Shown here one piece after another: positions 1 to 64,000 of a stretch of 64,000 bases of DNA; the first letter of the stretch is position 1; the number at the start of each line of letters is the position of its first letter. The translations under genes and the position numbers were made by a program. Under the pieces are notes generated by a model, which saw only the letters and a program-made list of their open reading frames with translations, was not told where the DNA came from and made no database searches. This DNA comes from a virus (taxonomy: Duplodnaviria; Caudoviricetes), in IMG/VR virus record IMGVR_UViG_3300033405_000003, one strand, 5' to 3'.

Positions 1-179
1 CTCGTCCGCTTCGAGGGCGGCCTCGGCTCGATGATGCTCGCCGAGGACAAACACGTCGCGCTCGATGCCGTCTTCGCGATCCAGCTCCTTGTCCTCGTCG
101 TCGGCGTGCTCCAGGATCTCGCGCTCTCGTGGCTTCGGCGCATCCTCTGCCCGTATGCGAGCCTCACGCTGGAGCGACA

Positions 180-404
180 ATGACGGAACCGTCGAAAAAG
201 ACACACGGCGCTGACGCACTCGACTCGATGCTCCCGACTGAACTACTCACAATCGCCGGGTGGCTGGAGGCTCGCGTGAAAGAGATGAGACCCGACCGCT
301 CTTCCATCCAAGAAGAATACGGCTGCGATCTCGTCATGCTTCTCGACAATCTCGCCAAATCCATCCTCCTTGACCGGGCAGAGAAGAAGGCGAAGTCCAG
401 ATGA
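180..404 (+). CDS. hypothetical protein
   Basis: ATG at 180 after GGAG; stop overlaps next start. Confidence 0.5.
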   Translation: MTEPSKKTHGADALDSMLPTELLTIAGWLEARVKEMRPDRSSIQEEYGCDLVMLLDNLAKSILLDRAEKKAKSR

Positions 405-808
405 ATCCCAAGCAGCTCAACGACGCCATCGACCAGTACTTCACACTCGAGAAAGCCATCAAAGAGGCTCTCGGGTGGGTCGACAGTTGGAAAGTGATCC
501 CGCTCGAGGATGAGCGCGATTCCTACTGGATGGTTGCCGGTGGTGACAAGCTCACTGGCAGGGGCTCCTCGATTGTTCGTTCGCCGAAACCCATCACGTC
601 GGCCATGGCCGAGGAAGGTAAGGAGATCTACAGCGGCCACGTCTACACCCAGCGCGACCACGACTGCTGGATCCTGAGAGCCGGGAACGACGTGCTCGTC
701 CCAGTCGACACGCAGACCGACGGCAACATTTTCCTCTACCTGCTCGACGCCGCGAAGGAGATTCACGACGTGGATGCCGAACAGAATTATCTCGAGTGCT
801 GGGGTTGA
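401..808 (+). CDS. hypothetical phage-type protein
   Basis: 135 aa ORF with globular composition, ATGA overlap. Confidence 0.7.
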   Translation: MNPKQLNDAIDQYFTLEKAIKEALGWVDSWKVIPLEDERDSYWMVAGGDKLTGRGSSIVRSPKPITSAMAEEGKEIYSGHVYTQRDHDCWILRAGNDVLVPVDTQTDGNIFLYLLDAAKEIHDVDAEQNYLECWG

Positions 809-835
809 GAATCACGAAAGAGAAGGAGAGAGAAC

Positions 836-1210
836 ATGATCAAGGGTCAAGTCCATTCGAAGTTCAAGGTGTTCATCTCAGAAGCCGGGATGCCGTACGG
901 AGATGCGATGCACAAGATCGCCACCGAGGTCGAGAAATTCTCTTGTACCGGTACTACGGCGATCAAGAGTGTGGGTGTCGAGTACCTCGAAAGCTCGAAG
1001 CAGCTCGTGCTGTCACTCGGTTATCGCGACGGCGAGACGGGTTATCCCGTCAAGCTCACGACTGTTTTGCTCGGTTCTCTCGATCTCGATCCCGAGGAGA
1101 TCGAGGAGATGATGAGCAAGACAGCGGACACTGTCGAGAACGTCATCTGCCACGAGTTCTTCGTCACGGGCGACGGTCAGTTCGTGATGGTGCTCCTCTC
1201 GCACGGATGA
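836..1210 (+). CDS. hypothetical protein
   Basis: 124 aa, strong AAGGAG RBS. Confidence 0.75.
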   Translation: MIKGQVHSKFKVFISEAGMPYGDAMHKIATEVEKFSCTGTTAIKSVGVEYLESSKQLVLSLGYRDGETGYPVKLTTVLLGSLDLDPEEIEEMMSKTADTVENVICHEFFVTGDGQFVMVLLSHG

Positions 1211-1213
1211 CAA

Positions 1214-2080
1214 GTGCAAATCGAGGCTTTTCATCCGATCGGGCAGAACGGTGCTCGCGTCTCCTACGAGTTGAAGGACGTTCTCGTCAGCATCAAGGAC
1301 ATCGGACTCGCGTACGGTGGCAGGCCCATCCTCGCGAACCTCTCGGCGGAGGTTCGCGACATCGTTCGACCGGGTTGCGTGACGGGGCAGGTCGTCGGCA
1401 TCCTCGGACCGTCGGGTGTTGGCAAGACGCAGCTCTCGCGCATCATGACGGGCTTGCAGGAGCCGACGTCTGGCGAGATCCGCGTCGGAGCCGGTGACAA
1501 GAGCGAGAGAGTGCACGCGGGGCTCGTCGGCTACGTCGCGCAAAAATATCCGCTCCTTCGACACCGCACGGTGCTCGGCAATCTCGTCACAGCATCGAGA
1601 CGCGCGGGCGCAAGTGCGGCGGAGGCGAAGGACAAGTCGATGGACTTCCTCAAGCGCTTCGACCTCTCGGACAAATGGGATAGCTACCCGGCGGAGCTTT
1701 CTGGCGGCCAGCAGCAGCGCGTCGCCATCGCGCAGCAGCTCCTCTGCTCGGAGCACTTCCTCATCCTCGACGAGCCGACGACGGGGCTCGACCCGCTCAT
1801 GAAGGACAAGGTCTGCGCCCTCGTCCGGCAGGTTGCTTCGATCTCGGAGGAGAACACGATCTTCGTCGTGACGCACGACATCGCGGCCATCCTCACGATC
1901 GCCGATCATCTGTGGCTCCTCGGGCGCGACCGCGACGCCCAAGGCGCTTCGCTCGGCGCTCGCATCCAGCACCACTACGACCTCATCGAGCGCGGGCTCG
2001 CATGGCGCGACGACCCGCAGGCGCTGCCGGCGTTCGCGGAGACGATGCGCGAGGTCCGCGCGAGGTTTCAGGAGCTATGA
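1214..2080 (+). CDS. ABC transporter ATP-binding protein (nitrate/sulfonate-like)
   Basis: Walker A GPSGVGKT, signature LSGGQQQR, Walker B ILDEP, H-loop VTHD. Confidence 0.93.
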   Translation: MQIEAFHPIGQNGARVSYELKDVLVSIKDIGLAYGGRPILANLSAEVRDIVRPGCVTGQVVGILGPSGVGKTQLSRIMTGLQEPTSGEIRVGAGDKSERVHAGLVGYVAQKYPLLRHRTVLGNLVTASRRAGASAAEAKDKSMDFLKRFDLSDKWDSYPAELSGGQQQRVAIAQQLLCSEHFLILDEPTTGLDPLMKDKVCALVRQVASISEENTIFVVTHDIAAILTIADHLWLLGRDRDAQGASLGARIQHHYDLIERGLAWRDDPQALPAFAETMREVRARFQEL

Positions 2081-2511
2081 GCGAGCGCACGCAGACCCTC
2101 GAGAACGCCGCGTCGCGCGCGCTCCTCGACTTCGTCAAGGATCCGACCGAGGCCAAGGCCAACGCAGCCGACAACGTCGTCTGGCGCATCGCCGAGGCCG
2201 TGGTCGCCAAGGTCGCCGAGAACCTGACGAGCGAGATCGAGGCCGTACGGCGCGTCGCGTGCGCCGAGCCCACCGAGACGATGACGAACGCCGTCAAGCG
2301 CCTCGCCCGCGAGCGGGACGCCATCCACAAGAAGTACAGGAAGGCCCAGGAGGCCTGGGAGGAGGAGCGGCAGAAGACGGAGGTCGTCATCGAGGCCGCG
2401 TACGAGTTCGCGGACTCCCTTTCGGACGAGCACTCCTGCAAGCGCGACGGGGACGAGTGCCCGAGGTGCCGGCTCGTCTACGCGCTCGGCGATCTCGAGG
2501 AGGAACCATGA
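2077..2511 (+). CDS. coiled-coil hypothetical protein with C-terminal Cys cluster
   Basis: MSERTQ start overlapping the ABC stop; HSC...CPRC. Confidence 0.65.
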   Translation: MSERTQTLENAASRALLDFVKDPTEAKANAADNVVWRIAEAVVAKVAENLTSEIEAVRRVACAEPTETMTNAVKRLARERDAIHKKYRKAQEAWEEERQKTEVVIEAAYEFADSLSDEHSCKRDGDECPRCRLVYALGDLEEEP

Positions 2512-2762
2512 CTGAACGCGGAGCTACGAGCGGCGTCAACCTCCATGAGTGGGAACGGATCGAGGACGTGGAGAACGTCCCCTTCACCGCGCCAGACGCG
2601 CCCGACATGATCGCGTCGTGGCGGTGCAAGAAATGCAACTGGACGGTCCACCAGCCCGTCGAGATTGGCGAGCCCCCACCGCCGGACAAGAGGCTCTACC
2701 GCAAGCTCCCGGGCCGACCCGAGGAGTGGTACAGTTGTGACGAAATTCGAGGATTGAAATGA
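2508..2762 (+). CDS. small Zn-finger-like protein
   Basis: MTERG start after GAGG; WRCKKC. Confidence 0.55.
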   Translation: MTERGATSGVNLHEWERIEDVENVPFTAPDAPDMIASWRCKKCNWTVHQPVEIGEPPPPDKRLYRKLPGRPEEWYSCDEIRGLK

Positions 2763-2953
2763 GTGCGCGGAGGGAGCAGCAGCTCGTCGACATCTGCTTC
2801 ACGTGCGTCCTCACGGTCCTCGACCCGGAGTACGTCGAGGGGTTCGCCAAGATGACGCAGGAAGAGAAGGCCGCCTGGGTCGCGAGACAGCTCCGCTCGT
2901 GCGGGTTCGACACCGAGCCCGTCGGGGCGTCCTGGGGAGTTCTCAAATCGTGA
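2759..2953 (+). CDS. hypothetical protein
   Basis: 64 aa, ATGA overlap. Confidence 0.6.
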   Translation: MSARREQQLVDICFTCVLTVLDPEYVEGFAKMTQEEKAAWVARQLRSCGFDTEPVGASWGVLKS

Positions 2954-2975
2954 TGATCGCCCTACGTCGAGGACC

Positions 2976-3307
2976 ATGCTGAGCGACCTCAAGGCCGTCG
3001 AGGCCGTGCTCGCGCGCGCCGCGTGCCCCGAGGACGTGTTCGGGCAGCTCGCCGGCGACAAGCTCGCGGCCCTCAGGAAGGCCTACCACCGCATCGCGCT
3101 CATCGTGCACCCGGACAAGTACGACGGGGAGGCCGAGGCGGCGGCTCTCGCCGCAGAGGTCTTCGGCAAGCTCTCCGACTGGCGGGCGAAGGCCGAGTCG
3201 AAGATCAACGGGAAGACTTACGGCGACAACAAGCCGCACGACCCGCCGCCCGCGCGGCCCAGGATGGCCCCGCAGGTCATCCAGACCCCGAAGCGCAAGT
3301 ACGTCGT
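2976..3307 (+). pseudogene. truncated J-domain (DnaJ-like) protein
   Basis: LRKAYHRIALIVHPDK (HPD motif); coherent sequence ends at the inversion junction ~3307. Confidence 0.8.
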
Positions 3308-3643
3308 GTCATCCGCCGAGAGGTTGTCCCACTCCCAGCCATCGGTCGGCATCGGACCCGCCCCGTGGCGCGTGCAGTACGACCTGAGGACGCCGAGCCG
3401 CTCGGCGCGGCGCCTGTACCCCGCGGAGGTAAGAAGCTTCTCCGCGTTCTCGAACGTGCACGTGCTCCAGGTCGTGTGGGGGTGGAAGCCCCACCACTCG
3501 TCCAGGAGGACCCCCTGCGCGCCCTCGAAGACGACGTGGCCGCTCCCCGCAAGCTCGCGCGCGAGGAAGGTCTCGTCGACGATGTTCGCCCGCGCCGCGA
3601 AGTCCTCGTAGGCGGCGATGACGTCATCCACGACCGAGTGGTC
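3308..3643 (-). pseudogene. inverted central fragment of adenylosuccinate synthetase-like gene
   Basis: VVFEGAQGVLLD, HPHTTWS and TRHGAGPMPT motifs on the minus strand, no own start. Confidence 0.85.
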
Positions 3644-4045
3644 CACAACAAGACCGGCCCGTGGCAGGAGAACTTCCGCTCGGGCCCGCTGGACCTCGTG
3701 CTCGCCCGCTACGCACTCGGCGTCATCGGCTGGTGCGACGGGCTTGCGGTCACGCACGTCGACAAGTTCGTCTCGAGGGGCGTGATGCCTGTGTGCTGGG
3801 AGTACCGGCACGGGGGCCGCGTCTTGAAGGACCTCGAGAGGACGATCCCGAACGACCTTCGCGCCCAGGAGGCGCTCGGGCGCATACTGTGGGAAGTCGA
3901 GCCCATCCTCGAGATGACGAAGGCCGGCGTGCGCGCCGAGCACGCGCTCGTGATCGGCGAGGCCCTCGGGACCCCCGTCGCGCTCACGTCGGGCGGCAAG
4001 ACCGCGTCGTCGAAGACGGAAGTGCGGCGCCTGGTAGAATCATAG
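3644..4045 (+). pseudogene. C-terminal fragment of adenylosuccinate synthetase-like gene
   Basis: HNKTGPWQENFRSGPLD...LAVTHVD...PVALTSGG; continues the inverted fragment. Confidence 0.8.
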
Positions 4046-4048
4046 GCG

Positions 4049-4642
4049 ATGAGCCGGCTCGGCCTCACCCACCACGCCATCGAGCAGTTCGCCTCCCGCT
4101 GGCGCTCGGGGGTGCCGGAGGCCGAGGTCGAGGCCGAGCTTCAGGCCGTCGTCCAGGGCGCGGCTGCCACCCGCCGGCGGACGCTGAGCGGCGACGCCCG
4201 CATCTACGTGGCGTCCACCGCGCGCGGCGAGGAGATCGACCTCGTCGTCCGCGACACCGCCGTCATCACGGTCCTCTCGAGCGACCACAAGAAAAGAGGG
4301 ATCGCGGACCGCGCGATCGACTCGATCGATCTCGAGATCTACGAGGAGCACTTGGCCGATCTCCGCGCCACCCAGGCCATGACGAGCGATGGGCAGAAAG
4401 GACGCGAAGAGAAGAACGCCGACTCCCGGGCGCCCGGACAAAAAATCGCCAGGAAGCAGCGCACCCTGTCGAGCACCTGGGAGAACCGGAAGAACCAGGC
4501 GAGGAAGGTCATCTCCGATTGGAGGAGCGGGCACAAGTTCACGAACAAAGCGCTCAAGAAGGCCCACGAGGTGCTCGATCTCGAGTTCGGGCCGGAAGGG
4601 AGGACGGACCATGGGGACGCGGACCGCGAGGATCAGTCGTAG
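4049..4642 (+). CDS. hypothetical protein, N-terminus resembling RelE/DUF4258-like RNase folds
   Basis: LTHHAIEQF...LVVRDTAVITVL pattern; weak. Confidence 0.55.
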   Translation: MSRLGLTHHAIEQFASRWRSGVPEAEVEAELQAVVQGAAATRRRTLSGDARIYVASTARGEEIDLVVRDTAVITVLSSDHKKRGIADRAIDSIDLEIYEEHLADLRATQAMTSDGQKGREEKNADSRAPGQKIARKQRTLSSTWENRKNQARKVISDWRSGHKFTNKALKKAHEVLDLEFGPEGRTDHGDADREDQS

Positions 4643-4718
4643 GCTCTTCTGGAGGATCGCGGCGCTGCCGAGCCGGCTCGTGCTCGGCCCGATCTGGCGC
4701 AAGCTCATCACGTCGTGA

Positions 4719-5024
4719 TTGCGTGCCGTCAGTCCGACGGTGTACGCTTCGCGCATGTCCCTCCAGCCCGACACGTGCGCGTACTGCGCGTCGACCATGA
4801 CGATGACCCAGCAGGCGTTCGAGAAGAAGCTCCCGCCGCCCGAGGCGATCCGGAACGGCCTGCTCCTCGGGGTCGTCCTCGGCGAGCACGGCGGCGAGAA
4901 CCCGGCATGCGACTACTGCCGCGAGTTCCTCGAGAGCGTCCGCAACCAGGCGGCGCAGTTCCAGGCGATGCAGGAGGCCGAGGAGGCGGGGGACGCGGCC
5001 CAGGAGCCCGCCCCGCAGACATGA
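4719..5024 (+). CDS. Zn-binding hypothetical protein (start uncertain)
   Basis: CAYC and CDYC pairs. Confidence 0.55.
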   Translation: MRAVSPTVYASRMSLQPDTCAYCASTMTMTQQAFEKKLPPPEAIRNGLLLGVVLGEHGGENPACDYCREFLESVRNQAAQFQAMQEAEEAGDAAQEPAPQT

Positions 5025-5051
5025 CGCCGCGCAAGGGTTAAGCTGGGAGCC

Positions 5052-5282
5052 ATGTCGAACTTCGGACCTCCCCAGATCTTCCCGCCCGTGCCCATCAACG
5101 AGCCGGGCGCCCCCGGCAGCATCGCCGCGCCCGCGACCGAGGACGGCCTCCCCGTCTTCGTCCCCCAGGACATCGCGCCCGCGCTCGCCTCGAAGACGAC
5201 CGTACCACTCGGGCCGCCGTCGCCCGCCGACCCGGTGTTCGCGCCGCCGATCGTGCTCGAGGTCGACCCGGAGACGCTCTGA
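5052..5282 (+). CDS. Pro-rich hypothetical protein
   Basis: 76 aa, GGAG RBS. Confidence 0.55.
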   Translation: MSNFGPPQIFPPVPINEPGAPGSIAAPATEDGLPVFVPQDIAPALASKTTVPLGPPSPADPVFAPPIVLEVDPETL

Positions 5283-5904
5283 TGCCCGGGTCGATCAACG
5301 GCAGGCTTGTCGCCCAGTTCCCGACGAACGGCAAGAAAGAGGAAGAGATGACCATCGGTCGCGACCCCTACAGGACTGCTCCCCCGAGGCCCGTCGGCGT
5401 CGAGGACATATCGGTGCCGCCGAGCGCGCTCGAGCCGGTCAAGACCATGAGCGAGGAGGCCAAGCGCGCCTCCGTCCTCGACATCGACGACGACTGGCCC
5501 GCGAGCGTCTCGCGCGACACGCCCGACAAGCTCTCGGCCGAGACGAGGGCGCACACGTTCTTCGTCCGGACCAAGAGGCCCGGTCTCATGGCGAACATCG
5601 ACGTGCTCGGGTTCATCGCCAAGTGCCCCGACGTCGGCGACGGGCAGGGCGTCACCGTGCACCGCGACGTGATCCAGTCGCTCGCGTACTCGCGTACCAC
5701 CTGCTCGACAAGGTCCACGAGCTGGAGGAGCTTCGCGCGAAGAAGGCCGGGGAGGCGGGCAAAGCCGAGCCGCGCTACGACGAGAGGCTCTCGAGGGCGC
5801 TCGACCAGCTCGGCGACAGGGACGCGGAGATCAAGGAGCTGCGCGCCGCGCTCGGCGAGTCGGCCGTCAAGATCCGGCGACTCGAGAGCAAGCTCTACAA
5901 GTGA
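5282..5904 (+). pseudogene. frameshifted coiled-coil protein (start 5282 or 5348)
   Basis: 8-bp tandem duplication CTCGCGTA at 5681-5696 separates two coherent frames. Confidence 0.7.
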
Positions 5905-5911
5905 CCCGCGG

Positions 5912-6208
5912 TCAGCGCCGCTGCCAGGGCAGGTAACCCGCGAGGCGGTCGCCGAACTGGTTCATCGCGCGCTGGCGCGCCTCGCACGGCGTGCACGGCT
6001 GGATGCCGACGGCCTTCGTCACGCGCGCGACCGCGTCCCCGAGCGGGAGGCGGCTCCGGAACTGGGCCTGGTACTGCCGCGTGAGGCCGAGCGCGTCCTC
6101 GGGCGAAAGCTCGAGCCGCGCGCCGTGCTCGTCCACGGCGTAGGCCGGCGCCGTCGCCATCCCGTACCCGTCGTCGAGGATACTCCCGTCGGGAGCGACG
6201 TAGAGCAT
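5912..6208 (-). CDS. small phage protein with GD-x-V...GIxPCxxC-x2-R motif
   Basis: LGDAVARVTKAVGIQPCTPCEARQRAMN. Confidence 0.7.
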   Translation of the reverse strand: MLYVAPDGSILDDGYGMATAPAYAVDEHGARLELSPEDALGLTRQYQAQFRSRLPLGDAVARVTKAVGIQPCTPCEARQRAMNQFGDRLAGYLPWQRR

Positions 6209-6222
6209 TTCTCAAAATCCCT

Positions 6223-6795
6223 TCATGATGGCGTCACCTCGACCCTCTTGACCTTCCTCACGAGCAGGTACCCGACGACGCCGAGCCCGGCGAGCAGGGA
6301 GGCCGCGACCACGGCCCCGCCGACCTTCGAGGCCGTGGAGCGGAACGCGAAGAGTTCCTTGAGCGTGCTCTCGCCCGTGTCGAGCATCCCCTTGCCGATG
6401 GGGAAGAGCTTGTCCGCGTAGTGCTGGAGGCTCGCCGCCGGCGTCTTGCTGCAGATGGTGCAGCCCCAAGGCGAGCCCGCGACGGCGCGGAGCGTCTCGT
6501 CGGGCGGCGCGCTGCGCTTGAGGGCTGCCGTGATGGCGCTCATGTTCGACTGCGCGAGCGTCCTCGCGGTCGCCTCGATCCCCTGGTCCCAGCTCGAGTA
6601 TGCCTGCACGCCGACCGGCGTCACGGGGTGGCTGCCGGGGAGCTTCAGCGTCGTGTTGATGGGGTTGTAGGCGGCGGCGTTCGCCATGTGCCCGCCCTCG
6701 TTCGCCTGGAACGCGACGAGCGCGGCCACGTTATTCGCGCTCTCCGGGAGCCCGAGCCGCGCGAGGACCGCGTGCGCGAAGTCGGACGGGGTCAC
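6223..6795 (-). CDS. lysozyme-like muralytic protein with C-terminal TM anchor
   Basis: E-GG...YNPINTT...GVQAYSSWDQGIEAT; hydrophobic C-terminal helix. Confidence 0.6.
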   Translation of the reverse strand: MTPSDFAHAVLARLGLPESANNVAALVAFQANEGGHMANAAAYNPINTTLKLPGSHPVTPVGVQAYSSWDQGIEATARTLAQSNMSAITAALKRSAPPDETLRAVAGSPWGCTICSKTPAASLQHYADKLFPIGKGMLDTGESTLKELFAFRSTASKVGGAVVAASLLAGLGVVGYLLVRKVKRVEVTPS

Positions 6796-6796
6796 G

Positions 6797-7297
6797 TCAC
6801 ACCCCCGCGGCGTGGGCGGCCTGCGCCGTAATCGCGCCGCGCTCGCGGGCGGGGCCGATGAGCGCGAGGGCCTTGTTGTACTCGCGGTTCGTGAGCGCCG
6901 GCCCGAACGGCGAGCGCCGCCGCTGCTGCACGACCCGCGTCGCAGTCCTGCCGTCGCAGCCGGTCATGCGCGCGAAGGTGAGCGCCGCGACGAAGCCGGA
7001 TCGGTTCCGGCCCTGCATGCACGTGACGAGCACGCCCTTGTGCCTCCGGAGCGCGGTCGTGAGAGCCTCGGAGGCCGCGATCGATCGCGCGATCTGCGCG
7101 TGGGTGAGCGGCGAGCCGTCGTCGATGAGCGGCACCCGGACGACGTACATCCCGGGGAACGCCTCGTGCGGCGGTTGGTGCTCCTCCGCGCAGAGCGCGA
7201 GCACGGAGAACCCGGTGCTGGCGAGCGTGTGGCCGGTGGGCGGGGCGCTCCCCACCCAGAGGCCGTCGCAGATGAAGCTGGCGTCGATGGTCCGCAT
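6797..7297 (-). CDS. dual-specificity protein phosphatase
   Basis: CX5R loop VLVTCMQGRNRSG; PLIDD general-acid loop. Confidence 0.9.
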   Translation of the reverse strand: MRTIDASFICDGLWVGSAPPTGHTLASTGFSVLALCAEEHQPPHEAFPGMYVVRVPLIDDGSPLTHAQIARSIAASEALTTALRRHKGVLVTCMQGRNRSGFVAALTFARMTGCDGRTATRVVQQRRRSPFGPALTNREYNKALALIGPARERGAITAQAAHAAGV

Positions 7298-7300
7298 CGC

Positions 7301-7495
7301 TCAGACCACCTTGTCGACCTTGTCGGCGGCCGATTCGAGGATCTTCGCGATCTTCTCCCAGGGGCGGCCCGCGCCCGGGTCCTGCCAGGCGCTCTCCAGC
7401 TCGCTCGCCGCCTCGTAGTAGGTCGCAGCCGCGTTGCGGAGGATCCGCGCCACCTTGTCCGGGTGGTCGACGTCGAGGTCGAGGTCCCTCGGCAT
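7301..7495 (-). CDS. hypothetical protein
   Basis: 64 aa helical ORF, TGATG coupling. Confidence 0.65.
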   Translation of the reverse strand: MPRDLDLDVDHPDKVARILRNAAATYYEAASELESAWQDPGAGRPWEKIAKILESAADKVDKVV

Positions 7496-7644
7496 CAGCG
7501 GCTCCGGCGGTGCTTAGCCTTGCGCTTGTGGCCGCCGCTGGCGCGCCTGAGCGCCTCGCCGGCGCGGTGGTACTCGCGTTTGGCTGCCGTGTAGGCCGCG
7601 CGGAGCGAGCCGTGGTGGCGACGGGTCTTGCGTTTCTTTGCCAT
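7495..7644 (-). CDS. protamine-like basic peptide (49 aa, absent from ORF track)
   Basis: MAKKRKTRRHHGSLRAAYTAAKREYHRAGEALRRASGGHKRKAKHRRSR; AAGGAG RBS. Confidence 0.75.
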   Translation of the reverse strand: MAKKRKTRRHHGSLRAAYTAAKREYHRAGEALRRASGGHKRKAKHRRSR

Positions 7645-7675
7645 GATCTTCTTCTCCTTCTTCATGCGCGCGGCG

Positions 7676-8566
7676 TCAAGACGTCGCGTTCTTCGTGGCC
7701 CCGTTCGGGGCCGAGACGTTCACGGCCGGCTGCGGCTGCGACTGCTGCATCACTTGCGTCGCGGTCTCGGGCGCGGCCTGGACCACTGGCGCCTGCGACG
7801 GCGGCGGGACGTACGCGCCGGGCGGGACGCCGTACGCAGCCTGGGCCGGAGCTGCGCCCGGCACGTACGGGGGGACGTACGCGCCGCCTTGCTGCGGCTG
7901 CTGCATCGGTTGGTTCGGCTGGTTCGACATAGGACCGAGCGGCATGGGCTGCGCCCGAAGGAGCGCTGCTGCGGCCTGCTTCGGGTCGCGGTAGTCGACG
8001 GGGCCTTGCGGCATCTCGGGCAGTGGTTGCTGCTGCTGCGGCTGCGCATACTGCCCTCCTCGCTGCTGCTCGGCGGGGCCCGGCCCGTAGGCTCCGCCTC
8101 CGGGCTGCGGGTAGGAGCCCTGCTGCGGGTATCCCGGCTGCTGCGGGTATTGGCCCGGTTGCTGCGGGTACTGCTGCTGCGGGTAGCCCGGCCCGAGCTG
8201 CGGCGGCGGGCGGCGCATCGGAGCCCTCGGTCCGCGGCCCATGAGGAACCGCTTCAGCTCGTCCTGCCAGTCAAGCTCGCCCTTCATGATGTTCTCGAGG
8301 TTCTGCTTCTTGGCCTCCCCCTTCGCGAAGAGGATGGCGAGGTGCTCGCCCATGGCGGGAGGGAGCTGCTCGCCCTCGAACGCCAGCGCGAGGTCGCCGA
8401 GGCCCGCGTCGAGCTTCATGAGCGCCTCCTGCTGGAACATGTAGCGCCTCTCGCTCTGGCCGATGAGCGCCATGAGCAGGCGCGGCGGGGCGTAGGCGCC
8501 CATGTCTTGGCGGCCGAGGCGCGCGTCCATGGGGCGGGGCGGGGGCGGCGGAAAGTTTCGGTTCAT
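7676..8566 (-). CDS. Pro/Gln/Gly-rich protein
   Basis: Start MNRNFPPPP overlaps the radA stop; YPQQPG repeats. Confidence 0.75.
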   Translation of the reverse strand: MNRNFPPPPPRPMDARLGRQDMGAYAPPRLLMALIGQSERRYMFQQEALMKLDAGLGDLALAFEGEQLPPAMGEHLAILFAKGEAKKQNLENIMKGELDWQDELKRFLMGRGPRAPMRRPPPQLGPGYPQQQYPQQPGQYPQQPGYPQQGSYPQPGGGAYGPGPAEQQRGGQYAQPQQQQPLPEMPQGPVDYRDPKQAAAALLRAQPMPLGPMSNQPNQPMQQPQQGGAYVPPYVPGAAPAQAAYGVPPGAYVPPPSQAPVVQAAPETATQVMQQSQPQPAVNVSAPNGATKNATS

Positions 8567-10119
8567 TGGATCTCGCTCTCGTTCTCTTCGGCCTCGCGGA
8601 GGGGGCTCTTGCGTTTGTCTTTCTTGATTTTCGATTGCTTGGGCTCGGGCGGCACGATCACGAAGCCCTCGAGCAGGTCGAACGCCTCCTCGAGCGACGT
8701 GACGGGATAATACCTCTCGTTGAGGTTCACCTCCTCGTCCGAGAGCGGCATCGCCAGTGCTTGTGACGCCTCGGGCCCGAAGTCGTAGGACGGGCGCCTG
8801 GGGCCCACGATCATGTCGAAGTGCATCGACATCGCGGTCTTGATGCGAGCGTCGATGTACGTGACCGGGCGGACTTCGCCCGCGAGGCCGACCTCGCCGA
8901 AGGCGACAAAGGACGGGGGCAAGGCAGTGCCGAGCGCGAACGACGCGAGGGCGAGCGCTAGCGGCAGATCGAGCGCCGGGTCCTTCACGTCGTCGAGGCC
9001 TCCAGGCAGGTTCACGAAGACCTCGCGGTTCAAGTCCAGGCCGAGCCGCCGCTGGAGGATCGCGATGATCTGCGTCGCGCGCTGGCTCGAGAGGCCCGTG
9101 ATCACGCGCTTGTGCTGCGCGCTCGACGCCCCGTTCGAGGAGGACGGGCCGAGGAGCGTCTGGAACTCGACCGCGTACGGGCGCGGGCCCGTCGCGACGA
9201 GGCCAATGCACACGCCCTCCTTGCCGTCCTTGTGGTGCTGCAGGAGCAGCTCGCTCGGGTTCTCGATCGAGCGCAGGCCCTCGCGGGTCATCCGGAAGAG
9301 GGCCATCTCCTCCGTCGAGCCGAAGCGGTTCTTGTTCGCGCGGATGGAGCGGATGTCTCCGAGCCCCTCCTTGTGGAACTCGAGCGTCGCGTCGACGAGG
9401 TGCTCGAGGACCTTCGGGCCCGCGATGGTCCCGTCCTTCGTCACGTGGGCCACGAAGAAACAGCCGATGCCGCGCCGCTTGCAGAGGTCGCGGAGGTAGA
9501 GCGCGCACTCCCGCACCTGCGTCACGGTGCCGGCGGCCCCGTCGACGCCCGGCATCACCATGGTCTGGATGCTGTCCACGATGAGGATGTCCGGGTCAAG
9601 CTCGGCGATCTGCTTGCCGACCTCCGTGACGTCGGACTCGTTGTGGAGGTAGAGCTTCTTCGACTCCCTCGAGAGGCGGACCGCGCGGCCCTTGATCTGC
9701 GAGGTCGTCTCCTCGGCCGAAACGTAGAGGATGACGAGGTCGTCGATCCGCTCGCCCGTCTGGTCGTCCGTCATCGGGGCCACCGAGAGGTCGATGCAGA
9801 CCTGGAGGAGCAGCGTGCTCTTGCCGATGCCCGGGTCGCCCGCGATCAGCACCGTCGAGCCCGTGACGATGCCCCCGCCGAGCACGCGGTCGAACTCGCG
9901 CGTCCCGGTCGAGATGCGCTCGTAGTCGGCCTCCGGCACGTCCGCGAGGAGCTGCGGCTTCTGGCCCGCGCCGATCCAGCGGTTGCCGGTTGAGGTCACG
10001 TCGCCGACCGCGATCGTGCCGGACGCGCCGCAGTGCGGGCAGGACGGGACCCAGTCCGGGCCGACGCCGCGCATGCAGGCCGTGCAGTGGTGGCCGATGG
10101 GTTTGCTCCGGTCGATCAT
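8563..10119 (-). CDS. radA: DNA repair/branch-migration protein RadA/Sms
   Basis: N-terminal C4 Zn finger, GDPGIGKS, IVDSIQ, KNRFG motif, Lon-like C-terminal domain. Confidence 0.95.
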   Translation of the reverse strand: MIDRSKPIGHHCTACMRGVGPDWVPSCPHCGASGTIAVGDVTSTGNRWIGAGQKPQLLADVPEADYERISTGTREFDRVLGGGIVTGSTVLIAGDPGIGKSTLLLQVCIDLSVAPMTDDQTGERIDDLVILYVSAEETTSQIKGRAVRLSRESKKLYLHNESDVTEVGKQIAELDPDILIVDSIQTMVMPGVDGAAGTVTQVRECALYLRDLCKRRGIGCFFVAHVTKDGTIAGPKVLEHLVDATLEFHKEGLGDIRSIRANKNRFGSTEEMALFRMTREGLRSIENPSELLLQHHKDGKEGVCIGLVATGPRPYAVEFQTLLGPSSSNGASSAQHKRVITGLSSQRATQIIAILQRRLGLDLNREVFVNLPGGLDDVKDPALDLPLALALASFALGTALPPSFVAFGEVGLAGEVRPVTYIDARIKTAMSMHFDMIVGPRRPSYDFGPEASQALAMPLSDEEVNLNERYYPVTSLEEAFDLLEGFVIVPPEPKQSKIKKDKRKSPLREAEENESEIQ

Positions 10120-10126
10120 GGCGTCG

Positions 10127-10690
10127 TTACTTAACCATCGAATACAGGAGCGCAGTTCCCCCGAGGACGCCGAGCCCCACGAGGACGTACTTCGCGATCT
10201 TCACCGTCTCCTCGTGCTCCTTCGCGGTCCGGTCGACCTGGTCGAGCGTGCGCGTGGCCCTGTCGCGCACGGCCGCGATGGATCTCCGCGCCTCCGCCGC
10301 CGCCAGCGTCGCCTCGTCGGCGGCCGTGGACGCTTTCTGCGTCACCTCGCCGAACGGCTTGAAGCTCGGCAAGCCGCTCGAGACTCCCTGGCTCAAGTTC
10401 TTCCACGCGCCCTCCGCCGCGGTTCCGAGCGTCCCGAGCTTCTCCCCGAATTTCTCGGCCCACTCCCGGCCGTATTGCGGCAAGGAGCCGAGGTCGAGGC
10501 CGGCGAACTCCGGCCCGTGGGGCCAGGCGTAGTCGGCGCTCCACCCGGGGTGCTCCGGGCCGTTCCACCACTCGAGCGGCGGTGGGCCGTCGTGGAGGAC
10601 GTACCGCTGGGGATCGTACGGGTGCCCGAACGCCCACCCCCACTCGTCAGGGGGCGCGTAGCAGGGATAGGCATAGGGTCCGTACATCAT
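10127..10690 (-). CDS. membrane protein with aromatic N-terminal leader and C-terminal TM
   Basis: Y/W/P-rich leader ending EFAG, coiled coil, TM helix. Confidence 0.75.
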   Translation of the reverse strand: MMYGPYAYPCYAPPDEWGWAFGHPYDPQRYVLHDGPPPLEWWNGPEHPGWSADYAWPHGPEFAGLDLGSLPQYGREWAEKFGEKLGTLGTAAEGAWKNLSQGVSSGLPSFKPFGEVTQKASTAADEATLAAAEARRSIAAVRDRATRTLDQVDRTAKEHEETVKIAKYVLVGLGVLGGTALLYSMVK

Positions 10691-10696
10691 GCGCTG

Positions 10697-11008
10697 TTAC
10701 CAGCGGCGGAAGTGCTCGCGCTCGCGGCCCTCGTGGCCCCAGCCCTCGTGCTCGTGCTCGTGGCCCCAGCCGCGGCCCCAGCCGCCGTGCTCCCAGCCCG
10801 TGAACTCGCCCTTCGCGGCCAGCATCCCGATGGGCCTGCCGGTCTCGGCCATCGCGTACCCGGCCACCATCGTGGCGCCGCCGCCCACGGCCGCGTACTT
10901 GAGGATCTTGCCCCAGTCGAGGCCGCGCGCGCGCTTGCGTCCGAAGATAAAGCTCGCGACCGTCCCGATGCCCGCGCCCACGAGGGCTGCCTTCTTGTAA
11001 TCGACCAT
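10697..11008 (-). CDS. small 2-TM protein with W/H/E/R tail
   Basis: Two Gly/Ala-rich TMs; FTG-WEHGGWGRGWGHEHEHE. Confidence 0.75.
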   Translation of the reverse strand: MVDYKKAALVGAGIGTVASFIFGRKRARGLDWGKILKYAAVGGGATMVAGYAMAETGRPIGMLAAKGEFTGWEHGGWGRGWGHEHEHEGWGHEGREREHFRRW

Positions 11009-11047
11009 GATGAGTTCTCCTTGTTCTTGATTTGAGAATTGTTTCGT

Positions 11048-11461
11048 CTACCACCAGCGGCGCTCGTGGTGGCGTTCCCACGGGCGCTCGCGCCACTCCT
11101 CGCGACGCTCCCACGGTTCCCAGCCCGCCCTCGGCGCGGGCAGGGGGCGCGGCCCTTCGAGGCGGTCCAGCATGGACAGGGACTTCTCGGGGTTCTTCGT
11201 GCCCATCACCGTGAGCGCGAGCCACCCGAGGCCGAGCGCGCCTCCCCAGAAAGGGCTCCGCTTGTAGACGCCGTACACGATGAGCCCCGCGCCGAGGTCA
11301 GCCGTGAGCGCGCCGCCGGTCGTCCACGACTGGAACTCGGCCTTGTGGGCTTCGCTCGGCGTCGCCGCGACGGCCTGCGAGGAGCGCCTCTCGATCATGC
11401 TGCCGGCGATGCTGAGCGCGATGCCTGTCTTGATGAACGGGAAGTCTTTTTCTTCGAGCAT
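11048..11461 (-). CDS. membrane protein with W/E/R tail
   Basis: Start MLEEKDF; RAG-WEPWERREEW...RRWW. Confidence 0.7.
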   Translation of the reverse strand: MLEEKDFPFIKTGIALSIAGSMIERRSSQAVAATPSEAHKAEFQSWTTGGALTADLGAGLIVYGVYKRSPFWGGALGLGWLALTVMGTKNPEKSLSMLDRLEGPRPLPAPRAGWEPWERREEWRERPWERHHERRWW

Positions 11462-11472
11462 GTTCTTTCTCC

Positions 11473-11757
11473 TCAACGCGTGCGTGTGTGGTGCGCGTGA
11501 CGCATGCGGCGGCGGCGCCTCGCGAGAGAGGTCCTCGAGAGCGGGCCGTGGTGGTGCTTGAGGCCGCGCACGTTGAGCGCGAACTGGGCCATGTGCCCGA
11601 CGTGGCCGCCCTTGTGGACCTCCTTCTCGAGTTCGCGCGTCGGGATGTGCTCGCCGGGGGCGTAGCCCATCGCACGGTGGAGCGCTCCCTTGTGCTTCTT
11701 GACGCCGGTCGGCCCGATCCACTTGTACGGGCGCTTCTTCTTCCTCGCCATCGTCAT
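11473..11757 (-). CDS. small basic phage protein (putative DNA-binding/core)
   Basis: KWI...KGALHRAMG...GEHIP; Arg/His-rich tail. Confidence 0.7.
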   Translation of the reverse strand: MTMARKKKRPYKWIGPTGVKKHKGALHRAMGYAPGEHIPTRELEKEVHKGGHVGHMAQFALNVRGLKHHHGPLSRTSLARRRRRMRHAHHTRTR

Positions 11758-12350
11758 GCTCCTGTCTGCGCTGCCTGCGCGGCCACGGCGCCCATGTGCG
11801 CGCGATCCTGCGCGTTGATGCACCCGATCGAGTACCGGACGAGCAGCGCCGTCCGGCCGTCCATCCTGCCCGTCGCCGGCTCGCCGAAGCGCGCCTGCAG
11901 GCTCCTCACAGCCGCGCGCGTCTCTGGGCCCGGGACGCCGTCCTCCGCGAGCGGCGGCTGCGCGCCGAGGACGTTCAGGTCCTTCTGCGCGGAGAGCACG
12001 TCGAGCGGCGCCGAGAGCACGCGGAATGCCTGCACGACCTCCGCCGGCGCCTGCATGAGCGAGACGATGTCGGCGGCGAGGGCCTGGGGCTTGTACGTGT
12101 CGAGGATCTGCGCGGCGACCGTCGCTTCGTGGAGGTGCTGGAGGTAGTCGGCCGTCGTCGCGGGCGCCGGGCGCCGCGGGAGAAGAAGACGCTCGCGCGC
12201 GGGCGGGCGCGGAAAGGGATAATGGGCGCCCGTGACCGGCCCCGCGGGCCCCGTCATCTGCCGCTCGCGCGCGATCCGCGCCTCGGCGTGGCGCTGGGCG
12301 AGGATCCAGATCAGGAAGCCGCCGGGGAGGAGCCAGAAGAGGAGCGGCAT
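11754..12350 (-). CDS. N-anchored peptidoglycan-binding (PG_binding_1-like) protein
   Basis: EDGVPGPETRAAVRSLQ...ATGRMDGRT. Confidence 0.8.
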   Translation of the reverse strand: MPLLFWLLPGGFLIWILAQRHAEARIARERQMTGPAGPVTGAHYPFPRPPARERLLLPRRPAPATTADYLQHLHEATVAAQILDTYKPQALAADIVSLMQAPAEVVQAFRVLSAPLDVLSAQKDLNVLGAQPPLAEDGVPGPETRAAVRSLQARFGEPATGRMDGRTALLVRYSIGCINAQDRAHMGAVAAQAAQTGA

Positions 12351-12351
12351 G

Positions 12352-12873
12352 TCAGGTGCTCCCCGCCACGGCCGCGGCGAGCGCGGCGTTGGTCCTCGGG
12401 TCGATGATCCCGTCGATGTCGAGATCGTGGAGCGACTGGAAGCGCTTCACCGCGAGGGTCGTCGCGTCGTCCTGTACGCCCGTGAGCGGCACCGCGTAGC
12501 CGAGCTGCCGGAGCATCCTCTGGGCGTGCCACACCATGGCCGAGTGCCCGAAGGCTTGCCCGACGTGGTGCGGCGAGTTCGCCCGCGAGACTTCGGCGGC
12601 GCGCTTGCCCACCGTCGCGGCGGTCTGGTCGAACCCCGCGGCGGCGAGCTTGGCCCCGAGCACCGAGAGGACCGCGGGGTCGTGCTCGCCCGCGAGCGCG
12701 GTCAGCACGGCCGAGCGCGTCGGAGCGTCAAGCTCCGGGTCGAGCGAGTGGGCGAGCGCGGAGCCGTTGTGGTCTTTGTAGCGCCTCCGCGACGAGAAAA
12801 TGAGCAGACCCATGCCGATGGCGGCGCCCGCCACCACGGCTTTCTTCGCTGGGGTCCACTCGATCATCGACAT
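12352..12873 (-). CDS. N-anchored peptidoglycan-binding protein
   Basis: AQRMLRQLGY...AVKRFQSLHDLDIDGIIDPRT. Confidence 0.85.
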   Translation of the reverse strand: MSMIEWTPAKKAVVAGAAIGMGLLIFSSRRRYKDHNGSALAHSLDPELDAPTRSAVLTALAGEHDPAVLSVLGAKLAAAGFDQTAATVGKRAAEVSRANSPHHVGQAFGHSAMVWHAQRMLRQLGYAVPLTGVQDDATTLAVKRFQSLHDLDIDGIIDPRTNAALAAAVAGST

Positions 12874-12874
12874 C

Positions 12875-13405
12875 TCAGAGCTGCGGCGGCTGTTGCGGCG
12901 GCGGTTGCTGGTTTGGGAACATGGCGACCATCACTCCCTTGCTCCCGTCGCCGAACGGCATCCCGTGCTGCGGAGGCGGCGCTTGGTTCGGGTACTGCTG
13001 CACGGCGCCCCCGCCCCCGGCGTAGGCTTGCTGGCTCGGCTGGCCCTGGCCCGGCTGGTTCGGGTACTGCTGGACCATCACGCCCTGGCTCCCCGGCTGG
13101 TGCTGGATCGGGGCCTGGACTCCCACCCCGACCTGGTTCTGCGGCATCAGCGCGAGCGTCGAGCCATCGTTGCACACGAACGTCGCGCGGAGCGTGCCCA
13201 TCGCGGCGCACTGCCCGAGGCACTCGCGGATGAGGATGAAGGCGGTCGGGTTCGCCGAGCGCGTGTCCGAGCGGCTCGCGAGCCCGCCGAGCACCGTGGG
13301 CAGAAGGCTGAAGAAGACCTGGAGGTCCGTCGGCCGCGGGTCCTGGAACTTCACGCCGGGGAGCACGTCCGAGGCGGTGACTGCGGTCTTGTCTTTCTCG
13401 TCCAT
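12875..13405 (-). CDS. hypothetical protein with Q/P tail; paralog of 50809..51750
   Basis: Shared LxPxVL...RECxGxCAxxG motif. Confidence 0.7.
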   Translation of the reverse strand: MDEKDKTAVTASDVLPGVKFQDPRPTDLQVFFSLLPTVLGGLASRSDTRSANPTAFILIRECLGQCAAMGTLRATFVCNDGSTLALMPQNQVGVGVQAPIQHQPGSQGVMVQQYPNQPGQGQPSQQAYAGGGGAVQQYPNQAPPPQHGMPFGDGSKGVMVAMFPNQQPPPQQPPQL

Positions 13406-13441
13406 GGTCGGGTCCTCTTTCTCTTTCCTCGCAATTTGAGA

Positions 13442-13630
13442 TTATCGGTAGTCGTCGTAGTAGCCGGCGGCCTGGTGGTCGCTGTAGCCGCGCTGCGCCT
13501 CGGCTGGGGCGTCCTCGTGGTACTGCGCGTCGGCGTCCCCGTATTGCGCGTCCGCGGTCGCGGCGCCGCCGCCCGGGAGGTGCCGGTAGAACTTCACGAG
13601 CCACTGGGCCTCTTGGAGCGTGAATCCCAT
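13442..13630 (-). CDS. small hypothetical protein
   Basis: MGFTLQEAQW...AAGYYDDYR, 62 aa. Confidence 0.55.
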   Translation of the reverse strand: MGFTLQEAQWLVKFYRHLPGGGAATADAQYGDADAQYHEDAPAEAQRGYSDHQAAGYYDDYR

Positions 13631-13631
13631 G

Positions 13632-15269
13632 TCAGAGCCCGTGTCCCCAGCCGCCGAAGCTCCCCCAGCTCCCGTAGCCGCCGAGCCCACCGAGGCCGCC
13701 CTCGCCGATGTAGCCGTAGCCGCCGTAGTCGCCGGTGGGCTGCATCGGGTAGTAGGCGCTGCCGCCCGACGGCTCGTGCGGCGGGTAGTACGCGCCCCCC
13801 TGGAGCCCTTGCTGCGGGAAGTACGAATACTCGTCTCCTGGCGCGGGCCACCAACCTTGCGCGACTTCGGTGCCTGCTTGCGCTCCGGCGTCCGTGGCGG
13901 CATCGGTCCCCGCGGCGCCCGGTAGCGCTGTCGCCGCCATCGCGCCCCCACCGCCGATGGGTATCCCGACGGGCGTCTGCGCTTCCATTGACTGGTCGTC
14001 TTGGTCCATCGGCGGCTGCGGCTGCTGCATCGGCTGCTGCATCGGGTGCCGATGATGGTGGCGGCGGTGGTGGTGTCGCATCATCTCGGCCTGCTGTTGC
14101 TCAGCGAGCTGCTCCGGCGTCAGGTGACGCCGGTGATGGCGACGGTGCATGGGAGGCATCTCCTCCTCCATCTCGCCCGGGAAACCCTGCTGCGGCATCA
14201 TCCCGCGACCACGGCCGAAATGTTCGTGCTCGCGTCCGCGGCCAAAATGTTCGTGCTCACGCCCACGACCGAATTGTGGGTGGCCGTGGCCGAATTGCTC
14301 GTGCCCGCGTCCACCGTGGCCGAACTGCTCGTGTCCGCGGCCAAACTGTTCGTGCCCGCGCCCGTGCTCGTGGCCGTTCCAGCCCGTAGCGATGGGTCCC
14401 CAGCCTGCGGCTTCAGGCACGACGACTTCCTCGACGACGGGCGGGTGCCAGTGGTGGTGATGGTGGTGGCGCCAGCGTCCGAACTCGTCCCAGTAACCGA
14501 CAACCTCGGGCACGACGACTTCATCGACGACGGGCGGGTGCCAGTGGTGGTGATGATGATGGCGCCAGCGTCCGAACTCGTCCCAGTAGCCGACCACGTG
14601 GGGCGCCGCGCCTTGGCCGAGCGCCTCCATGCGGAGCGCCTTCGCGGTCTCCTGGTCGAGCATCCCCGACGTCGGCAGGTGCACCTCGGCCTGGAAGATG
14701 GTGATGAGGTGCGCGGTCTCCGCGTCGAGCACGTTGGTGATGGGGAGCGGCAGCGGGACGCCCTCGACGTGGAGGTGCCCCTGGCGCGTCGCGAGCACGT
14801 TGAGGAGCACCTGCGCCTCGCACGGCGTCATGGGCGAGTCGATCGGGACAGCGCCTGCCGGCGGTGCGGCGGCTGCGACCCCTTCGATCTGCTTCTTGTG
14901 GAGGTCGACGTCGCTGGCTCCGGTCGCCATCGCCTCGCCGACGGCGTTCGCCTTCGCGGCGAGCGCGAGCGCGCTGTTCTCGTTGCCGAGCGCGCTCTGC
15001 GCGACCGCGTGCGCCGCGATCTTCTTCGGGTCCGTCTCGGTCGTGAGCAGGGTGTTCACCTGCTTGACCTGGTCGGTCGACATGTGCGGGTCGAGCGCCA
15101 CCGTGGGACTCGGTGTCGGCACGCTCGTCACCTTGACCTTCTCGAGCGCGACGACCTTGTCGGCCGGCGTCGCGAGGAGGCGGGCGAAGGGCGACCACGC
15201 CGGGTTCTTGTCCTTCTCGTAGAGGTAGAAGACGACGCCGCCGAGGATCAGGATCGGGATCGGTCCCAT
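13632..15269 (-). CDS. N-anchored PG-binding protein with His/Gly/Arg repeat region
   Basis: Start MGPIPILILGG after GGAGG; IFQAEVHLPTSGMLDQET; GRGHEQF repeats. Confidence 0.8.
   Translation of the reverse strand: MGPIPILILGGVVFYLYEKDKNPAWSPFARLLATPADKVVALEKVKVTSVPTPSPTVALDPHMSTDQVKQVNTLLTTETDPKKIAAHAVAQSALGNENSALALAAKANAVGEAMATGASDVDLHKKQIEGVAAAAPPAGAVPIDSPMTPCEAQVLLNVLATRQGHLHVEGVPLPLPITNVLDAETAHLITIFQAEVHLPTSGMLDQETAKALRMEALGQGAAPHVVGYWDEFGRWRHHHHHHWHPPVVDEVVVPEVVGYWDEFGRWRHHHHHHWHPPVVEEVVVPEAAGWGPIATGWNGHEHGRGHEQFGRGHEQFGHGGRGHEQFGHGHPQFGRGREHEHFGRGREHEHFGRGRGMMPQQGFPGEMEEEMPPMHRRHHRRHLTPEQLAEQQQAEMMRHHHRRHHHRHPMQQPMQQPQPPMDQDDQSMEAQTPVGIPIGGGGAMAATALPGAAGTDAATDAGAQAGTEVAQGWWPAPGDEYSYFPQQGLQGGAYYPPHEPSGGSAYYPMQPTGDYGGYGYIGEGGLGGLGGYGSWGSFGGWGHGL
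14416..14600 (-). repeat. 93-bp tandem duplication encoding VVGYWDEFGRWRHHHHHHWHPPVVxEVVVPE x2
   Basis: Near-identical units at 14416 and 14509. Confidence 0.9.
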
Positions 15270-15271
15270 GT

Positions 15272-15793
15272 TCACCTCCGCCGTCCGCCGTGGGGCCCGC
15301 CGAAGTGCGGGTGCGGCTGGTACTGCGGCGGCATGAAAGGCTGCTGCCCACCGTCGCCGCCGAAGCCCCCGCCACCGCCCTCGTCGCCGAACTGCTGCTG
15401 GTAGTGGTGGTGCGGGTGGAAATGCCCCCCGCCTCCCCCGCGACCGACGGCCATGTAGCCGGCGTACGGCGGGTGGACCGCGCCCGGGACGTTGCACGGG
15501 CACTTGTAGACAGGGAGCGTCGGGTCGAGCGGGTCGAGGCTCATCGGGCAGAGGCAGTTGCGTGGGTCCGGTGGCGGCGGGGGCGTCCTGCCGTCTCCCA
15601 CGTAACCGTAGTGCCCGACGATCGCGGGGCCCGACTGGACGCCGGCGAAGTAACCCGTCGCGTGCGCCTCGCGAAGGTTCTTCGACTCGCGGCGCTTCCA
15701 GCGCTCGCCTTTGTCGTCCTCGAGCCAACGGTACACCGCGTAGCCGCCGATGCCGACGGCCGCGATGGTGAGGATTGTTCCGAGATCGCTCAT
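15272..15793 (-). CDS. N-anchored membrane protein with Cys/Pro/Gly-rich tail
   Basis: TM helix; GVQSGPAIVG motif shared with 17348..18022. Confidence 0.75.
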   Translation of the reverse strand: MSDLGTILTIAAVGIGGYAVYRWLEDDKGERWKRRESKNLREAHATGYFAGVQSGPAIVGHYGYVGDGRTPPPPPDPRNCLCPMSLDPLDPTLPVYKCPCNVPGAVHPPYAGYMAVGRGGGGGHFHPHHHYQQQFGDEGGGGGFGGDGGQQPFMPPQYQPHPHFGGPHGGRRR

Positions 15794-15809
15794 GTCTGGT
15801 CTCTTTCTT

Positions 15810-16265
15810 TCATCCGCGGAGCTGTTCGTAGGTGACGTGCTGCGGCATCCCGAGGATGGCCGAAGGGTCCTCGATCTGCTCGTGGATGCGCACTTGGATG
15901 TGGTAGACGGTCATCGGCGGCTCGAGGCCGCGCGGGTCTGGGTGGTAGGTCACCTTGATGTGCGGGTAGACGTCGTCGAAGCCCTGGTGGCGCAATTCCG
16001 CGATTCTCCAACAGGCAAAATCCTTGCAATCTCCGCTACCTAGCGCGATTGTTTGAGGTATATCCTGCCATGAGTCCAGACCGGACGGTCGAACCTTGAG
16101 GACGTACTGCGGCGCGAATTCGTAGAGCGACGGCAGCCCCGGGTTCTCGATGATGTAGTTCCAGTCCGCGACGATCAGGAACTCGAGCGCCGCGCGCAGG
16201 ACGATCTGCTTTCGCTGCACGGGCAGCGACGAGAACGAGAGGAGTTCGAACTTCGGCGTGTACAT
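15810..16265 (-). CDS. transglutaminase-fold cysteine protease candidate
   Basis: GDCKD (Cys), YHIQV (His), EDPS (Asp) in the order typical of the fold. Confidence 0.75.
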   Translation of the reverse strand: MYTPKFELLSFSSLPVQRKQIVLRAALEFLIVADWNYIIENPGLPSLYEFAPQYVLKVRPSGLDSWQDIPQTIALGSGDCKDFACWRIAELRHQGFDDVYPHIKVTYHPDPRGLEPPMTVYHIQVRIHEQIEDPSAILGMPQHVTYEQLRG

Positions 16266-16268
16266 CGC

Positions 16269-17117
16269 CTACTTCGTCCCCTCGGCGGCCTTCTCGATCG
16301 CCTCGATGCGCGCGCGGGTCTCCTCCTCGTACTTCTTCTGGAGGACGGCGAACTCCTCCTCGACGTTCACGAGGACGATCCCGCCGCCAATCTCCACCGC
16401 CTCGGCGGAGCGGTTCGAGAGGCTCACCGTCATGATGATCCCCGGGACGATCATGTCCGGGACCTCGAATGCGCCGGGCACCATGGCGACGGCCATCGGG
16501 ACGGGCGTGCTCGACAGGAAGAACGAGTCCTTGCCGAGGCGGAAGTCGTTGATGAAGAGAGCGTCCTTGTCCCCGATGATCTCGGCGGCGAAGCGCTTGA
16601 AGCGGCTCGCGACCTCGGGCTGCCATTGGACAATGACCGTCGAGTTGGGCGGGACGGCGAGCGCGGTCGGGACCTGCTCTCGCGCCACGTGCGCCCCCAT
16701 GGGGAGCTTCCACTGGAGCCGCATCATGCCCGCCCGCTCGCCCTCGACCTGCGCGAGCACGCCGCAGGTGATCTCCGTGGTCGTCGCCATGATCCTCCTC
16801 GCGACGTGCTCGGGGATCTCAAGGCGCGCCCATTGGCCGGGCAGCACGATCTCGGGCTCGACTTGGAACGTCTCGCCGGCGACGTAGAAGCCGGTCACCC
16901 TGCAGGGGAGCTGGGGCATCGTCTCGACGAAGAGCCGTGCGTCTTCGCGTTCGTTGTCGCGCGTCGCGAACGGCAGGGCGTATTCACCCTTCGGCTTGCG
17001 CGCGCTCCCGAGCACGGCGCTCGAACGCACCGAGCTGCACTTTGGTCCCCTGGGGGCGTCCGGGGACATGTCGCTCGGGTGGTTCGGGTACTGCGCCACC
17101 ATTTTGCCGGCACTCAT
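16269..17117 (-). CDS. beta-sandwich protein, paralog of 17348..18022 (minor capsid candidate)
   Basis: INDFRLGKDS and PGIIMTVSLSN match the neighbour. Confidence 0.6.
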   Translation of the reverse strand: MSAGKMVAQYPNHPSDMSPDAPRGPKCSSVRSSAVLGSARKPKGEYALPFATRDNEREDARLFVETMPQLPCRVTGFYVAGETFQVEPEIVLPGQWARLEIPEHVARRIMATTTEITCGVLAQVEGERAGMMRLQWKLPMGAHVAREQVPTALAVPPNSTVIVQWQPEVASRFKRFAAEIIGDKDALFINDFRLGKDSFFLSSTPVPMAVAMVPGAFEVPDMIVPGIIMTVSLSNRSAEAVEIGGGIVLVNVEEEFAVLQKKYEEETRARIEAIEKAAEGTK

Positions 17118-17281
17118 GGAGACCTCGCTGCGTTCGGACCGTGGAAGAAAATCAAAGCTCTAAAACCGAGGACGCCCGCCTCCTCATCCCGCGATGAGGG
17201 GGAGAGGAGGCGGGCGTTCGGGCCAGATATCCGGACCCCCTGGCCGGGGCTAGGTAGGCAGAAAGAGTGTAACGGCCTAAC

Positions 17282-17339
17282 CGGATTCCTTGCTCGATGC
17301 GCGAGCAATGGCGCACTCCTCGGAATCCGAGGAATGCGC
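17282..17339 (-). terminator. overlapping alternative hairpins downstream of the capsid candidate
   Basis: CGGATTCC/GGAATCCG, TTGCTCG/CGAGCAA, GCGCACTCCTCGGA/TCCGAGGAATGCGC; no clear U-tract. Confidence 0.45.
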
Positions 17340-17347
17340 CCGCCCTT

Positions 17348-27431: not shown

Positions 27432-28385
27432 TCAGTTGTTCTGCTGGTAGGCGTACTCGGCGATGTCGATCTGGCCGATGGTCGTCGCCCCGTTGCCAAC
27501 CGCGTACGCGCACCACATCGCGAGGAACGCATTGTTCGCCGGGAAGTTCGCGTTCACCACTTGCGTGACGCTCGCGCCGGTGGAGAGATTCGTGAGGACC
27601 ACGTTGATGCTCGCGCCGTTTGGGACCGCGGTGAGATCGAGCTGCCAGAGACTCGTCGTGTCGAGAGCCATCGTCGGGCCGAGGTCGAGCACCGTGGGCG
27701 GCGTAGCGCCGTTGCCGGTGGAGTGAATGAGCTGCCAGTTGCCGGCGAACACGCCGGGCGCCGCGGGCGTCTGCGTGAACCCGACGCCGATGGACGCGAT
27801 CGTGAGCTGCGTGGTCCAATCCTGCGCGGCGCCTACGCCGCTCTGGGCGATGAGGCCCGCGAGCATGCGGACGAGTGTGTTTGCCGGGGCAGCCTCGAAC
27901 CCGAACTTGAGGCGCATGTTGAACCCGCCGAGCCCCGCCGCATTGCCGCGCCACACGGTCAAGAACCCTGTCCCGTCGAAGACGCCGTTCGTCGTCGCGC
28001 CTGAGCCGATCGCGTTGCGGAACTTCATGCTCTTGGTCGACGTGAGCAGCGATCCTGCCGACGGGCCCGTGGCGACCACGCTGCCCGATTGGTCGAGGGT
28101 GCAGTTGCACATCCCCTCGATGAGCGTCGCGCCGTTCGTCGTGCCGCCCCAGTACTCGAAGCGGCCGAGCGTCTTCACCGGCGACGCGGCGAAGTTCGAG
28201 AGCGACTCGAGCGTGACGAAGTCGTTCAGGCCGGCTGGGTCTGCGCCGCGCACGTTGACGAAGGCGCTGTTCGTGGAGTTCTTCCCCTCGAGCGCCCCGG
28301 CGTTGTCGTTCCAGCCGGAGCCGCTCGGCCCTCCGATCTGGAAGAACGATGTGACGACGCCGGCTATGCGCGAGAAGAGGCTCAT
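27432..28385 (-). CDS. spike/adhesin paralog A (MSLFSRIAG family)
   Basis: Shared ~60 aa N-terminus, beta-rich head. Confidence 0.75.
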   Translation of the reverse strand: MSLFSRIAGVVTSFFQIGGPSGSGWNDNAGALEGKNSTNSAFVNVRGADPAGLNDFVTLESLSNFAASPVKTLGRFEYWGGTTNGATLIEGMCNCTLDQSGSVVATGPSAGSLLTSTKSMKFRNAIGSGATTNGVFDGTGFLTVWRGNAAGLGGFNMRLKFGFEAAPANTLVRMLAGLIAQSGVGAAQDWTTQLTIASIGVGFTQTPAAPGVFAGNWQLIHSTGNGATPPTVLDLGPTMALDTTSLWQLDLTAVPNGASINVVLTNLSTGASVTQVVNANFPANNAFLAMWCAYAVGNGATTIGQIDIAEYAYQQNN

Positions 28386-28389
28386 GGTT

Positions 28390-29352
28390 TCATCCGTCGA
28401 AGAGTTCGACGTAGAGGTTCGAGACTTCCCACTGCGTCGTGCCGCTCGTGCCCGCGGTGTCCGAGGCCGCGTGGATCGCCGGGACCATCAGCGTCGCCGC
28501 GGCGGGCTCGTCGACCGTGACGGTCCCGGAGGCCGTTGTGCCGAGCGTCAAGTCGTTCAGCGTCCACGTGATGTTCGCGCCGGCGCCCGCGCAGTAAAGG
28601 ATCAGCTCCATGTAGTCGTTGAGGTTGACCGGCATCCCCGTGTTCGTGAGGTTGTTCGCGGCGCCGTTGCACGCCGAGATGAGCCAGTTCGTCCCCGCCG
28701 GGACGCCGCCCGCGGCTGTCGCGGTGAAGCTCTGCACCGCCATGACGCGCGAGACGGTGGCGTCGACCGTGTAGTCGACGAAGCCGGGCGACCCGGCGAA
28801 GTTCCCCGCGCCGACGTGGAAGAAGATGGTCGCGCCGCTGATGAGGGACGTGAGCGCGAAGCGCAGGACGCATTTGAATCCGCCGACCCCGGGGGCGTTG
28901 CCGCGCCACATGTAGAAAGCGGTCGACCCTTCCCAGACGCCGAGCTGCGAGGTGTTGCCGGAGCTGACGGAGGTCCGGAGCCGGCGCGTCGCCGCGAGCT
29001 TGGTCGTCCCCGCGGGATTCGGCAGGGTCTCCGTTCCCGCGACCGATATCGTGCCGAAACCGGAGGCGGCGCCGGGCGCCGACGTCACGCCCGATCCGTT
29101 GAAGAAGATGACCTTGTGGTTCTGGAAGTTCGCGTAGGCGAGGCCCGCGACGAGCGGCTGGTTCTGCAGGTACTCGAGCGTGACGACGTCGTTCGCCCCC
29201 ACGGGGTCGGCCGCACGGAGGATCGCGAAGGCGCTGTTCGTCGAGTTCTTCGCCTCGAGCGCCCCTCCGTTGTTATTGATGCCGGCGCCGCCAGGCCCTC
29301 CGAATTGAAAGAAGGACGCGACGGCGCCGGCGATGCGCGAGAACAAGCTCAT
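28390..29352 (-). CDS. spike/adhesin paralog B
   Basis: Shared N-terminus; WRGNAxGxGGF shared with paralog A. Confidence 0.75.
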   Translation of the reverse strand: MSLFSRIAGAVASFFQFGGPGGAGINNNGGALEAKNSTNSAFAILRAADPVGANDVVTLEYLQNQPLVAGLAYANFQNHKVIFFNGSGVTSAPGAASGFGTISVAGTETLPNPAGTTKLAATRRLRTSVSSGNTSQLGVWEGSTAFYMWRGNAPGVGGFKCVLRFALTSLISGATIFFHVGAGNFAGSPGFVDYTVDATVSRVMAVQSFTATAAGGVPAGTNWLISACNGAANNLTNTGMPVNLNDYMELILYCAGAGANITWTLNDLTLGTTASGTVTVDEPAAATLMVPAIHAASDTAGTSGTTQWEVSNLYVELFDG

Positions 29353-29374
29353 CGTCTGGCCGGTGGCTCCATCG

Positions 29375-30190
29375 TCACGGGTTCGGGGTCGCGACGTACT
29401 GGACCGTCACGGTGGCGGTGCCCGCCACCGGGGCCCCCGCGATCGTGACCTGCACGACGCTCGTGGCGTTGTTGTTCGTCACCTGCGGCGCGTCATACGT
29501 GGCGACGACCTGCGGATCGTTGTCCGTCGCCGACATCATGAGGTTCGGGATCGTGGTCGATCCGATCTGGATCGTGGCGCCCGGCGAGTAGGCCGTCGTC
29601 ACGTTGAGCGTGGCGCGCAGGATGGTAGCTCCGACAGGGATGCTCGTCACCGAGTCGGTGGTGGCAGCGGTCGCAACCCCGAACTGGATCACCTGCACCG
29701 CACCGGGCGTCGCCGTTGCGGGATTCACCCATGCGGTGCCGTTCCAGATGTAGTTCTGGAACGCAGTGAACGAGATGGTCCCGCCCGAGAAGTTCGCGTT
29801 CGGGACGATTTCTCCGCCCGACGGTGCCGGGATCACCGTGGCAGTGCCCACTCCCGTACCGTTGTCCCAGACGAGGTCTCCGATCGACGCGGTCGCGCCC
29901 GTGGTCGTCACGACGTAAAAGTGCTCGGCGGCGCTGTTGGCCGGGAGGGCGGTCCCGCCGTTGAACTGCGCTGAGACGATGATCGGCGTGAAGTTCGTGT
30001 CGACGTACTGCTTGGTCGTGAGATCCTTCGGCACGACTGGCGCGGCGCCGCGCACGTTGACGTCCGTGGTGTTCGTCGGGTCCTTGGCTTCGATGGCCGT
30101 GGCACCGACGTCGGCCCAGCCCGCTCCGCCGGGACCCCCGATCTGGAAGAACTGCGACATCGTGCCGGCGAGGCGTGAGAAGAGGCCCAT
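29375..30190 (-). CDS. spike/adhesin paralog C
   Basis: MGLFSRLAG...DLTTKQYVD; C-terminal domain similar to that of 30212..32020. Confidence 0.75.
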   Translation of the reverse strand: MGLFSRLAGTMSQFFQIGGPGGAGWADVGATAIEAKDPTNTTDVNVRGAAPVVPKDLTTKQYVDTNFTPIIVSAQFNGGTALPANSAAEHFYVVTTTGATASIGDLVWDNGTGVGTATVIPAPSGGEIVPNANFSGGTISFTAFQNYIWNGTAWVNPATATPGAVQVIQFGVATAATTDSVTSIPVGATILRATLNVTTAYSPGATIQIGSTTIPNLMMSATDNDPQVVATYDAPQVTNNNATSVVQVTIAGAPVAGTATVTVQYVATPNP

Positions 30191-30211
30191 GATTTTTCTC
30201 TTTTCTTGAGG

Positions 30212-32020
30212 TTAGGTGGTTCTGATTTCGTAGTAGAGGACCCCGGTGCCCTGCGTGGACGCCCCGGGGCTGATCGTGATCTGGAGCTTGTCGTTGGCCG
30301 GGATGGTCACCATGTCCGGCTTGTCGTAGGTGTTCGCCGCGGCCGGATCCGAGTCCCCGGCGCCCATGATGAGATTCGGGGTCGCCGATGTGCCGAAGAG
30401 CACCGTCGCGGCCGGGTCGTTGAACGGAGTCGCGATCTGGATCTGCGCCCGCGTGACGATCGACCCGGTGTTGACCGGGATGAGGATGAGCGGCGAGGCC
30501 GTGTTGAACGCGAAGCCGACCGACAAGGCGATCGTCGTGAGGCCGTTGCGTTCGGTCGTGTACGTGCCGGTCAGCGCCGGGAGCGACGGGGGCGTCGCCG
30601 TGGGGAAGAAGAAGTCCGCCGACGAGTCGTCGTACTCGAAGAGGACGTCTCCCGCTCCCTCGGCGTAGTTCGGGAAGACGTCGGAGTTGTTGTAGGCGGC
30701 GACCTGAAAGTTGCCGCCGGCCGCGACAGTGACGGGCGGAACGGTGATGTCGTTGAATCCCTGACCTGCGATGATCGCGCCGTTGTCGCACTGGATGAGG
30801 ACGGTCTGGCCCGCCGCGACTTGGATGCCTGGTTGCGTTGCTGTCGTCGCCTGCGAGAGGTAACCAAACTGCCAGAGCATGAGGAATCCGCCGTTCGGCG
30901 TCCCCGTCCACGAGAGGGATTTGGTCGCGCTCTGGCAGTTCATGCGCAGCTCGAGGTCGGTCACCTGGTAGAGGTTCGAGAGGGTCGCGCCATCCTCGAT
31001 CTCGAGCACGGAGAAATTGATCGCGTCGATCTTGAACGGCCTCAGCTCGACGCGCCCGAAGCACTCCGTGACCCCCGATGCGCCGGGAACGAGCGCGGGC
31101 GACACGATGCTGTCGTCGACGTAGACGATGCACTTGCCGTGGGCCCGGGCAATGAAGCTCTGCACCTCGGCCCAAGTCGCCACCGTGTCCCCGGACGAAA
31201 CGCCGCCCGGTTGGTAAATGATCGCTCCTAAGATCAGGACGGAGCCCGACGCCAGCTCGTCAAGGGCCTGCGCAACTTGGGTGGGCGGCACGGCCCAGTT
31301 CGCGGGGACTGCTGGCGCGTATTCGACGAAGGGGGCCTCGTCGAGCGCGAAGTTCGTCGTCGAGCCCGCAAAGCCGGGGTTTGTGGGGACCGCGCCGATC
31401 GATGCGTCGTATTGGAAAATCGCGCTGGTGCCCGCGATGCCGGTGACGACGTTGTCCCCGGTGTACCCGCCTCCCGTGACGGAATAGAGGACGGCTTGCG
31501 CACCGGCCGCGGGCATGTCCACGAGCGGTCCCGCGCCCGCGCCCGTGTTCGAGAACGTGCTGTTCTCGCAGAGCATGATGACGAGGAATCCGCCTGCGCC
31601 GAGGCGGCAAACGGGTTGCGTTCCCGTGTTCTCGATGACGGCCCCGTCGTGGCATGTCAACACGCGGTCGTTCGTGAACTGCAAGTTCGGCTGCGTCGTT
31701 CCCTGCGTCTTGACGGTCAGGAGCCCGTCGATCCGCCGCACGTCTTTGAGAATCGCGCCGTCGGGCAGCACGAGCGTGCATGTCGACGGCTTCTCGTGCT
31801 GGAACGCGCTCGTGAACGTGACACGGCTCTCGCAGTCGGTGGTGCCGACGTCGGCCGTGGCCGGGGCGATCGAGTCGTCCACGAGGACGGTGACCGCGCC
31901 CTGTCTCGCCGCAATGAACTTTTGGACCGCCGACCACTTCGTGACGATGAGCCCGCTGGGCGTACCGCCGGGCTGGTAGATGATCGAGGGAGAGCGCGCG
32001 AGGATCGCATCGAAGCTCAC
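30212..32020 (-). CDS. fibre-family protein with two N-modules and a beta-sandwich tail
   Basis: (V/M)SFDAILARSPSIIYQPGG; second IIYQPGG module. Confidence 0.75.
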   Translation of the reverse strand: MSFDAILARSPSIIYQPGGTPSGLIVTKWSAVQKFIAARQGAVTVLVDDSIAPATADVGTTDCESRVTFTSAFQHEKPSTCTLVLPDGAILKDVRRIDGLLTVKTQGTTQPNLQFTNDRVLTCHDGAVIENTGTQPVCRLGAGGFLVIMLCENSTFSNTGAGAGPLVDMPAAGAQAVLYSVTGGGYTGDNVVTGIAGTSAIFQYDASIGAVPTNPGFAGSTTNFALDEAPFVEYAPAVPANWAVPPTQVAQALDELASGSVLILGAIIYQPGGVSSGDTVATWAEVQSFIARAHGKCIVYVDDSIVSPALVPGASGVTECFGRVELRPFKIDAINFSVLEIEDGATLSNLYQVTDLELRMNCQSATKSLSWTGTPNGGFLMLWQFGYLSQATTATQPGIQVAAGQTVLIQCDNGAIIAGQGFNDITVPPVTVAAGGNFQVAAYNNSDVFPNYAEGAGDVLFEYDDSSADFFFPTATPPSLPALTGTYTTERNGLTTIALSVGFAFNTASPLILIPVNTGSIVTRAQIQIATPFNDPAATVLFGTSATPNLIMGAGDSDPAAANTYDKPDMVTIPANDKLQITISPGASTQGTGVLYYEIRTT

Positions 32021-32023
32021 GGG

Positions 32024-33706
32024 CTACACCACCGCCCACTCGTTGTTCGCGTCGAAGTTCTTCTCGAAGGTGATCGAGCCCTTCGGCCCTGGCGTCGCGA
32101 GGTTCATGATGAAGCTCGGGGCGCCGTCGATGGTCTTTCCCGTCGACCCGGTGACGATGAAGTCGAAGCTCGCGAGCGAGCCATCCTCGTCCTTGACCGT
32201 GACCTTCGCGCCGGGCGGGAACGTGTCCTGGAGCTGCACGGGGATGTCGCCCTTCGCGCCCGAGATCCCGACGTACCACTCGCCCGCGGCGATGGGTGTG
32301 AACTGGGGTGCCGTGACGGGCGTGTTGACCGACTCTATGCCGAAGTCCTCGACGTGGTTCGCGTTCGACGGGCCGTTGGCGTTGCCCGCGAGCGTGATGA
32401 CGAGCGAGCCCGCCGGCGTCGCGACCCAGTGGTTTGGCGCGTTCGCCGTGAAGACGGGGACCGATCCGATCGCTGGCGCGCTCATCGAGGCGGGGTCGAG
32501 CGGCACGCCTTCCCAGGCCACGACCTTGGTGAGCCCGGCGTCCGTGATGGTCACGTCGCCGGTGAACGGGAGCGCGGACCACTTGTTGGTTCCGATGTTG
32601 TAGATCGGGATCGTCGCGTCCGCGGGCGCGACGAAGTTGCCGGGGCCGGCCTGCGTGAGCGGCACGTGGGACCACGCGACGACGTCGTTGGCGTTCGACG
32701 GGCCGGTGACGTCGCCGTTCAGCGTGATGATTGCGCCCGGCGTGAGCGTCGTGACGCCCGCGTCATTCATCGTGATGGCGCCGGAGAGCGCGAACGTCCG
32801 CCACTCGTTCAGCCCGGCGTCGTAGATCGGGATCGCCGCGTCGACCGGCGCGCCGAAGCCCGGCGCCGCGCCGAGCAGGAGCGGGACGTTGTCCCATTTG
32901 ATGACGGTGTTCGCGTTCGACGGCCCGATGACGTCGCCGTTCAGCACCACGACGCCGCCCGCCGTCACTGCCACCGAGTACGTGATCGCGGTGAGCGTCG
33001 TCGAGATCCCGCCCTTGGTGTTGTTCGTGACACTCACGAAATAGCGGGTCGCAGCCGGGAGCTGGATCCCGCGGAACACGGACGCGATGTCCTCGTCCTG
33101 GCCCGTCATGTTCACGGAGACGACGACGGCCTGCACGCTGCCGGGGCCGCAGTCTGCGACGACCTCCACCGTGACGGGGGGCAAGTTCGTTTGGTCGATC
33201 GCGACGTCCATGAACTGCGCGTAGCCGTTGAAGAGCGGCAGCGTGCCCGTCGCGCCGCCGGCGAGCCCGAACGTCATCCCGAAGTTCTGGTCCGCCACCG
33301 TGTCGAACTTGTTGACCGCCGCGATCGTCGCTGTGACCGGGTTGCGCGGCGACGTCGCGAAGCTCCCCGAGAGGTCGATGACCGTGAGGGTGTACGCCGT
33401 GCCGCCGGCATCGATCTGCTCCGTCTGCCCCGCCCCGCCGCTCCCGCCCGACAGGGGTCCGAGGCCCGTGTCGAAGTCGATGATGGACGGCGTATCCGAG
33501 CCCAGGATCTTCTTCTGCGCCACGCGCGTCCGGAACCCGCCGACGGTCGCGTAGAGCGCGAACTCGAGCGGGCCTCCCGCGCCGCCCGTGCCTCCCTCTA
33601 CGTAGACCGTGAGGATGTCCAGGGGCGACCCCGGCGCGATCGCGACGACGTCCTGCTCGGCTCCGGCGACCGGAGTGACTGTTCCCGTGTTGAAAGTGAC
33701 CGCCAT
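32024..33706 (-). CDS. fibre protein with LNGDVxGPSNAN shaft repeats
   Basis: Three GPSNAN repeats; C-terminal VKDEDG...KTIDG domain typical of phage fibres. Confidence 0.75.
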   Translation of the reverse strand: MAVTFNTGTVTPVAGAEQDVVAIAPGSPLDILTVYVEGGTGGAGGPLEFALYATVGGFRTRVAQKKILGSDTPSIIDFDTGLGPLSGGSGGAGQTEQIDAGGTAYTLTVIDLSGSFATSPRNPVTATIAAVNKFDTVADQNFGMTFGLAGGATGTLPLFNGYAQFMDVAIDQTNLPPVTVEVVADCGPGSVQAVVVSVNMTGQDEDIASVFRGIQLPAATRYFVSVTNNTKGGISTTLTAITYSVAVTAGGVVVLNGDVIGPSNANTVIKWDNVPLLLGAAPGFGAPVDAAIPIYDAGLNEWRTFALSGAITMNDAGVTTLTPGAIITLNGDVTGPSNANDVVAWSHVPLTQAGPGNFVAPADATIPIYNIGTNKWSALPFTGDVTITDAGLTKVVAWEGVPLDPASMSAPAIGSVPVFTANAPNHWVATPAGSLVITLAGNANGPSNANHVEDFGIESVNTPVTAPQFTPIAAGEWYVGISGAKGDIPVQLQDTFPPGAKVTVKDEDGSLASFDFIVTGSTGKTIDGAPSFIMNLATPGPKGSITFEKNFDANNEWAVV

Positions 33707-33897
33707 GGTGAGCTATCTCCGTTCGAGAAACGGCGGGGGCGCTCGCGCGCGTCCCGCGGACTTCGGAAGGAGACGCGCTGCACCTATTCAGCCCGTCTTC
33801 GTCGCTGCTGGTGACTCGTCGTCACGCCATCAAAAACACCTCGCAGTGAGGATACCATCCTCGGCGTCGTCGCTCGACTTCGCCGAATTCTTTTCCG

Positions 33898-36126
33898 TCA
33901 CGGCGGGTCGAAGTACCGCTCGACGTGGAACCCGAGCTGCCACGCCCCGGGCATGTGCGTGAGGCCCTCTGCGGCTCTCTTCGCGGTTTCCCACCCGAGG
34001 GACGGGTCGAGGTCGAGGCCCGTGTGGGGCGGCGGCGGGGGCGGGCGTGGGAGCGGGTAGTGGCCGCCAGGCAGCGGCGTCGCGTATTTGCACACGTTGT
34101 CGATCGGGTCCCAGTAGTACCCTTGCGGGCAGCCGCGCGATAGCGGCCCGTAGTCGGGGTGGGGATCGACGGGCGGCGCGGCTTGGCCGACGTGGACGTC
34201 GGGAACCTGCGGGAAGCACCAGTTCTTCGGCGAGCCTCGGACGTGTCCCATCCCCTGCGGGCACGGCGGGAAGTCCCAGTCCGTACACACGAACGTCCCA
34301 AGCTCGCTCGTGAAACCCGCGAGGCACGCGGATTTTCTCCTGTACGCGCAGGCGATCTGGTGATCGGTTGCAACGAGATCGTACCCCTCTGGGCAGGAGA
34401 GGCCTGTGAGGTGGGCTCCGTGGCCAGTCCCGAGACCGTAGCGCGGCGCGAGGAAGAGGTGCACGAACGCGGCGAGGTCGGAGTGCGGGTCGCCGCGTGT
34501 GATGATCTGCCCGACGGCGTCGTCCCATGCCCCGTGCGTCGCGACGGGGCCTGCCGCGGGCGCGGCTGCGGGCTTGGCGCTCGCGGGCGGGGCGTTCGGC
34601 ACCGTCCCGGCCTGCGTGCCGGAGATGTGCCCGATCCCCATGCCGAGGAGCGCGATGTTGATGATCCGCGGGTCCGCGAACTGCGCGTACGCCGAGAGGA
34701 TCTTCGCGAGGCCCGCGAGCGAGGGCATGTCGAGGAACTTGCCCGCGAGGTAGCCCTGGGTGAAGACGTGGCCCGCGGTCCCGCTCTGCCCGCCCGGGCC
34801 GCCGAGCACGACGCCGATGGCCTGCGCCTCGGCGTCGCCGATCTTGCCGAAGCTCTGGGCCTTCTTCGCCACCTCCGACCAGATCTGCCCGAAGTCGAGC
34901 TTCTTCTGTTGGCCGGCGATGACGCTCTTGGCGATGCTGCTCACGGTGCCGCCGAGCGCCTGCATCGCGCCCTGCGGGATGTTGATCCCCGCCGCGCCCA
35001 TGCCCTTGCTCGCGGCGCTCACCGAGGCCTGGATGAGCGCGGGGCCGAGGTTCGCGAGCGCCGCGCCGAAGTCGCCGGCGTGGAGGGCCGTGTCCGTCGC
35101 GTTGATGGCCGCGACGATGAACGGCGTCGCGATCCCGAGCGGCACGCCGACGATCGCGCCGATGCCCGTCGCGTCGAGCACCGCCGAGATCACGGCGAGG
35201 ATGGCGCCCGTGATGGAGCCGATCACGCCGGTGCCGGCGACGTCCTTGTCCCACGTGAACTGCTCGTTGCCCCAGTCGCCCGCGCTCCCCGAGTCCATGT
35301 CGGAGATCCACGGATATTGAGATTTGAGCGCTTGCTTCTTCTGCTTCGTCGTCCACCCTGGGTGTTCGCGCTCGACCTTGATCTTCTTCGGGTCGTCCGC
35401 CTCGCGCGTGTGGACGTCGTCGAGCCCGGCGGCCTTGCCGGCGTCGCTCTGGTCGCCCTGCCCCCAGGCCCACCAGCGCACGTTGTTCGGGTTCAGCGCC
35501 GCGGGGATACTCATCCCCGGGTACGTGATCCGCTTCATCTTGTCGTTGTCGTAGTAGTAGATGACGACCGGGTTGGTGTCGTACGACGAGCGCGGGAGCG
35601 GGCCGAGCTTCGTCCGGTGCGCGATGGCCTGCTGCACGGCCTTGTTCATCTCGGCCCATGACATCCCGGTGCCGTGGCAGCTCCAGACTTTGTCCTTCCG
35701 GTTCTCGTAGGCCGCGATGAGGTGGAGCGGGTCGTGGTCCTCTTTGGTCTTCACGCCGAAGCAGCGCTTGACCGCCTCGTTGTCCGACCAATAGCGCAGC
35801 GGGTCGTCGTGGTAGTAGTCGTAGAGGACCATGCGCGCCTGGTCGCGCTTGCTGGCCTTCGGGTCGAAGCTCACGACGACGTCGGCCGGCCGCGGCGGCT
35901 GGGCCCAGCCGGCGAGCGTCCCGGACTGGAAGACCAGGGCGATCGGGCGCGGCGGCTCGGGGCGGGCGTGGCGGCAGACGAACTCGTGCGCGATCGCCTC
36001 CACCATGTCGAAGAGCTGCTCGAGCGTGCAACTGAGGATGTGCTCGTGCAGGTGCCAGGGGAATTCCCCCGAGGGCTGGGCGCCCTCGTAGAACTCACCG
36101 AGCGGGTGGCCGTAGTAACCGTACAT
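33898..36126 (-). CDS. large membrane-associated protein (possible DNA-delivery/entry protein) with C-terminal two-Cys modules
   Basis: Central long hydrophobic Ala/Gly hairpin; CPxG...C repeats. Confidence 0.7.
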   Translation of the reverse strand: MYGYYGHPLGEFYEGAQPSGEFPWHLHEHILSCTLEQLFDMVEAIAHEFVCRHARPEPPRPIALVFQSGTLAGWAQPPRPADVVVSFDPKASKRDQARMVLYDYYHDDPLRYWSDNEAVKRCFGVKTKEDHDPLHLIAAYENRKDKVWSCHGTGMSWAEMNKAVQQAIAHRTKLGPLPRSSYDTNPVVIYYYDNDKMKRITYPGMSIPAALNPNNVRWWAWGQGDQSDAGKAAGLDDVHTREADDPKKIKVEREHPGWTTKQKKQALKSQYPWISDMDSGSAGDWGNEQFTWDKDVAGTGVIGSITGAILAVISAVLDATGIGAIVGVPLGIATPFIVAAINATDTALHAGDFGAALANLGPALIQASVSAASKGMGAAGINIPQGAMQALGGTVSSIAKSVIAGQQKKLDFGQIWSEVAKKAQSFGKIGDAEAQAIGVVLGGPGGQSGTAGHVFTQGYLAGKFLDMPSLAGLAKILSAYAQFADPRIINIALLGMGIGHISGTQAGTVPNAPPASAKPAAAPAAGPVATHGAWDDAVGQIITRGDPHSDLAAFVHLFLAPRYGLGTGHGAHLTGLSCPEGYDLVATDHQIACAYRRKSACLAGFTSELGTFVCTDWDFPPCPQGMGHVRGSPKNWCFPQVPDVHVGQAAPPVDPHPDYGPLSRGCPQGYYWDPIDNVCKYATPLPGGHYPLPRPPPPPPHTGLDLDPSLGWETAKRAAEGLTHMPGAWQLGFHVERYFDPP

Positions 36127-36132
36127 GCTCGA

Positions 36133-37308
36133 TCACCAGGGACCGAACGTGTAGGGGTCCGCCCACGAGCCGTACCAACCGAAGAACGGGTCGGGGAAAT
36201 ACCCGGGACCGCCCGTCGTCGCGGTCGCGCCGCTCTTCGGGGCTGTCGCCGCCGCGGCCTGCGGGAACCCGGCAGCCTTGAGGGCCCTCGAGAGGCCCGT
36301 GAGCGTCCTCGGGTCGTTCTCCGAGATCGCCCTGTCGATCACCGCCTGCGCGGCCTGCCCGAGCTTGATCGTCTCGGTCGCCCAGCCGGGGGAGCCTGCC
36401 CCCGTCGCGTGGTCGCCGGCGTGGCCAAACCATGACCCGATGTCGTGGAGCAGGGAACCGCTCTCGCTCGTCAGCCGGACGAGCATGTCGTGCGTCTTGT
36501 CGTCCATCTTGCCGGTCGTGGGCAGGCCGAGCGCCTGCTGGAATTCCGTGATGGCGCCGATGGTCTTCGGACCCATGATCCCGTCCTCGTCGAGGATGTG
36601 GCCCTTGAAGTACGCGTTGAGGAGCTGCTGCGCCTTCTTCACGCCCTCGTCGGGGCCCGTCGACGCGGTCGACGCTGGACCTCCGAACGTCTTCGAGATC
36701 ATGTTCGCGGCGTCGGCGATGACAGTCGGCTTCGCGGCGGGCTTCGTCTGCCCGCCGGGGTGCGCGCGCCCGGCGCGCGCGAAGAGCGTCCCCAGCGCGG
36801 AGATGAGCCGCGCGTCCGGGTAGCCCGTCGCCGGGAGGCCGGCCTGCTGCTGCACCTGTTTAACGATCTGCTGCATCTCCGGGCTGATGATCCCGTCGGC
36901 GCGGAGACTGGTACCGAACACTGCGTTGATCTGCCGCGCGGCCTCGCGCACCATCTCCGGCGTCACGGTGAGCGGCGGCGCGACAGGGCCGCCGCGGGGC
37001 AGGATCGGGCGACGCGGGATCTGCGCGGTCATGCTTGGCACCTGCGTGGGCCTCCTCGGGCCGAGCGTCGGGGGAGGCTGCGGGACGCGGCGCGCGGGCG
37101 GCGCGGCCCGCCTGTCCTCGTGCGCCTCCGGCGTCGTCCTTTCGGGGAGCGCCGGCGCCTCCTCGTCTCCCCTCGACGTGAGCTTGTGCTTGATGCGGTC
37201 GTACCACGACTCGCCCGGCTTCGAGATCATGTGGTTGACCGCCACGATCCCGACGCCCGTGGCGACGATGCCGAGTGCGACCGCCGCGGGGCCTGCGTTG
37301 TCACTCAT
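36133..37308 (-). CDS. N-anchored protein with two PG-binding domains
   Basis: ADGIISPE...GLPATG and EDGIMGPKT...FQQALGLPTTGKMD. Confidence 0.85.
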   Translation of the reverse strand: MSDNAGPAAVALGIVATGVGIVAVNHMISKPGESWYDRIKHKLTSRGDEEAPALPERTTPEAHEDRRAAPPARRVPQPPPTLGPRRPTQVPSMTAQIPRRPILPRGGPVAPPLTVTPEMVREAARQINAVFGTSLRADGIISPEMQQIVKQVQQQAGLPATGYPDARLISALGTLFARAGRAHPGGQTKPAAKPTVIADAANMISKTFGGPASTASTGPDEGVKKAQQLLNAYFKGHILDEDGIMGPKTIGAITEFQQALGLPTTGKMDDKTHDMLVRLTSESGSLLHDIGSWFGHAGDHATGAGSPGWATETIKLGQAAQAVIDRAISENDPRTLTGLSRALKAAGFPQAAAATAPKSGATATTGGPGYFPDPFFGWYGSWADPYTFGPW

Positions 37309-37496
37309 CGGCGTTCTCCGTCCATGCGTTCATGACCGCTCACCTTGAAACCTGGGCCGAACTTCCGTCTTGCCTGCGCGAGCCACGACTCGCCTGGCCT
37401 CGACGCGGCGTGGTTCATGAGCACGATCCCGGCGCCAACCACAAGGATGGCCAGCACGAGCGGCGCTGCGCTGGTGCTCTCGTCGTCGTCCGGCAT
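37305..37496 (-). CDS. small TM protein, paralog of the 36133..37308 N-terminus
   Basis: GIVxxNHxxSxPGESW shared. Confidence 0.7.
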   Translation of the reverse strand: MPDDDESTSAAPLVLAILVVGAGIVLMNHAASRPGESWLAQARRKFGPGFKVSGHERMDGERR

Positions 37497-37870
37497 CAGA
37501 ACCTCCCGTGGTGAAAACCATGCCCGAACCCGCGACCGTGCTCGTGGCCATGGCCGAACCAATGCTCGTGCGGGTGCGCTCCCCAACGACCCCAGTAGTA
37601 GGAGGGCGGGTACGCCGGGTAGTAGAACCGGCGCGAGTACCCCATCATCGCGGGCAACAACGTGGCTCCTGGAACGACTCCGCGCGTCGGCCTCGCCGCC
37701 CGCTGCGGCGCCTCTCGGGAAGGCGCTGTCCCGCCGCCGGCGAGGCTCCGGAGGAACGACGACGCGAGCGATCGGTCGCCTCGCACGAGGTAGTCGATCG
37801 CGAGCGCGCCCCCGCCGAGCCCGACGGCGCTCAGGGCGGGGTGCTTCTTCATCTTGTCGACGATGGACAT
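37496..37870 (-). CDS. small TM protein with Y/W/H/G tail
   Basis: TM then FGHGHEHGRGFGHG. Confidence 0.75.
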   Translation of the reverse strand: MSIVDKMKKHPALSAVGLGGGALAIDYLVRGDRSLASSFLRSLAGGGTAPSREAPQRAARPTRGVVPGATLLPAMMGYSRRFYYPAYPPSYYWGRWGAHPHEHWFGHGHEHGRGFGHGFHHGRF

Positions 37871-37884
37871 GTCCTAGTTGTCTC

Positions 37885-38184
37885 TCAGTGCGCGGACCAG
37901 GGGTAGGTGACGGAGCGCGAGTGGAGCGGGAAGGGCGCGAGGAACCCCGCGAGGTGACCCTCGCTGCGTTTGTGGGATTCTGAGGATTGCCATTGCCCGG
38001 CCCCGTAGACGAGGAGCCCCACGACCACGCCGCCCACGACCCCTTGCCCCGCTGACGCGGCTATGCCGCGCCCGCTGAGCCAGCCGATCACCGCGCCGAC
38101 GCCCGCCCCGAGGACCGCGCTCGTGACGAGCTGGGGCCCTTGGGCGAGGCGTCTGTCGAGGTCGCTGAGTTCGGTGCGCGTCAT
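37885..38184 (-). CDS. glycine-zipper 2-TM protein
   Basis: GAGVGAVIG / GVVGGVVVG. Confidence 0.75.
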   Translation of the reverse strand: MTRTELSDLDRRLAQGPQLVTSAVLGAGVGAVIGWLSGRGIAASAGQGVVGGVVVGLLVYGAGQWQSSESHKRSEGHLAGFLAPFPLHSRSVTYPWSAH

Positions 38185-38197
38185 GGCCGCGTCCTCC

Positions 38198-38692
38198 TCA
38201 GTACGACCAGGGGTACTCCGCCGCGAACGCCCACGGCTCGCTCGTCGCCCACTGGTGCTGGCGCTGCGCGGCGTGCGCGTACTGGACCATCGGGTTCGCG
38301 ACCGCCCACGGCCCGTACGGGCTCATGCCGCGGTTCCAGCCCGCCTGGAGGTTCGCTCCTGCGTAGTCGCCCTTCGCCGCGATCGCCGCGGGCGAGAGCG
38401 CCGGCGGCGGCGGGGGCGGCGGGAGCGCCGGGGCTTTACCGACCCCGAGCTTGTCCATCATCTTCGAGGCGAAGGACATGCCCTTCGGGGCGATCAGGTG
38501 GTCGCCCACGAGCACGACGACGGCGCCGCCGAGCACGAGTTGCCATGTCTCGAGCCCGCGGATGCGCCGCTCGATGCCGCCGAGGAAGCCCTTGCCGTTG
38601 CCGCCGCTCTTGAGCGCGCGGAGGCGGGCCATGCGAGCGGCGAACGACTCGCGCGATCCGACCGTTTCGTGTCCGAGATCATCCATTGCCAT
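38198..38692 (-). CDS. TM protein with aromatic tail
   Basis: TWQLVLGG...DHLIAPKGMS; ends YPWSY. Confidence 0.75.
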   Translation of the reverse strand: MAMDDLGHETVGSRESFAARMARLRALKSGGNGKGFLGGIERRIRGLETWQLVLGGAVVVLVGDHLIAPKGMSFASKMMDKLGVGKAPALPPPPPPPALSPAAIAAKGDYAGANLQAGWNRGMSPYGPWAVANPMVQYAHAAQRQHQWATSEPWAFAAEYPWSY

Positions 38693-38746
38693 GATGTTTT
38701 CTTCCTTGTGAGTGCTGCGGTTTGCAGTCTTCGTTTTTGCCCGAGA

Positions 38747-39028
38747 TCAGTACCAAGAGTATGGGGTGCCCACGATGGCGGGACCCGTCTGCCCCTCCAC
38801 GACGACCGGTTGCGTGCCGGTCCACGTCCGGAACATCCCTTCCGGCGGCCCGTCGTCGTCGGCCCCGACGCGGACGGAGATGCCGCCCACCGAGACCGCC
38901 GCCCCGCCGACGAGCGTGACTAGGAAACCGATGCCCGCGCCCCAGAGCGCGTACTTCGCTGGGTCGCGCTTGAGCAGGCCGATGCCGCCGCCGATCGCGG
39001 CGCCGAGGAGGGGCGTCGTCATTCTCAT
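38747..39028 (-). CDS. small 2-TM protein
   Basis: KYALWGAG; ends IVG-TPYSWY. Confidence 0.7.
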   Translation of the reverse strand: MRMTTPLLGAAIGGGIGLLKRDPAKYALWGAGIGFLVTLVGGAAVSVGGISVRVGADDDGPPEGMFRTWTGTQPVVVEGQTGPAIVGTPYSWY

Positions 39029-39399
39029 TGGAGCGGCTCCACGTAACCCGGCATGCCGTAGCCGGCGAAGACCTGGAACTTCGGCGAAAACGGCGAGAGC
39101 GAGATGAGCGGCTCGCCCTTCTTGTGCTTGACGACGTTGTACGCGATGACCGCGCCGAGGATCGCGCCGAGGCCCGTTCCGAAGGTCTTGTTGACCCGGT
39201 AGGCGCCGTACACCGCGAGGGCGAGTCCGCCGAGCGTCATCGTGGTGCCGATGGCGGTCGCGTGCCGCTGCTGGAAGGTGTCGTGCTTGCCGGTCGCGAC
39301 TGCCTCGTGGTAGTCGGCGAACGTCTTGGCGCCGACCCACCAGAGCGCGACGCCGCCCGCGACGAGCGCGAAGTTCGTGGTCTTTTTCGACATCGACAT
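39025..39399 (-). CDS. 3-TM membrane protein
   Basis: Three hydrophobic helices; GGAG RBS. Confidence 0.75.
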   Translation of the reverse strand: MSMSKKTTNFALVAGGVALWWVGAKTFADYHEAVATGKHDTFQQRHATAIGTTMTLGGLALAVYGAYRVNKTFGTGLGAILGAVIAYNVVKHKKGEPLISLSPFSPKFQVFAGYGMPGYVEPLQ

Positions 39400-39423
39400 G
39401 GCTGTTCTCCCGATCGTTGCTGC

Positions 39424-39852
39424 TCAGTAGTCTTTGCTGTTGAAGCCCGGGCGGCGCGTGAACGAGTAGTCGCTCGAGGGCGGGGCCCCGACAGCATGAT
39501 AGAGGGGTCGCGGCGACCCGGCAAAATAGCCAGAAGTCACGACGGGTGATCGGGGGGCGCGGAGCGGGTGCGTGCTCGCGTACTCGTGCATCCACACGTC
39601 CGTTCCACCGACGAATTTGTGCCACCCGAACTGCGCGAGCATGTAGAGGCCGGCGCCCCAGGCGCCGTACTTCAGGCGGTTGCCCTTCGCGGGCTTGTTC
39701 GCGAGGAAGCCGAAGATCCACGCGAGCGTCGCGCCCTGGATCGCGCCTTCGAGATAATTGGGCTTCATCCCAGCGAGCTTGTGGATAGCGGCCAGCGCTT
39801 CCTCCTCTTCTTGAGCGGGCCCGCGGATGTAATCGACGTCTGATTGTCTCAT
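39424..39852 (-). CDS. 2-TM membrane protein
   Basis: Start MRQSDVDY; KYGAWGAG. Confidence 0.7.
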   Translation of the reverse strand: MRQSDVDYIRGPAQEEEEALAAIHKLAGMKPNYLEGAIQGATLAWIFGFLANKPAKGNRLKYGAWGAGLYMLAQFGWHKFVGGTDVWMHEYASTHPLRAPRSPVVTSGYFAGSPRPLYHAVGAPPSSDYSFTRRPGFNSKDY

Positions 39853-39869
39853 GTGTTCTCCTCGATCGC

Positions 39870-40628
39870 TCACCACCACGAGTACCCCGAGGGCCTCGCG
39901 GCGAACTCCTCGAACTCCCACGCGTGGGGCTCGCGGCCCCCGGCGAGCAGGCGCGAGCGCTCGTCGAAGTGGGGGTCCACGAACCAGCCGGTCTTGTGCG
40001 CGGCGTGCCGGCGGGCGCGCTGGCGCGCGAGGTCCTTCTCGAGCTGCGCGTTCTTCCACACGCTGTAGATCATCCAGCCCGCGACGAGCGAGACGGCCGC
40101 GACGACGACGACGCGCTTGTTCGAGTCCCACCAGAGCGCGGTCTCGTACTTCGTCCTCGTCGTGGCCTCTTTGACCCTCTCGCGGATCGGGGCCTGGTAG
40201 AGGTCCGTCTTCGCGTAGCGGCGCCCGCCGACCGTCGCGACGTCCTCGGTGTCCTTCGACTTCGGGTTAGCCTGGCTCGCGATCATCTTCACCATGCCGC
40301 GCTTGAGCGCGCGGTCGAGGTTGCCGGGCTCCGAGAGCCACTTCTTGAACGGCACTTCCTTCGGGATTTGCCGTCGCGTCTCCATGGCCTTGAGGGCCCG
40401 CTCGAGCCGGCGGGTCCGCTCCTTCTTGACGAACTCCGAGATGGGCTCGAACGTGCCCGTCTCCTCCTCGGTCTTCTCCTTGCGCTTGGCCTTCGGGTCG
40501 CGCGGCGGCTTCTCGCCCCCGGCCCCGCGCTTGCCGCGGCGCTTGTCGCCGGGCTCGCCCTCCGGCCAGTAGAGGCTGGCCTTCTTGGCAGCGATCTTCC
40601 TGGCGATCTCCTCGGAGAAGTCAGCCAT
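39870..40628 (-). CDS. basic protein with C-proximal TM
   Basis: K/R/E-rich N-terminus, TM, ends SGYSWW. Confidence 0.75.
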   Translation of the reverse strand: MADFSEEIARKIAAKKASLYWPEGEPGDKRRGKRGAGGEKPPRDPKAKRKEKTEEETGTFEPISEFVKKERTRRLERALKAMETRRQIPKEVPFKKWLSEPGNLDRALKRGMVKMIASQANPKSKDTEDVATVGGRRYAKTDLYQAPIRERVKEATTRTKYETALWWDSNKRVVVVAAVSLVAGWMIYSVWKNAQLEKDLARQRARRHAAHKTGWFVDPHFDERSRLLAGGREPHAWEFEEFAARPSGYSWW

Positions 40629-41188
40629 CAGACCCACCAGGGCGTGTAGGAGTAGCCGTAGTGCTCGCGGCCGTAGGGCACCGGCATCTCGCCGTGGCCC
40701 CAGCCGGTCATCTGAAGCTCGCCGTTCTCATTCGTCATGATGGTCGGGCGGCTCGCGCCCTGGCCGTTCTCGGCCGGCGCCGCGGCGTTCTGAGTCGGCC
40801 ACGGGCCAGGACCGAAGGGCATGCCTGCCCCGCCCTTGAAGCCGCCGCGGTTCACGGCTCCGACGCGGTGGCCGCCCGCGCTGCCGCCGAGGATCTTCGA
40901 CACGATGGACGTGCCCTTCGGCGCGAGGAGGTGCTGGAGACCGAGCGCGCCGCCAGCGGCGAGGAGCGCGATTTGCCAAGTTTTGAGGTTACCGAGCCTG
41001 CGCCCGATCCCGCCCAAGAACGGCTCCGCGTCTCCGGGGCCCTGCGCTTCCCGGTGAAGGTCCCGCGCGTGGAGCGATGCCCGGTGCTCCGTCGCCCCCT
41101 TCGGCAGAATCGGCGTCGACCGGCGCGCTTTCGTCTTCATGTACTTCACGCGCCACTCGGGAGAACCAAATTTGAGTTCGGATGCCAT
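40628..41188 (-). CDS. TM protein, paralog of 38198..38692
   Basis: FLGGIxRR...TWQI...HLLAPKGTS; MTG-WGHGEM. Confidence 0.75.
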   Translation of the reverse strand: MASELKFGSPEWRVKYMKTKARRSTPILPKGATEHRASLHARDLHREAQGPGDAEPFLGGIGRRLGNLKTWQIALLAAGGALGLQHLLAPKGTSIVSKILGGSAGGHRVGAVNRGGFKGGAGMPFGPGPWPTQNAAAPAENGQGASRPTIMTNENGELQMTGWGHGEMPVPYGREHYGYSYTPWWV

Positions 41189-41204
41189 GTCTTCGTTCTC
41201 CTCG

Positions 41205-41579
41205 TCACTCCCACCAAGCCCAATAGTGCGGCCAGGGGACCGCGCCCATCATCTCGCCGTGCCCCCACCCAGCCATGTCGCCGTGCGCCGCGAAACGCGG
41301 TCTTAGGTGCGGCGCCGCCGGGCGCGGCGGCATCGCCCTCGGAGCTGCGGCGGCGCTCCGCACCGGTCTCAGCATCTGGAAGAGCAAGTATTGACCGGCG
41401 ACGCCGAGGCCCAGGCCCCAGAGCGCGCCCGTCTTCGCGCCGCTCTTGTCGCGCTCCTTCGCGTACCCGACCGCGCCGCCCACAACCGCGCCCACGACCG
41501 CGATCTCGAGCATCGGGACGAGGCCGGGCCCGCTCGTGACGTCGCGAGCCATGCGCTCGAGTTTTTCGGAGATGGTCAT
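41205..41579 (-). CDS. glycine-zipper 2-TM protein
   Basis: MTISEKL; MAG-WGHGEM...WAWWE. Confidence 0.7.
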   Translation of the reverse strand: MTISEKLERMARDVTSGPGLVPMLEIAVVGAVVGGAVGYAKERDKSGAKTGALWGLGLGVAGQYLLFQMLRPVRSAAAAPRAMPPRPAAPHLRPRFAAHGDMAGWGHGEMMGAVPWPHYWAWWE

Positions 41580-41595
41580 GGGACCTGCTTCGGGA

Positions 41596-42402
41596 TCAGT
41601 AAACGACCCAAGGCGGGAGCGCGTCGTAGCCGAACGCCGGGTTGAAGGGGTAATCCCAACCCCAAGGTCCCGTCCCCCAGACGCCTGGATATCCCCACCA
41701 TCCCGGGTAGTTGCCGTCCCAACCCCAACCGTAAGGCCAGTCATACCAGCCGTACCAGGGCCATCCGCCCCAACCCCAGCCTCCGCCCCAGCCACCCCAG
41801 CCGCCGAAGCCACGACCGCGGCCAAACCCGTGGCCTCCTCCGAAACCGTGGCCTCCTCCGAAGCCATGGCCTCCTCCGAAGCCGCCGTGACCACCCCCGC
41901 CGCCATGGCCCCCGCCACCTCCGCCGCCACGTCCCGTGAAGAATCCTTGCGTCATCGCGTCTCCGTCGCCGGCGTCGCCGGCGTCCTGCACTTGTGGTTG
42001 CTGCACGATCTGAATTTGTGGTTGCGCGAGCTGCTGCTGCGCGAGGAGCTGCTGCTGGAGCATCAGCATCGCGGGGTCAGGCTGCGGCGGGCCCATGTCG
42101 AGCGGTCCGCCCATGTCGGGCGGCGGTCCTTGGTCGCCGTAACCGGGCGCCTGCGGGAAGCCGCGGCGACCGCGGAACCCACCGCCTCGCCTGCCGCCGC
42201 GGGGCGCCATGTGGCGCGGGGCCCCGACCAGCTCGTCCACGTAGCAGCCCGTCGAGACGTCGTACATCGCGGGAGCGCGCTCGAAGCTCTCCGGCAGACC
42301 AAAACCGTTCGCCTGGGCGAACTTCTCCTGGTGGTTGCGCACGCGCGGGTCGTAGTCCGCCGCGGCCGGCGCCGGCACGAGTGCGAGGGGATCTGCGGGC
42401 AT
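41596..42402 (-). CDS. low-complexity Gly/Trp/Tyr-rich protein
   Basis: GGGHGF repeats, GWGGW and WPY runs. Confidence 0.75.
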   Translation of the reverse strand: MPADPLALVPAPAAADYDPRVRNHQEKFAQANGFGLPESFERAPAMYDVSTGCYVDELVGAPRHMAPRGGRRGGGFRGRRGFPQAPGYGDQGPPPDMGGPLDMGPPQPDPAMLMLQQQLLAQQQLAQPQIQIVQQPQVQDAGDAGDGDAMTQGFFTGRGGGGGGGHGGGGGHGGFGGGHGFGGGHGFGGGHGFGRGRGFGGWGGWGGGWGWGGWPWYGWYDWPYGWGWDGNYPGWWGYPGVWGTGPWGWDYPFNPAFGYDALPPWVVY

Positions 42403-42471
42403 GTTCTTCGTTCCCTGGTTCTAGGTTTCTGGTTCTTGGTTCGGGGCGGCGCCGCGGCACCGCCGTGACGG

Positions 42472-42507
42472 GGCACTAGCGCCACTCCTCCAAGCGACGC
42501 TAGTGCC
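42472..42507. terminator. 10-bp stem hairpin after the basic peptide gene
   Basis: GGCACTAGCG / CGCTAGTGCC perfect inverted repeat. Confidence 0.4.
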
Positions 42508-42519
42508 GCCGTCGTGCCG

Positions 42520-42627
42520 TTAGCGATGACGGCGGTGATGCGCGTGGCGGTGGCGCTTGCGGGCGGACGCCCTCTGGGCCTTCTTCAGCGCCGCGCGGCG
42601 GGCCTTGGTGAAAACGTAACGTGCCAT
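42520..42627 (-). CDS. protamine-like peptide (35 aa, absent from ORF track)
   Basis: MARYVFTKARRAALKKAQRASARKRHRHAHHRRHR; AAGGAG RBS with A/C-rich leader. Confidence 0.75.
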   Translation of the reverse strand: MARYVFTKARRAALKKAQRASARKRHRHAHHRRHR

Positions 42628-42692
42628 GTTGCTTCTCCTTGGTTGTTGGTTGTGAGGTTGATGCGATTGAATTCTCAATTATGATGAAACGG

Positions 42693-45413
42693 TCACCACC
42701 AGTTCATGGGGTACCACGGCGGGTAGTCCGCCGGCATGTACGCGTACGCCGAGTCCCACGCCGGGACCGTCGCCATGTTGAAGTACCCGTACGGGTCCGT
42801 GAACTGCATCTGCCAGCCGGTGAAGTCGCCCTGCGTGATCGTGTCCCCGCTGTCCCCGTTCGTCGTGGCCACGGCGTCGGCCGTCGCTTGGTTCGCGTCG
42901 GCCGTGGCTTGGTCAGCCTGGTCCGCCGCTTGGTCCACGCCGGTGTCCTGAGCCGCCGATGCGTCCTGATCCGCCGTCCCTGCGTCGGTGTCCTCGTCGG
43001 CGGGCGCGCCAGCCCCGCTCGAGGACTGGTCGCTCCCCGGGAGCGGCCCGTCGTCGTTCGACGGCGGCTGCTCGCCCGTCGCCTGCACGTAGATGACGTT
43101 CGCCTGCTGCTGCTCGGGGGAAAGCTCGATGCCCTCCATCTCGCCCGCCGGCGTCACGCGGTAGGCGATGTTCCCCATGGGATCGAAGATCCGCTCCGTG
43201 AGGCATGCCCACTCGCCCCACTGGAAGCACTCCGCGCGGTGGCGGCGCCAGCGCTCGGCGATCCCGTGGCGCCAGCCCGGGTGGCCGAACCCGCGCCACT
43301 CTCCGTGGAAGCGACGACCGTGGAAACGGCCGTAGGCGTCGCGGAACCCGCGCGCGCGACCGAACCCACGCCCGAAGCCGCGACCGCGGCCGAAACCCTC
43401 GTGCCCGCGGCCGAAACCCTCGCGACCACGACCGAGCCCGCGCCTCGCCTCCCCGTGCGCGCGCATCGCGTGCGCCGCCGCTGCCTGGGTGTGCCTCTCG
43501 GCTGCTCGGGCATGGTGCTCCGCGGCGCGAGCTGTCGGTTGCGAGCGCGTCGCCTGCGCGTGTTTCTGGGCGAGCGCCGCGTGCGCTGTCGCTGCGTGCG
43601 CAGCCTCATGGGCGGCGGGTGTCTTCTGCGCCGCCGGGTGCTGCGCCGCCGCGTGCGCGGAGGCGGCTTGCTTGGTCGCGTTCTCGGCGTGCGCGGCGGC
43701 CTTGTGCTGGGGCGGCTGCGCCCCGGCCGCGGCCCCGACGTAGTAAGACCCGACGGCCTCGAAGTTCCCGCACGCCGCGTGCGTCTTCGCGGCGTGGAGC
43801 GCCGCCTGCTGGGCGTGGGCGCCAGCCTTCTGGGCGTGCGCCACCGCGCCCTGCGGGGACGGGTGGGTCATCGCCGCCTGCGCGTGAGACGCTGCCTGCT
43901 CGGCGTGATCCGTCGCCGCCTGCGCGGAGTCGGCCGCCGTCGTCCCCTTCGCGTCGGGGTGCGTGGCCGCGAGCTGTGCCGACTGAGCCTGCAGCGCTGC
44001 GTTGTTGGCCGCGGCGACGCCCTCGTTCACGGCCGCCCCGACGAACTCCGCCGCGCCGACGAAATGACAATGCGGATCGTGGTGCTCGTGGTGCTCGTGC
44101 CAGTGCTCGCCGTGGTGCTCGTCGAAGTGCTTCGCTGCCTCCATCGCGGCGTGCGCCGGCGCCGTGGCTCCGAGGGAAAAGATGTCGGCGAGCGTCATCC
44201 CGACGTCGCGCGCGTCCCCGACGTAATGGCCGGTGCGGTGGAGCTTGCGCCACTCCTCGATCGTCGGCGGGAACGGGTCCGGCGGCGGCGCGATTGGCCG
44301 GCCGAGCGCGACGCACTTCTGGTACCAGCCGTCCCAGTAGGTGCCCGGCATGCAGCCCTTCTTGATCGCGTCGGCGCCGTAGAGGTCCGGCGGGATGTCG
44401 CCGCCCTGGCCCGTGAAAGTCGGCGCCTGCGGCGGCGGCATCGGGATCGTCGGCACGCACGTGTTCGTGTGCGGGTCGCGGTACTCGCCTGGGCCGCACG
44501 GCATCTGGGGCTGCGCGACTCCTGCGTAGTAGCCGCTCGTGAGCGGCACCGGCTGCGGGGGCGGCGGGATGACGGGCGTGCATTTGCCGTGAAAGTCATC
44601 CCAGTAGGTTCCGACCGGGCAGCCCGTCGCCGGCATGATGCGCGGGCCGAGCGACGAGACGCCGTCACCCGCGTAGTACCCACCGGACGCGAGCACCGGG
44701 CTCGGCGCGGCGGACGTGAGCTGCTCGAAGTCGAGCGCGTTCGCGTAACCGTTGCCAAGCTCGACGACGTACGACGACATGCCCGACGGGTCCGTGCGCG
44801 GCGTGCCGCACACGATCGAGCCGGGCCGGAGCGCTGGCCCAACCGGGCTCGAGAAGGACTTGTCGAAGAAGACGCCCGCGCCGCGCGGGTTCACGACGCG
44901 GTACTGGAGCTGTCCCGGGAACGGGCAGGGGCCTGCTCCAGCGAACTCATCGTGGTAGCCGGCGTGGTGGACGGCCGGCGGGAGCGGCTGCGTGGCCGTC
45001 GGCAGGCAGTAGCCGCGCGCCGCGTCCCACTGCATCCCGGGCGGGCAATCCACGGTCGGCGAGGTCGGCGGCACGATCGGCGGCGCGCCGTCGCCGGCGT
45101 ACTCGTCTCCCACGTACTCGTCTCCCACGTACTCGTAGTAGCCCGTCGCGAGCACCGGGCCGGGCGTGGCCGACGTGAGCTGCTCGAAGTCGAGCGCGCT
45201 GGCGTAGCCGTTCGCAAGCTCGACGACGTAGGACGACATGCCCGAGGGATCCGTCCGCGGCGTGCCGCAGACGATCGACCCGGGCCGGAGCGCCGGCCCG
45301 ACGGGGCTCGAGAAGCTCTTGTCGAAGTACACGCCTGCGCCGCGCGGGTTGACGACGCGATATTGGAGCTGACCCGGGAAGGGGCAAGGACCGGCGCCTG
45401 CGAATTCGTACAT
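42693..45413 (-). CDS. 906-aa modular polyprotein-like protein
   Basis: Start MYEFAGA after AAGGAG; duplicated ~85 aa domain, four two-Cys modules, Ala/His helix, GRGFG repeats, acidic tail. Confidence 0.8.
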   Translation of the reverse strand: MYEFAGAGPCPFPGQLQYRVVNPRGAGVYFDKSFSSPVGPALRPGSIVCGTPRTDPSGMSSYVVELANGYASALDFEQLTSATPGPVLATGYYEYVGDEYVGDEYAGDGAPPIVPPTSPTVDCPPGMQWDAARGYCLPTATQPLPPAVHHAGYHDEFAGAGPCPFPGQLQYRVVNPRGAGVFFDKSFSSPVGPALRPGSIVCGTPRTDPSGMSSYVVELGNGYANALDFEQLTSAAPSPVLASGGYYAGDGVSSLGPRIMPATGCPVGTYWDDFHGKCTPVIPPPPQPVPLTSGYYAGVAQPQMPCGPGEYRDPHTNTCVPTIPMPPPQAPTFTGQGGDIPPDLYGADAIKKGCMPGTYWDGWYQKCVALGRPIAPPPDPFPPTIEEWRKLHRTGHYVGDARDVGMTLADIFSLGATAPAHAAMEAAKHFDEHHGEHWHEHHEHHDPHCHFVGAAEFVGAAVNEGVAAANNAALQAQSAQLAATHPDAKGTTAADSAQAATDHAEQAASHAQAAMTHPSPQGAVAHAQKAGAHAQQAALHAAKTHAACGNFEAVGSYYVGAAAGAQPPQHKAAAHAENATKQAASAHAAAQHPAAQKTPAAHEAAHAATAHAALAQKHAQATRSQPTARAAEHHARAAERHTQAAAAHAMRAHGEARRGLGRGREGFGRGHEGFGRGRGFGRGFGRARGFRDAYGRFHGRRFHGEWRGFGHPGWRHGIAERWRRHRAECFQWGEWACLTERIFDPMGNIAYRVTPAGEMEGIELSPEQQQANVIYVQATGEQPPSNDDGPLPGSDQSSSGAGAPADEDTDAGTADQDASAAQDTGVDQAADQADQATADANQATADAVATTNGDSGDTITQGDFTGWQMQFTDPYGYFNMATVPAWDSAYAYMPADYPPWYPMNWW
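44689..45407 (-). repeat. internal direct repeat (~260 bp units, 459 bp apart)
   Basis: EFAGAGPCPFPGQLQYRVVNPRGAG...ALDFEQLTSA occurs twice. Confidence 0.9.
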
Positions 45414-45424
45414 GATGTCTCCTT

Positions 45425-45868
45425 CTATGCCGTGAGTAGTTTGTAGTCTCCCGGAGAAACGACGATCTCGCCGCCCTTCTCCGGAAGAAGTTTCTTCTCG
45501 CCGTTGCGCCCGGGAGTCAGCGCCGCGATCGCGCCCAGGCTTTTCCCGTAACGAGCGCCGGCCATGACCCCCGCGGCTCGGCCGGCGTACTTGTGGATCG
45601 GGCCGGCGTATTTCTCCGCGGCGCTCGAGGCGCGGTAGATCAGGAAGGCCCCGAGCGCGCCGGCCCCGACGATCATCGCGACGCCGAGCCACGGGAAGGT
45701 TGTTTGCGGCGGGGCGCCCGGGGGCGGGGCGGGCGCGATCGGCGGCGCGGTGCTCGCGGCGCTCGGGCGCCCGTACGACTTGATGGCGTTCTCGAACGCC
45801 TGCGCGATCCCGAGCGGCGCTCCGGCGACGTCGCTCCCGTAGTACGGGCCCGAGGTAAAGTATCCCAT
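45425..45868 (-). CDS. TM protein with aromatic leader
   Basis: MGYFTSGPYYGSDVAG; one TM. Confidence 0.7.
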   Translation of the reverse strand: MGYFTSGPYYGSDVAGAPLGIAQAFENAIKSYGRPSAASTAPPIAPAPPPGAPPQTTFPWLGVAMIVGAGALGAFLIYRASSAAEKYAGPIHKYAGRAAGVMAGARYGKSLGAIAALTPGRNGEKKLLPEKGGEIVVSPGDYKLLTA

Positions 45869-46206
45869 CAGGCGCCTCCCCCCTCGCTGCTGAGCGCGCC
45901 GCGGATCGACTCGCGCGACATGACCGCCGACGTGCGCAATCCTCGATAAATGAGATACGCGGTGAGCCCGACGCCCACGACGAACCCCACTTTGAGGAGC
46001 GTCGACCAGTCCGTGAGCGAGTGCGACCCCGGGGCGCGGCTGCCGCCGCTCCCGATGTTCTGCTTGAGCGTGTCCGCGCCCCATTTCCCGAGCCCGAACG
46101 GGGTCGCCATCGGGATCGCGGTCCACCACGGCGGGAGCGAGACATCGAGGCCCGACCTCTCGTCGCCGTACCAATCCCAGTGAGGATAATAGTGGGTGCG
46201 GTTCAT
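45868..46206 (-). CDS. TM protein with aromatic leader
   Basis: MNRTHYYPHWDWYGDERSG; TM ending YLIYR similar to its neighbour. Confidence 0.7.
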   Translation of the reverse strand: MNRTHYYPHWDWYGDERSGLDVSLPPWWTAIPMATPFGLGKWGADTLKQNIGSGGSRAPGSHSLTDWSTLLKVGFVVGVGLTAYLIYRGLRTSAVMSRESIRGALSSEGGGA

Positions 46207-46721
46207 GGGAACTGCATCGCCCCCTGGAAGAGCGGCCCGACGAGCACCGCCTGCGCGTTGTCGGGACCCGCGTTGCCGTTCCACACCATGATCTCGAGCC
46301 CGCTGCCGTTCGCGTTCGGGACGCCTGCGCCCATCGGATCGGTGGGCGCGTTACCCGCGTCGCGCAGCGAGACGCGGATCTGCGTCGCGCCCTCCCCGGG
46401 CGTCGACGTAATCGACACGCTGCGCTCCTGAATGGACGTGGTCCCCGGAGGATTCGTGCCGCCACGCATCGTGAGGCTCACCCTCGCGAACCTCGGGTCG
46501 AGGCCGTTCGGCCCGATGACGCCCACGGTGAAGTCGGGACCCGATCCAACGTCGGCGGCGCCGGTGCCCTCGTCCATCGTGATGAGGAAATCGCCGGGGT
46601 TCGCCGACGCGCGAACCACGGTGGAGAACCCCCGACCCGTGATCTGGGGGTTGTTGGCGGCGTCGATCGTGAGGAGCGCCTGCGCGACTGGCTGAACGGG
46701 GACTCCGGCGTAGTCGGCCAT
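46203..46721 (-). CDS. MxDYA paralog 7
   Basis: MADYAGVPVQPVAQ; TAATG coupling. Confidence 0.8.
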   Translation of the reverse strand: MADYAGVPVQPVAQALLTIDAANNPQITGRGFSTVVRASANPGDFLITMDEGTGAADVGSGPDFTVGVIGPNGLDPRFARVSLTMRGGTNPPGTTSIQERSVSITSTPGEGATQIRVSLRDAGNAPTDPMGAGVPNANGSGLEIMVWNGNAGPDNAQAVLVGPLFQGAMQFP

Positions 46722-47143
46722 TACTGCACCACCCAGATGATGATTTCGAAGCCCGCCGGCGGGTCTGCCAGCGCGACCGGGAACGTCTGCATCACGATGA
46801 GCACCTGGTCGGCTCCGACGCCCGGGGTCGGGCTGAGGAGGTAGAGGACGGCCGTGGTGGAGATGATCGAGATCGGCGGGGCGCCGCTCCCGCGCACCGT
46901 CACCATCGTGCGGACGTTCGGGTCGCTGATCGGCGAGGCGCCGGGCTGCACGGCCCCCGCGTTGCCGGGGAGCCCTTCGTCGAGGTCGAGCACGTACGCT
47001 CCGAGCGGGAAGCCTACGGCCCGCGAGATCGCCGACACTCCAACGCCGGTGAACTCGACCGGCGTCGAGGGGCCGACGCCGTTCGGGAACGTCACGACGC
47101 CCTGGACGATGGGTTGGAAAGGAGTGACAGCGTAATCGGTCAT
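46721..47143 (-). CDS. MxDYA paralog 6
   Basis: MTDYAVTPFQPIVQG; LDEGLPGNAG. Confidence 0.8.
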   Translation of the reverse strand: MTDYAVTPFQPIVQGVVTFPNGVGPSTPVEFTGVGVSAISRAVGFPLGAYVLDLDEGLPGNAGAVQPGASPISDPNVRTMVTVRGSGAPPISIISTTAVLYLLSPTPGVGADQVLIVMQTFPVALADPPAGFEIIIWVVQ

Positions 47144-47595
47144 GGCACTGGCCCTCCTCCAAGCCCTCTCCAGACGACGACTTGGAACCCGTTGGCGGGA
47201 TCGAACGGCAGGAAGACGGCCTCCGTGATCACGATCTCGATCTGCGGTGCGCCGACGCCGGACAGCGCGCTCGGGATGTAGCTCACCCCGATCGACTGGA
47301 CGAAGGCGACCGCCGGGAAAGTGGTGATCGGCGTGACCATCGTCCGCACATCGGGGTCCGGCGGAAACGCCGGCGCCGGTGGCTGAAGGGAGGACGCTGC
47401 GAAAGGGACGGCGCCCGCGTTGCCCGGCAGACCGGCATCAAGCGTCAAGATGTACACGCCCAACGGGAAGCCCGCGGCGCGCGTGATCGCGGAGACGCCC
47501 TTGCCGTCGAAGAACGGCTGCGTTCCCGGGCCTCCCGGGAACGTGACGATCCCCTCGACGATCGGTTGGATGGGTGCTGCTGCGTAGTCGGGCAT
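47140..47595 (-). CDS. MxDYA paralog 5
   Basis: MPDYAAAPIQPIVEG; LTLDAGLPGNAG. Confidence 0.8.
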   Translation of the reverse strand: MPDYAAAPIQPIVEGIVTFPGGPGTQPFFDGKGVSAITRAAGFPLGVYILTLDAGLPGNAGAVPFAASSLQPPAPAFPPDPDVRTMVTPITTFPAVAFVQSIGVSYIPSALSGVGAPQIEIVITEAVFLPFDPANGFQVVVWRGLGGGPVP

Positions 47596-47599
47596 GATG

Positions 47600-48124
47600 T
47601 CAGGTTTCGATAGGCGCGAAGAGCGGTCCCACGAGGTTCGTCGAGTAGCTGTCGGGTCCGGCGTTGCCGCGCCAGATCACGATCTCGCACCCGTTGCCGT
47701 CGGTGCCGATCGGGTCGGTCGCGAGGCCCGTGACGGACGCGACGAGGGTGACACGCACCACGTTCGAGCCGATGCCGGGCACCGGGTTGAGGACGTAGAC
47801 CCCGGGCGACGGGCTCGCGGCGTAGGAGATCGACTTCTGGTCGATCGTCGTGGAGCCGTGGACCGGATTCGGCAACGATCCTCTGATTGTGATGAATGAC
47901 CTCCCGAAGATGGGGTCGATGGCGACGTCTCCCGGCAGGCCCTCGTCGAGCGTGAGGAGGTAGTCACCGGCTGGCTGCCCCATGAAGGGTGCGCCCGCGG
48001 GGGTACGCACGATAGACGAGACGCCGCGCCCGCTGAACGAGGGGGTCGGAACCGTCTGGACCGAGACGATCGTGATGAGCCCCTGAACGATGGGCTCGGA
48101 CGGGGCGGCGGCGTAATCAGTCAC
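47600..48124 (-). CDS. MxDYA paralog 4
   Basis: MTDYAAAPSEPIVQG; LTLDEGLPGDV. Confidence 0.8.
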   Translation of the reverse strand: MTDYAAAPSEPIVQGLITIVSVQTVPTPSFSGRGVSSIVRTPAGAPFMGQPAGDYLLTLDEGLPGDVAIDPIFGRSFITIRGSLPNPVHGSTTIDQKSISYAASPSPGVYVLNPVPGIGSNVVRVTLVASVTGLATDPIGTDGNGCEIVIWRGNAGPDSYSTNLVGPLFAPIET

Positions 48125-48127
48125 CGG

Positions 48128-48568
48128 TCACAACCCCTTCCAGACGATGATCTCCGCGCCGTTCGCGACGGCTCCTGTCGGGTCGACCGCCGTGTGCGTC
48201 GCGTCCGTGAACACGATCAGTACGGCCTTGAATCCACCGTCCTCCCCGATCTGCCCGTAGGCAACGCCGATGCCCGCGACCGATGTCGCGCCCGGCACTG
48301 CGTTCGTGATGCTCCCCCTGGCGGTGACGAGCGTGCGCGCGTCCGGCTGCTGGAGGATGAGGGCAAAGGTGGGTCCTGGTTGAAGTTCGCCGGCGTTTCC
48401 GGGAAGGCCCTCGTCGAGCGTGAGGGTGTAGAGGATCGACGTCCCAGCGACGGTGCGCGTCACCGACGCAACGCCCTTGCCCTCGAACGTCGGTACGAGC
48501 GTCACGGGGTCCACCGTGAGGAGGCCCTGGACGATCGGTTGGATCGGCGCTGCTGCGTAGTCGGTCAT
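48128..48568 (-). CDS. MxDYA paralog 3
   Basis: MTDYAAAPIQPIVQG; LTLDEGLPGNAG. Confidence 0.8.
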   Translation of the reverse strand: MTDYAAAPIQPIVQGLLTVDPVTLVPTFEGKGVASVTRTVAGTSILYTLTLDEGLPGNAGELQPGPTFALILQQPDARTLVTARGSITNAVPGATSVAGIGVAYGQIGEDGGFKAVLIVFTDATHTAVDPTGAVANGAEIIVWKGL

Positions 48569-48641
48569 GGCACTCCTTCGTGAGGCGCCGTCGCGGCGAC
48601 GATTTCGACAAGAAGATCGTCGCCGCTCCGGGCGCCCGTCG

Positions 48642-49106
48642 TTAGTTGTTCGGGAAGAGCGGGCCGATGAGGTTCGCGTTCACCAGCTCGACGCCCGCGT
48701 CCCCGCGCCGGAGGACGATCTCGAGCCCCGTCTCGAAGTCTGTCGGCGTGGCGCCGGCCGCGAGGAAGATCTCGATCTTCGTCGCGCCCACGCCCCGGAC
48801 CGGCGAGAGGATGTAGTTGACCGCCTTCGAATCGATGGCGGTGGGGGCGCCGGCCACGATGCCTGACGGCCCGCGGACCGTCATCTGGAAGAGCCCGGCG
48901 GCCGGGTCGATGGCGACGTCGCCCGGGAGCCCCGGATCGAGCGTGAGGATGTAATGGCCCGGGCCCACGTAGGAGGGCCCGTTCGGACCAGTCTGAATCA
49001 CGCCGATCCCGAAGAAGGAGATCCCGTCCCCGGGGACATCCGGGTTCACGAACGAGATGAGCCCTTGAACGATCGGCTGCACCGGGGCTGCTGCGTAGTC
49101 CGTCAT
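48642..49106 (-). CDS. MxDYA paralog 2
   Basis: MTDYAAAPVQPIVQG; LTLDPGLPGDV. Confidence 0.8.
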   Translation of the reverse strand: MTDYAAAPVQPIVQGLISFVNPDVPGDGISFFGIGVIQTGPNGPSYVGPGHYILTLDPGLPGDVAIDPAAGLFQMTVRGPSGIVAGAPTAIDSKAVNYILSPVRGVGATKIEIFLAAGATPTDFETGLEIVLRRGDAGVELVNANLIGPLFPNN

Positions 49107-49600
49107 GGCGACTCCACGCCGGCCCACACGACGACTTCGAGGCCGTTCGCGTTCGGGGTAAAGGGGTCCGCGAGGCCGCCGACGACGCCGGACGTCGAGA
49201 CCACGATCATGACCTGCCTGAGCCCGCCGTCTGCGGGAGCTGGCACCGTGAAGTTGCCGTAGGCCACCGACACGGAGATGAGAGTCGTCACCGTGGGCGC
49301 ACCCGCGACGATGGGAGCCCTCACATCGACGAGCGTGCGCGGGAGCGGGGCTGCTGGGGTGAGCGCGCCATCGGGGGTCGGTTCGACCTCGCCCGCGTTG
49401 CCCGGCAGTCCTTGGTCGAGCGTCAGGACGAAGACGCCCTGCGGGTGCGTGTTGTCGCGCCCAACGCCGTTCGGAGATGCTTGCGCGCTCGGCACGAGGA
49501 GCGCTCCTCTTCCCGTGAAAGACACCACCCCGCCGAGGGCGGACACGGTGATGAGGCCCTGGACGATGGGCTGCACGGCAGCCGCTGCGTAATCAGTCAT
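49103..49600 (-). CDS. MxDYA paralog 1
   Basis: MTDYAAAAVQPIVQG; LTLDQGLPGNAG. Confidence 0.8.
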   Translation of the reverse strand: MTDYAAAAVQPIVQGLITVSALGGVVSFTGRGALLVPSAQASPNGVGRDNTHPQGVFVLTLDQGLPGNAGEVEPTPDGALTPAAPLPRTLVDVRAPIVAGAPTVTTLISVSVAYGNFTVPAPADGGLRQVMIVVSTSGVVGGLADPFTPNANGLEVVVWAGVESP

Positions 49601-49854
49601 GGGTGCATTCCTCTCGATGTGAGTTGTTGACGAGAACCGAAACTCAGAATCGAAAGCGCCGTGCACCTATTCACGCCGCAGTCCAGGCAAGCCTACCACA
49701 AGAGAAGCGTTTTCAAATTTTCCGGAAATCTCTTGACGACCCCCGAACGCGTTTTTCCATGCGTGGGGATCGCAGTAGGTTCCTGCGCCAACAAGGCCTA
49801 CACCGAACGCTTGGCGGCGCGCGCCCCACCGGCGCTCCCGCCAAGCGTGGCCGC

Positions 49855-50208
49855 TCATTTCGGGAGCCGCTCGAGCGATCCGAGGCGCTCGCGGTACTCG
49901 TCTTCGGGGACCGTCTCGACGTAGAGCCCGCCGCCGACGGCCTGGCGTCCCGCCTCCTGCTGCGCGCGGTACGTCTCGACGGCCTTCTCGAAGTACGCGA
50001 CCGTCTTCTCGAACGCCTCCTCGGTGACGCGCACCTCGCTGCCCACGCCGAACGAATCGCTCAGAGCCTTGAAACCGGCCGCGACCGCGTCGCGGACGCG
50101 GTAGCCGCGGTTCAGGAACTCAGTCACAAAGTGGATGAGGCGCCTCTGGGTGTCCTGGGGCGCCTGGATCGTGATCTCGTTGGGCATCGCGGCCTGGTTC
50201 ATTCTCAT
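49855..50208 (-). CDS. hypothetical protein
   Basis: MRMNQAAMPNEI, helical ORF. Confidence 0.65.
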   Translation of the reverse strand: MRMNQAAMPNEITIQAPQDTQRRLIHFVTEFLNRGYRVRDAVAAGFKALSDSFGVGSEVRVTEEAFEKTVAYFEKAVETYRAQQEAGRQAVGGGLYVETVPEDEYRERLGSLERLPK

Positions 50209-50507
50209 CATCCTTCTTGTCTCTGGGGGACGCGCCTCACGTAGAGCTGGAAGAGTTCGCTGTAGCGCGGCACTGGTTCCGGCGGGACGTAGTCGATGAA
50301 CGTGGGGCGCATGCCCGCCCTCTTCATCTCGCAGGTGTCCTGCGAGTGGCCGCGCTCGAGGCACCACTCGCATTTCCGGCCCTTCTTCTGCGCGAGCGAC
50401 CCCTCGCGCCTCTCCCTCGCGCGCTCGTGGTAGCAGGCCGAGCAGAGCCCGGAACGGTTGTACGGCTGGAGCACCGCCCCGCACTTGCACCGGGCGAGCG
50501 CCGTCAC
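50208..50507 (-). CDS. double Zn-finger protein with CCHC knuckle
   Basis: CKC...CSAC and CEWCLERGHSQDTC (CX2CX4HX4C). Confidence 0.75.
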   Translation of the reverse strand: MTALARCKCGAVLQPYNRSGLCSACYHERARERREGSLAQKKGRKCEWCLERGHSQDTCEMKRAGMRPTFIDYVPPEPVPRYSELFQLYVRRVPQRQEG

Positions 50508-50764
50508 TGCGCCGCCCCGAGTCTCGAGAAGAGCGCGCGGGTCGGCTCGTCGAGCTTCCCGGTCGGCTGCAGGCCGTAAGCCTGCTGCACTTGCCGGATG
50601 GCGTTCTTCGCCTCCTCGTATTTGGCGCGGTATCGCATCTCGGTCTCCGCTCTCCGGATCTGCCAGTAGGCGTAGAGGCCGGCGCCCACAATCGACACCG
50701 CGCCGAGGTAGAGCGAGAGTTTGGCGTAATCGGGGCTCCGCTCGCGCTCGCTCTCTCTCGGCAT
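50504..50764 (-). CDS. small TM protein with partial PG-binding motif
   Basis: AIRQVQQAYGLQPTGKLDEPT. Confidence 0.75.
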   Translation of the reverse strand: MPRESERERSPDYAKLSLYLGAVSIVGAGLYAYWQIRRAETEMRYRAKYEEAKNAIRQVQQAYGLQPTGKLDEPTRALFSRLGAAQ

Positions 50765-50808
50765 CGGGATGACCTGCCTCCGTGAGTAATCTCTGATTCA
50801 GAGGAACG

Positions 50809-51750
50809 TCAGTGCGAGATGCGCTCGGGGACGTACTGTGTCCCGGCCCCGCCGGCCTGCGTGATCACGGCCTGGTTGCCCGGCGCGACGATCGTGTCCT
50901 GGCTGTTCGGCCGCTGGATCGGCTGCGCGATGACGCCGTCGGTCCCGAGCGCCGAGTGCCCCTGCGGCGTCGCCACGTGAACGACGTTGTTCATGACGCC
51001 CGCCTGGTTCGGCGGCTGGAACGTGCTGCCCGTGGGCGGCACGATCTTCGTCCCGCCGACGTCGTACGGGCGCATCTGCGACGCGACGACCCCGGCGCCG
51101 GTCGCCACCTGGGCCTGCGGCACCTGGCTGGGTTGCCCCACGACCGGCACGGCTGCCGCGGGGGGCGGCTGCTGGCGATGGAGATGCGCGAGGTGCGGCG
51201 GGTACCAGGGCACGTCCTGCCCTACCTGGACCTGCGCCTGAGCGGGGCTCGTGACCGGCGGCGGGACAGCGGCCTGCGCCATCGGCTGCGGCTGGTGGAG
51301 ATGCGCGAGGTGCGGCGGGTACCACGGCGCGGCCGGCGCCGCGGCCTGGGCCGGCGGCTGCATCCCGCCCGGGCCCCCGACGACATTGTAGTGCTGCGCC
51401 GGCTGGTGCGGCTGCCCAACCGGGACGATCGGGATGCCCCCGTTGCCGTGCACCTCGGCCTCGACGAAACGGGGCAAGCCCTGCGGGCCATGCCCGACGT
51501 CCTGGGCCGGCGCGGGCGCCCCCGTCGTTTCCAGCGTGCCGAACTGACGCGGCTGCTGCGCGAGCGGCTCCGCCGGCGCGGCCTCCACGTCCTCGAGCAG
51601 CCCGAGGCGGGCGCACTCGCCGACGCACTCGCGCACGATGGCGTCGGCCATCTGCTTGACGCTCGCCATGTCGCTACTCGCGCCCGCCTTGCTCACGCAG
51701 GCAGAGAGCACGTGCGGCGTGAGGTTCATGTACAGTTCTTCGGAACGCAT
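50809..51750 (-). CDS. Pro/Gln-rich protein; paralog of 12875..13405
   Basis: RECVGECARLG; PWYPPHLAHLH twice. Confidence 0.75.
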   Translation of the reverse strand: MRSEELYMNLTPHVLSACVSKAGASSDMASVKQMADAIVRECVGECARLGLLEDVEAAPAEPLAQQPRQFGTLETTGAPAPAQDVGHGPQGLPRFVEAEVHGNGGIPIVPVGQPHQPAQHYNVVGGPGGMQPPAQAAAPAAPWYPPHLAHLHQPQPMAQAAVPPPVTSPAQAQVQVGQDVPWYPPHLAHLHRQQPPPAAAVPVVGQPSQVPQAQVATGAGVVASQMRPYDVGGTKIVPPTGSTFQPPNQAGVMNNVVHVATPQGHSALGTDGVIAQPIQRPNSQDTIVAPGNQAVITQAGGAGTQYVPERISH

Positions 51751-51782
51751 GGGTTGTCCTCTTTCTCTTTCTCGGTCAAAAA

Positions 51783-53051
51783 TCAAACATTGATATAGAA
51801 GAACGCGAAGAACGGGATCTCGATGGACCCCGCGGCGGCGCTGTTGCCGCCGAAGACGTCGATGGACGTGGCGCCGGGCACGATCGGCACGGGCGACTCC
51901 GGGTCGGACGGGAACGGCCCGACAGTCGCCCCAGGGATGTCGAGGTTCTGCGTCCACTCGACCGTGACCGCGGCGGGCGTGTCCGCGGGGTTGTAGAACC
52001 CCCCGAAGATCGCGACCGAGATCGCGCCGTGCGGGATGGGGATCCGCGCGCGGTTCGTGAAGGGCGCAGGCGAGGGACCGCTCGACGGCACGCTGCCGTT
52101 AAAGATGCGCGTCGGGAGCGTCTCCTGGTCGGGCGTCGGGGAGAGGCCCTCGGCGGGCCACCCCGAGAAGATCACGGGGACCTGCTGCGCCCCGGCGTTC
52201 ACGATCGTGCCTGGGATGTTCCCCTGAAGCTCCATGATGTTCGGGGGCAGGTCCGAGAACGAATCGTTCGTGAGTTCGGGGCCGCCGGGGTAGAGGAGGT
52301 ACGTCCGGAGAATGTCCGGCTCCGCGCCGGTGTCCGCGTGGGCGAAGTAGCGCGGGACGATGCGCCCGGCGATCCGGAGGAACGAATCGACCGTCGGGAG
52401 CTTCACCATGGTGCCCGGCCGCACGTCGAACGCCATCTGGCGCTGGGTGCCGAGGTGCCCGAACGCCGCGACGGCGATCGAGACGGCCCCGCCGAAGAAC
52501 GGCGTCGCGGGTTCGCTCGAACCCACCGGCACGACGAGGAGCGGGGAGTTGCTGCTGGGCGCAGGCGGGTCGACCTGCACGACGCCGAGGATCTCGCGCC
52601 CGAGTTCCCAGCGGATGCGCACCGGCGAGGCCGGCGTGTCGAAGGTCGCTGGGCTCCAGGTCCCTTCCTCCTGCTGCGCGATGTCGTCGCCGTCCCGGCG
52701 CCTGAGCCTCTCGCTCAGCGGGACGATGGCGACGTCCTGGTGCGTGATCGGCGCGCGGTGCCCGACGGAGTCCTGCTTGCCGTAGCGAGCGGGCAGGCGC
52801 GGGTCTGGGCTGGGCTGGTTCTCGATCGTCGATCGGCCCTGGGCGTACTGGAGGTAGTCGGGGTTGTCGGGCGACTCCCACGCGATCTGCGGCCCCTCGG
52901 CGTACGGCGCGTAAGGGAGCTGGACGAGTTCGCCCTGGCGGTTGAACGCGTAACCGAACGGGGCGACCTGCCCGTACTGGTTGTGGGTGAAGTACTCCGG
53001 CAGGCCCGGGACGTACCCGTGCTGCTGCGAGTGCGGGCCTTGGCCGTTCAA
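51783..53051 (-). CDS. beta-rich structural protein candidate (vertex/penton-like?)
   Basis: TTG start after GAGG; aromatic N-terminal arm followed by beta-patterned domains. Confidence 0.6.
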   Translation of the reverse strand: MNGQGPHSQQHGYVPGLPEYFTHNQYGQVAPFGYAFNRQGELVQLPYAPYAEGPQIAWESPDNPDYLQYAQGRSTIENQPSPDPRLPARYGKQDSVGHRAPITHQDVAIVPLSERLRRRDGDDIAQQEEGTWSPATFDTPASPVRIRWELGREILGVVQVDPPAPSSNSPLLVVPVGSSEPATPFFGGAVSIAVAAFGHLGTQRQMAFDVRPGTMVKLPTVDSFLRIAGRIVPRYFAHADTGAEPDILRTYLLYPGGPELTNDSFSDLPPNIMELQGNIPGTIVNAGAQQVPVIFSGWPAEGLSPTPDQETLPTRIFNGSVPSSGPSPAPFTNRARIPIPHGAISVAIFGGFYNPADTPAAVTVEWTQNLDIPGATVGPFPSDPESPVPIVPGATSIDVFGGNSAAAGSIEIPFFAFFYINV

Positions 53052-53290
53052 GGCGCAATCCTCATAAATTGAGGGACAGCTCGCGGGGCGGCTTGTGTGT
53101 TCATGGTGACGGGTCCGTCGAAATGCAGCAGCCACGACGAAGACCGCCCGTCACCTATTACGGTCGCTCTAAGTCAAGAGGGATTTTGCTCCATCCCGCC
53201 CGAAAAGACCAGCCGAAAAGACGAGGCGAATCAATGTCCTCGCGTGGCGGGATCGCGTGGCGGTTTGCGACTAACCGAGGATCTCGGTCA

Positions 53291-54373
53291 TCACGGCTGC
53301 TCGATGCAGTAGAGCGAGTACTGCTGCCCGCAGACGTAGAGATAATTCTCCTCCGTCCAGCTCGAGTTCGTGGAGGAACCGAGGCCGAAAGAGCCGGCGT
53401 AACTATCGCTGCCCTCGGTCCAGTTCGCGCACGTGCAACCGGACGAGCTGTTGCACCCGGCGAGCGTCGTGCCGTCGGGCGCGGTGCCCGTCCAGGCGAC
53501 CCCGGAGAAAGGCGCCGTGGTTTCGTTGACCAGCACGAGCGTGTTGTGCTCGTCCCGATCGATGGCGTGGAGGAGCGATCCGGACGCGAGGCCCGTCCAA
53601 TCGTTCGCGACGACGGTGCCGTCGAGCAACTGGTACGGGACGCTCGCGTGCTCGAGGCGCGAGGCGGCGCTCGACGTCGACGTGGAGAGCCACGCGGCCC
53701 ACGTGCCGCCGAGCCCCGCGCCCGTCGCGACAGAACCGCACGTCGAATCGGCCCCGGAGGAACCACCAAAATTCGCCGAGTAGTCCCCCGAGGTGATGAA
53801 GACGCGCCTGTAGGCCTGGACATGCGCGTCCGCCTCCGCGGAGTCGGTGCTGGCGTCCACCGTCACGGGGCCATCGACCGCAGCGTCCGCGTCCGCCCGA
53901 CCAGACTCCACCGCCGCATCCGTCTGCGCGTCCCCTGGATCGCCGCCGTCAGGGTACAGGAAGGTGTCGGTGGAGCATCCCGCCGTGGCCAGGGACGTAC
54001 AGGCTCCCACGAGGGCGAACAACCAGGCCCGCAGCGGATAAGGCGTCCGGCGCGCGGATCGACCCCAAGCCTTGCGGATGACCCTACACTCGCCGAGCAC
54101 GCGAGCCGCCAGGTCGTCCGCCGCGCTGATGACGCGGTCGAGGCTTCCGCGCTCACCCGCGTCCGCACCCACCGGCGCGCACTCGTCGCAGCTCGCCCCC
54201 GCGCCCTCGGCGACGTCGCCCATCTCGTCCATCCAGACGAAGACGTCGTCCTCCGCGCCCTCGCTCACCCGCACGTGCGCTCCTGCGTGGATGCTCGAGA
54301 GCCTCGACGCAAGGTGCTCGCACCACCCCTCGCCGCCGTGCGCCGTCGAGACGTGGATCGTGACGCCGCTCAC
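53291..54373 (-). CDS. DUF1554/endostatin-like lectin-fold lipoprotein (start uncertain)
   Basis: Lipobox-like TAGC, DA-rich linker, RRVFITS...GADSTC...WAAWLS...LYCIEQ. Confidence 0.75.
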   Translation of the reverse strand: MSGVTIHVSTAHGGEGWCEHLASRLSSIHAGAHVRVSEGAEDDVFVWMDEMGDVAEGAGASCDECAPVGADAGERGSLDRVISAADDLAARVLGECRVIRKAWGRSARRTPYPLRAWLFALVGACTSLATAGCSTDTFLYPDGGDPGDAQTDAAVESGRADADAAVDGPVTVDASTDSAEADAHVQAYRRVFITSGDYSANFGGSSGADSTCGSVATGAGLGGTWAAWLSTSTSSAASRLEHASVPYQLLDGTVVANDWTGLASGSLLHAIDRDEHNTLVLVNETTAPFSGVAWTGTAPDGTTLAGCNSSSGCTCANWTEGSDSYAGSFGLGSSTNSSWTEENYLYVCGQQYSLYCIEQP

Positions 54374-55104
54374 GGCTGCTCCATGCAGATGAAGGAGAGC
54401 GTGGCCGCCGCCTCGCAGTAGGAGACGTAGTCGGTCCAGTCCGCGCCCGTCTGGTTGTCGATCCCGCAGGCGCCCTCGTGCGCCGCGTCGTCCGACCCGC
54501 TCGCGTACGTCCAGTCGGAGCACGTGCTGTCGGTGTACGTCGTGCTCGTGGAGCCGTCCGCGGCCGTGCCCGTCCAGGCGAAGCCGGACGTGTAGTACGC
54601 GATGGGAACGGCCTTGCCGTTCTCGTCGAGGCCGATCGGGGCCGAGAGCGGCCCCGTCGTCAGGGACGACCAGTTCGCGGCGATCTCGGTCCCGTCAAGG
54701 AGCTTGTAGGGCACTGCCGCGTGCTCGAGACGCGACGCCGCGCTCGTCGCCTTCGTCGAGAGCCAAGCGGCCCAGTTCCCGCCGAGGCCGGCGCCCGCCG
54801 CCGCGTCGGCGCACGCCTTGTCGGCGACCGCGAGCCCGCCGAAGTTCGGCCCGAAAGTCTTCGACGTGAGAAAGACGCGCCGGTACGACGGGAGCGTGTA
54901 TCCGTCGTAGCCGTCGCCGCTGCCGGAGTCGGCCGGGCCCGCATCGGCGTCGCCAGAGTCAGGGTCAACGGGCGCGTCCGTGGCGGCGTCCGCGACGGGG
55001 GGCCCGTCGCTGGGATCTGCGGCGTCCCCGCCGTCGGGAAAAGTGAGCGCGGGGCTCGCACCCGAGCAGCCGACCAAAATCAACATCAGATAAATGTGGC
55101 GCAT
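54370..55104 (-). CDS. DUF1554/endostatin-like lectin-fold lipoprotein
   Basis: MRHIYLMLILVGC lipobox; RRVFLTS...ADKAC...WAAWLS...FICMEQ. Confidence 0.8.
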   Translation of the reverse strand: MRHIYLMLILVGCSGASPALTFPDGGDAADPSDGPPVADAATDAPVDPDSGDADAGPADSGSGDGYDGYTLPSYRRVFLTSKTFGPNFGGLAVADKACADAAAGAGLGGNWAAWLSTKATSAASRLEHAAVPYKLLDGTEIAANWSSLTTGPLSAPIGLDENGKAVPIAYYTSGFAWTGTAADGSTSTTYTDSTCSDWTYASGSDDAAHEGACGIDNQTGADWTDYVSYCEAAATLSFICMEQP

Positions 55105-55288
55105 GTCAGTCACCGTCCTTGCGTCTGCGCCGGCCCGTGGCGTGCGCCTCGACGTGTTCGGCGAGGACACGCGCCACGTAGTTTGACACCGTTCGGTCCT
55201 CCATGTCGGCGAGCCCGCCGAGGGCCCTCGCGAGCGCGGGGTCGACGTAGACTTCGAGGCGCTGGAGTTTCGCTCTCTTCATGCCATC

Positions 55289-55317
55289 AGTCTAACGCCC
55301 CTCCACACCCCGCGCAA
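55289..55317 (-). promoter_or_regulatory. sigma70-like promoter
   Basis: TTGCGC-N17-TAGACT upstream of the lipoprotein pair. Confidence 0.45.
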
Positions 55318-55342
55318 GGGCGTGACGAGGTATTTTGACGGC

Positions 55343-55900
55343 TCAGTGACGGTCGTGCGGCCCGAAGAAAAAGCTGAACGGATCCGCTTCCTTGAGCATG
55401 GCGAACATCTCCTCCATGCGCTGGAGCCGCTGCGCGAAGTGGCTCACCCGCCCGAAGGACAGGAGGACCATCTCCGAGCCCGCGATCATCCTCGCGAGGT
55501 TCGTGGCGGCGCTCGCGGCCTCGTGCGGGTTCGTGTTCGGGTGCGTGGCGAGCTTCAGGTACTTCTGCGCCTTCAGCTCGATCTTCTCGCACGCCCCCAC
55601 GTCAAACTGCTCGAGCGTGATCTCGCCGGCGTGCTCCTCCGCGTACTCCTGCAAGCGCTGGCGCATGCCGTCGATGAACGCGCGAAGCTCGTCCGGGTAG
55701 CGCCTGCGGCGCGTCGGGAGCAGGTGTGCCGCGAGCCTGTAGCCCCCGAGGCGCCAGCTCTTCACGACTTCTGGGTAGGGGGGCTCGCGGTAACCGCTGG
55801 TGGGGTGAATCTTCGCGATGAGCCACTCGCCCACCTCGCGGTAGAAAGATGTCTCCGATTCGCGACCCTCGAGCCGTGTCCCGGTGTAGTCCATCGTCAC
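55343..55900 (-). CDS. protein with DUF2786-like motif
   Basis: KYLKLATHPNTNPHEAASA. Confidence 0.7.
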   Translation of the reverse strand: MTMDYTGTRLEGRESETSFYREVGEWLIAKIHPTSGYREPPYPEVVKSWRLGGYRLAAHLLPTRRRRYPDELRAFIDGMRQRLQEYAEEHAGEITLEQFDVGACEKIELKAQKYLKLATHPNTNPHEAASAATNLARMIAGSEMVLLSFGRVSHFAQRLQRMEEMFAMLKEADPFSFFFGPHDRH

Positions 55901-57156
55901 GCTCCCGCCGACTGCGCGGCCTTGTAGTACATCTCGAGCAGGTTCGACAGCTCGACGAGCGCGAGCTTGCTGATGCCGTCGAGGAGGTCGAGGAGCTTCT
56001 TGCCCGTGAGGGGGTCCGACTGCATAGCGGCGCCGAACATGAGCGCCAGGCCCGTGATCCGCTCCACCCCCTCCTCCTCGTCGAGGTCGGGGGCCTCGCT
56101 CGCGGCGACGACCTCGTCGAACAGGGCCCGTTGCTCCTCGCTGAGGACGTCGCGCACGGCCTCGAATTTACCACGCGACCGGCAGAGCGACACGAAGCGC
56201 GCCGTGTCCAGCGCGACCCGTATCTTGAGATCGCCGAGGTCGGGCGCCGGCGGCCCGTCCTCCCCCTCGCCCTGCGGCTGCGGCTTGCCGTGCCCGTTCC
56301 TGCCGTTGGCGTGCTCCTCTGGCCGTTCCGCCTTCCCGTTCGTGCGCTTCTGCTCAGCGTACCAGGCCTGGAAATCCGGCGAGTTCGCGTAGCCACCGGG
56401 ACCGCCGCTGAAACGCTGGATGGCCCGGATCACGTGCGGGAGAAGCTCGGGCGCGACCTTCTCCTTCAGGAACTCGAAGCTCTCGCGCTTCGTCTTCGCG
56501 TCCTCCTCGTCCTGCTTGCGCTTCTTGTCCCGCTCGTACTGATGGTCCTCGGCGTTCAGCGCGACCTCGCGGAGCTTCAGCTCGCGGTCGGTGTATCCCT
56601 GCACGACGTCGCTGTACTGCTGGTTCTGCTTCATGATCGTGTTGAACACCAGCTCGGCCTTCTGCTCGATGCGCGCCTCCTTCTCGGACACGTACTTCAG
56701 GAGGTCCGGCATGAGCCGCTCCGCGATCCCGACCTCCTCCCTCCCGCCGTGCGGGCCGCCGCGACCAGGCGCGAGCGCGAGGTGCTGCACCTCCTGCCCT
56801 CCCGGGACCTTGAACACGAACGTCGATCGGTTGTTGTAGCTCTTCGCGTGGAACGCGAGCGTGTAGACGCAGTCGCCGCCGAAGCGGTACGCGGCGTCGC
56901 GGCACGCGGCCAGCTCGACGCCCCTCACGATCGTCGGGATCCCGATGCCCTTGCCGTAGAGGTCGCGCTCGTCCCATTCCGTGATGTCGTCCTCCCGGCC
57001 CCCGTGCGGGTCGCGGAACCGGAGGCTCATGCGCACGATCTTCCGGCTCTCCTCGTCGCCCTTGTCCTCGAAGGCGGGCTTGTCGTAGCGGAGCCGGTCG
57101 GCGATCGCGACGGTCACCTCGCGGCGAGTCTCGACTGCGAAATCAAAGGTCGGCAT
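55897..57156 (-). CDS. hypothetical protein with central coiled coil
   Basis: 419 aa, GAGG RBS. Confidence 0.8.
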   Translation of the reverse strand: MPTFDFAVETRREVTVAIADRLRYDKPAFEDKGDEESRKIVRMSLRFRDPHGGREDDITEWDERDLYGKGIGIPTIVRGVELAACRDAAYRFGGDCVYTLAFHAKSYNNRSTFVFKVPGGQEVQHLALAPGRGGPHGGREEVGIAERLMPDLLKYVSEKEARIEQKAELVFNTIMKQNQQYSDVVQGYTDRELKLREVALNAEDHQYERDKKRKQDEEDAKTKRESFEFLKEKVAPELLPHVIRAIQRFSGGPGGYANSPDFQAWYAEQKRTNGKAERPEEHANGRNGHGKPQPQGEGEDGPPAPDLGDLKIRVALDTARFVSLCRSRGKFEAVRDVLSEEQRALFDEVVAASEAPDLDEEEGVERITGLALMFGAAMQSDPLTGKKLLDLLDGISKLALVELSNLLEMYYKAAQSAGA

Positions 57157-57281
57157 CTGTCCTCGGAGCCCAGCCTAAATCGCGCCGGGACGGTCTCCAA
57201 CTACGAGCAGCAGCTTTCAAAGCGATTGTCAAAAAGTACTGGCGCGCTGCACAGATAACACAAAGAATACAAAGGGTTTTC

Positions 57282-57310
57282 TGGACAAGATATTCTCGCG
57301 CTCGTAGCTT
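57282..57310 (+). promoter_or_regulatory. sigma70-like promoter in AT-rich divergent spacer
   Basis: TGGACA-N17-TAGCTT ending 23 nt before the ATG at 57334. Confidence 0.5.
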
Positions 57311-57333
57311 TCGTACAAAGCACAAAATAATCG

Positions 57334-58119
57334 ATGGCCAACGCGACCCCGATCCCCGAAACCAGCAAGAAGCCCAAGCCCAGGAAGTCCACCAAGGGTT
57401 TCAGGAACCCCCTCCCGTTCAAGGTTCGTCGAACCCCGGCCGACAAGGACATGATCCCGCTCCGGGAAGCCCACCAGCTCCTCAAGCACCTGCCCGGCTA
57501 CCGTTCCCTCGCGTCCATGCGCCTGCGCGTCTTGGTCCACAAGGAGCTGCCGTTCCAGAAGCTCGGCAAGCGCGGGGACATCTGGGTGCACGGGCCCGCG
57601 GTCCACGAGATGGCCGGCAAGCACAAGGACGAGTTCGCCCCGCCCGTCCCCGTCGAGACCGAGGACCAGAGGCTCCTCAAGCACTACGCCGAGGACGAGG
57701 CGCACAACTACATCACGGCCGTCACCGCCGGGCTCGCCTCGACGCTCGCGCACGCCAAGCACGTGTACGAGGAGTTCCGCGCGGCCAAGAGCGATCCCGT
57801 CATCGTCGCGATCGAGGCCAAGAGGACGCGCGAGGCGCAGCTCGCGCGGCCCGAGACTCGGTGCGCGACCTGCGACCGCACCGAGAAGCTCGCGATGGAG
57901 GACGACCTCCGCGTAGTGCGCGAAGTGACCGGCGGTCGCGACGTCCTCGAGACCGGCGAGGAGGGGGCCCTCTCCGACTACCGGGACTTCCGGTGCAAGG
58001 GCTGCTGGTACTGGAGGCCGCACGCCCCCGCGGGGAAGATGCGGGACCAGCTCCTGCGGTCGCCGCCGGACAATTCTCAAAATCAGAGTACTGATGGGGG
58101 GCCGGGCCCGGGGGCGTGA
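57334..58119 (+). CDS. putative DNA-binding regulator (winged-HTH-like N-terminus, C-terminal C4 Zn site)
   Basis: IPLREAHQLL...ELPFQKLG pattern; CATC...CKGC. Confidence 0.6.
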   Translation: MANATPIPETSKKPKPRKSTKGFRNPLPFKVRRTPADKDMIPLREAHQLLKHLPGYRSLASMRLRVLVHKELPFQKLGKRGDIWVHGPAVHEMAGKHKDEFAPPVPVETEDQRLLKHYAEDEAHNYITAVTAGLASTLAHAKHVYEEFRAAKSDPVIVAIEAKRTREAQLARPETRCATCDRTEKLAMEDDLRVVREVTGGRDVLETGEEGALSDYRDFRCKGCWYWRPHAPAGKMRDQLLRSPPDNSQNQSTDGGPGPGA

Positions 58120-58539
58120 CCGCCCCCTGGTGTCAACGGCTTTCCAGCGCAGAAAAATTGCGTGCAACACGCACGCCCAATACATCAGTGCCTACGCACC
58201 CTTGCGTCACGGCAGCGGCACGATCTCGTTTCCTCTGGAAAGCGGCAGAGCCGCGGTGTTAGAACCAAAACTCGGCCCTGAATCCCCGCGATCGGCGCGA
58301 GCCGGTCGGGGCATCCAGCCCGATGAGGAGGTCCTGCCACTGCCGACCGCACGAATGGGCGCTCTCTAAATCTCTCAAACGCCAAGCGCCGCCTGAGGTC
58401 TCGACTCCTCGGCGGCGCTCCTTCACAAGTCTGGTCGGCGGCGCATCCCAACCATGCGCACCAAGAAGCTTACCTGCTCTGTCGTTCATTGCAAGCGCTT
58501 TAAACTTGACACCGTCCCGACTCTTCCAGAGGGGCCACG

Positions 58540-59325
58540 GTGAAGAAGCGCAAGACGATCGCCTCGCTCGCCCGCGGGCACGTGCGCGCGCTCGCCGGCC
58601 GCGGGATCAAGATCGACGCCGGCGGCAGGCGCGCGCGCAAGGACGGGCGGCCGATCTCGAGGGAGAAGCTCGAGCGCGCCGTCGCCGCCATCGAACGCGC
58701 CAAGAAGAGACCCGCGAAGCCGGCCGCGAAGAAGACCGCGCCGCGCCGGCGCCCCGGGGAACTCTCCGAGCGCGACGCGTTCATCCTCGAGTCGCTCGTC
58801 CGCAACCACCTCACCCCCGAAGTGCAGAAGCGGTACATCAAGAACCTCTCGGCCGCCGGCCGCGAGGTCCTCAAGCAGCGCGAGGTCAAGGAGAGGATCG
58901 CCGCCGCCGGCCGCGAGGAGAAGGAGAGGCGCGAGAAGGAAGAGGAGCGCGCCCGGAGGGCGGAGGAGAAGGAGAGGGCGAGGATGGAGGAGCTTCGCGC
59001 GAACTGGGCCAAGGCCGACGTGCTCCTCAAGCAGGCCATCCAGAGCAAGTCGTTCTTCATGGAGTGGGAGGTCATCGCGAAGGTCCTCGGCCTCCCGCCG
59101 CGCGAGGTGTTCGAGCGCGGGCTCACGCTCCAGGGCGCCAGACCGGGCGCGGTGAAGGTAACCTGGAAGGACTGGCAGCGCGCCGAAAGGCTCATACGCG
59201 ACGCGATCAGGCGCGGCACGTTCGACAGCGAGTACGACAGGATCGCCGCCGCCACGGGGCTCACCGCCCGCGAGATCTACACGCTCGGCATCAGCCCCCC
59301 GTCGCTCGGGACCGCGACCGCCTGA
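58540..59325 (+). CDS. basic helical protein; terminal-protein candidate
   Basis: 261 aa, K/R/E/A-rich, TGATG-coupled to PolB; function inferred from position and size. Confidence 0.55.
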   Translation: MKKRKTIASLARGHVRALAGRGIKIDAGGRRARKDGRPISREKLERAVAAIERAKKRPAKPAAKKTAPRRRPGELSERDAFILESLVRNHLTPEVQKRYIKNLSAAGREVLKQREVKERIAAAGREEKERREKEEERARRAEEKERARMEELRANWAKADVLLKQAIQSKSFFMEWEVIAKVLGLPPREVFERGLTLQGARPGAVKVTWKDWQRAERLIRDAIRRGTFDSEYDRIAAATGLTAREIYTLGISPPSLGTATA

Positions 59326-61673
59326 TGTCGAAGCCCAAGAAAGAAGCGAAACCCGTCACCGGCCGCCAGCTCTCCATCGCACGCGCGAAGGACGCCGTCG
59401 CCTTCCAGGAAGAGATCAAGAAGGCGATCGAGGGGCCGGCCGACAAGCCGCTCGGGCCGCTCGGGCCCCCGCCGCGCAGGCGCGCCAAGCAGGTCAAGGA
59501 GAACGAGACCCCGGGGGAGATCTTCGCCGGCGTCGACGGCGAGGGCAAGGGCAGGAACCCCCACCTCTACGTCATGCTCTGCGCCGCCGACGAGTTCGGC
59601 AAGAACCGCTGGAGCGTGGAGGACCCCGCCGGCCTCTCCACGAGCGCGTGCCTCGACTTCTTCCTCGAACTGCCGGCCTCGGTGAAGTGCTTCGCCTTCT
59701 CGTTCAACTACGACCTCACGAAGCTCCTCGCCGACGTGCCGAACGACGCGCTCTACAGGCTCGTCCGCCCCGAACTCAGGCAGAGACCGCCGGGCAGCAA
59801 GGTGACCGCGCCCTTCCCCGTCCGCTGGAAGGACCCGAGGACCGAGAGGGTCTACCTCCTCAACATGCAGGGAACGAAGTTCACCGTCGCGGTCCGGTAC
59901 AAGACGCGCCAGGGCAAGGTCGCCACGCGGAGCCGGATCATCTGGGACACGTTCAAGTTCTACCAGAGCAAGTTCACGGTCGCGCTCCGCGACTGGCGCG
60001 TCGCCACCGCCGAGGGCTGCAGCAACAACAAGCCGTGCCTCTCCGCCGCCTGCCCGGTCTGCCAGATCGAGGTCATGAAGGACAAGCGCTCCGAGTTCGA
60101 CCGGCTCGACGACGAGGCCATCAAGGCCTACTGCTGGAGCGAGTGCATGTACCTCGGGCAGCTCGCGCGCAAACTCGTCGACGCGCACGCGGACGCCGGC
60201 CTCGAGCTGAAGAACTTCTACGGCGCGGGATCCTCCGCCTCCGCCATGCTCGGCCTCATGGGCATCAAGGAGAAGCGCAAGGAGCCGCCCGACGCGATGA
60301 AGGAGGCCGTGTCGAGCGCGTTCTTCGGCGGCCGGTTCGAGCACAGCGTGATCGGCCCGATCGAGGGGCCGGTCTACTCGTTCGACATCTCGTCGGCCTA
60401 CCCCTATCAGTGTTGCTTCCTGCCATGCCTCGAGCACGGCACCTGGACGAAGACCAAGAGCAGGAAGGACATGCTCAAGGCCAAGGCCGCGCTCGTCCAG
60501 TACCGGCTGGAGGAGCCGAAGGAGAAGCTGCCGTGGGCGCCGTTCCCGTACCGCGACGCGGACGGCAGCATCACCTTCCCCGACAGGTCCGGCGGCGGGT
60601 GGGTGTGGCGCGACGAGTACCTCGCCGGCGAGAAGCTCTTCCCGTACGTCAAGTTCCGGAGCGCGTGGGTCCTCGACGGGCCCTGCCGGTGCGAGCCGTT
60701 CAGGATGATCTCGCGCTACTACATGAACAGGCTCCGCCTCGGCAAGGAGGGCGCCGGCATCGCGCTCAAGCTCGGCTGCAACTCGTGCTACGGCAAGCTC
60801 GCCCAGAGCGTCGGCGGCACCCCGCCGTTCCAGAGCTGGATTTGGGCCGGCATGATCACCTCCGGCTGCCGCGCGCAGATCCTCGAGATGATGTCGCTCC
60901 ACGACGACCTCTCGAACCTGCTCTCCATCGCCACCGACGGCATCTACACCCGCGAGGACATCAAGACCCCGGCCCCGATGGACACCGGGACGATGAACGC
61001 ACGACGCTCGCCCGCCGAGACGGAGGCCGCGCAGAAGAAGGGCGAGAAGTGCTCCGCCTGCGGCGCCATCGGCTGCGACCTCGCGCACAAACCGCTCGGC
61101 GGCTGGGAGCGCAAGGTCGTGAAGAAGGGCGTCTTCTTCGCGCGGCCCGGCATCTACTTCCCGCTCAACCCGACCCAGGAGGAGCTGAAGACCGTCCGCG
61201 CGCGCGGCATCGGCCGCGCCGCGATGTTCGAGGCGTGGGAGGCGATGACCACCGCGTTCGCGCAGGGCAAGGAGGAGATCCACATCGAGAACGACAAGCT
61301 CGAGCGGTTCTGCGGCATGAAGAGCCAAATCACGATCTCGGGCGCCAGCTCCGCGAACCCGACGTACACGCGCTCGCCGAACTACGGAAGCTGGGTCCCC
61401 CGGCCCACGGACCTCTCGCTCAACCCGATGCCGAAGCGGGACGCGAAAGTCGTGAGGCCCCGGGGCGCCGACTACGGTATCCTCACGGTCAGGGCCATGG
61501 ATCCCGACGTCTCCTCCGCTCCCTACTCGCGCGCCGTCGGCGAGCGCGCGCCCGACGCGCTCCTGCTCAAGGCCGCGGAGCTTGAGGCCATGGAGCAGCC
61601 CGATGGCGGCGATCTCGAAGAGAACGATCTCCTCTTCGACGACGACGTCGACTACAACTTCGACGACATGTGA
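59325..61673 (+). CDS. family B DNA polymerase, protein-primed type
   Basis: Exo GVDGEG, FNYDL; FFGGRFE; DISSAYP; KLGCNSCYGK; ATDGI; LGGW. Confidence 0.92.
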   Translation: MSKPKKEAKPVTGRQLSIARAKDAVAFQEEIKKAIEGPADKPLGPLGPPPRRRAKQVKENETPGEIFAGVDGEGKGRNPHLYVMLCAADEFGKNRWSVEDPAGLSTSACLDFFLELPASVKCFAFSFNYDLTKLLADVPNDALYRLVRPELRQRPPGSKVTAPFPVRWKDPRTERVYLLNMQGTKFTVAVRYKTRQGKVATRSRIIWDTFKFYQSKFTVALRDWRVATAEGCSNNKPCLSAACPVCQIEVMKDKRSEFDRLDDEAIKAYCWSECMYLGQLARKLVDAHADAGLELKNFYGAGSSASAMLGLMGIKEKRKEPPDAMKEAVSSAFFGGRFEHSVIGPIEGPVYSFDISSAYPYQCCFLPCLEHGTWTKTKSRKDMLKAKAALVQYRLEEPKEKLPWAPFPYRDADGSITFPDRSGGGWVWRDEYLAGEKLFPYVKFRSAWVLDGPCRCEPFRMISRYYMNRLRLGKEGAGIALKLGCNSCYGKLAQSVGGTPPFQSWIWAGMITSGCRAQILEMMSLHDDLSNLLSIATDGIYTREDIKTPAPMDTGTMNARRSPAETEAAQKKGEKCSACGAIGCDLAHKPLGGWERKVVKKGVFFARPGIYFPLNPTQEELKTVRARGIGRAAMFEAWEAMTTAFAQGKEEIHIENDKLERFCGMKSQITISGASSANPTYTRSPNYGSWVPRPTDLSLNPMPKRDAKVVRPRGADYGILTVRAMDPDVSSAPYSRAVGERAPDALLLKAAELEAMEQPDGGDLEENDLLFDDDVDYNFDDM

Positions 61674-61864
61674 TGAACGTCACGGTCGTTAACGTTTGCG
61701 GCGCCTGCGGGAGGGAGATGCGGCAGTGGTGCTGCACGAGGGCCAGGCGTGACCCACGCTTGAAGGGTTGCGACCCCGAGAGGCCGCACCTCCACGCCAC
61801 GTGCGTCTGCTCCCCGGGCTCCGAGGCCTGCATCTACCTCCCCGACTCCACGGTGCGCCAGTGA
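61670..61864 (+). CDS. small Cys-rich protein
   Basis: 64 aa, 8 Cys, GTGA overlaps at both ends. Confidence 0.55.
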   Translation: MMNVTVVNVCGACGREMRQWCCTRARRDPRLKGCDPERPHLHATCVCSPGSEACIYLPDSTVRQ

Positions 61865-62241
61865 TCCCCGTCACGCAGACCAAGACGGGCGACCGCGGCA
61901 ACTGCCTGTCGGCCTGCGTGGCTTCGCTGCTCGAGATCCCCATCGAGTGGGTCCCGGACTTCACCCGCGAACTGAGCGGGCCCGTCACGCCCCAGCCGGT
62001 CAAGCTCAACGCGTGGCTCGCGACCGTCGGTCTCGAGGCCGTCTACTGCACGACGGACGTCATGCACCCGGCGCACGCGTGCCCGGACGGGTACTACATC
62101 CTCACGGGGTGGTCGCCGCGCGGCCGGCCGCACGTCGTCGTCGGCCTCGGCAAATCCATCGCGCACGACCCGCACCCGTCGCGCGCGGGTCTCGTGAGCA
62201 TCGACGGGTGTATCCTCTTGGTCCCGAGGTGCCGCCCATGA
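61861..62241 (+). CDS. minimal papain-fold (C39-like) peptidase
   Basis: Q...GNCLSACVASLL, PHVVV, HDP. Confidence 0.7.
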   Translation: MIPVTQTKTGDRGNCLSACVASLLEIPIEWVPDFTRELSGPVTPQPVKLNAWLATVGLEAVYCTTDVMHPAHACPDGYYILTGWSPRGRPHVVVGLGKSIAHDPHPSRAGLVSIDGCILLVPRCRP

Positions 62242-62543
62242 CGCTCGCGACCGTCGCTTGGGTCTACACCGCCGGATGGTTCCTCTATTCGGCGTGGTTC
62301 GTCGTCGGGATGTACCGGCGAGGCGACGTCCAGGACATGGAGTCCAAAATACTCTCAAAAATTGAGAATGACCCCGAGGCCGCCGAGCACTACGTGAGGA
62401 ACGTCCACGGGATCCGCACGAAGATGCGCCTATTACTGCCGGCGCTCCCGCTCCTCTTCGGATTCATGTTCGGATCGGTCTGGCCCCTCGCGCTCGCGAT
62501 CAGGGTCGCCATCGAGATCTCGTCGCTCGGAAAGCGCGATTAG
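62238..62543 (+). CDS. 2-TM membrane protein
   Basis: MTLATVAWVY; two hydrophobic helices. Confidence 0.65.
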   Translation: MTLATVAWVYTAGWFLYSAWFVVGMYRRGDVQDMESKILSKIENDPEAAEHYVRNVHGIRTKMRLLLPALPLLFGFMFGSVWPLALAIRVAIEISSLGKRD

Positions 62544-62546
62544 CAG

Positions 62547-62834
62547 ATGCCGCTCGAGTTCCCCGCCACGGCCACCTGCGAGAAGTGTTCGCGCAAGACC
62601 ATCTTCAAAATCGTCGTCACCAAGCTCCATCCTCACACCGACATGCACCTAAGGATGCCCGGCGGATGGGCGGCCTCGAGCAAGCCCGAGAGCGGCGAGC
62701 TTCTCATCACGTGCCCCACCTGCAGCCCCGTGCTCATCAGCATCCCGCCGATCCCCATCGACGAGTCGGACCTCGTCGGCGACCCGGCGACCGACCCAAC
62801 GCTCCTCGCGCCGAAAGATTCCAAACCGTTGTGA
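62547..62834 (+). CDS. Zn-ribbon protein
   Basis: CEKC...PGGW...CPTC. Confidence 0.7.
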   Translation: MPLEFPATATCEKCSRKTIFKIVVTKLHPHTDMHLRMPGGWAASSKPESGELLITCPTCSPVLISIPPIPIDESDLVGDPATDPTLLAPKDSKPL

Positions 62835-63882
62835 TGCGATTTGAAATGTGTTCTGGTTTCATTCGTTGAAGGCGTCTTCGACGGGTTCGATGGCGCTCTC
62901 AAGCGCTTTTTGAATGGCCCATAGTCGTTTTGCGCGAGTGTCCATGAGTGCATCCACCTCAAAGAAGTCCCTGGCTCGGAAGAGAGCGGCACGACAGACG
63001 AAGACATCGAGATGTTCGTGCACAACGTAGGCTCGCTGCACATCGACCTCCTCAACGCCATGGACAATGCCCGCCACCTTGCGGCTGTCGAAACGCCGGA
63101 GCGCTACGGCTATTCGCCCGGATCCCGCGTCAAGATCACTCGGCGCGTAAAGAGCTACCGCAAATAAAGAAGCACGCCTCCACCCTCCACCCCTTGCCCG
63201 CAAGAACGTCGGGAACGCGCGCTCCGCGCGCCCTCCCCCGCCGCGGCGCTCCACCCCTCGCCCGCAGGAACACCGAGCGAGAGCGGGATACCTCCGCGCC
63301 CTCCCCCGCGCACCACCCCCGCGCCCCCGGCCACGTCCGCAACCCTCCCCGCTCTTCCCGCTCCGCGGCCCGCGGCCCGCTCCCCGCGCAACCCCACGCC
63401 CCGCGCGGAGCCCGCGGCGTCCGGGTCACTCTCCCGGGCGCAACCTGCAACGCCTCCGCAAGCCCCCGGACCCCCGCGCCGCTCGCTGCGCTCGCGCGCG
63501 CCCCGTGCACCCCTTGACGCGCACAGCAGCGGTCGCGTACCCTTCCGGGTGCTGTGACTCGTCGACGTGGTGGCGTTCCACCTCGGAGACACCGGGACCC
63601 CGGCGCAACGGCACATCGGATGCCACCGCGCCGGACCCGCGGACCCCGATGCGTGTAGAATGCACATATTGCAATCTACACGTGATCCACCGCGGCCCGG
63701 CGCGTGCGCGAACCGAGATCCGACCGCGCTAGGTGCGGATCGACGGGCATGTGGGCCACGGACTGCGTGCCGTACCTCCGGGAGCACATCGGATGCTGAG
63801 CGGGGTGCGGGGCGGGACGGAGTCGCGCCGGGTGTGAGCCCCGGAGGTCAACCGCGACGAGGTCAACGGGATCGAGGGTTTT

Positions 63883-63897
63883 TGGCATATTCCTTGC
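63883..63897 (+). promoter_or_regulatory. sigma54 -24/-12 motif
   Basis: TGGCATATTCCTTGC (GG-N10-GC). Confidence 0.55.
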
Positions 63898-63963
63898 GGA
63901 ATGTACGAAAAAGTTGACTATTTGGCACTGGCATGATTCTTGGGTGTCTGACAAATTGACACG

Positions 63964-63978
63964 GCAAGAATCGTGCCA
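63964..63978 (-). promoter_or_regulatory. sigma54 -24/-12 motif (consensus match)
   Basis: Minus strand TGGCACGATTCTTGC. Confidence 0.65.
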
Positions 63979-64000
63979 AAAGAAGTCGCGACGTACACTG

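Follow-up and report, generated by a model that had tools for sequence, protein, structure and literature searches.

A large linear element of peat bacteria with a tectivirus-related protein-primed polymerase and a candidate double-jelly-roll capsid protein

The window, the 64-kb stretch of DNA analysed here, is the right-hand part of a ~219-kb linear dsDNA element from peat bacteria; the other ~155 kb of the genome come from other assemblies. The element belongs to an undescribed large lineage, marked out by a protein-primed polymerase related to that of tectiviruses. The polymerase gene, PolB (59325-61673, plus strand; 782 aa), matches PF03175 (E 1.8e-8) and phrog_11768 (1e-29). A 1116-aa ORF starting at 58323 was considered as PolB and rejected. 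Exo I, II and III are conserved, as are motifs A and B, and 34 of 34 aligned relatives have ATDG as motif C. The nearest cultured relatives are tectiviruses, with 25-30% identity and E values down to 7e-39, and matches include the Rhodococcus phages Toil and P19, Streptomyces phage WheeHeim and Microbacterium phage Badulia. At E<=1e-5 there are 918 PolB homologs; their habitats are soil, peat and sediment, and their contigs measure 20-74 kb or, in a separate clade, 125-600 kb. Coupled to PolB is a basic 261-aa ORF (58540-59325, plus strand; net charge +27) whose stop overlaps the PolB start. Homologs lie directly 5' of PolB in 11 related loci (family HMM E 3.7e-106). By analogy of position with PRD1, phi29 and adenovirus, the product is a candidate terminal protein. 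A previous reading of the sequence alone had described a protein-primed type of PolB with a coupled basic ORF, and both descriptions hold.

Base composition and contig ends point to a right genome terminus at 63871-64000. The final 130 nt of the window are 45% G+C and are preceded by 700 nt of gene-free DNA at 75% G+C. A Logan contig (run SRR10873275) stops 3 nt past the window end; this run may be the window's own source sample, in which case its contig end lends no independent support. A 217,939-bp ENA contig stops ~630 nt short of the window end. The distance from PolB to the contig end is 2.3 kb, and this end is common, within ~630 nt, to three assemblies, at least one of which may derive from the window's source sample. 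Related contigs of 65 kb and 10-18 kb also end just past PolB. We take the contig end near PolB to be an AT-rich genome terminus and count it in favour of a tectivirus-like element.

Facing PolB and the basic ORF is an operon of 64 genes on the minus strand, running from 57156 down to 5912, which encodes fibre paralogs, PG-binding proteins, TM proteins and protamine-like peptides. Its best candidate for a major capsid protein, on the basis of predicted fold, predicted trimer and conservation, is 51783-53051 (minus strand). AF2 predicts a disordered N-terminal region of ~120 aa followed by jelly rolls at residues 127-302 and 303-422, with pLDDT ~85-95 over residues 127-420. The 38 homologs (52-81% identity) are all ~420 aa long and lie on 125-600 kb contigs; none could be demonstrated in the smaller relatives (hhalign probability 4%). 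In Foldseek, double-jelly-roll (DJR) capsid proteins are among the best matches and have the highest probabilities: PBCV-1 Vp54 (E 4.5e-5, prob 0.97-0.98), PRD1 P3 (E 5e-5, prob 0.90), and also SGIV, STIV and PR772. All VIA matches of ~200 residues are DJR-fold proteins, among them PRD1 P3 (Z 5.8, rmsd 6.8, 214 aligned), STIV MCP (Z 5.8, rmsd 6.4, 201 aligned), FLiP MCP (Z 5.7, rmsd 6.1, 200 aligned) and GH172 (Z 5.3-5.9). These matches are modest (Z 5.4-5.9, rmsd 4.4-6.8 A, Foldseek TM ~0.2), and generic single-domain sandwiches outscore the DJR proteins (Z 7-7.8). GH172/DUF2961 proteins are known cellular homologs with the DJR fold (PMC8812541). The model fits bicupin seed proteins and GH172 enzymes no worse than it fits capsid proteins, so the DJR fold is not in itself proof of a capsid role. 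As a homotrimer the protein is predicted with ipSAE 0.78, against 0.00 for the best control; trimer runs agree on at least 80% of contacts, with a partner pLDDT of 83 or more. Of the proteins solved as one-chain pairs, 20 of 30 attain the 0.78 mark, as does 1 of 23 solved as single chains; these counts apply only approximately here because we used our own alignment and three copies. The trimer result may also echo a likeness to solved jelly-roll trimers.

The earlier reading had set its capsid module elsewhere in the operon, at a Cys-His-Asp protease beside two paralogous beta-sandwich proteins. The motif, the neighbours and the paralogy all stand, with the protease putative from sequence; the sandwiches are indeed jelly-roll-like, but 51783-53051, which that reading did not flag, is the better capsid candidate. 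Jelly-roll folds in at least one ORF were nonetheless what it had called for, and AF2 and Foldseek predict them. The Cys-His-Asp protein (15810-16265, minus strand), a putative cysteine protease or transglutaminase-like enzyme, has no sequence match in Pfam, PHROG or PDB; homologs occur in 26 related loci, and D79-C80, H122 and P134-S135 are invariant across 21 relatives. The single beta-sandwich protein (17348-18022, minus strand) consists of a Gly/Pro-rich N-terminal arm and a ~110-aa domain and is conserved lineage-wide: iterated HMM searching brings in 34 ORFs from related loci, and hhalign links the protein to the relatives' family with probability 97.9. In the relatives L023, L059 and c100 a member of the family sits beside the Cys-His-Asp gene, and several relatives carry two adjacent paralogs. 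Its two-sandwich paralog here (16269-17117, minus strand; 38% identity over 83 aa, E 3e-9) is restricted to the large-genome clade, and its AF2 model (pLDDT 86.9) has two beta-sandwich domains and a C-terminal helix. Best VIA matches of the model are jelly-roll sandwiches with middling, indecisive Z: GOLD (Z 9.3, rmsd 2.8, 96 aligned), a nanovirus coat (Z 8.2, rmsd 3.3, 102 aligned) and the capsid proteins of HHIV-2 (Z 7.8, rmsd 5.2, 110 aligned) and HCIV-1 (Z 6.8, rmsd 3.8, 113 aligned). Both paralogs look like single jelly rolls of the penton or minor-capsid kind. A small conserved protein, 18193-18666 (minus strand), lies 5' of the beta-sandwich genes, has homologs in the equivalent position in L023, L059 and L049, and is marginally linked by HMM to family 8 of the relatives (E 1e-3).

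The 17348-18022 family, the Cys-His-Asp protein and a RadA-derived ATPase form the lineage-wide core. In the window the ATPase is a full-length RadA/Sms homolog (8563-10119, minus strand) at the end of the long operon, matching RadA of PDB 5LKM with E 6e-87 over residues 20-442. RadA-derived ATPases are found in 35 related loci, in 1 of 35 on the same strand as PolB; shorter forms are the lineage's only conserved P-loop ATPase, and the surroundings of PolB yielded no other Walker-A family. No FtsK/HerA or A32-type packaging ATPase was found in ~122 of ~219 kb, flank search included.

Much of the remaining operon encodes surface-type and basic proteins. Eight modular fibre/spike-like proteins occupy 20850-33706 (minus strand; ORFs at 20850, 23332, 26551, 27432, 28390, 29375, 30212 and 32024). 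Those at 20850-32020 are a linked paralog set of shuffled modules and 32024-33706 is built of repeats, in keeping with the many fibre paralogs first noticed; homologs occur in the 45-kb relative c100. The region matches phrog_4577, phrog_13925 and phrog_5596. Next to it, a 742-aa protein (33898-36126, minus strand) with a globular N-domain, a ~200-aa Gly/Ala-rich hydrophobic stretch and Cys-rich C-terminal mini-modules is, judging by sequence, a candidate membrane-penetration protein; it has no Pfam or PHROG family match, and its ESM Atlas model (pLDDT 0.34) is unusable. A lysin-like, membrane-anchored PG_binding_1 protein follows at 36133-37308 (minus strand), with PF01471 matches (E 1.6e-21 and 2.9e-10), endolysin PHROGs and N-terminal TM segments; further PG-binding ORFs lie at 18836-20524, 11754-12350 and 12352-12873. 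The protamine-like peptides that had been noted are confirmed as a basic 92-aa protein (11473-11751, minus strand; 26% K+R), a candidate DNA-condensing core protein, and a second peptide at 7495-7665 (41% K+R). The former has a homolog in the 45-kb relative (c100_29513-29791, E 2e-10), likewise after a PG-binding gene. Seven tandem paralogs of 140-174 aa (46203-49600, minus strand; all-against-all BLASTP E 1e-9 to 1e-32) have two copies in L004, a relative with 90% PolB identity. Two paralogs at 53291-55104 (minus strand), 43% identical over 251 aa, share a Cys-rich C-terminal domain with faint DUF1554/endostatin-like matches (PF07588 and PF06482, below cut-offs); the second also carries a lipoprotein-type signal. 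The figure of about 20 small TM proteins is fair and threshold-dependent: with a 19-residue segment of Kyte-Doolittle mean >=1.6 as criterion, 19 minus-strand ORFs qualify, 12 of them <260 aa, and 23 more lie at 1.2-1.6.

No terminase, portal, capsid, sheath, tube or tape-measure family was matched by any of the 87 called ORFs of the window in Pfam or PHROGs, as the sequence-only reading had maintained. It had looked to the flanks for contrary genes; Pfam tables of the 58 kb upstream contain no terminase, portal, HK97 or tail families. The same is true of the 45-kb relative, and in 80 relatives the large ORFs of the PolB neighbourhood show no tailed-phage hallmarks. The screen covers ~122 of ~219 kb; the other ~97 kb, roughly 58-155 kb upstream of the window, lie outside it. 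The proposed myxobacterial host has a weak lead in its favour: the element's IF3 is nearer to its best Myxococcota match (63% identity) than to its best Acidobacteriota match (49%), these being the two phyla compared. The earlier minimum of 60 kb for the genome was right as to large size, the actual size being ~219 kb.

We give about an even chance to the reading that this is a giant tailless double-jelly-roll virus of bacteria. Of the tailless, membrane-containing, adenovirus-like virus proposed before, the PolB type, the predicted jelly rolls and the lack of hallmarks in ~122 kb agree; the virion roles, internal membrane, priming and packaging we infer. From its gene identity and position, the basic protein 58540-59325 would prime DNA synthesis by PolB at the AT-rich genome end, and the 64-gene operon would produce the particle. 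The shell could consist of trimers of 51783-53051, with 17348-18022 and 16269-17117 as possible vertex fillers or minor capsid proteins and the Cys-His-Asp enzyme perhaps processing virion proteins. Protamine-like peptides would condense the DNA, an internal membrane would be built with the many small TM proteins, the eight modular fibres would bind the host, and membrane-anchored PG-binding proteins would open the wall. The RadA-derived ATPase might unwind DNA or pump it into the particle. If true, such a virus would have ~219 kb, against <50 kb for such viruses of bacteria otherwise. Against this reading count the lack of an FtsK/HerA/A32-type ATPase in ~122 kb, a ~50-aa phrog_4577 'tail protein' module in two fibre paralogs (the only tail-labelled match), and accessory genes elsewhere in the ~219-kb genome: a tRNA array (42 tRNAs), tmRNA, Ro60, IF3 and Ku, identified in part from Pfam tables. 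To our knowledge, it is tailed jumbo phages that have so far yielded tRNA arrays, tmRNA and translation factors.

These last two points, together with the size, would fit a tailed jumbo phage (Caudoviricetes) of the 'huge phage' kind whose replication module was swapped for a protein-primed PolB, a possibility that we consider unlikely. The hallmarks would then lie in the ~97 kb outside the screen or be too divergent, and the window operon would be a tail-fibre, baseplate and accessory region; one fibre paralog does have weak tblastn matches to the tailed phages RcCWillis and Mae-JY02. However, a terminase is normally easy to detect, and the hallmarks are absent from the screened 122 kb, the 45-kb relative and the PolB surroundings in 80 relatives. 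The best-conserved structural candidate is predicted as a double jelly roll, not HK97, and PolB and 51783-53051 queries found no clade members in the IMG/VR copy searched.

We think it quite unlikely that this is a non-viral element, such as a linear plasmid with protein-primed replication or something extrachromosomal of a similar kind. The operon would in that case encode cell-envelope proteins (lipoproteins, PG-binding anchors and adhesin-like fibres), and 51783-53051 would be a trimeric DJR-fold lectin or glycosidase comparable to cellular GH172/DUF2961. Many products do have signal, lipoprotein or TM features or periplasm-type PG_binding_1 or OmpA domains, GH172 enzymes fit the model as well as capsid proteins, and the ~122 kb yielded no packaging ATPase. 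The flank holds an IS element, a toxin-antitoxin-like gene and defence-type genes, and in a 600-kb contig one relative's end is fused to bacterial gene fragments. Yet 51783-53051 has no Pfam DUF2961 or cupin match, several window ORFs match PHROG phage families, no conjugation or partition machinery was seen in the window, and PolB, terminal-protein candidate, jelly rolls, Cys-His-Asp protein, basic peptides, fibres and lysin-like proteins make up a tectivirus/adenovirus gene set.

Least probable, and in our view very unlikely, is a tailless virus whose shell is formed by 17348-18022 and 16269-17117, the capsid module first proposed, much as P23-77, SH1 and HHIV-2 (Helvetiavirae) use two vertical single-jelly-roll capsid proteins; 51783-53051 would then be a spike or other virion protein. 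In its favour, the 17348-18022 family is lineage-wide, paired in several relatives, and lies beside the Cys-His-Asp gene with the ATPase not far away, and there are the HHIV-2 and HCIV-1 matches. But their Z are no better than those of GOLD and the other generic sandwiches listed, the conserved domain is only ~110 aa, and the operon also encodes the DJR-like, length-invariant, predicted-trimer protein.

Set against known systems, the putative giant DJR virus resembles jumbo or 'huge' tailed phages in its >200 kb, many tRNAs, tmRNA, translation factor, expanded paralog sets and numerous ORFs that match no known family, and differs in lacking terminase, portal, HK97, sheath, tube and tape measure in 122 kb and in replicating by protein-primed PolB, which we know in tailed phages only from small phi29-like genomes. 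Like Helvetiavirae, it has two side-by-side paralogous jelly-roll-type genes near an ATPase; the genomes of SH1 and HHIV-2 are linear and carry terminal proteins. Structurally the likeness to Helvetiavirae is weak, and the element differs from them in paralogs that have sequence and a ~110-aa domain in common, in a RadA-derived ATPase, and in the additional presence of a DJR-like protein. With Tectiviridae (PRD1, Bam35 and the actinobacterial Toil, WheeHeim and Badulia) it shares a protein-primed PolB near the genome end with a basic ORF directly 5', a DJR-like predicted-trimer capsid candidate plus single-jelly-roll candidates, many small membrane proteins, membrane-anchored wall-binding proteins and fibre/spike genes. 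It differs in size (~219 kb against 15-18 kb), in its PolB (25-30% identical, motif C ATDG), in its flank with tRNA array, tmRNA, Ro60, IF3 and Ku, and in a conserved RadA-derived ATPase instead of the FtsK/HerA type, which was not found in ~122 kb; no sequence similarity to tectivirus structural proteins was detected. Adenoviridae and polinton-type viruses (Preplasmiviricota) likewise combine terminal protein and protein-primed PolB, a DJR hexon and jelly-roll penton, a cysteine enzyme beside capsid genes, arginine-rich core peptides and fibres, for each of which the element has a candidate counterpart. Here, in contrast, the host is bacterial, to judge from PG-binding, OmpA and lipoprotein features, and no relation of the Cys-His-Asp enzyme to adenain/Ulp1 could be detected. 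Preplasmiviricota are described as having genomes <50 kb (PMC11071308). The resemblance to Adenoviridae and polintons is one of logic, any sign of common descent being confined to PolB and the fold.

The window has a G+C content of 66-72% and holds 87 genes, as called from codon-position G+C and a self-trained codon model, with no tRNA genes found in its 64 kb. Genes occupy the plus strand to ~5.3 kb, then form an uninterrupted train of 64 minus-strand genes running from 57156 down to 5912, and return to the plus strand from 57334 to the end. The DNA derives from peat metagenomes; its PolB gene occurs in six runs from six studies, four of which are possible sources of this DNA, and two peat runs beyond these contain 97% and 89% of the gene's sampled words. 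The same virus has been assembled as contigs of 217,380, 217,939 and 218,699 bp. In an ENA contig, ~63.4 kb separate window position 1 from one contig end, and a Logan contig from run SRR10873275 ends 3 nt past window position 64000, although this run is possibly the window's own source and is therefore not independent support. Based on these contig ends, the full genome measures ~219 kb, and the window makes up its right-terminal 64 kb. The sequence-only reading had proposed a genome of at least 60 kb; it is indeed large, but at ~219 kb, and it carries jumbo-phage accessory genes. The terminal 130 nt have a G+C content of 45% and are preceded by 700 nt of gene-free DNA at 75%. An exact match to the terminal 31-mer was not found in JGI contigs. 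Protein-primed replicons have 5' ends covalently bound to a terminal protein, together with inverted terminal repeats; the window offers a candidate by position for the former (58540-59325) and an AT-rich end common to several assemblies. In a 600,485-bp relative (L004:12724-19969; ENA ERZ25039491 contig_10361), whose PolB is 90% identical to that of the window, the terminal region corresponds to window 63545-63985 at 73% identity. Past the exact end point of the window, this contig continues with a frameshifted DUF2126 gene fragment, followed by fragments of transglutaminase-core, TyrRS/TrpRS-type, IS110 transposase and AnmK genes. The junction could be an integration junction, junk captured at a linear end, or a chimeric assembly.

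All elements listed in the sequence-only reading are present: a PolB with a coupled basic ORF, a paralogous beta-sandwich pair, fibre paralogs, TM proteins and basic peptides. PolB (59325-61673, plus strand; 782 aa) matches phrog_11768 and PF03175, the latter with 34.2 bits against a curated cut-off of 25.8. Its exonuclease motifs DxE, NYD and YCxxE (Exo III), motif A (DISSAYP) and motif B (KxxxNSxYGK) are invariant or nearly so. The usual motif C of PolB enzymes is DTDS. Here it is ATDG in 34 of 34 aligned family members, so that throughout the family another residue stands in for one of the usual two aspartates. Judging from the alignment, ATDG is a family trait and not a sign of decay, the exonuclease motifs and motifs A and B being intact. 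A Cys/His cluster, possibly a zinc finger, lies in the N-terminal part of the protein ahead of Exo I. A 1116-aa ORF starting at 58323 was considered as PolB and rejected as an artefact of two overlapping frames; the true start is 59325. The basic ORF immediately upstream (58540-59325, plus strand) encodes 261 aa with a net charge of +27, and its stop overlaps the PolB start. Its position makes it a terminal-protein candidate.

Of the candidates scored, 918 are homologs of PolB at E<=1e-5. Hundreds have ~50% identity and come from soil, peat, rhizosphere and sediment, where their contigs measure 20-74 kb; a close clade at 80-90% identity includes two larger contigs, of 279 and 600 kb. Contigs of 125-600 kb number at least ten in the lineage. 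The nearest PolBs of cultured phages are those of actinobacterial tectiviruses (25-30% identity, E down to 7e-39). A copy of IMG/VR (2.9 million contigs, where absence is weak evidence) gave no match to PolB alone or to the alignment of the capsid candidate discussed below, and the PolB alignment recovered only three relatives there, on contigs of 8-11 kb. PolB relatives also occur in three metagenome-assembled genomes, one assigned to Pyrinomonadaceae, one to Polyangiaceae and one labelled 'uncultured archaeon'. The first of these (G003, locus L010), which is marked unpublished, contributes few rows to the family alignments and no conclusion rests on it.

Core genes were compared between the window, a complete 45-kb relative from the archaeon-labelled bin (c100) and 80 JGI loci. 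A terminal-protein-like ORF upstream of PolB was present at 11 loci, a RadA-derived ATPase at 35, almost always on the strand opposite PolB, and a counterpart of the window's Cys-His-Asp protein (15810-16265, minus strand) at 26. The family of the beta-sandwich protein at 17348-18022 (minus strand) comprised 34 ORFs after one HMM iteration, with an hhalign probability of 97.9. Also in the core are a small protein resembling 18193-18666 (minus strand) and, one after the other, a PG-binding protein and a small, very basic one. At two loci (L023 and L059) the genes run in the order PolB, 18193-like, 17348-like and Cys-His-Asp. In c100 the block consists of the ATPase, two small genes, the sandwich protein, the Cys-His-Asp protein, further genes, the PG-binding protein, the basic protein and fibres, and it is collinear with the window genes from 18022 down to 11473. 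Also in c100 (23939-24964), and at 12 related loci, there is a beta-rich protein of 250-340 aa with a lipoprotein-type signal, a hydrophobic stretch ending in Cys, and a terminal WGIEG or FGIDG; this gene lies within the conserved module, after the Cys-His-Asp gene in the smaller relatives, and a link between it and the window's capsid candidate found no support. In smaller relatives (L075 and 15 other loci) the strand of PolB also encodes, downstream of it, a SNF2-type helicase (phrog_62, E 8e-85; 13353-14792 in L075), which has no counterpart in the window.

The gene at 51783-53051 (minus strand) was chosen for modelling because of its beta-rich C-terminal 300 residues, its early place in the operon and its strong conservation at constant length; its 38 homologs (52-81% identity) are 415-449 aa long and lie on contigs of up to 600 kb. 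In the model the N-terminal third is disordered, and residues 127-420 (pLDDT ~85-95) form ~16 strands in two consecutive sandwiches. Foldseek returned 127 PDB matches at E<=1e-3, headed by bicupin seed globulins and double-jelly-roll (DJR) capsid proteins. The highest probabilities belong to the latter, namely PBCV-1 Vp54 (E 4.5e-5, probability 0.97-0.98) and PRD1 P3 (E 5e-5, probability 0.90), with SGIV, STIV and PR772 also present, all at TM-scores of only ~0.2. VIA-align matched single domains at Z 7-7.8 (SIDT1 N-domain, GOLD). Its matches spanning both domains (193-217 residues; Z 5.3-5.9, rmsd 4.4-6.8 A) are all double-jelly-roll proteins: PRD1 P3 (Z 5.8, rmsd 6.8, 214 aligned), STIV MCP (Z 5.8, rmsd 6.4, 201 aligned), FLiP MCP (Z 5.7, rmsd 6.1, 200 aligned), PR772 P3 (Z 5.4, rmsd 6.0, 204 aligned) and three GH172 enzymes (Z 5.3-5.9). 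In cells, the recognised homologs of DJR capsid proteins are GH172/DUF2961 proteins (PMC8812541). A trimer prediction with three copies of residues 123-422 scored 0.78, against 0.00 for the best control. Of proteins solved as pairs of one chain, 20 of 30 score as high, and of those solved as single chains, 1 of 23; with a custom alignment and three copies these counts apply only roughly here, and a pass can mirror likeness to solved jelly-roll trimers. The trimer runs agreed in at least 80% of contacts with partner pLDDT of at least 83, and the best of them sets the second jelly roll of one copy against both of those in the next, the arrangement expected of six barrels in a ring. These models lean towards a DJR capsomer as the most economical reading of 51783-53051, not a proof of it. 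Phmmer against the PDB found no match for 51783-53051 or for 55897-57156, the operon's first gene, which was rejected as a capsid candidate because it is helical and charged. Kinship of 51783-53051 with the relatives' lipoprotein-like family 19 was also rejected, hhalign giving it a probability of 15% and then of 4%. The best-supported explanation, which we regard as an even call, is the one originally proposed, a large jelly-roll virus that has no tail and follows tectivirus/adenovirus logic; the capsid candidate has moved to a different gene.

The main rival is a tailed jumbo phage with its hallmark genes outside the ~122 kb screened, an explanation in keeping with the jumbo-phage accessory genes and one that we consider unlikely. 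That terminase, portal, capsid and tail genes are not recognisable held up: neither Pfam nor PHROGs placed terminase, portal, capsid, sheath, tube or tape-measure families in the 87 window ORFs, though divergent versions could escape profiles. Terminase, portal, capsid and tail families, HK97 capsid included, were likewise absent from the precomputed Pfam tables of same-virus assemblies to ~58 kb upstream, which brings the Pfam-level screen to ~122 of 219 kb, and none of the four was found in the 45 kb of c100 or in the large ORFs of the 80 relatives. A portal match in c100 (phrog_15528, E 5e-9) did not come from any of the 20 plus-strand ORFs that were scanned one by one, which leaves ORFs of <280 aa and the RadA-like ATPase of 313 aa as its source; an annotation artefact is probable and a real portal unlikely. 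What Pfam and PHROGs do match in the window is PG_binding_1/endolysin-type domains in several membrane-anchored proteins, the RadA/Sms homolog, an ABC ATPase, a dual-specificity phosphatase domain and, in two fibre paralogs, a module of ~50 aa belonging to a PHROG with the annotation 'tail protein'.

Paralogy was confirmed for the beta-sandwich pair, the fibre set (20850-33706, minus strand), a seven-gene tandem family and a lipoprotein-like pair. A strongly hydrophobic 19-mer occurs in 19 ORFs of the minus-strand train, and two peptides of the window are 26-41% Lys+Arg. Two further minus-strand proteins were considered as portal or capsid and rejected on reading. That at 33898-36126 is a hydrophobic Gly-zipper protein with Cys modules, and that at 32024-33706 is a repeat fibre: a 560-aa all-beta protein with the look of a fibre shaft, in which three ~75-aa repeats each carry an NGDVxGPSNAN-type motif, and which precedes seven module-shuffled fibre paralogs. 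Small Cys-x2-G-x2-[WR]D-x5-C modules are found in both 33898-36126 and 42693-45413, and their sequence suggests disulfide-bonded extracytoplasmic domains. His-rich and GRG[HF]-type low-complexity repeats occur in 42693-45413 and 13632-15269. Small plus-strand ORFs at 2976-4045 give weak Pfam matches to DnaJ and adenylosuccinate synthetase, and a PHROG match to 2-aminooxy adenylosuccinate synthetase.

Upstream of the window, the Pfam tables show Ku, an OmpA-domain protein, IF3, a SEC-C protein, an IS (DDE) transposase, an antitoxin-like gene, Ro60 (TROVE + vWA) and HNH; after a protein-free gap come a histone-deacetylase-like enzyme, a metallophosphatase, a PLD nuclease, GmrSD_N, HEPN and NUDIX. 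The Ku, IF3, Ro60, OmpA, transposase, antitoxin-like, histone-deacetylase-like and GmrSD_N/HEPN defence-type genes at ~9-58 kb upstream (L098, L100, L101, L102) would be unusual cargo if the virus is tailless. The PG-binding, OmpA and lipoprotein features point to a bacterial host with an outer envelope. IF3 of the element reaches 63% identity at best among 201 Myxococcota genomes, with ~60% to the Polyangiaceae bin that also carries a PolB relative, and 49% at best among 201 Acidobacteriota genomes, a sample including four genomes marked unpublished (G003, G227, G252, G355), none of which gives the best value. In this comparison of Myxococcota and Acidobacteriota, the myxobacterial host suggested by the sequence-only reading is only a lead. 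We think a non-viral linear element quite unlikely. No near match to the window was found in a plasmid collection. Even if the capsid reading fails, linear elements sharing PolB, the RadA-like ATPase, the jelly-roll protein and the Cys-His-Asp protein constitute, as far as could be found, an undescribed lineage, no description of which was found in the literature.

The paralogous pair at 16269-17117 and 17348-18022 (both minus strand) carry jelly-roll-like sandwiches with generic matches, and stand as penton candidates. The model of 16269-17117, from 32 aligned sequences, has a pLDDT of 86.9 and shows two beta-sandwich domains and a C-terminal helix. Foldseek against PDB and BFVD returned nothing at E<=1e-3. 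VIA-align matched GOLD (Z 9.3, rmsd 2.8, 96 aligned), a nanovirus coat protein (Z 8.2, rmsd 3.3, 102 aligned), the HHIV-2 capsid protein (Z 7.8, rmsd 5.2, 110 aligned) and HCIV-1 (Z 6.8, rmsd 3.8, 113 aligned); the modelled fold is of jelly-roll type, with scores in a range that the tool calls common. The neighbouring Cys-His-Asp family profile found nothing in the PDB. A shell made of single jelly rolls, those of this pair, is improbable.

The RadA/Sms homolog of the window (8563-10119, minus strand) matches the RadA structures 5LKM and 8RXC at E 6e-87 over residues 20-442, and in Pfam AAA_25, a KaiC-type ATPase and ChlI. RadA/Sms proteins combine a Zn-finger, a RecA-like ATPase and a Lon-like C-terminal domain, and the window protein has full-length similarity to solved RadA; the short ATPase of c100 matches 5LKM at E 1e-18. 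By these similarities the ATPase of the lineage is a true RadA relative. A second conserved Walker-A ATPase was not found near PolB in relatives. Across the window, the 58 kb upstream and the PolB neighbourhoods of the 80 relatives, Pfam and PHROGs identified no packaging ATPase of the FtsK/HerA superfamily (A32/P9-like), and the only conserved P-loop ATPase is the RadA-derived one. It is possible, though we hold it tentatively, that this is the first bacterial DJR (Varidnaviria) lineage at giant size, 125 to >280 kb, with translation factors, and with a RadA-derived hexameric translocase inside the morphogenetic module replacing the FtsK/HerA motor.

To our knowledge, the tailless DJR viruses of bacteria and archaea are small, and every jumbo phage described so far is tailed. 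In the present lineage, widespread in soil and peat, a genome of 219 kb with accessory genes of the jumbo-phage type goes together with protein-primed replication and a DJR-like candidate for the capsid. If this is true, the realm has evolved giant genomes not only in eukaryotes but also in bacteria, which would parallel, among prokaryotes, the expansion of small polinton-like viruses into giant eukaryotic viruses, and virus-detection pipelines, whose collections contain almost none of these contigs, have a blind spot. It raises the questions of how 219 kb are packaged without a recognisable packaging ATPase, whether RadA can act as a packaging motor, and how a PolB whose motif C is ATDG works. 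Helvetiavirae have two vertical single-jelly-roll major capsid proteins, encoded beside the packaging ATPase. Two paralogous sandwich proteins are found here as well, but the HHIV-2 and HCIV-1 matches (Z 6.8-7.8) do not rise above those to generic sandwiches. Tectiviridae have an internal lipid membrane, and the TM-rich small ORFs of the window are suggestive of one. Their genomes are ~15-18 kb, against ~219 kb here (contigs of 217,939 and 218,699 bp), and under its definition the family does not include the element. PMC11071308 gives the size of Preplasmiviricota genomes as <50 kb. The element may nonetheless work like Tectiviridae, despite falling outside the definition of the family.

Follow-up and report, generated by a model that had tools for sequence, protein, structure and literature searches.

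Conserved tryptophan- and tyrosine-tipped C-terminal tails in putative particle proteins of a large, undescribed bacterial virus

Results

In a large, undescribed bacterial virus, roughly one third of the proteins encoded by a putative particle-protein module end in flexible tails with conserved tryptophan or tyrosine tips. These tails are enriched in aromatic residues, lie at the free chain end, are conserved in relatives, are built from exchangeable short modules and are set off from the protein body at a defined linker/tail boundary. We tentatively favour the explanation that they act as portable docking or sticker peptides, which would tie membrane proteins of the virus to its shell.

The tails are encoded in a minus-strand block (positions 10127-46206) of the 64,000-nucleotide stretch analysed here (the window), which belongs to a 218.8-kb contig and consists of 69% G+C DNA. 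The virus encodes a protein-primed polymerase, a jelly-roll capsid-like protein and fibre-like proteins, as well as many small proteins that carry hydrophobic Gly/Ala-rich anchors and domains for peptidoglycan binding. We infer that this block is the particle-protein module and that its products are present in the particle. No match was found in viral contigs by protein and exact-DNA searches or in phage records by tblastn, and in literature searches neither the lineage nor such tails were found described. For comparison we used related metagenome contigs, comprising the syntenic loci L001-L004, L007 and L008 (GC 60-66%), as well as L006 and the distant L009. Across an entire family of uncultured viruses, each about 200 kb in size, a small vocabulary of Trp/Tyr-tipped tails is kept on numerous unrelated carriers. 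Among the tail-bearing proteins, Pfam and PHROGs searches revealed no family except PG_binding_1 and a weak CBM_14. PG_binding_1 domains are present on the products of genes 18836, 36133 and, weakly, 13632 (genes are named by their first coordinate; all features given below lie on the minus strand).

Aromatic residues at the C-termini

The last 10 residues of 39 block proteins contained 74 Trp, Tyr or Phe residues, compared with 36.4 ± 5.6 in within-protein shuffles (0/5000 reached the observed value). At least three such residues among the last 10 were found in 13 of these proteins (2.5 expected), and 11 had one as the final residue (3.6 expected). Tryptophan was present within the last four residues of 14 out of 40 block proteins (7.6% expected, p = 7.5e-7), and these W-tipped proteins were spread over 10 BLAST clusters. 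The remaining 44 genes of the window, serving as an internal control, showed no C-terminal aromatic excess. The excess was repeated in six related syntenic loci (L001-L004, L007 and L008).

All tails and leaders quoted in the initial annotation were found in the translations at their coordinates, and the C-terminal excess that it had noticed is real. Its description of a W/Y/H/G composition holds for W (2.4-fold) and Y (1.8-fold), but H and G, enriched 1.25- and 1.06-fold only, were ruled out as terminal-specific residues. Aromatic N-terminal leaders are present as quoted, but their overall excess was not significant (44 vs. 36; equalled in 545 of 5000 shuffles). They include a 64-AA aromatic region (10499..10690) of the C-terminally anchored protein 10127-10690, the junction position of which is not conserved in L006, and a 19-AA leader (46150..46206) of gene 45868-46206 that ends in RSG and keeps the glycine in 3/3 homologues. 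The carriers had also been called largely unrelated; this was overstated, as several are paralogues or have common modules, yet Trp tips do occur in 10 BLAST clusters.

Tails without any function, arising as a by-product of composition, from mis-called frames in 69% G+C DNA or through selection by the reader, are highly improbable. False ORFs are common in high-GC DNA, eight ORFs as first read had false, over-long 5' ends (11048, 13632, 38747, 39424, 41205, 42693, 45425 and 45868), and a generic rule for the residue pair before the tail behaved as expected by chance (see below). However, composition-preserving shuffles never reached the observed values, the other genes of the same window showed nothing, the tails are conserved, with synonymous change, among relatives of 56-66% G+C, and high G+C does not favour Trp and Tyr codons. 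A composition or frame artefact is ruled out by the shuffles, the related loci and the conservation of one tail over 20 sequences.

Tail conservation and shared modules

The tails occupy the free C-terminus behind a variable Pro/Ala-rich linker, and orthologues keep the tips (YPWSAH, YPWSY or a terminal WW) while linkers and tail lengths vary. The recurring elements are a YPW-type tip, a WW tip, a [TA]G-WGHGEM module, tandem [IV]QSGPAIVG units and Gly/His/aromatic repeats. Short words recurred across proteins far above shuffled sequences (GWGH 4 vs. 0.1, AIVG 4 vs. 0.18, YPW 4 vs. 0.48), and exchange of modules was seen between orthologues of one carrier. These observations support the earlier proposal of a common tag: the tails behave as portable tags, in that relatives conserve them, variable linkers precede them at the free C-terminus, and identical short modules recur on different carriers. 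The best-kept positions were aromatic residues (0.60) and Gly (0.57), each compared with 0.42, a measure that is not tail-specific, since aromatic residues outside the tails are also better conserved than other residues.

YPW tips close some of the tails. Gene 18193-18666 ends in SYPWAA (18196..18213), with YPWA present in 4/4 orthologues and the TAG junction not kept. In gene 37885-38184 the tail (37888..37944) has 19 AA after LAG and ends in YPWSAH, and in gene 38198-38632 (38201..38338) it has 46 AA after QAG and ends in YPWSY, with AG-WN in 6/6 orthologues. Terminal WW is found in the W/R/E-rich tail of gene 11048-11461 (11051..11122; 24 AA after RAG, ending in RRWW), in that of gene 39870-40628 (39873..39986; 38 AA after KTG, ending in SWW), for which the WW tip is kept and tail length varies by >100 AA, and in that of the 906-AA modular protein 42693-45413 (42696..42815; 40 AA after FTG, ending in NWW), for which F[TA]G-WQ occurs in 5/5 aligned orthologues. 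The WGHGEM module follows MTG in gene 40628-41149 (40631..40702, ending in PWWV) and MAG in gene 41205-41579 (41208..41267, ending in WWE); in 3-4 of 6 orthologues of the latter, other modules stand in its place.

Low-complexity tails include the 111-AA Gly/His/Phe/Trp domain of gene 41596-42402 (41599..41931), which starts after FTG, ends in PWVVY and has [FYL]TG-R in 6/6 orthologues, the Tyr/Pro then His/Gly/Phe-rich tail of gene 37496-37870 (37499..37624), and the long His/Gly/Trp/Phe-rich region of gene 13632-15275 (13635..14402), whose GWGHGL ending is the same in the L006 orthologue. The tail of gene 10697-11008 (10700..10795) consists of 32 GW/His/Glu-rich residues after FTG and ends in RRW; its L006 orthologue keeps LTG-W. 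Gene 18836-20524 has 30 AA after RAG, ending in QWCYY (18839..18928), and the PG-binding protein 36133-37308 has a 25-AA tail (36136..36210) ending in FGPW, with a Trp tip in 7/7 family members and a partly kept junction. The tip TPYSWY of gene 38747-39022 (38750..38767) directly follows GPAIVG. In gene 39424-39768 the 34-AA tail (39427..39528) ends in a conserved block starting with DYSFTRRPGF, and its junction G is found in 5/5 orthologues, with S, K or R at P2.

Viral fusion proteins contain Trp-rich membrane-proximal regions that, like Trp/Pro/Arg antimicrobial peptides, partition into the membrane interface. By analogy, the Trp/Tyr/Pro/Arg-rich ends might be membrane- or envelope-active peptides for entry or exit that partition into the host-membrane interface and work together with the PG-binding domains on the same proteins. 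This would fit the tails on PG_binding_1 proteins (18836 and 36133, and weakly 13632) as well as on small proteins with a hydrophobic anchor, the typical interfacial character of the enriched W and Y, and the W/R-rich composition of some tails (10697, 11048). Many tails, however, are acidic or neutral and Gly/His-rich, without an amphipathic pattern, and the strict conservation of tips such as YPWS.H is easier to reconcile with a pocket in a protein than with a lipid interface; we consider this explanation unlikely.

The glycine junction between linker and tail

The initial annotation had placed a [VTAS]G junction before each tail. This generic pattern showed no enrichment (484 vs. 473 expected). 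Within the last 60 residues it occurred 94 times (89 expected), or 2.4 times per protein, so that it cannot define a junction. [TA]GW was found seven times in the last 60 residues against 1.5 expected (0/2000 shuffles), the pattern having been picked post hoc from the same data. At the linker/tail boundary, 8 of 10 families tested conserve a more restricted element, hydrophobic-[A/T/V]-G, frequently with W as the next residue; in these eight, P4-P1 identity was 0.57-0.88 compared with 0.21-0.50 in the 20 upstream columns. Orthologues retained the junction G in roughly 10 of the 15 C-terminal cases. The proposed junctions of 18193 (0/4) and 10127 (0/1) are not conserved. In the 37885 family, for which 20 sequences were compared, the junction G and the YPWS.H tip are invariant and P2 is only A, T or V. 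Conserved sites contain a single G with A/T/V at P2, resembling AG↓X only, and no GG sites occur.

Tripartite sorting signals (LPXTG, PEP-CTERM or GlyGly-CTERM) were ruled out, as the tails end in W/Y tips without a hydrophobic helix and basic cluster after the motif. The C-terminal beta-signal of outer-membrane proteins is a terminal aromatic residue that closes a beta-barrel domain. In the block, 11/39 proteins end in W, Y or F, and the tails are of low complexity and sit on small proteins whose hydrophobic anchors are of the helical type.

The capsid-like protein and the adjoining enzyme

The capsid-like protein 17348..18022 consists of a disordered arm (residues 1-111) followed by an eight-strand jelly-roll-like domain. 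The arm contains conserved RVG/LVG/IVG sites and a Tyr/Pro/Gly-rich stretch. Residues 112-224 were predicted to form a beta sandwich of eight strands (pLDDT about 85). The best fold matches of this domain, all with middling Z scores, were HHIV-2 (8.1), SPV1 (7.4), HCIV-1 (6.9) and P23-77 VP17 (5.8); non-viral beta sandwiches match as well, with GOLD domains reaching Z 7.7. The domain is 100% identical in four genomes despite 16-39 synonymous changes, as would be expected of a hub for the tails. A second, related gene (16269) adjoins 17348; L002 and L006 have no second gene at that place.

Gene 15810..16265 encodes a 151-AA putative enzyme with a predicted transglutaminase/papain-like fold (model pLDDT 93.7) and the catalytic order Cys80-His122-Asp133. 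Among 26 sequences D133 was invariant, and C80 and H122 were kept in at least 90%. No family match was found in Pfam and PHROG even at E ≤ 5, and the best Foldseek E value was 0.015. Consistent fold matches, although of middling strength, were obtained for PeiW (Z 6.2), PeiP (6.1), TglA (6.0), LapG (5.5), CPR-C4 (5.0) and TGase (4.7), with further matches to factor XIII, transglutaminase 2 and 3 and vasohibin (Z 3.4-6.2 overall). The enzyme gene adjoins the capsid-like gene in every lineage examined, namely the window, L002, L006 and the distant L009, and in L002 an intein is located just before the catalytic Cys. The likening of the enzyme to adenain and I7 does not hold for its architecture: its residue order differs from the His-Asp/Glu-Cys order of clan CE and its fold matches are transglutaminase-like, so that the analogy can be functional at most.

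In its full form, narrowed here to a hydrophobic-[A/T/V]-G site, the model of the initial annotation regards both tails and leaders as assembly tags, which the 15810-16265 protein would remove after the glycine during maturation. Cutting of the tails at glycine is a candidate role of this enzyme, and we regard the complete model as rather doubtful. It gains from the invariant G and the A/T/V-restricted P2 in 20 sequences, right at the linker/tail boundary, from the junction being kept in about 10 of 15 families and from the [TA]GW enrichment (7 vs. 1.5). The enzyme combines conserved Cys-His-Asp residues with a confidently modelled fold and counts the proteases LapG, PeiW and CPR-C4 among its relatives, and its gene lies next to the capsid-like gene in all four lineages; the D-[RI]-[VI]-G sites of the capsid arm are kept even in L009, and the position of the L002 intein suggests importance of the catalytic site. 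On the other hand, generic [VTAS]G does not exceed chance, conservation is lacking at several of the proposed sites, and the [TA]GW pattern was chosen after the data had been seen. The enzyme fold also covers cross-linking enzymes, cell-wall isopeptidases and acetyltransferases, L009 possesses the enzyme without aromatic C-tails, and the tandem [IV]QSGPAIVG units would fit repeated epitopes, for binding or as substrates, better than a single processing site. A complex prediction for the enzyme with arm residues 1-60 scored 0.01 and is given no weight either way.

Bacterial spore coats are cross-linked, hardened matrices, and vasohibin-type transglutaminase-fold proteases take off the C-terminal Tyr of tubulin. 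The enzyme could accordingly be a true transglutaminase or isopeptidase that cross-links the Gln-containing [IV]QSGPAIVG units and Tyr/Gly/His-rich stretches into a hardened matrix, or it could trim C-terminal aromatic residues. Its matches to TGase, factor XIII, transglutaminase 2 and 3, CPR-C4 and vasohibin are consistent with this, as are the invariant Gln of the units, their tandem arrangement on several carriers and a composition recalling cross-linked coat materials. Nevertheless, at 151 AA the enzyme is far smaller than known cross-linking transglutaminases, a partner Lys motif was not seen, and Z scores of 3.4-6.2 cannot separate the activities; we hold such a role to be quite unlikely.

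Discussion

Under the docking explanation, which we tentatively prefer, at least 14 of the 40 proteins, from 10 clusters, have a flexible tail with tryptophan or tyrosine in the last few residues, and these free ends would attach to one partner layer shared by all. Our best guess for that partner is the ultra-conserved 17348-18022 protein with its own disordered Tyr/Pro/Gly-rich arm; proteins anchored in the membrane would in this way be held to the shell. The Cys-His-Asp enzyme encoded nearby may act at the hydrophobic-[A/T/V]-G element with which many tails start, trimming then being an optional second step. The HHIV-2 membrane is found 31-62 Å beneath the shell and makes contact only near the pentons (PMC6441041); such a gap makes tethers plausible in a larger relative. 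Analysis of hydrophobic segments and positive-inside charge in the carriers was ambiguous as to the membrane side faced by the tails. This counts against docking, as do the absence of aromatic C-tails in L009, in which the capsid-like gene and the enzyme are present, and the middling, partly non-viral fold matches of 17348.

Complex viruses rely centrally on terminal docking tags and maturation cleavage to build their particles and, to our knowledge, almost nothing is known of how membrane-containing bacterial viruses tie membrane proteins to the shell. The boldest form of the trimming model, which we hold to be decidedly doubtful, would describe a new lineage of large internal-membrane bacterial viruses in which a 151-AA transglutaminase-fold cysteine protease cuts after hydrophobic-[A/T/V]-G, frees Trp-tipped tags from more than 10 membrane-protein families and trims the capsid arm, in convergence with the Gly-directed maturation of adenoviruses and poxviruses. 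Real trimming would mean that Gly-directed maturation has arisen convergently on a different protease fold; otherwise the tails would still constitute a new collection of portable peptides for docking proteins or forming materials. In either case the peptides, sites and one enzyme are concrete and open to work in E. coli without the virus.

The herpesvirus scaffold C-terminal tail is cut at the M-site by the maturational protease, and the T4 capsid-targeting sequence is removed by the prohead protease. As in these systems, a short terminal peptide on several presumed particle proteins is proposed to dock them to the shell, the tag is set off from the body by a defined site, and a candidate virus protease is encoded in the capsid module. 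In contrast to them, there are many tail types here, in at least 10 families of mostly membrane-anchored carriers with Trp/Tyr tips, and the candidate enzyme, whose cleavage is hypothetical, is transglutaminase/papain-like instead of having the serine protease fold.

Adenovirus AVP, poxvirus I7 and ASFV pS273R are Gly-directed cysteine proteases of clan CE with the order His-Asp/Glu-(Gln)-Cys, which cleave several particle precursors at GG↓X, (M/I/L)XGX↓G or AG↓X. The site proposed here likewise consists of a small residue and Gly with a tolerant next residue, poxvirus AG↓X being nearest, but the Cys80-His122-Asp133 order, the transglutaminase-like fold matches and the lack of GG sites set our enzyme apart. 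Encapsulin cargo-loading peptides and other docking peptides at C-termini are also portable, conserved C-terminal peptides behind flexible linkers on unrelated proteins; the tails differ from them in sequence and shell type, in having several tip classes and long low-complexity spacers, and in their membrane-protein carriers. Low-complexity proteins of the sticker-and-spacer type, such as the His-rich, GHGxY-containing squid beak proteins, FG nucleoporins and GW "Ago-hook" repeats, resemble the tails in their Gly/His/aromatic repeats (41596, 37496, 13632) and multivalent short Trp motifs; this likeness is compositional only, without homology, and in the tails it is the chain end that is most conserved.

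With regard to the shell, the single-jelly-roll capsid proteins of the internal-membrane viruses HHIV-2, HCIV-1, P23-77 and SPV1 gave the best fold matches to 17348, which is similarly adjoined by a second related gene (16269), whereas the genome is about ten times larger here and the Z scores are middling. For the 110-AA disordered capsid arm with its conserved xVG sites we know of no counterpart.

Genome context and relatives

The G+C content of the window, which belongs to a 218,816-bp contig, is 64–70%, and from ~5.4 to 57 kb the minus strand carries nearly all confident genes. The codon-model gene call gave 39–40 genes in the minus-strand block 10127-46206, taken as the particle-protein module, with five PG_binding_1 proteins and a RadA-like gene at its low end and fibre-like paralogues at 20850-33706. 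A very Arg/Lys-rich 94-AA protein inside the block (11473-11757, minus) is a possible DNA-condensing protein. Flanking the block are an ABC-type ATPase gene (1214-2080, plus) and a dual-specificity phosphatase-like gene that scores under the Pfam threshold (6797-7297, minus). Seven tandem paralogues of 140–174 AA (46203-49576, minus) form one BLAST cluster together with two copies from the related locus L006. Outside the block, a protein-primed family-B DNA polymerase is encoded at 59325-61673 (PF03175, phrog_11768); the gene before it (58540-61673, plus, for both) encodes a 261-AA ORFan, possibly a terminal protein. The majority of the remaining window proteins matched no Pfam or PHROG family.

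Searches of phage records and a viral contig collection returned no relatives of window proteins, and our literature search found neither this lineage nor tails of this kind described. The 742-AA anchor protein 33898-36126 has 46 homologues (39–78% identity), all metagenomic and from contigs as long as 600 kb. Eight loci around such homologues (L001–L008, G+C 56–66%) and a single locus of a more distant lineage (L009, G+C 64%) were used for comparison. At L005:4625-8435 the anchor homologue has other neighbours, including a large glycosyltransferase gene and a pair of Methyltransf_21 genes, and tail-bearing proteins are absent.

Aromatic excess at the C-terminal ends

All tail and leader peptides quoted in the initial annotation were found in the window translations; eight of its ORFs carry false Arg-rich 5′ extensions, which leave the tails unaffected. 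We compared aromatic counts with shuffles keeping each protein's composition. The last 10 residues of 39 block proteins contain 74 W/Y/F vs. 36.4 ± 5.6 expected (0/5000 shuffles); 13 proteins have at least three there (2.5 expected) and 11 end in one (3.6 expected). The same test on the other 44 window genes, used as control, revealed no C-terminal aromatic excess. Trp occurs in the last four residues of 14/40 proteins vs. 7.6% expected (p = 7.5e-7), spread over 10 BLAST clusters. The excess recurs in L001–L004, L007 and L008 (e.g., 63 vs. 23.3 ± 4.4 in L003) and is absent from L005 and L006, both of which cover other neighbourhoods. An artefact was excluded as an explanation of the tails.

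The proposed W/Y/H/G composition of the ends held for W (2.4-fold) and Y (1.8-fold), the sole enrichments in the last 40 residues, but not for H (1.25-fold) and G (1.06-fold), which are common along whole proteins. Aromatic N-terminal leaders showed no significant general excess (44 vs. 36). The description of the carriers as largely unrelated was overstated, as several groups cluster or share modules (proteins are named by first coordinate): 38198 with 40628; 11048 with 39025; 39424 with 41205 and 42693; 45425 with 45868; and 18836 with 36133 and 38747.

Tail modules

The tails are assembled from few portable pieces. Tips are of the YPW[SA]xx type (18193, 37885, 38198) or of a WW, GW or PW type (36133, 39870, 40628, 41205, 41596, 42693); further pieces are [TA]G-WGHGEM, Y[AV]GA[VN]N...GPGPWP, tandem [IV]QSGPAIVG units, and Gly/His/Phe/Trp or Arg-Gly-Phe repeats (13632, 37496, 41596, 42693). 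Orthologues of one carrier, such as 41205, can bear different modules. In 39870 the WW tip is retained although tail length varies by >100 residues, suggesting that the free end is what matters.

The ten-residue [IV]QSGPAIVG unit occurs singly or in up to three tandem copies on different carriers (window 15272-15793, 17348-18022, 38747-39022; relatives L003:7221-7541, L004:881-3004, L007:5493-5924, L008:5199-5756). Adenovirus pVI has IVGL|GVQS at its C-terminal processing site; the likeness is probably a coincidence. The 906-AA modular protein 42693-45413 (minus) has a duplicated N-terminal domain, a His/Ala-rich helix region, Arg-Gly-Phe repeats and Cys-rich units with a weak CBM_14 (chitin-binding) match; parts of its counterpart are encoded as separate genes in L007 and L008.

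The junction element

Generic [VTAS]G, initially proposed to set off the tails, is not enriched (484 observed vs. 473 ± 17 expected); the terminal 60 residues of the 39 proteins contain 94 of them, enough to place one ahead of any tail. [TA]GW, a pattern picked after the data were seen, occurs there 7 times vs. 1.5 expected (0/2000 shuffles), and an unbiased count of words common to different non-fibre proteins placed GWGH, AIVG, GRGF, YPW, TGW and EFA near the top.

Conservation of the [VTAS]G junction in orthologue alignments was full or nearly so in several families (37885, 38198 and 41596, 6/6 each; 42693, 5/5; 40628, 3/3; 39870, 3/4; all four sites of the 17348 arm) and partial in 41205, 39025, 36133 and 38747. 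In 39424 the G is retained after S, K or R, and 18193 (0/4) and 10127 (0/1) have lost the junction. Twenty 37885-family sequences all have the G, preceded only by A, T or V; the linker upstream is variable, with indels, and downstream A-P after the G and the tip P-W-S-x-H are invariant, with Y nearly so. The four residues ending in G show identities of 0.57–0.88 vs. 0.21–0.50 in the 20 upstream columns (8/10 families), and the tail downstream is likewise conserved. This boundary conservation across families indicates that the real junction element, sited where linker meets tail, is hydrophobic-[A/T/V]-G and not [VTAS]G.

The capsid-like protein and the neighbouring enzyme

In the predicted structure of 17348-18022, a disordered arm (residues 1–111, pLDDT <50), Tyr/Pro/Gly-rich immediately ahead of the following domain, leads into an eight-strand beta domain. 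Internal-membrane viruses supply the best fold matches of this domain, all capsid proteins (HHIV-2, Z 8.1; SPV1, 7.4; HCIV-1, 6.9; P23-77 VP17, 5.8); these values are middling and matched by GOLD domains. The last 115 residues of the protein (17348-17695, minus) are 100% identical in four genomes (orthologues L002:20285-20941, L003:19868-20557, L006:670-1332); the genes differ by 16–39 nucleotides, all synonymous, which points to extreme purifying selection. Other proteins of these genomes are 45–78% identical. Almost the same fixity is seen in the first 40 residues, which carry the RVG, LVG and IVG sites.

The enzyme 15810-16265 is encoded one or two genes downstream and has 171 homologues; neither it nor any of them has a Pfam match. 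D133 never varies, and C80 and H122 hardly do. Fold matches of its model (pLDDT 93.7) are confined to the transglutaminase/papain-like group (Z 3.4–6.2; PeiW, PeiP, TglA, LapG, CPR-C4, TGase, arylamine acetyltransferases, vasohibin). The orthologue L002:21162-22013 has a ~130-AA intein directly ahead of the catalytic Cys (GD|C) and adjoins a LAGLIDADG-type gene.

In L009 (8064-10405 and 16101-18360, for all features named here) the gene order '18193-like, capsid-like, enzyme' is kept: the 18193-like gene is followed by a tandem pair of capsid-like genes and then by an enzyme homologue of 134 AA. Its capsid arms bear D-I-V-G, an aromatic leader and then G-W[ST]HEDFVR open two C-terminally anchored proteins, and aromatic C-tails are absent from the locus.

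Cleavage after the conserved G by this enzyme, as initially proposed, is compatible with the sequences: it fits the boundary position of the junction element, the A/T/V restriction before G and the enzyme/capsid-like synteny. The modelled fold would also permit cross-linking, cell-wall isopeptidase or end-trimming activity.

Possible role of the tails

What the data show is a vocabulary of peptides, conserved, portable and placed at chain ends, that many carriers in a particle module share. Docking is the simplest mechanism: the flexible tails would hold out a Trp/Tyr tip for a shared partner to bind and thereby tether membrane proteins to the shell. The invariant capsid-like protein, with its aromatic arm, is a plausible partner. 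The main functional rival is that the tails act on membrane or wall at entry. In HHIV-2 the membrane lies 31–62 Å below the shell, with contact only near pentons (PMC6441041); a much larger relative may need many tethers. Both terminal docking tags and maturation sites are familiar kinds of feature; the novelty here lies in the chemistry of the tips, in how many families carry them, in having membrane proteins as carriers and in the fold of the enzyme.
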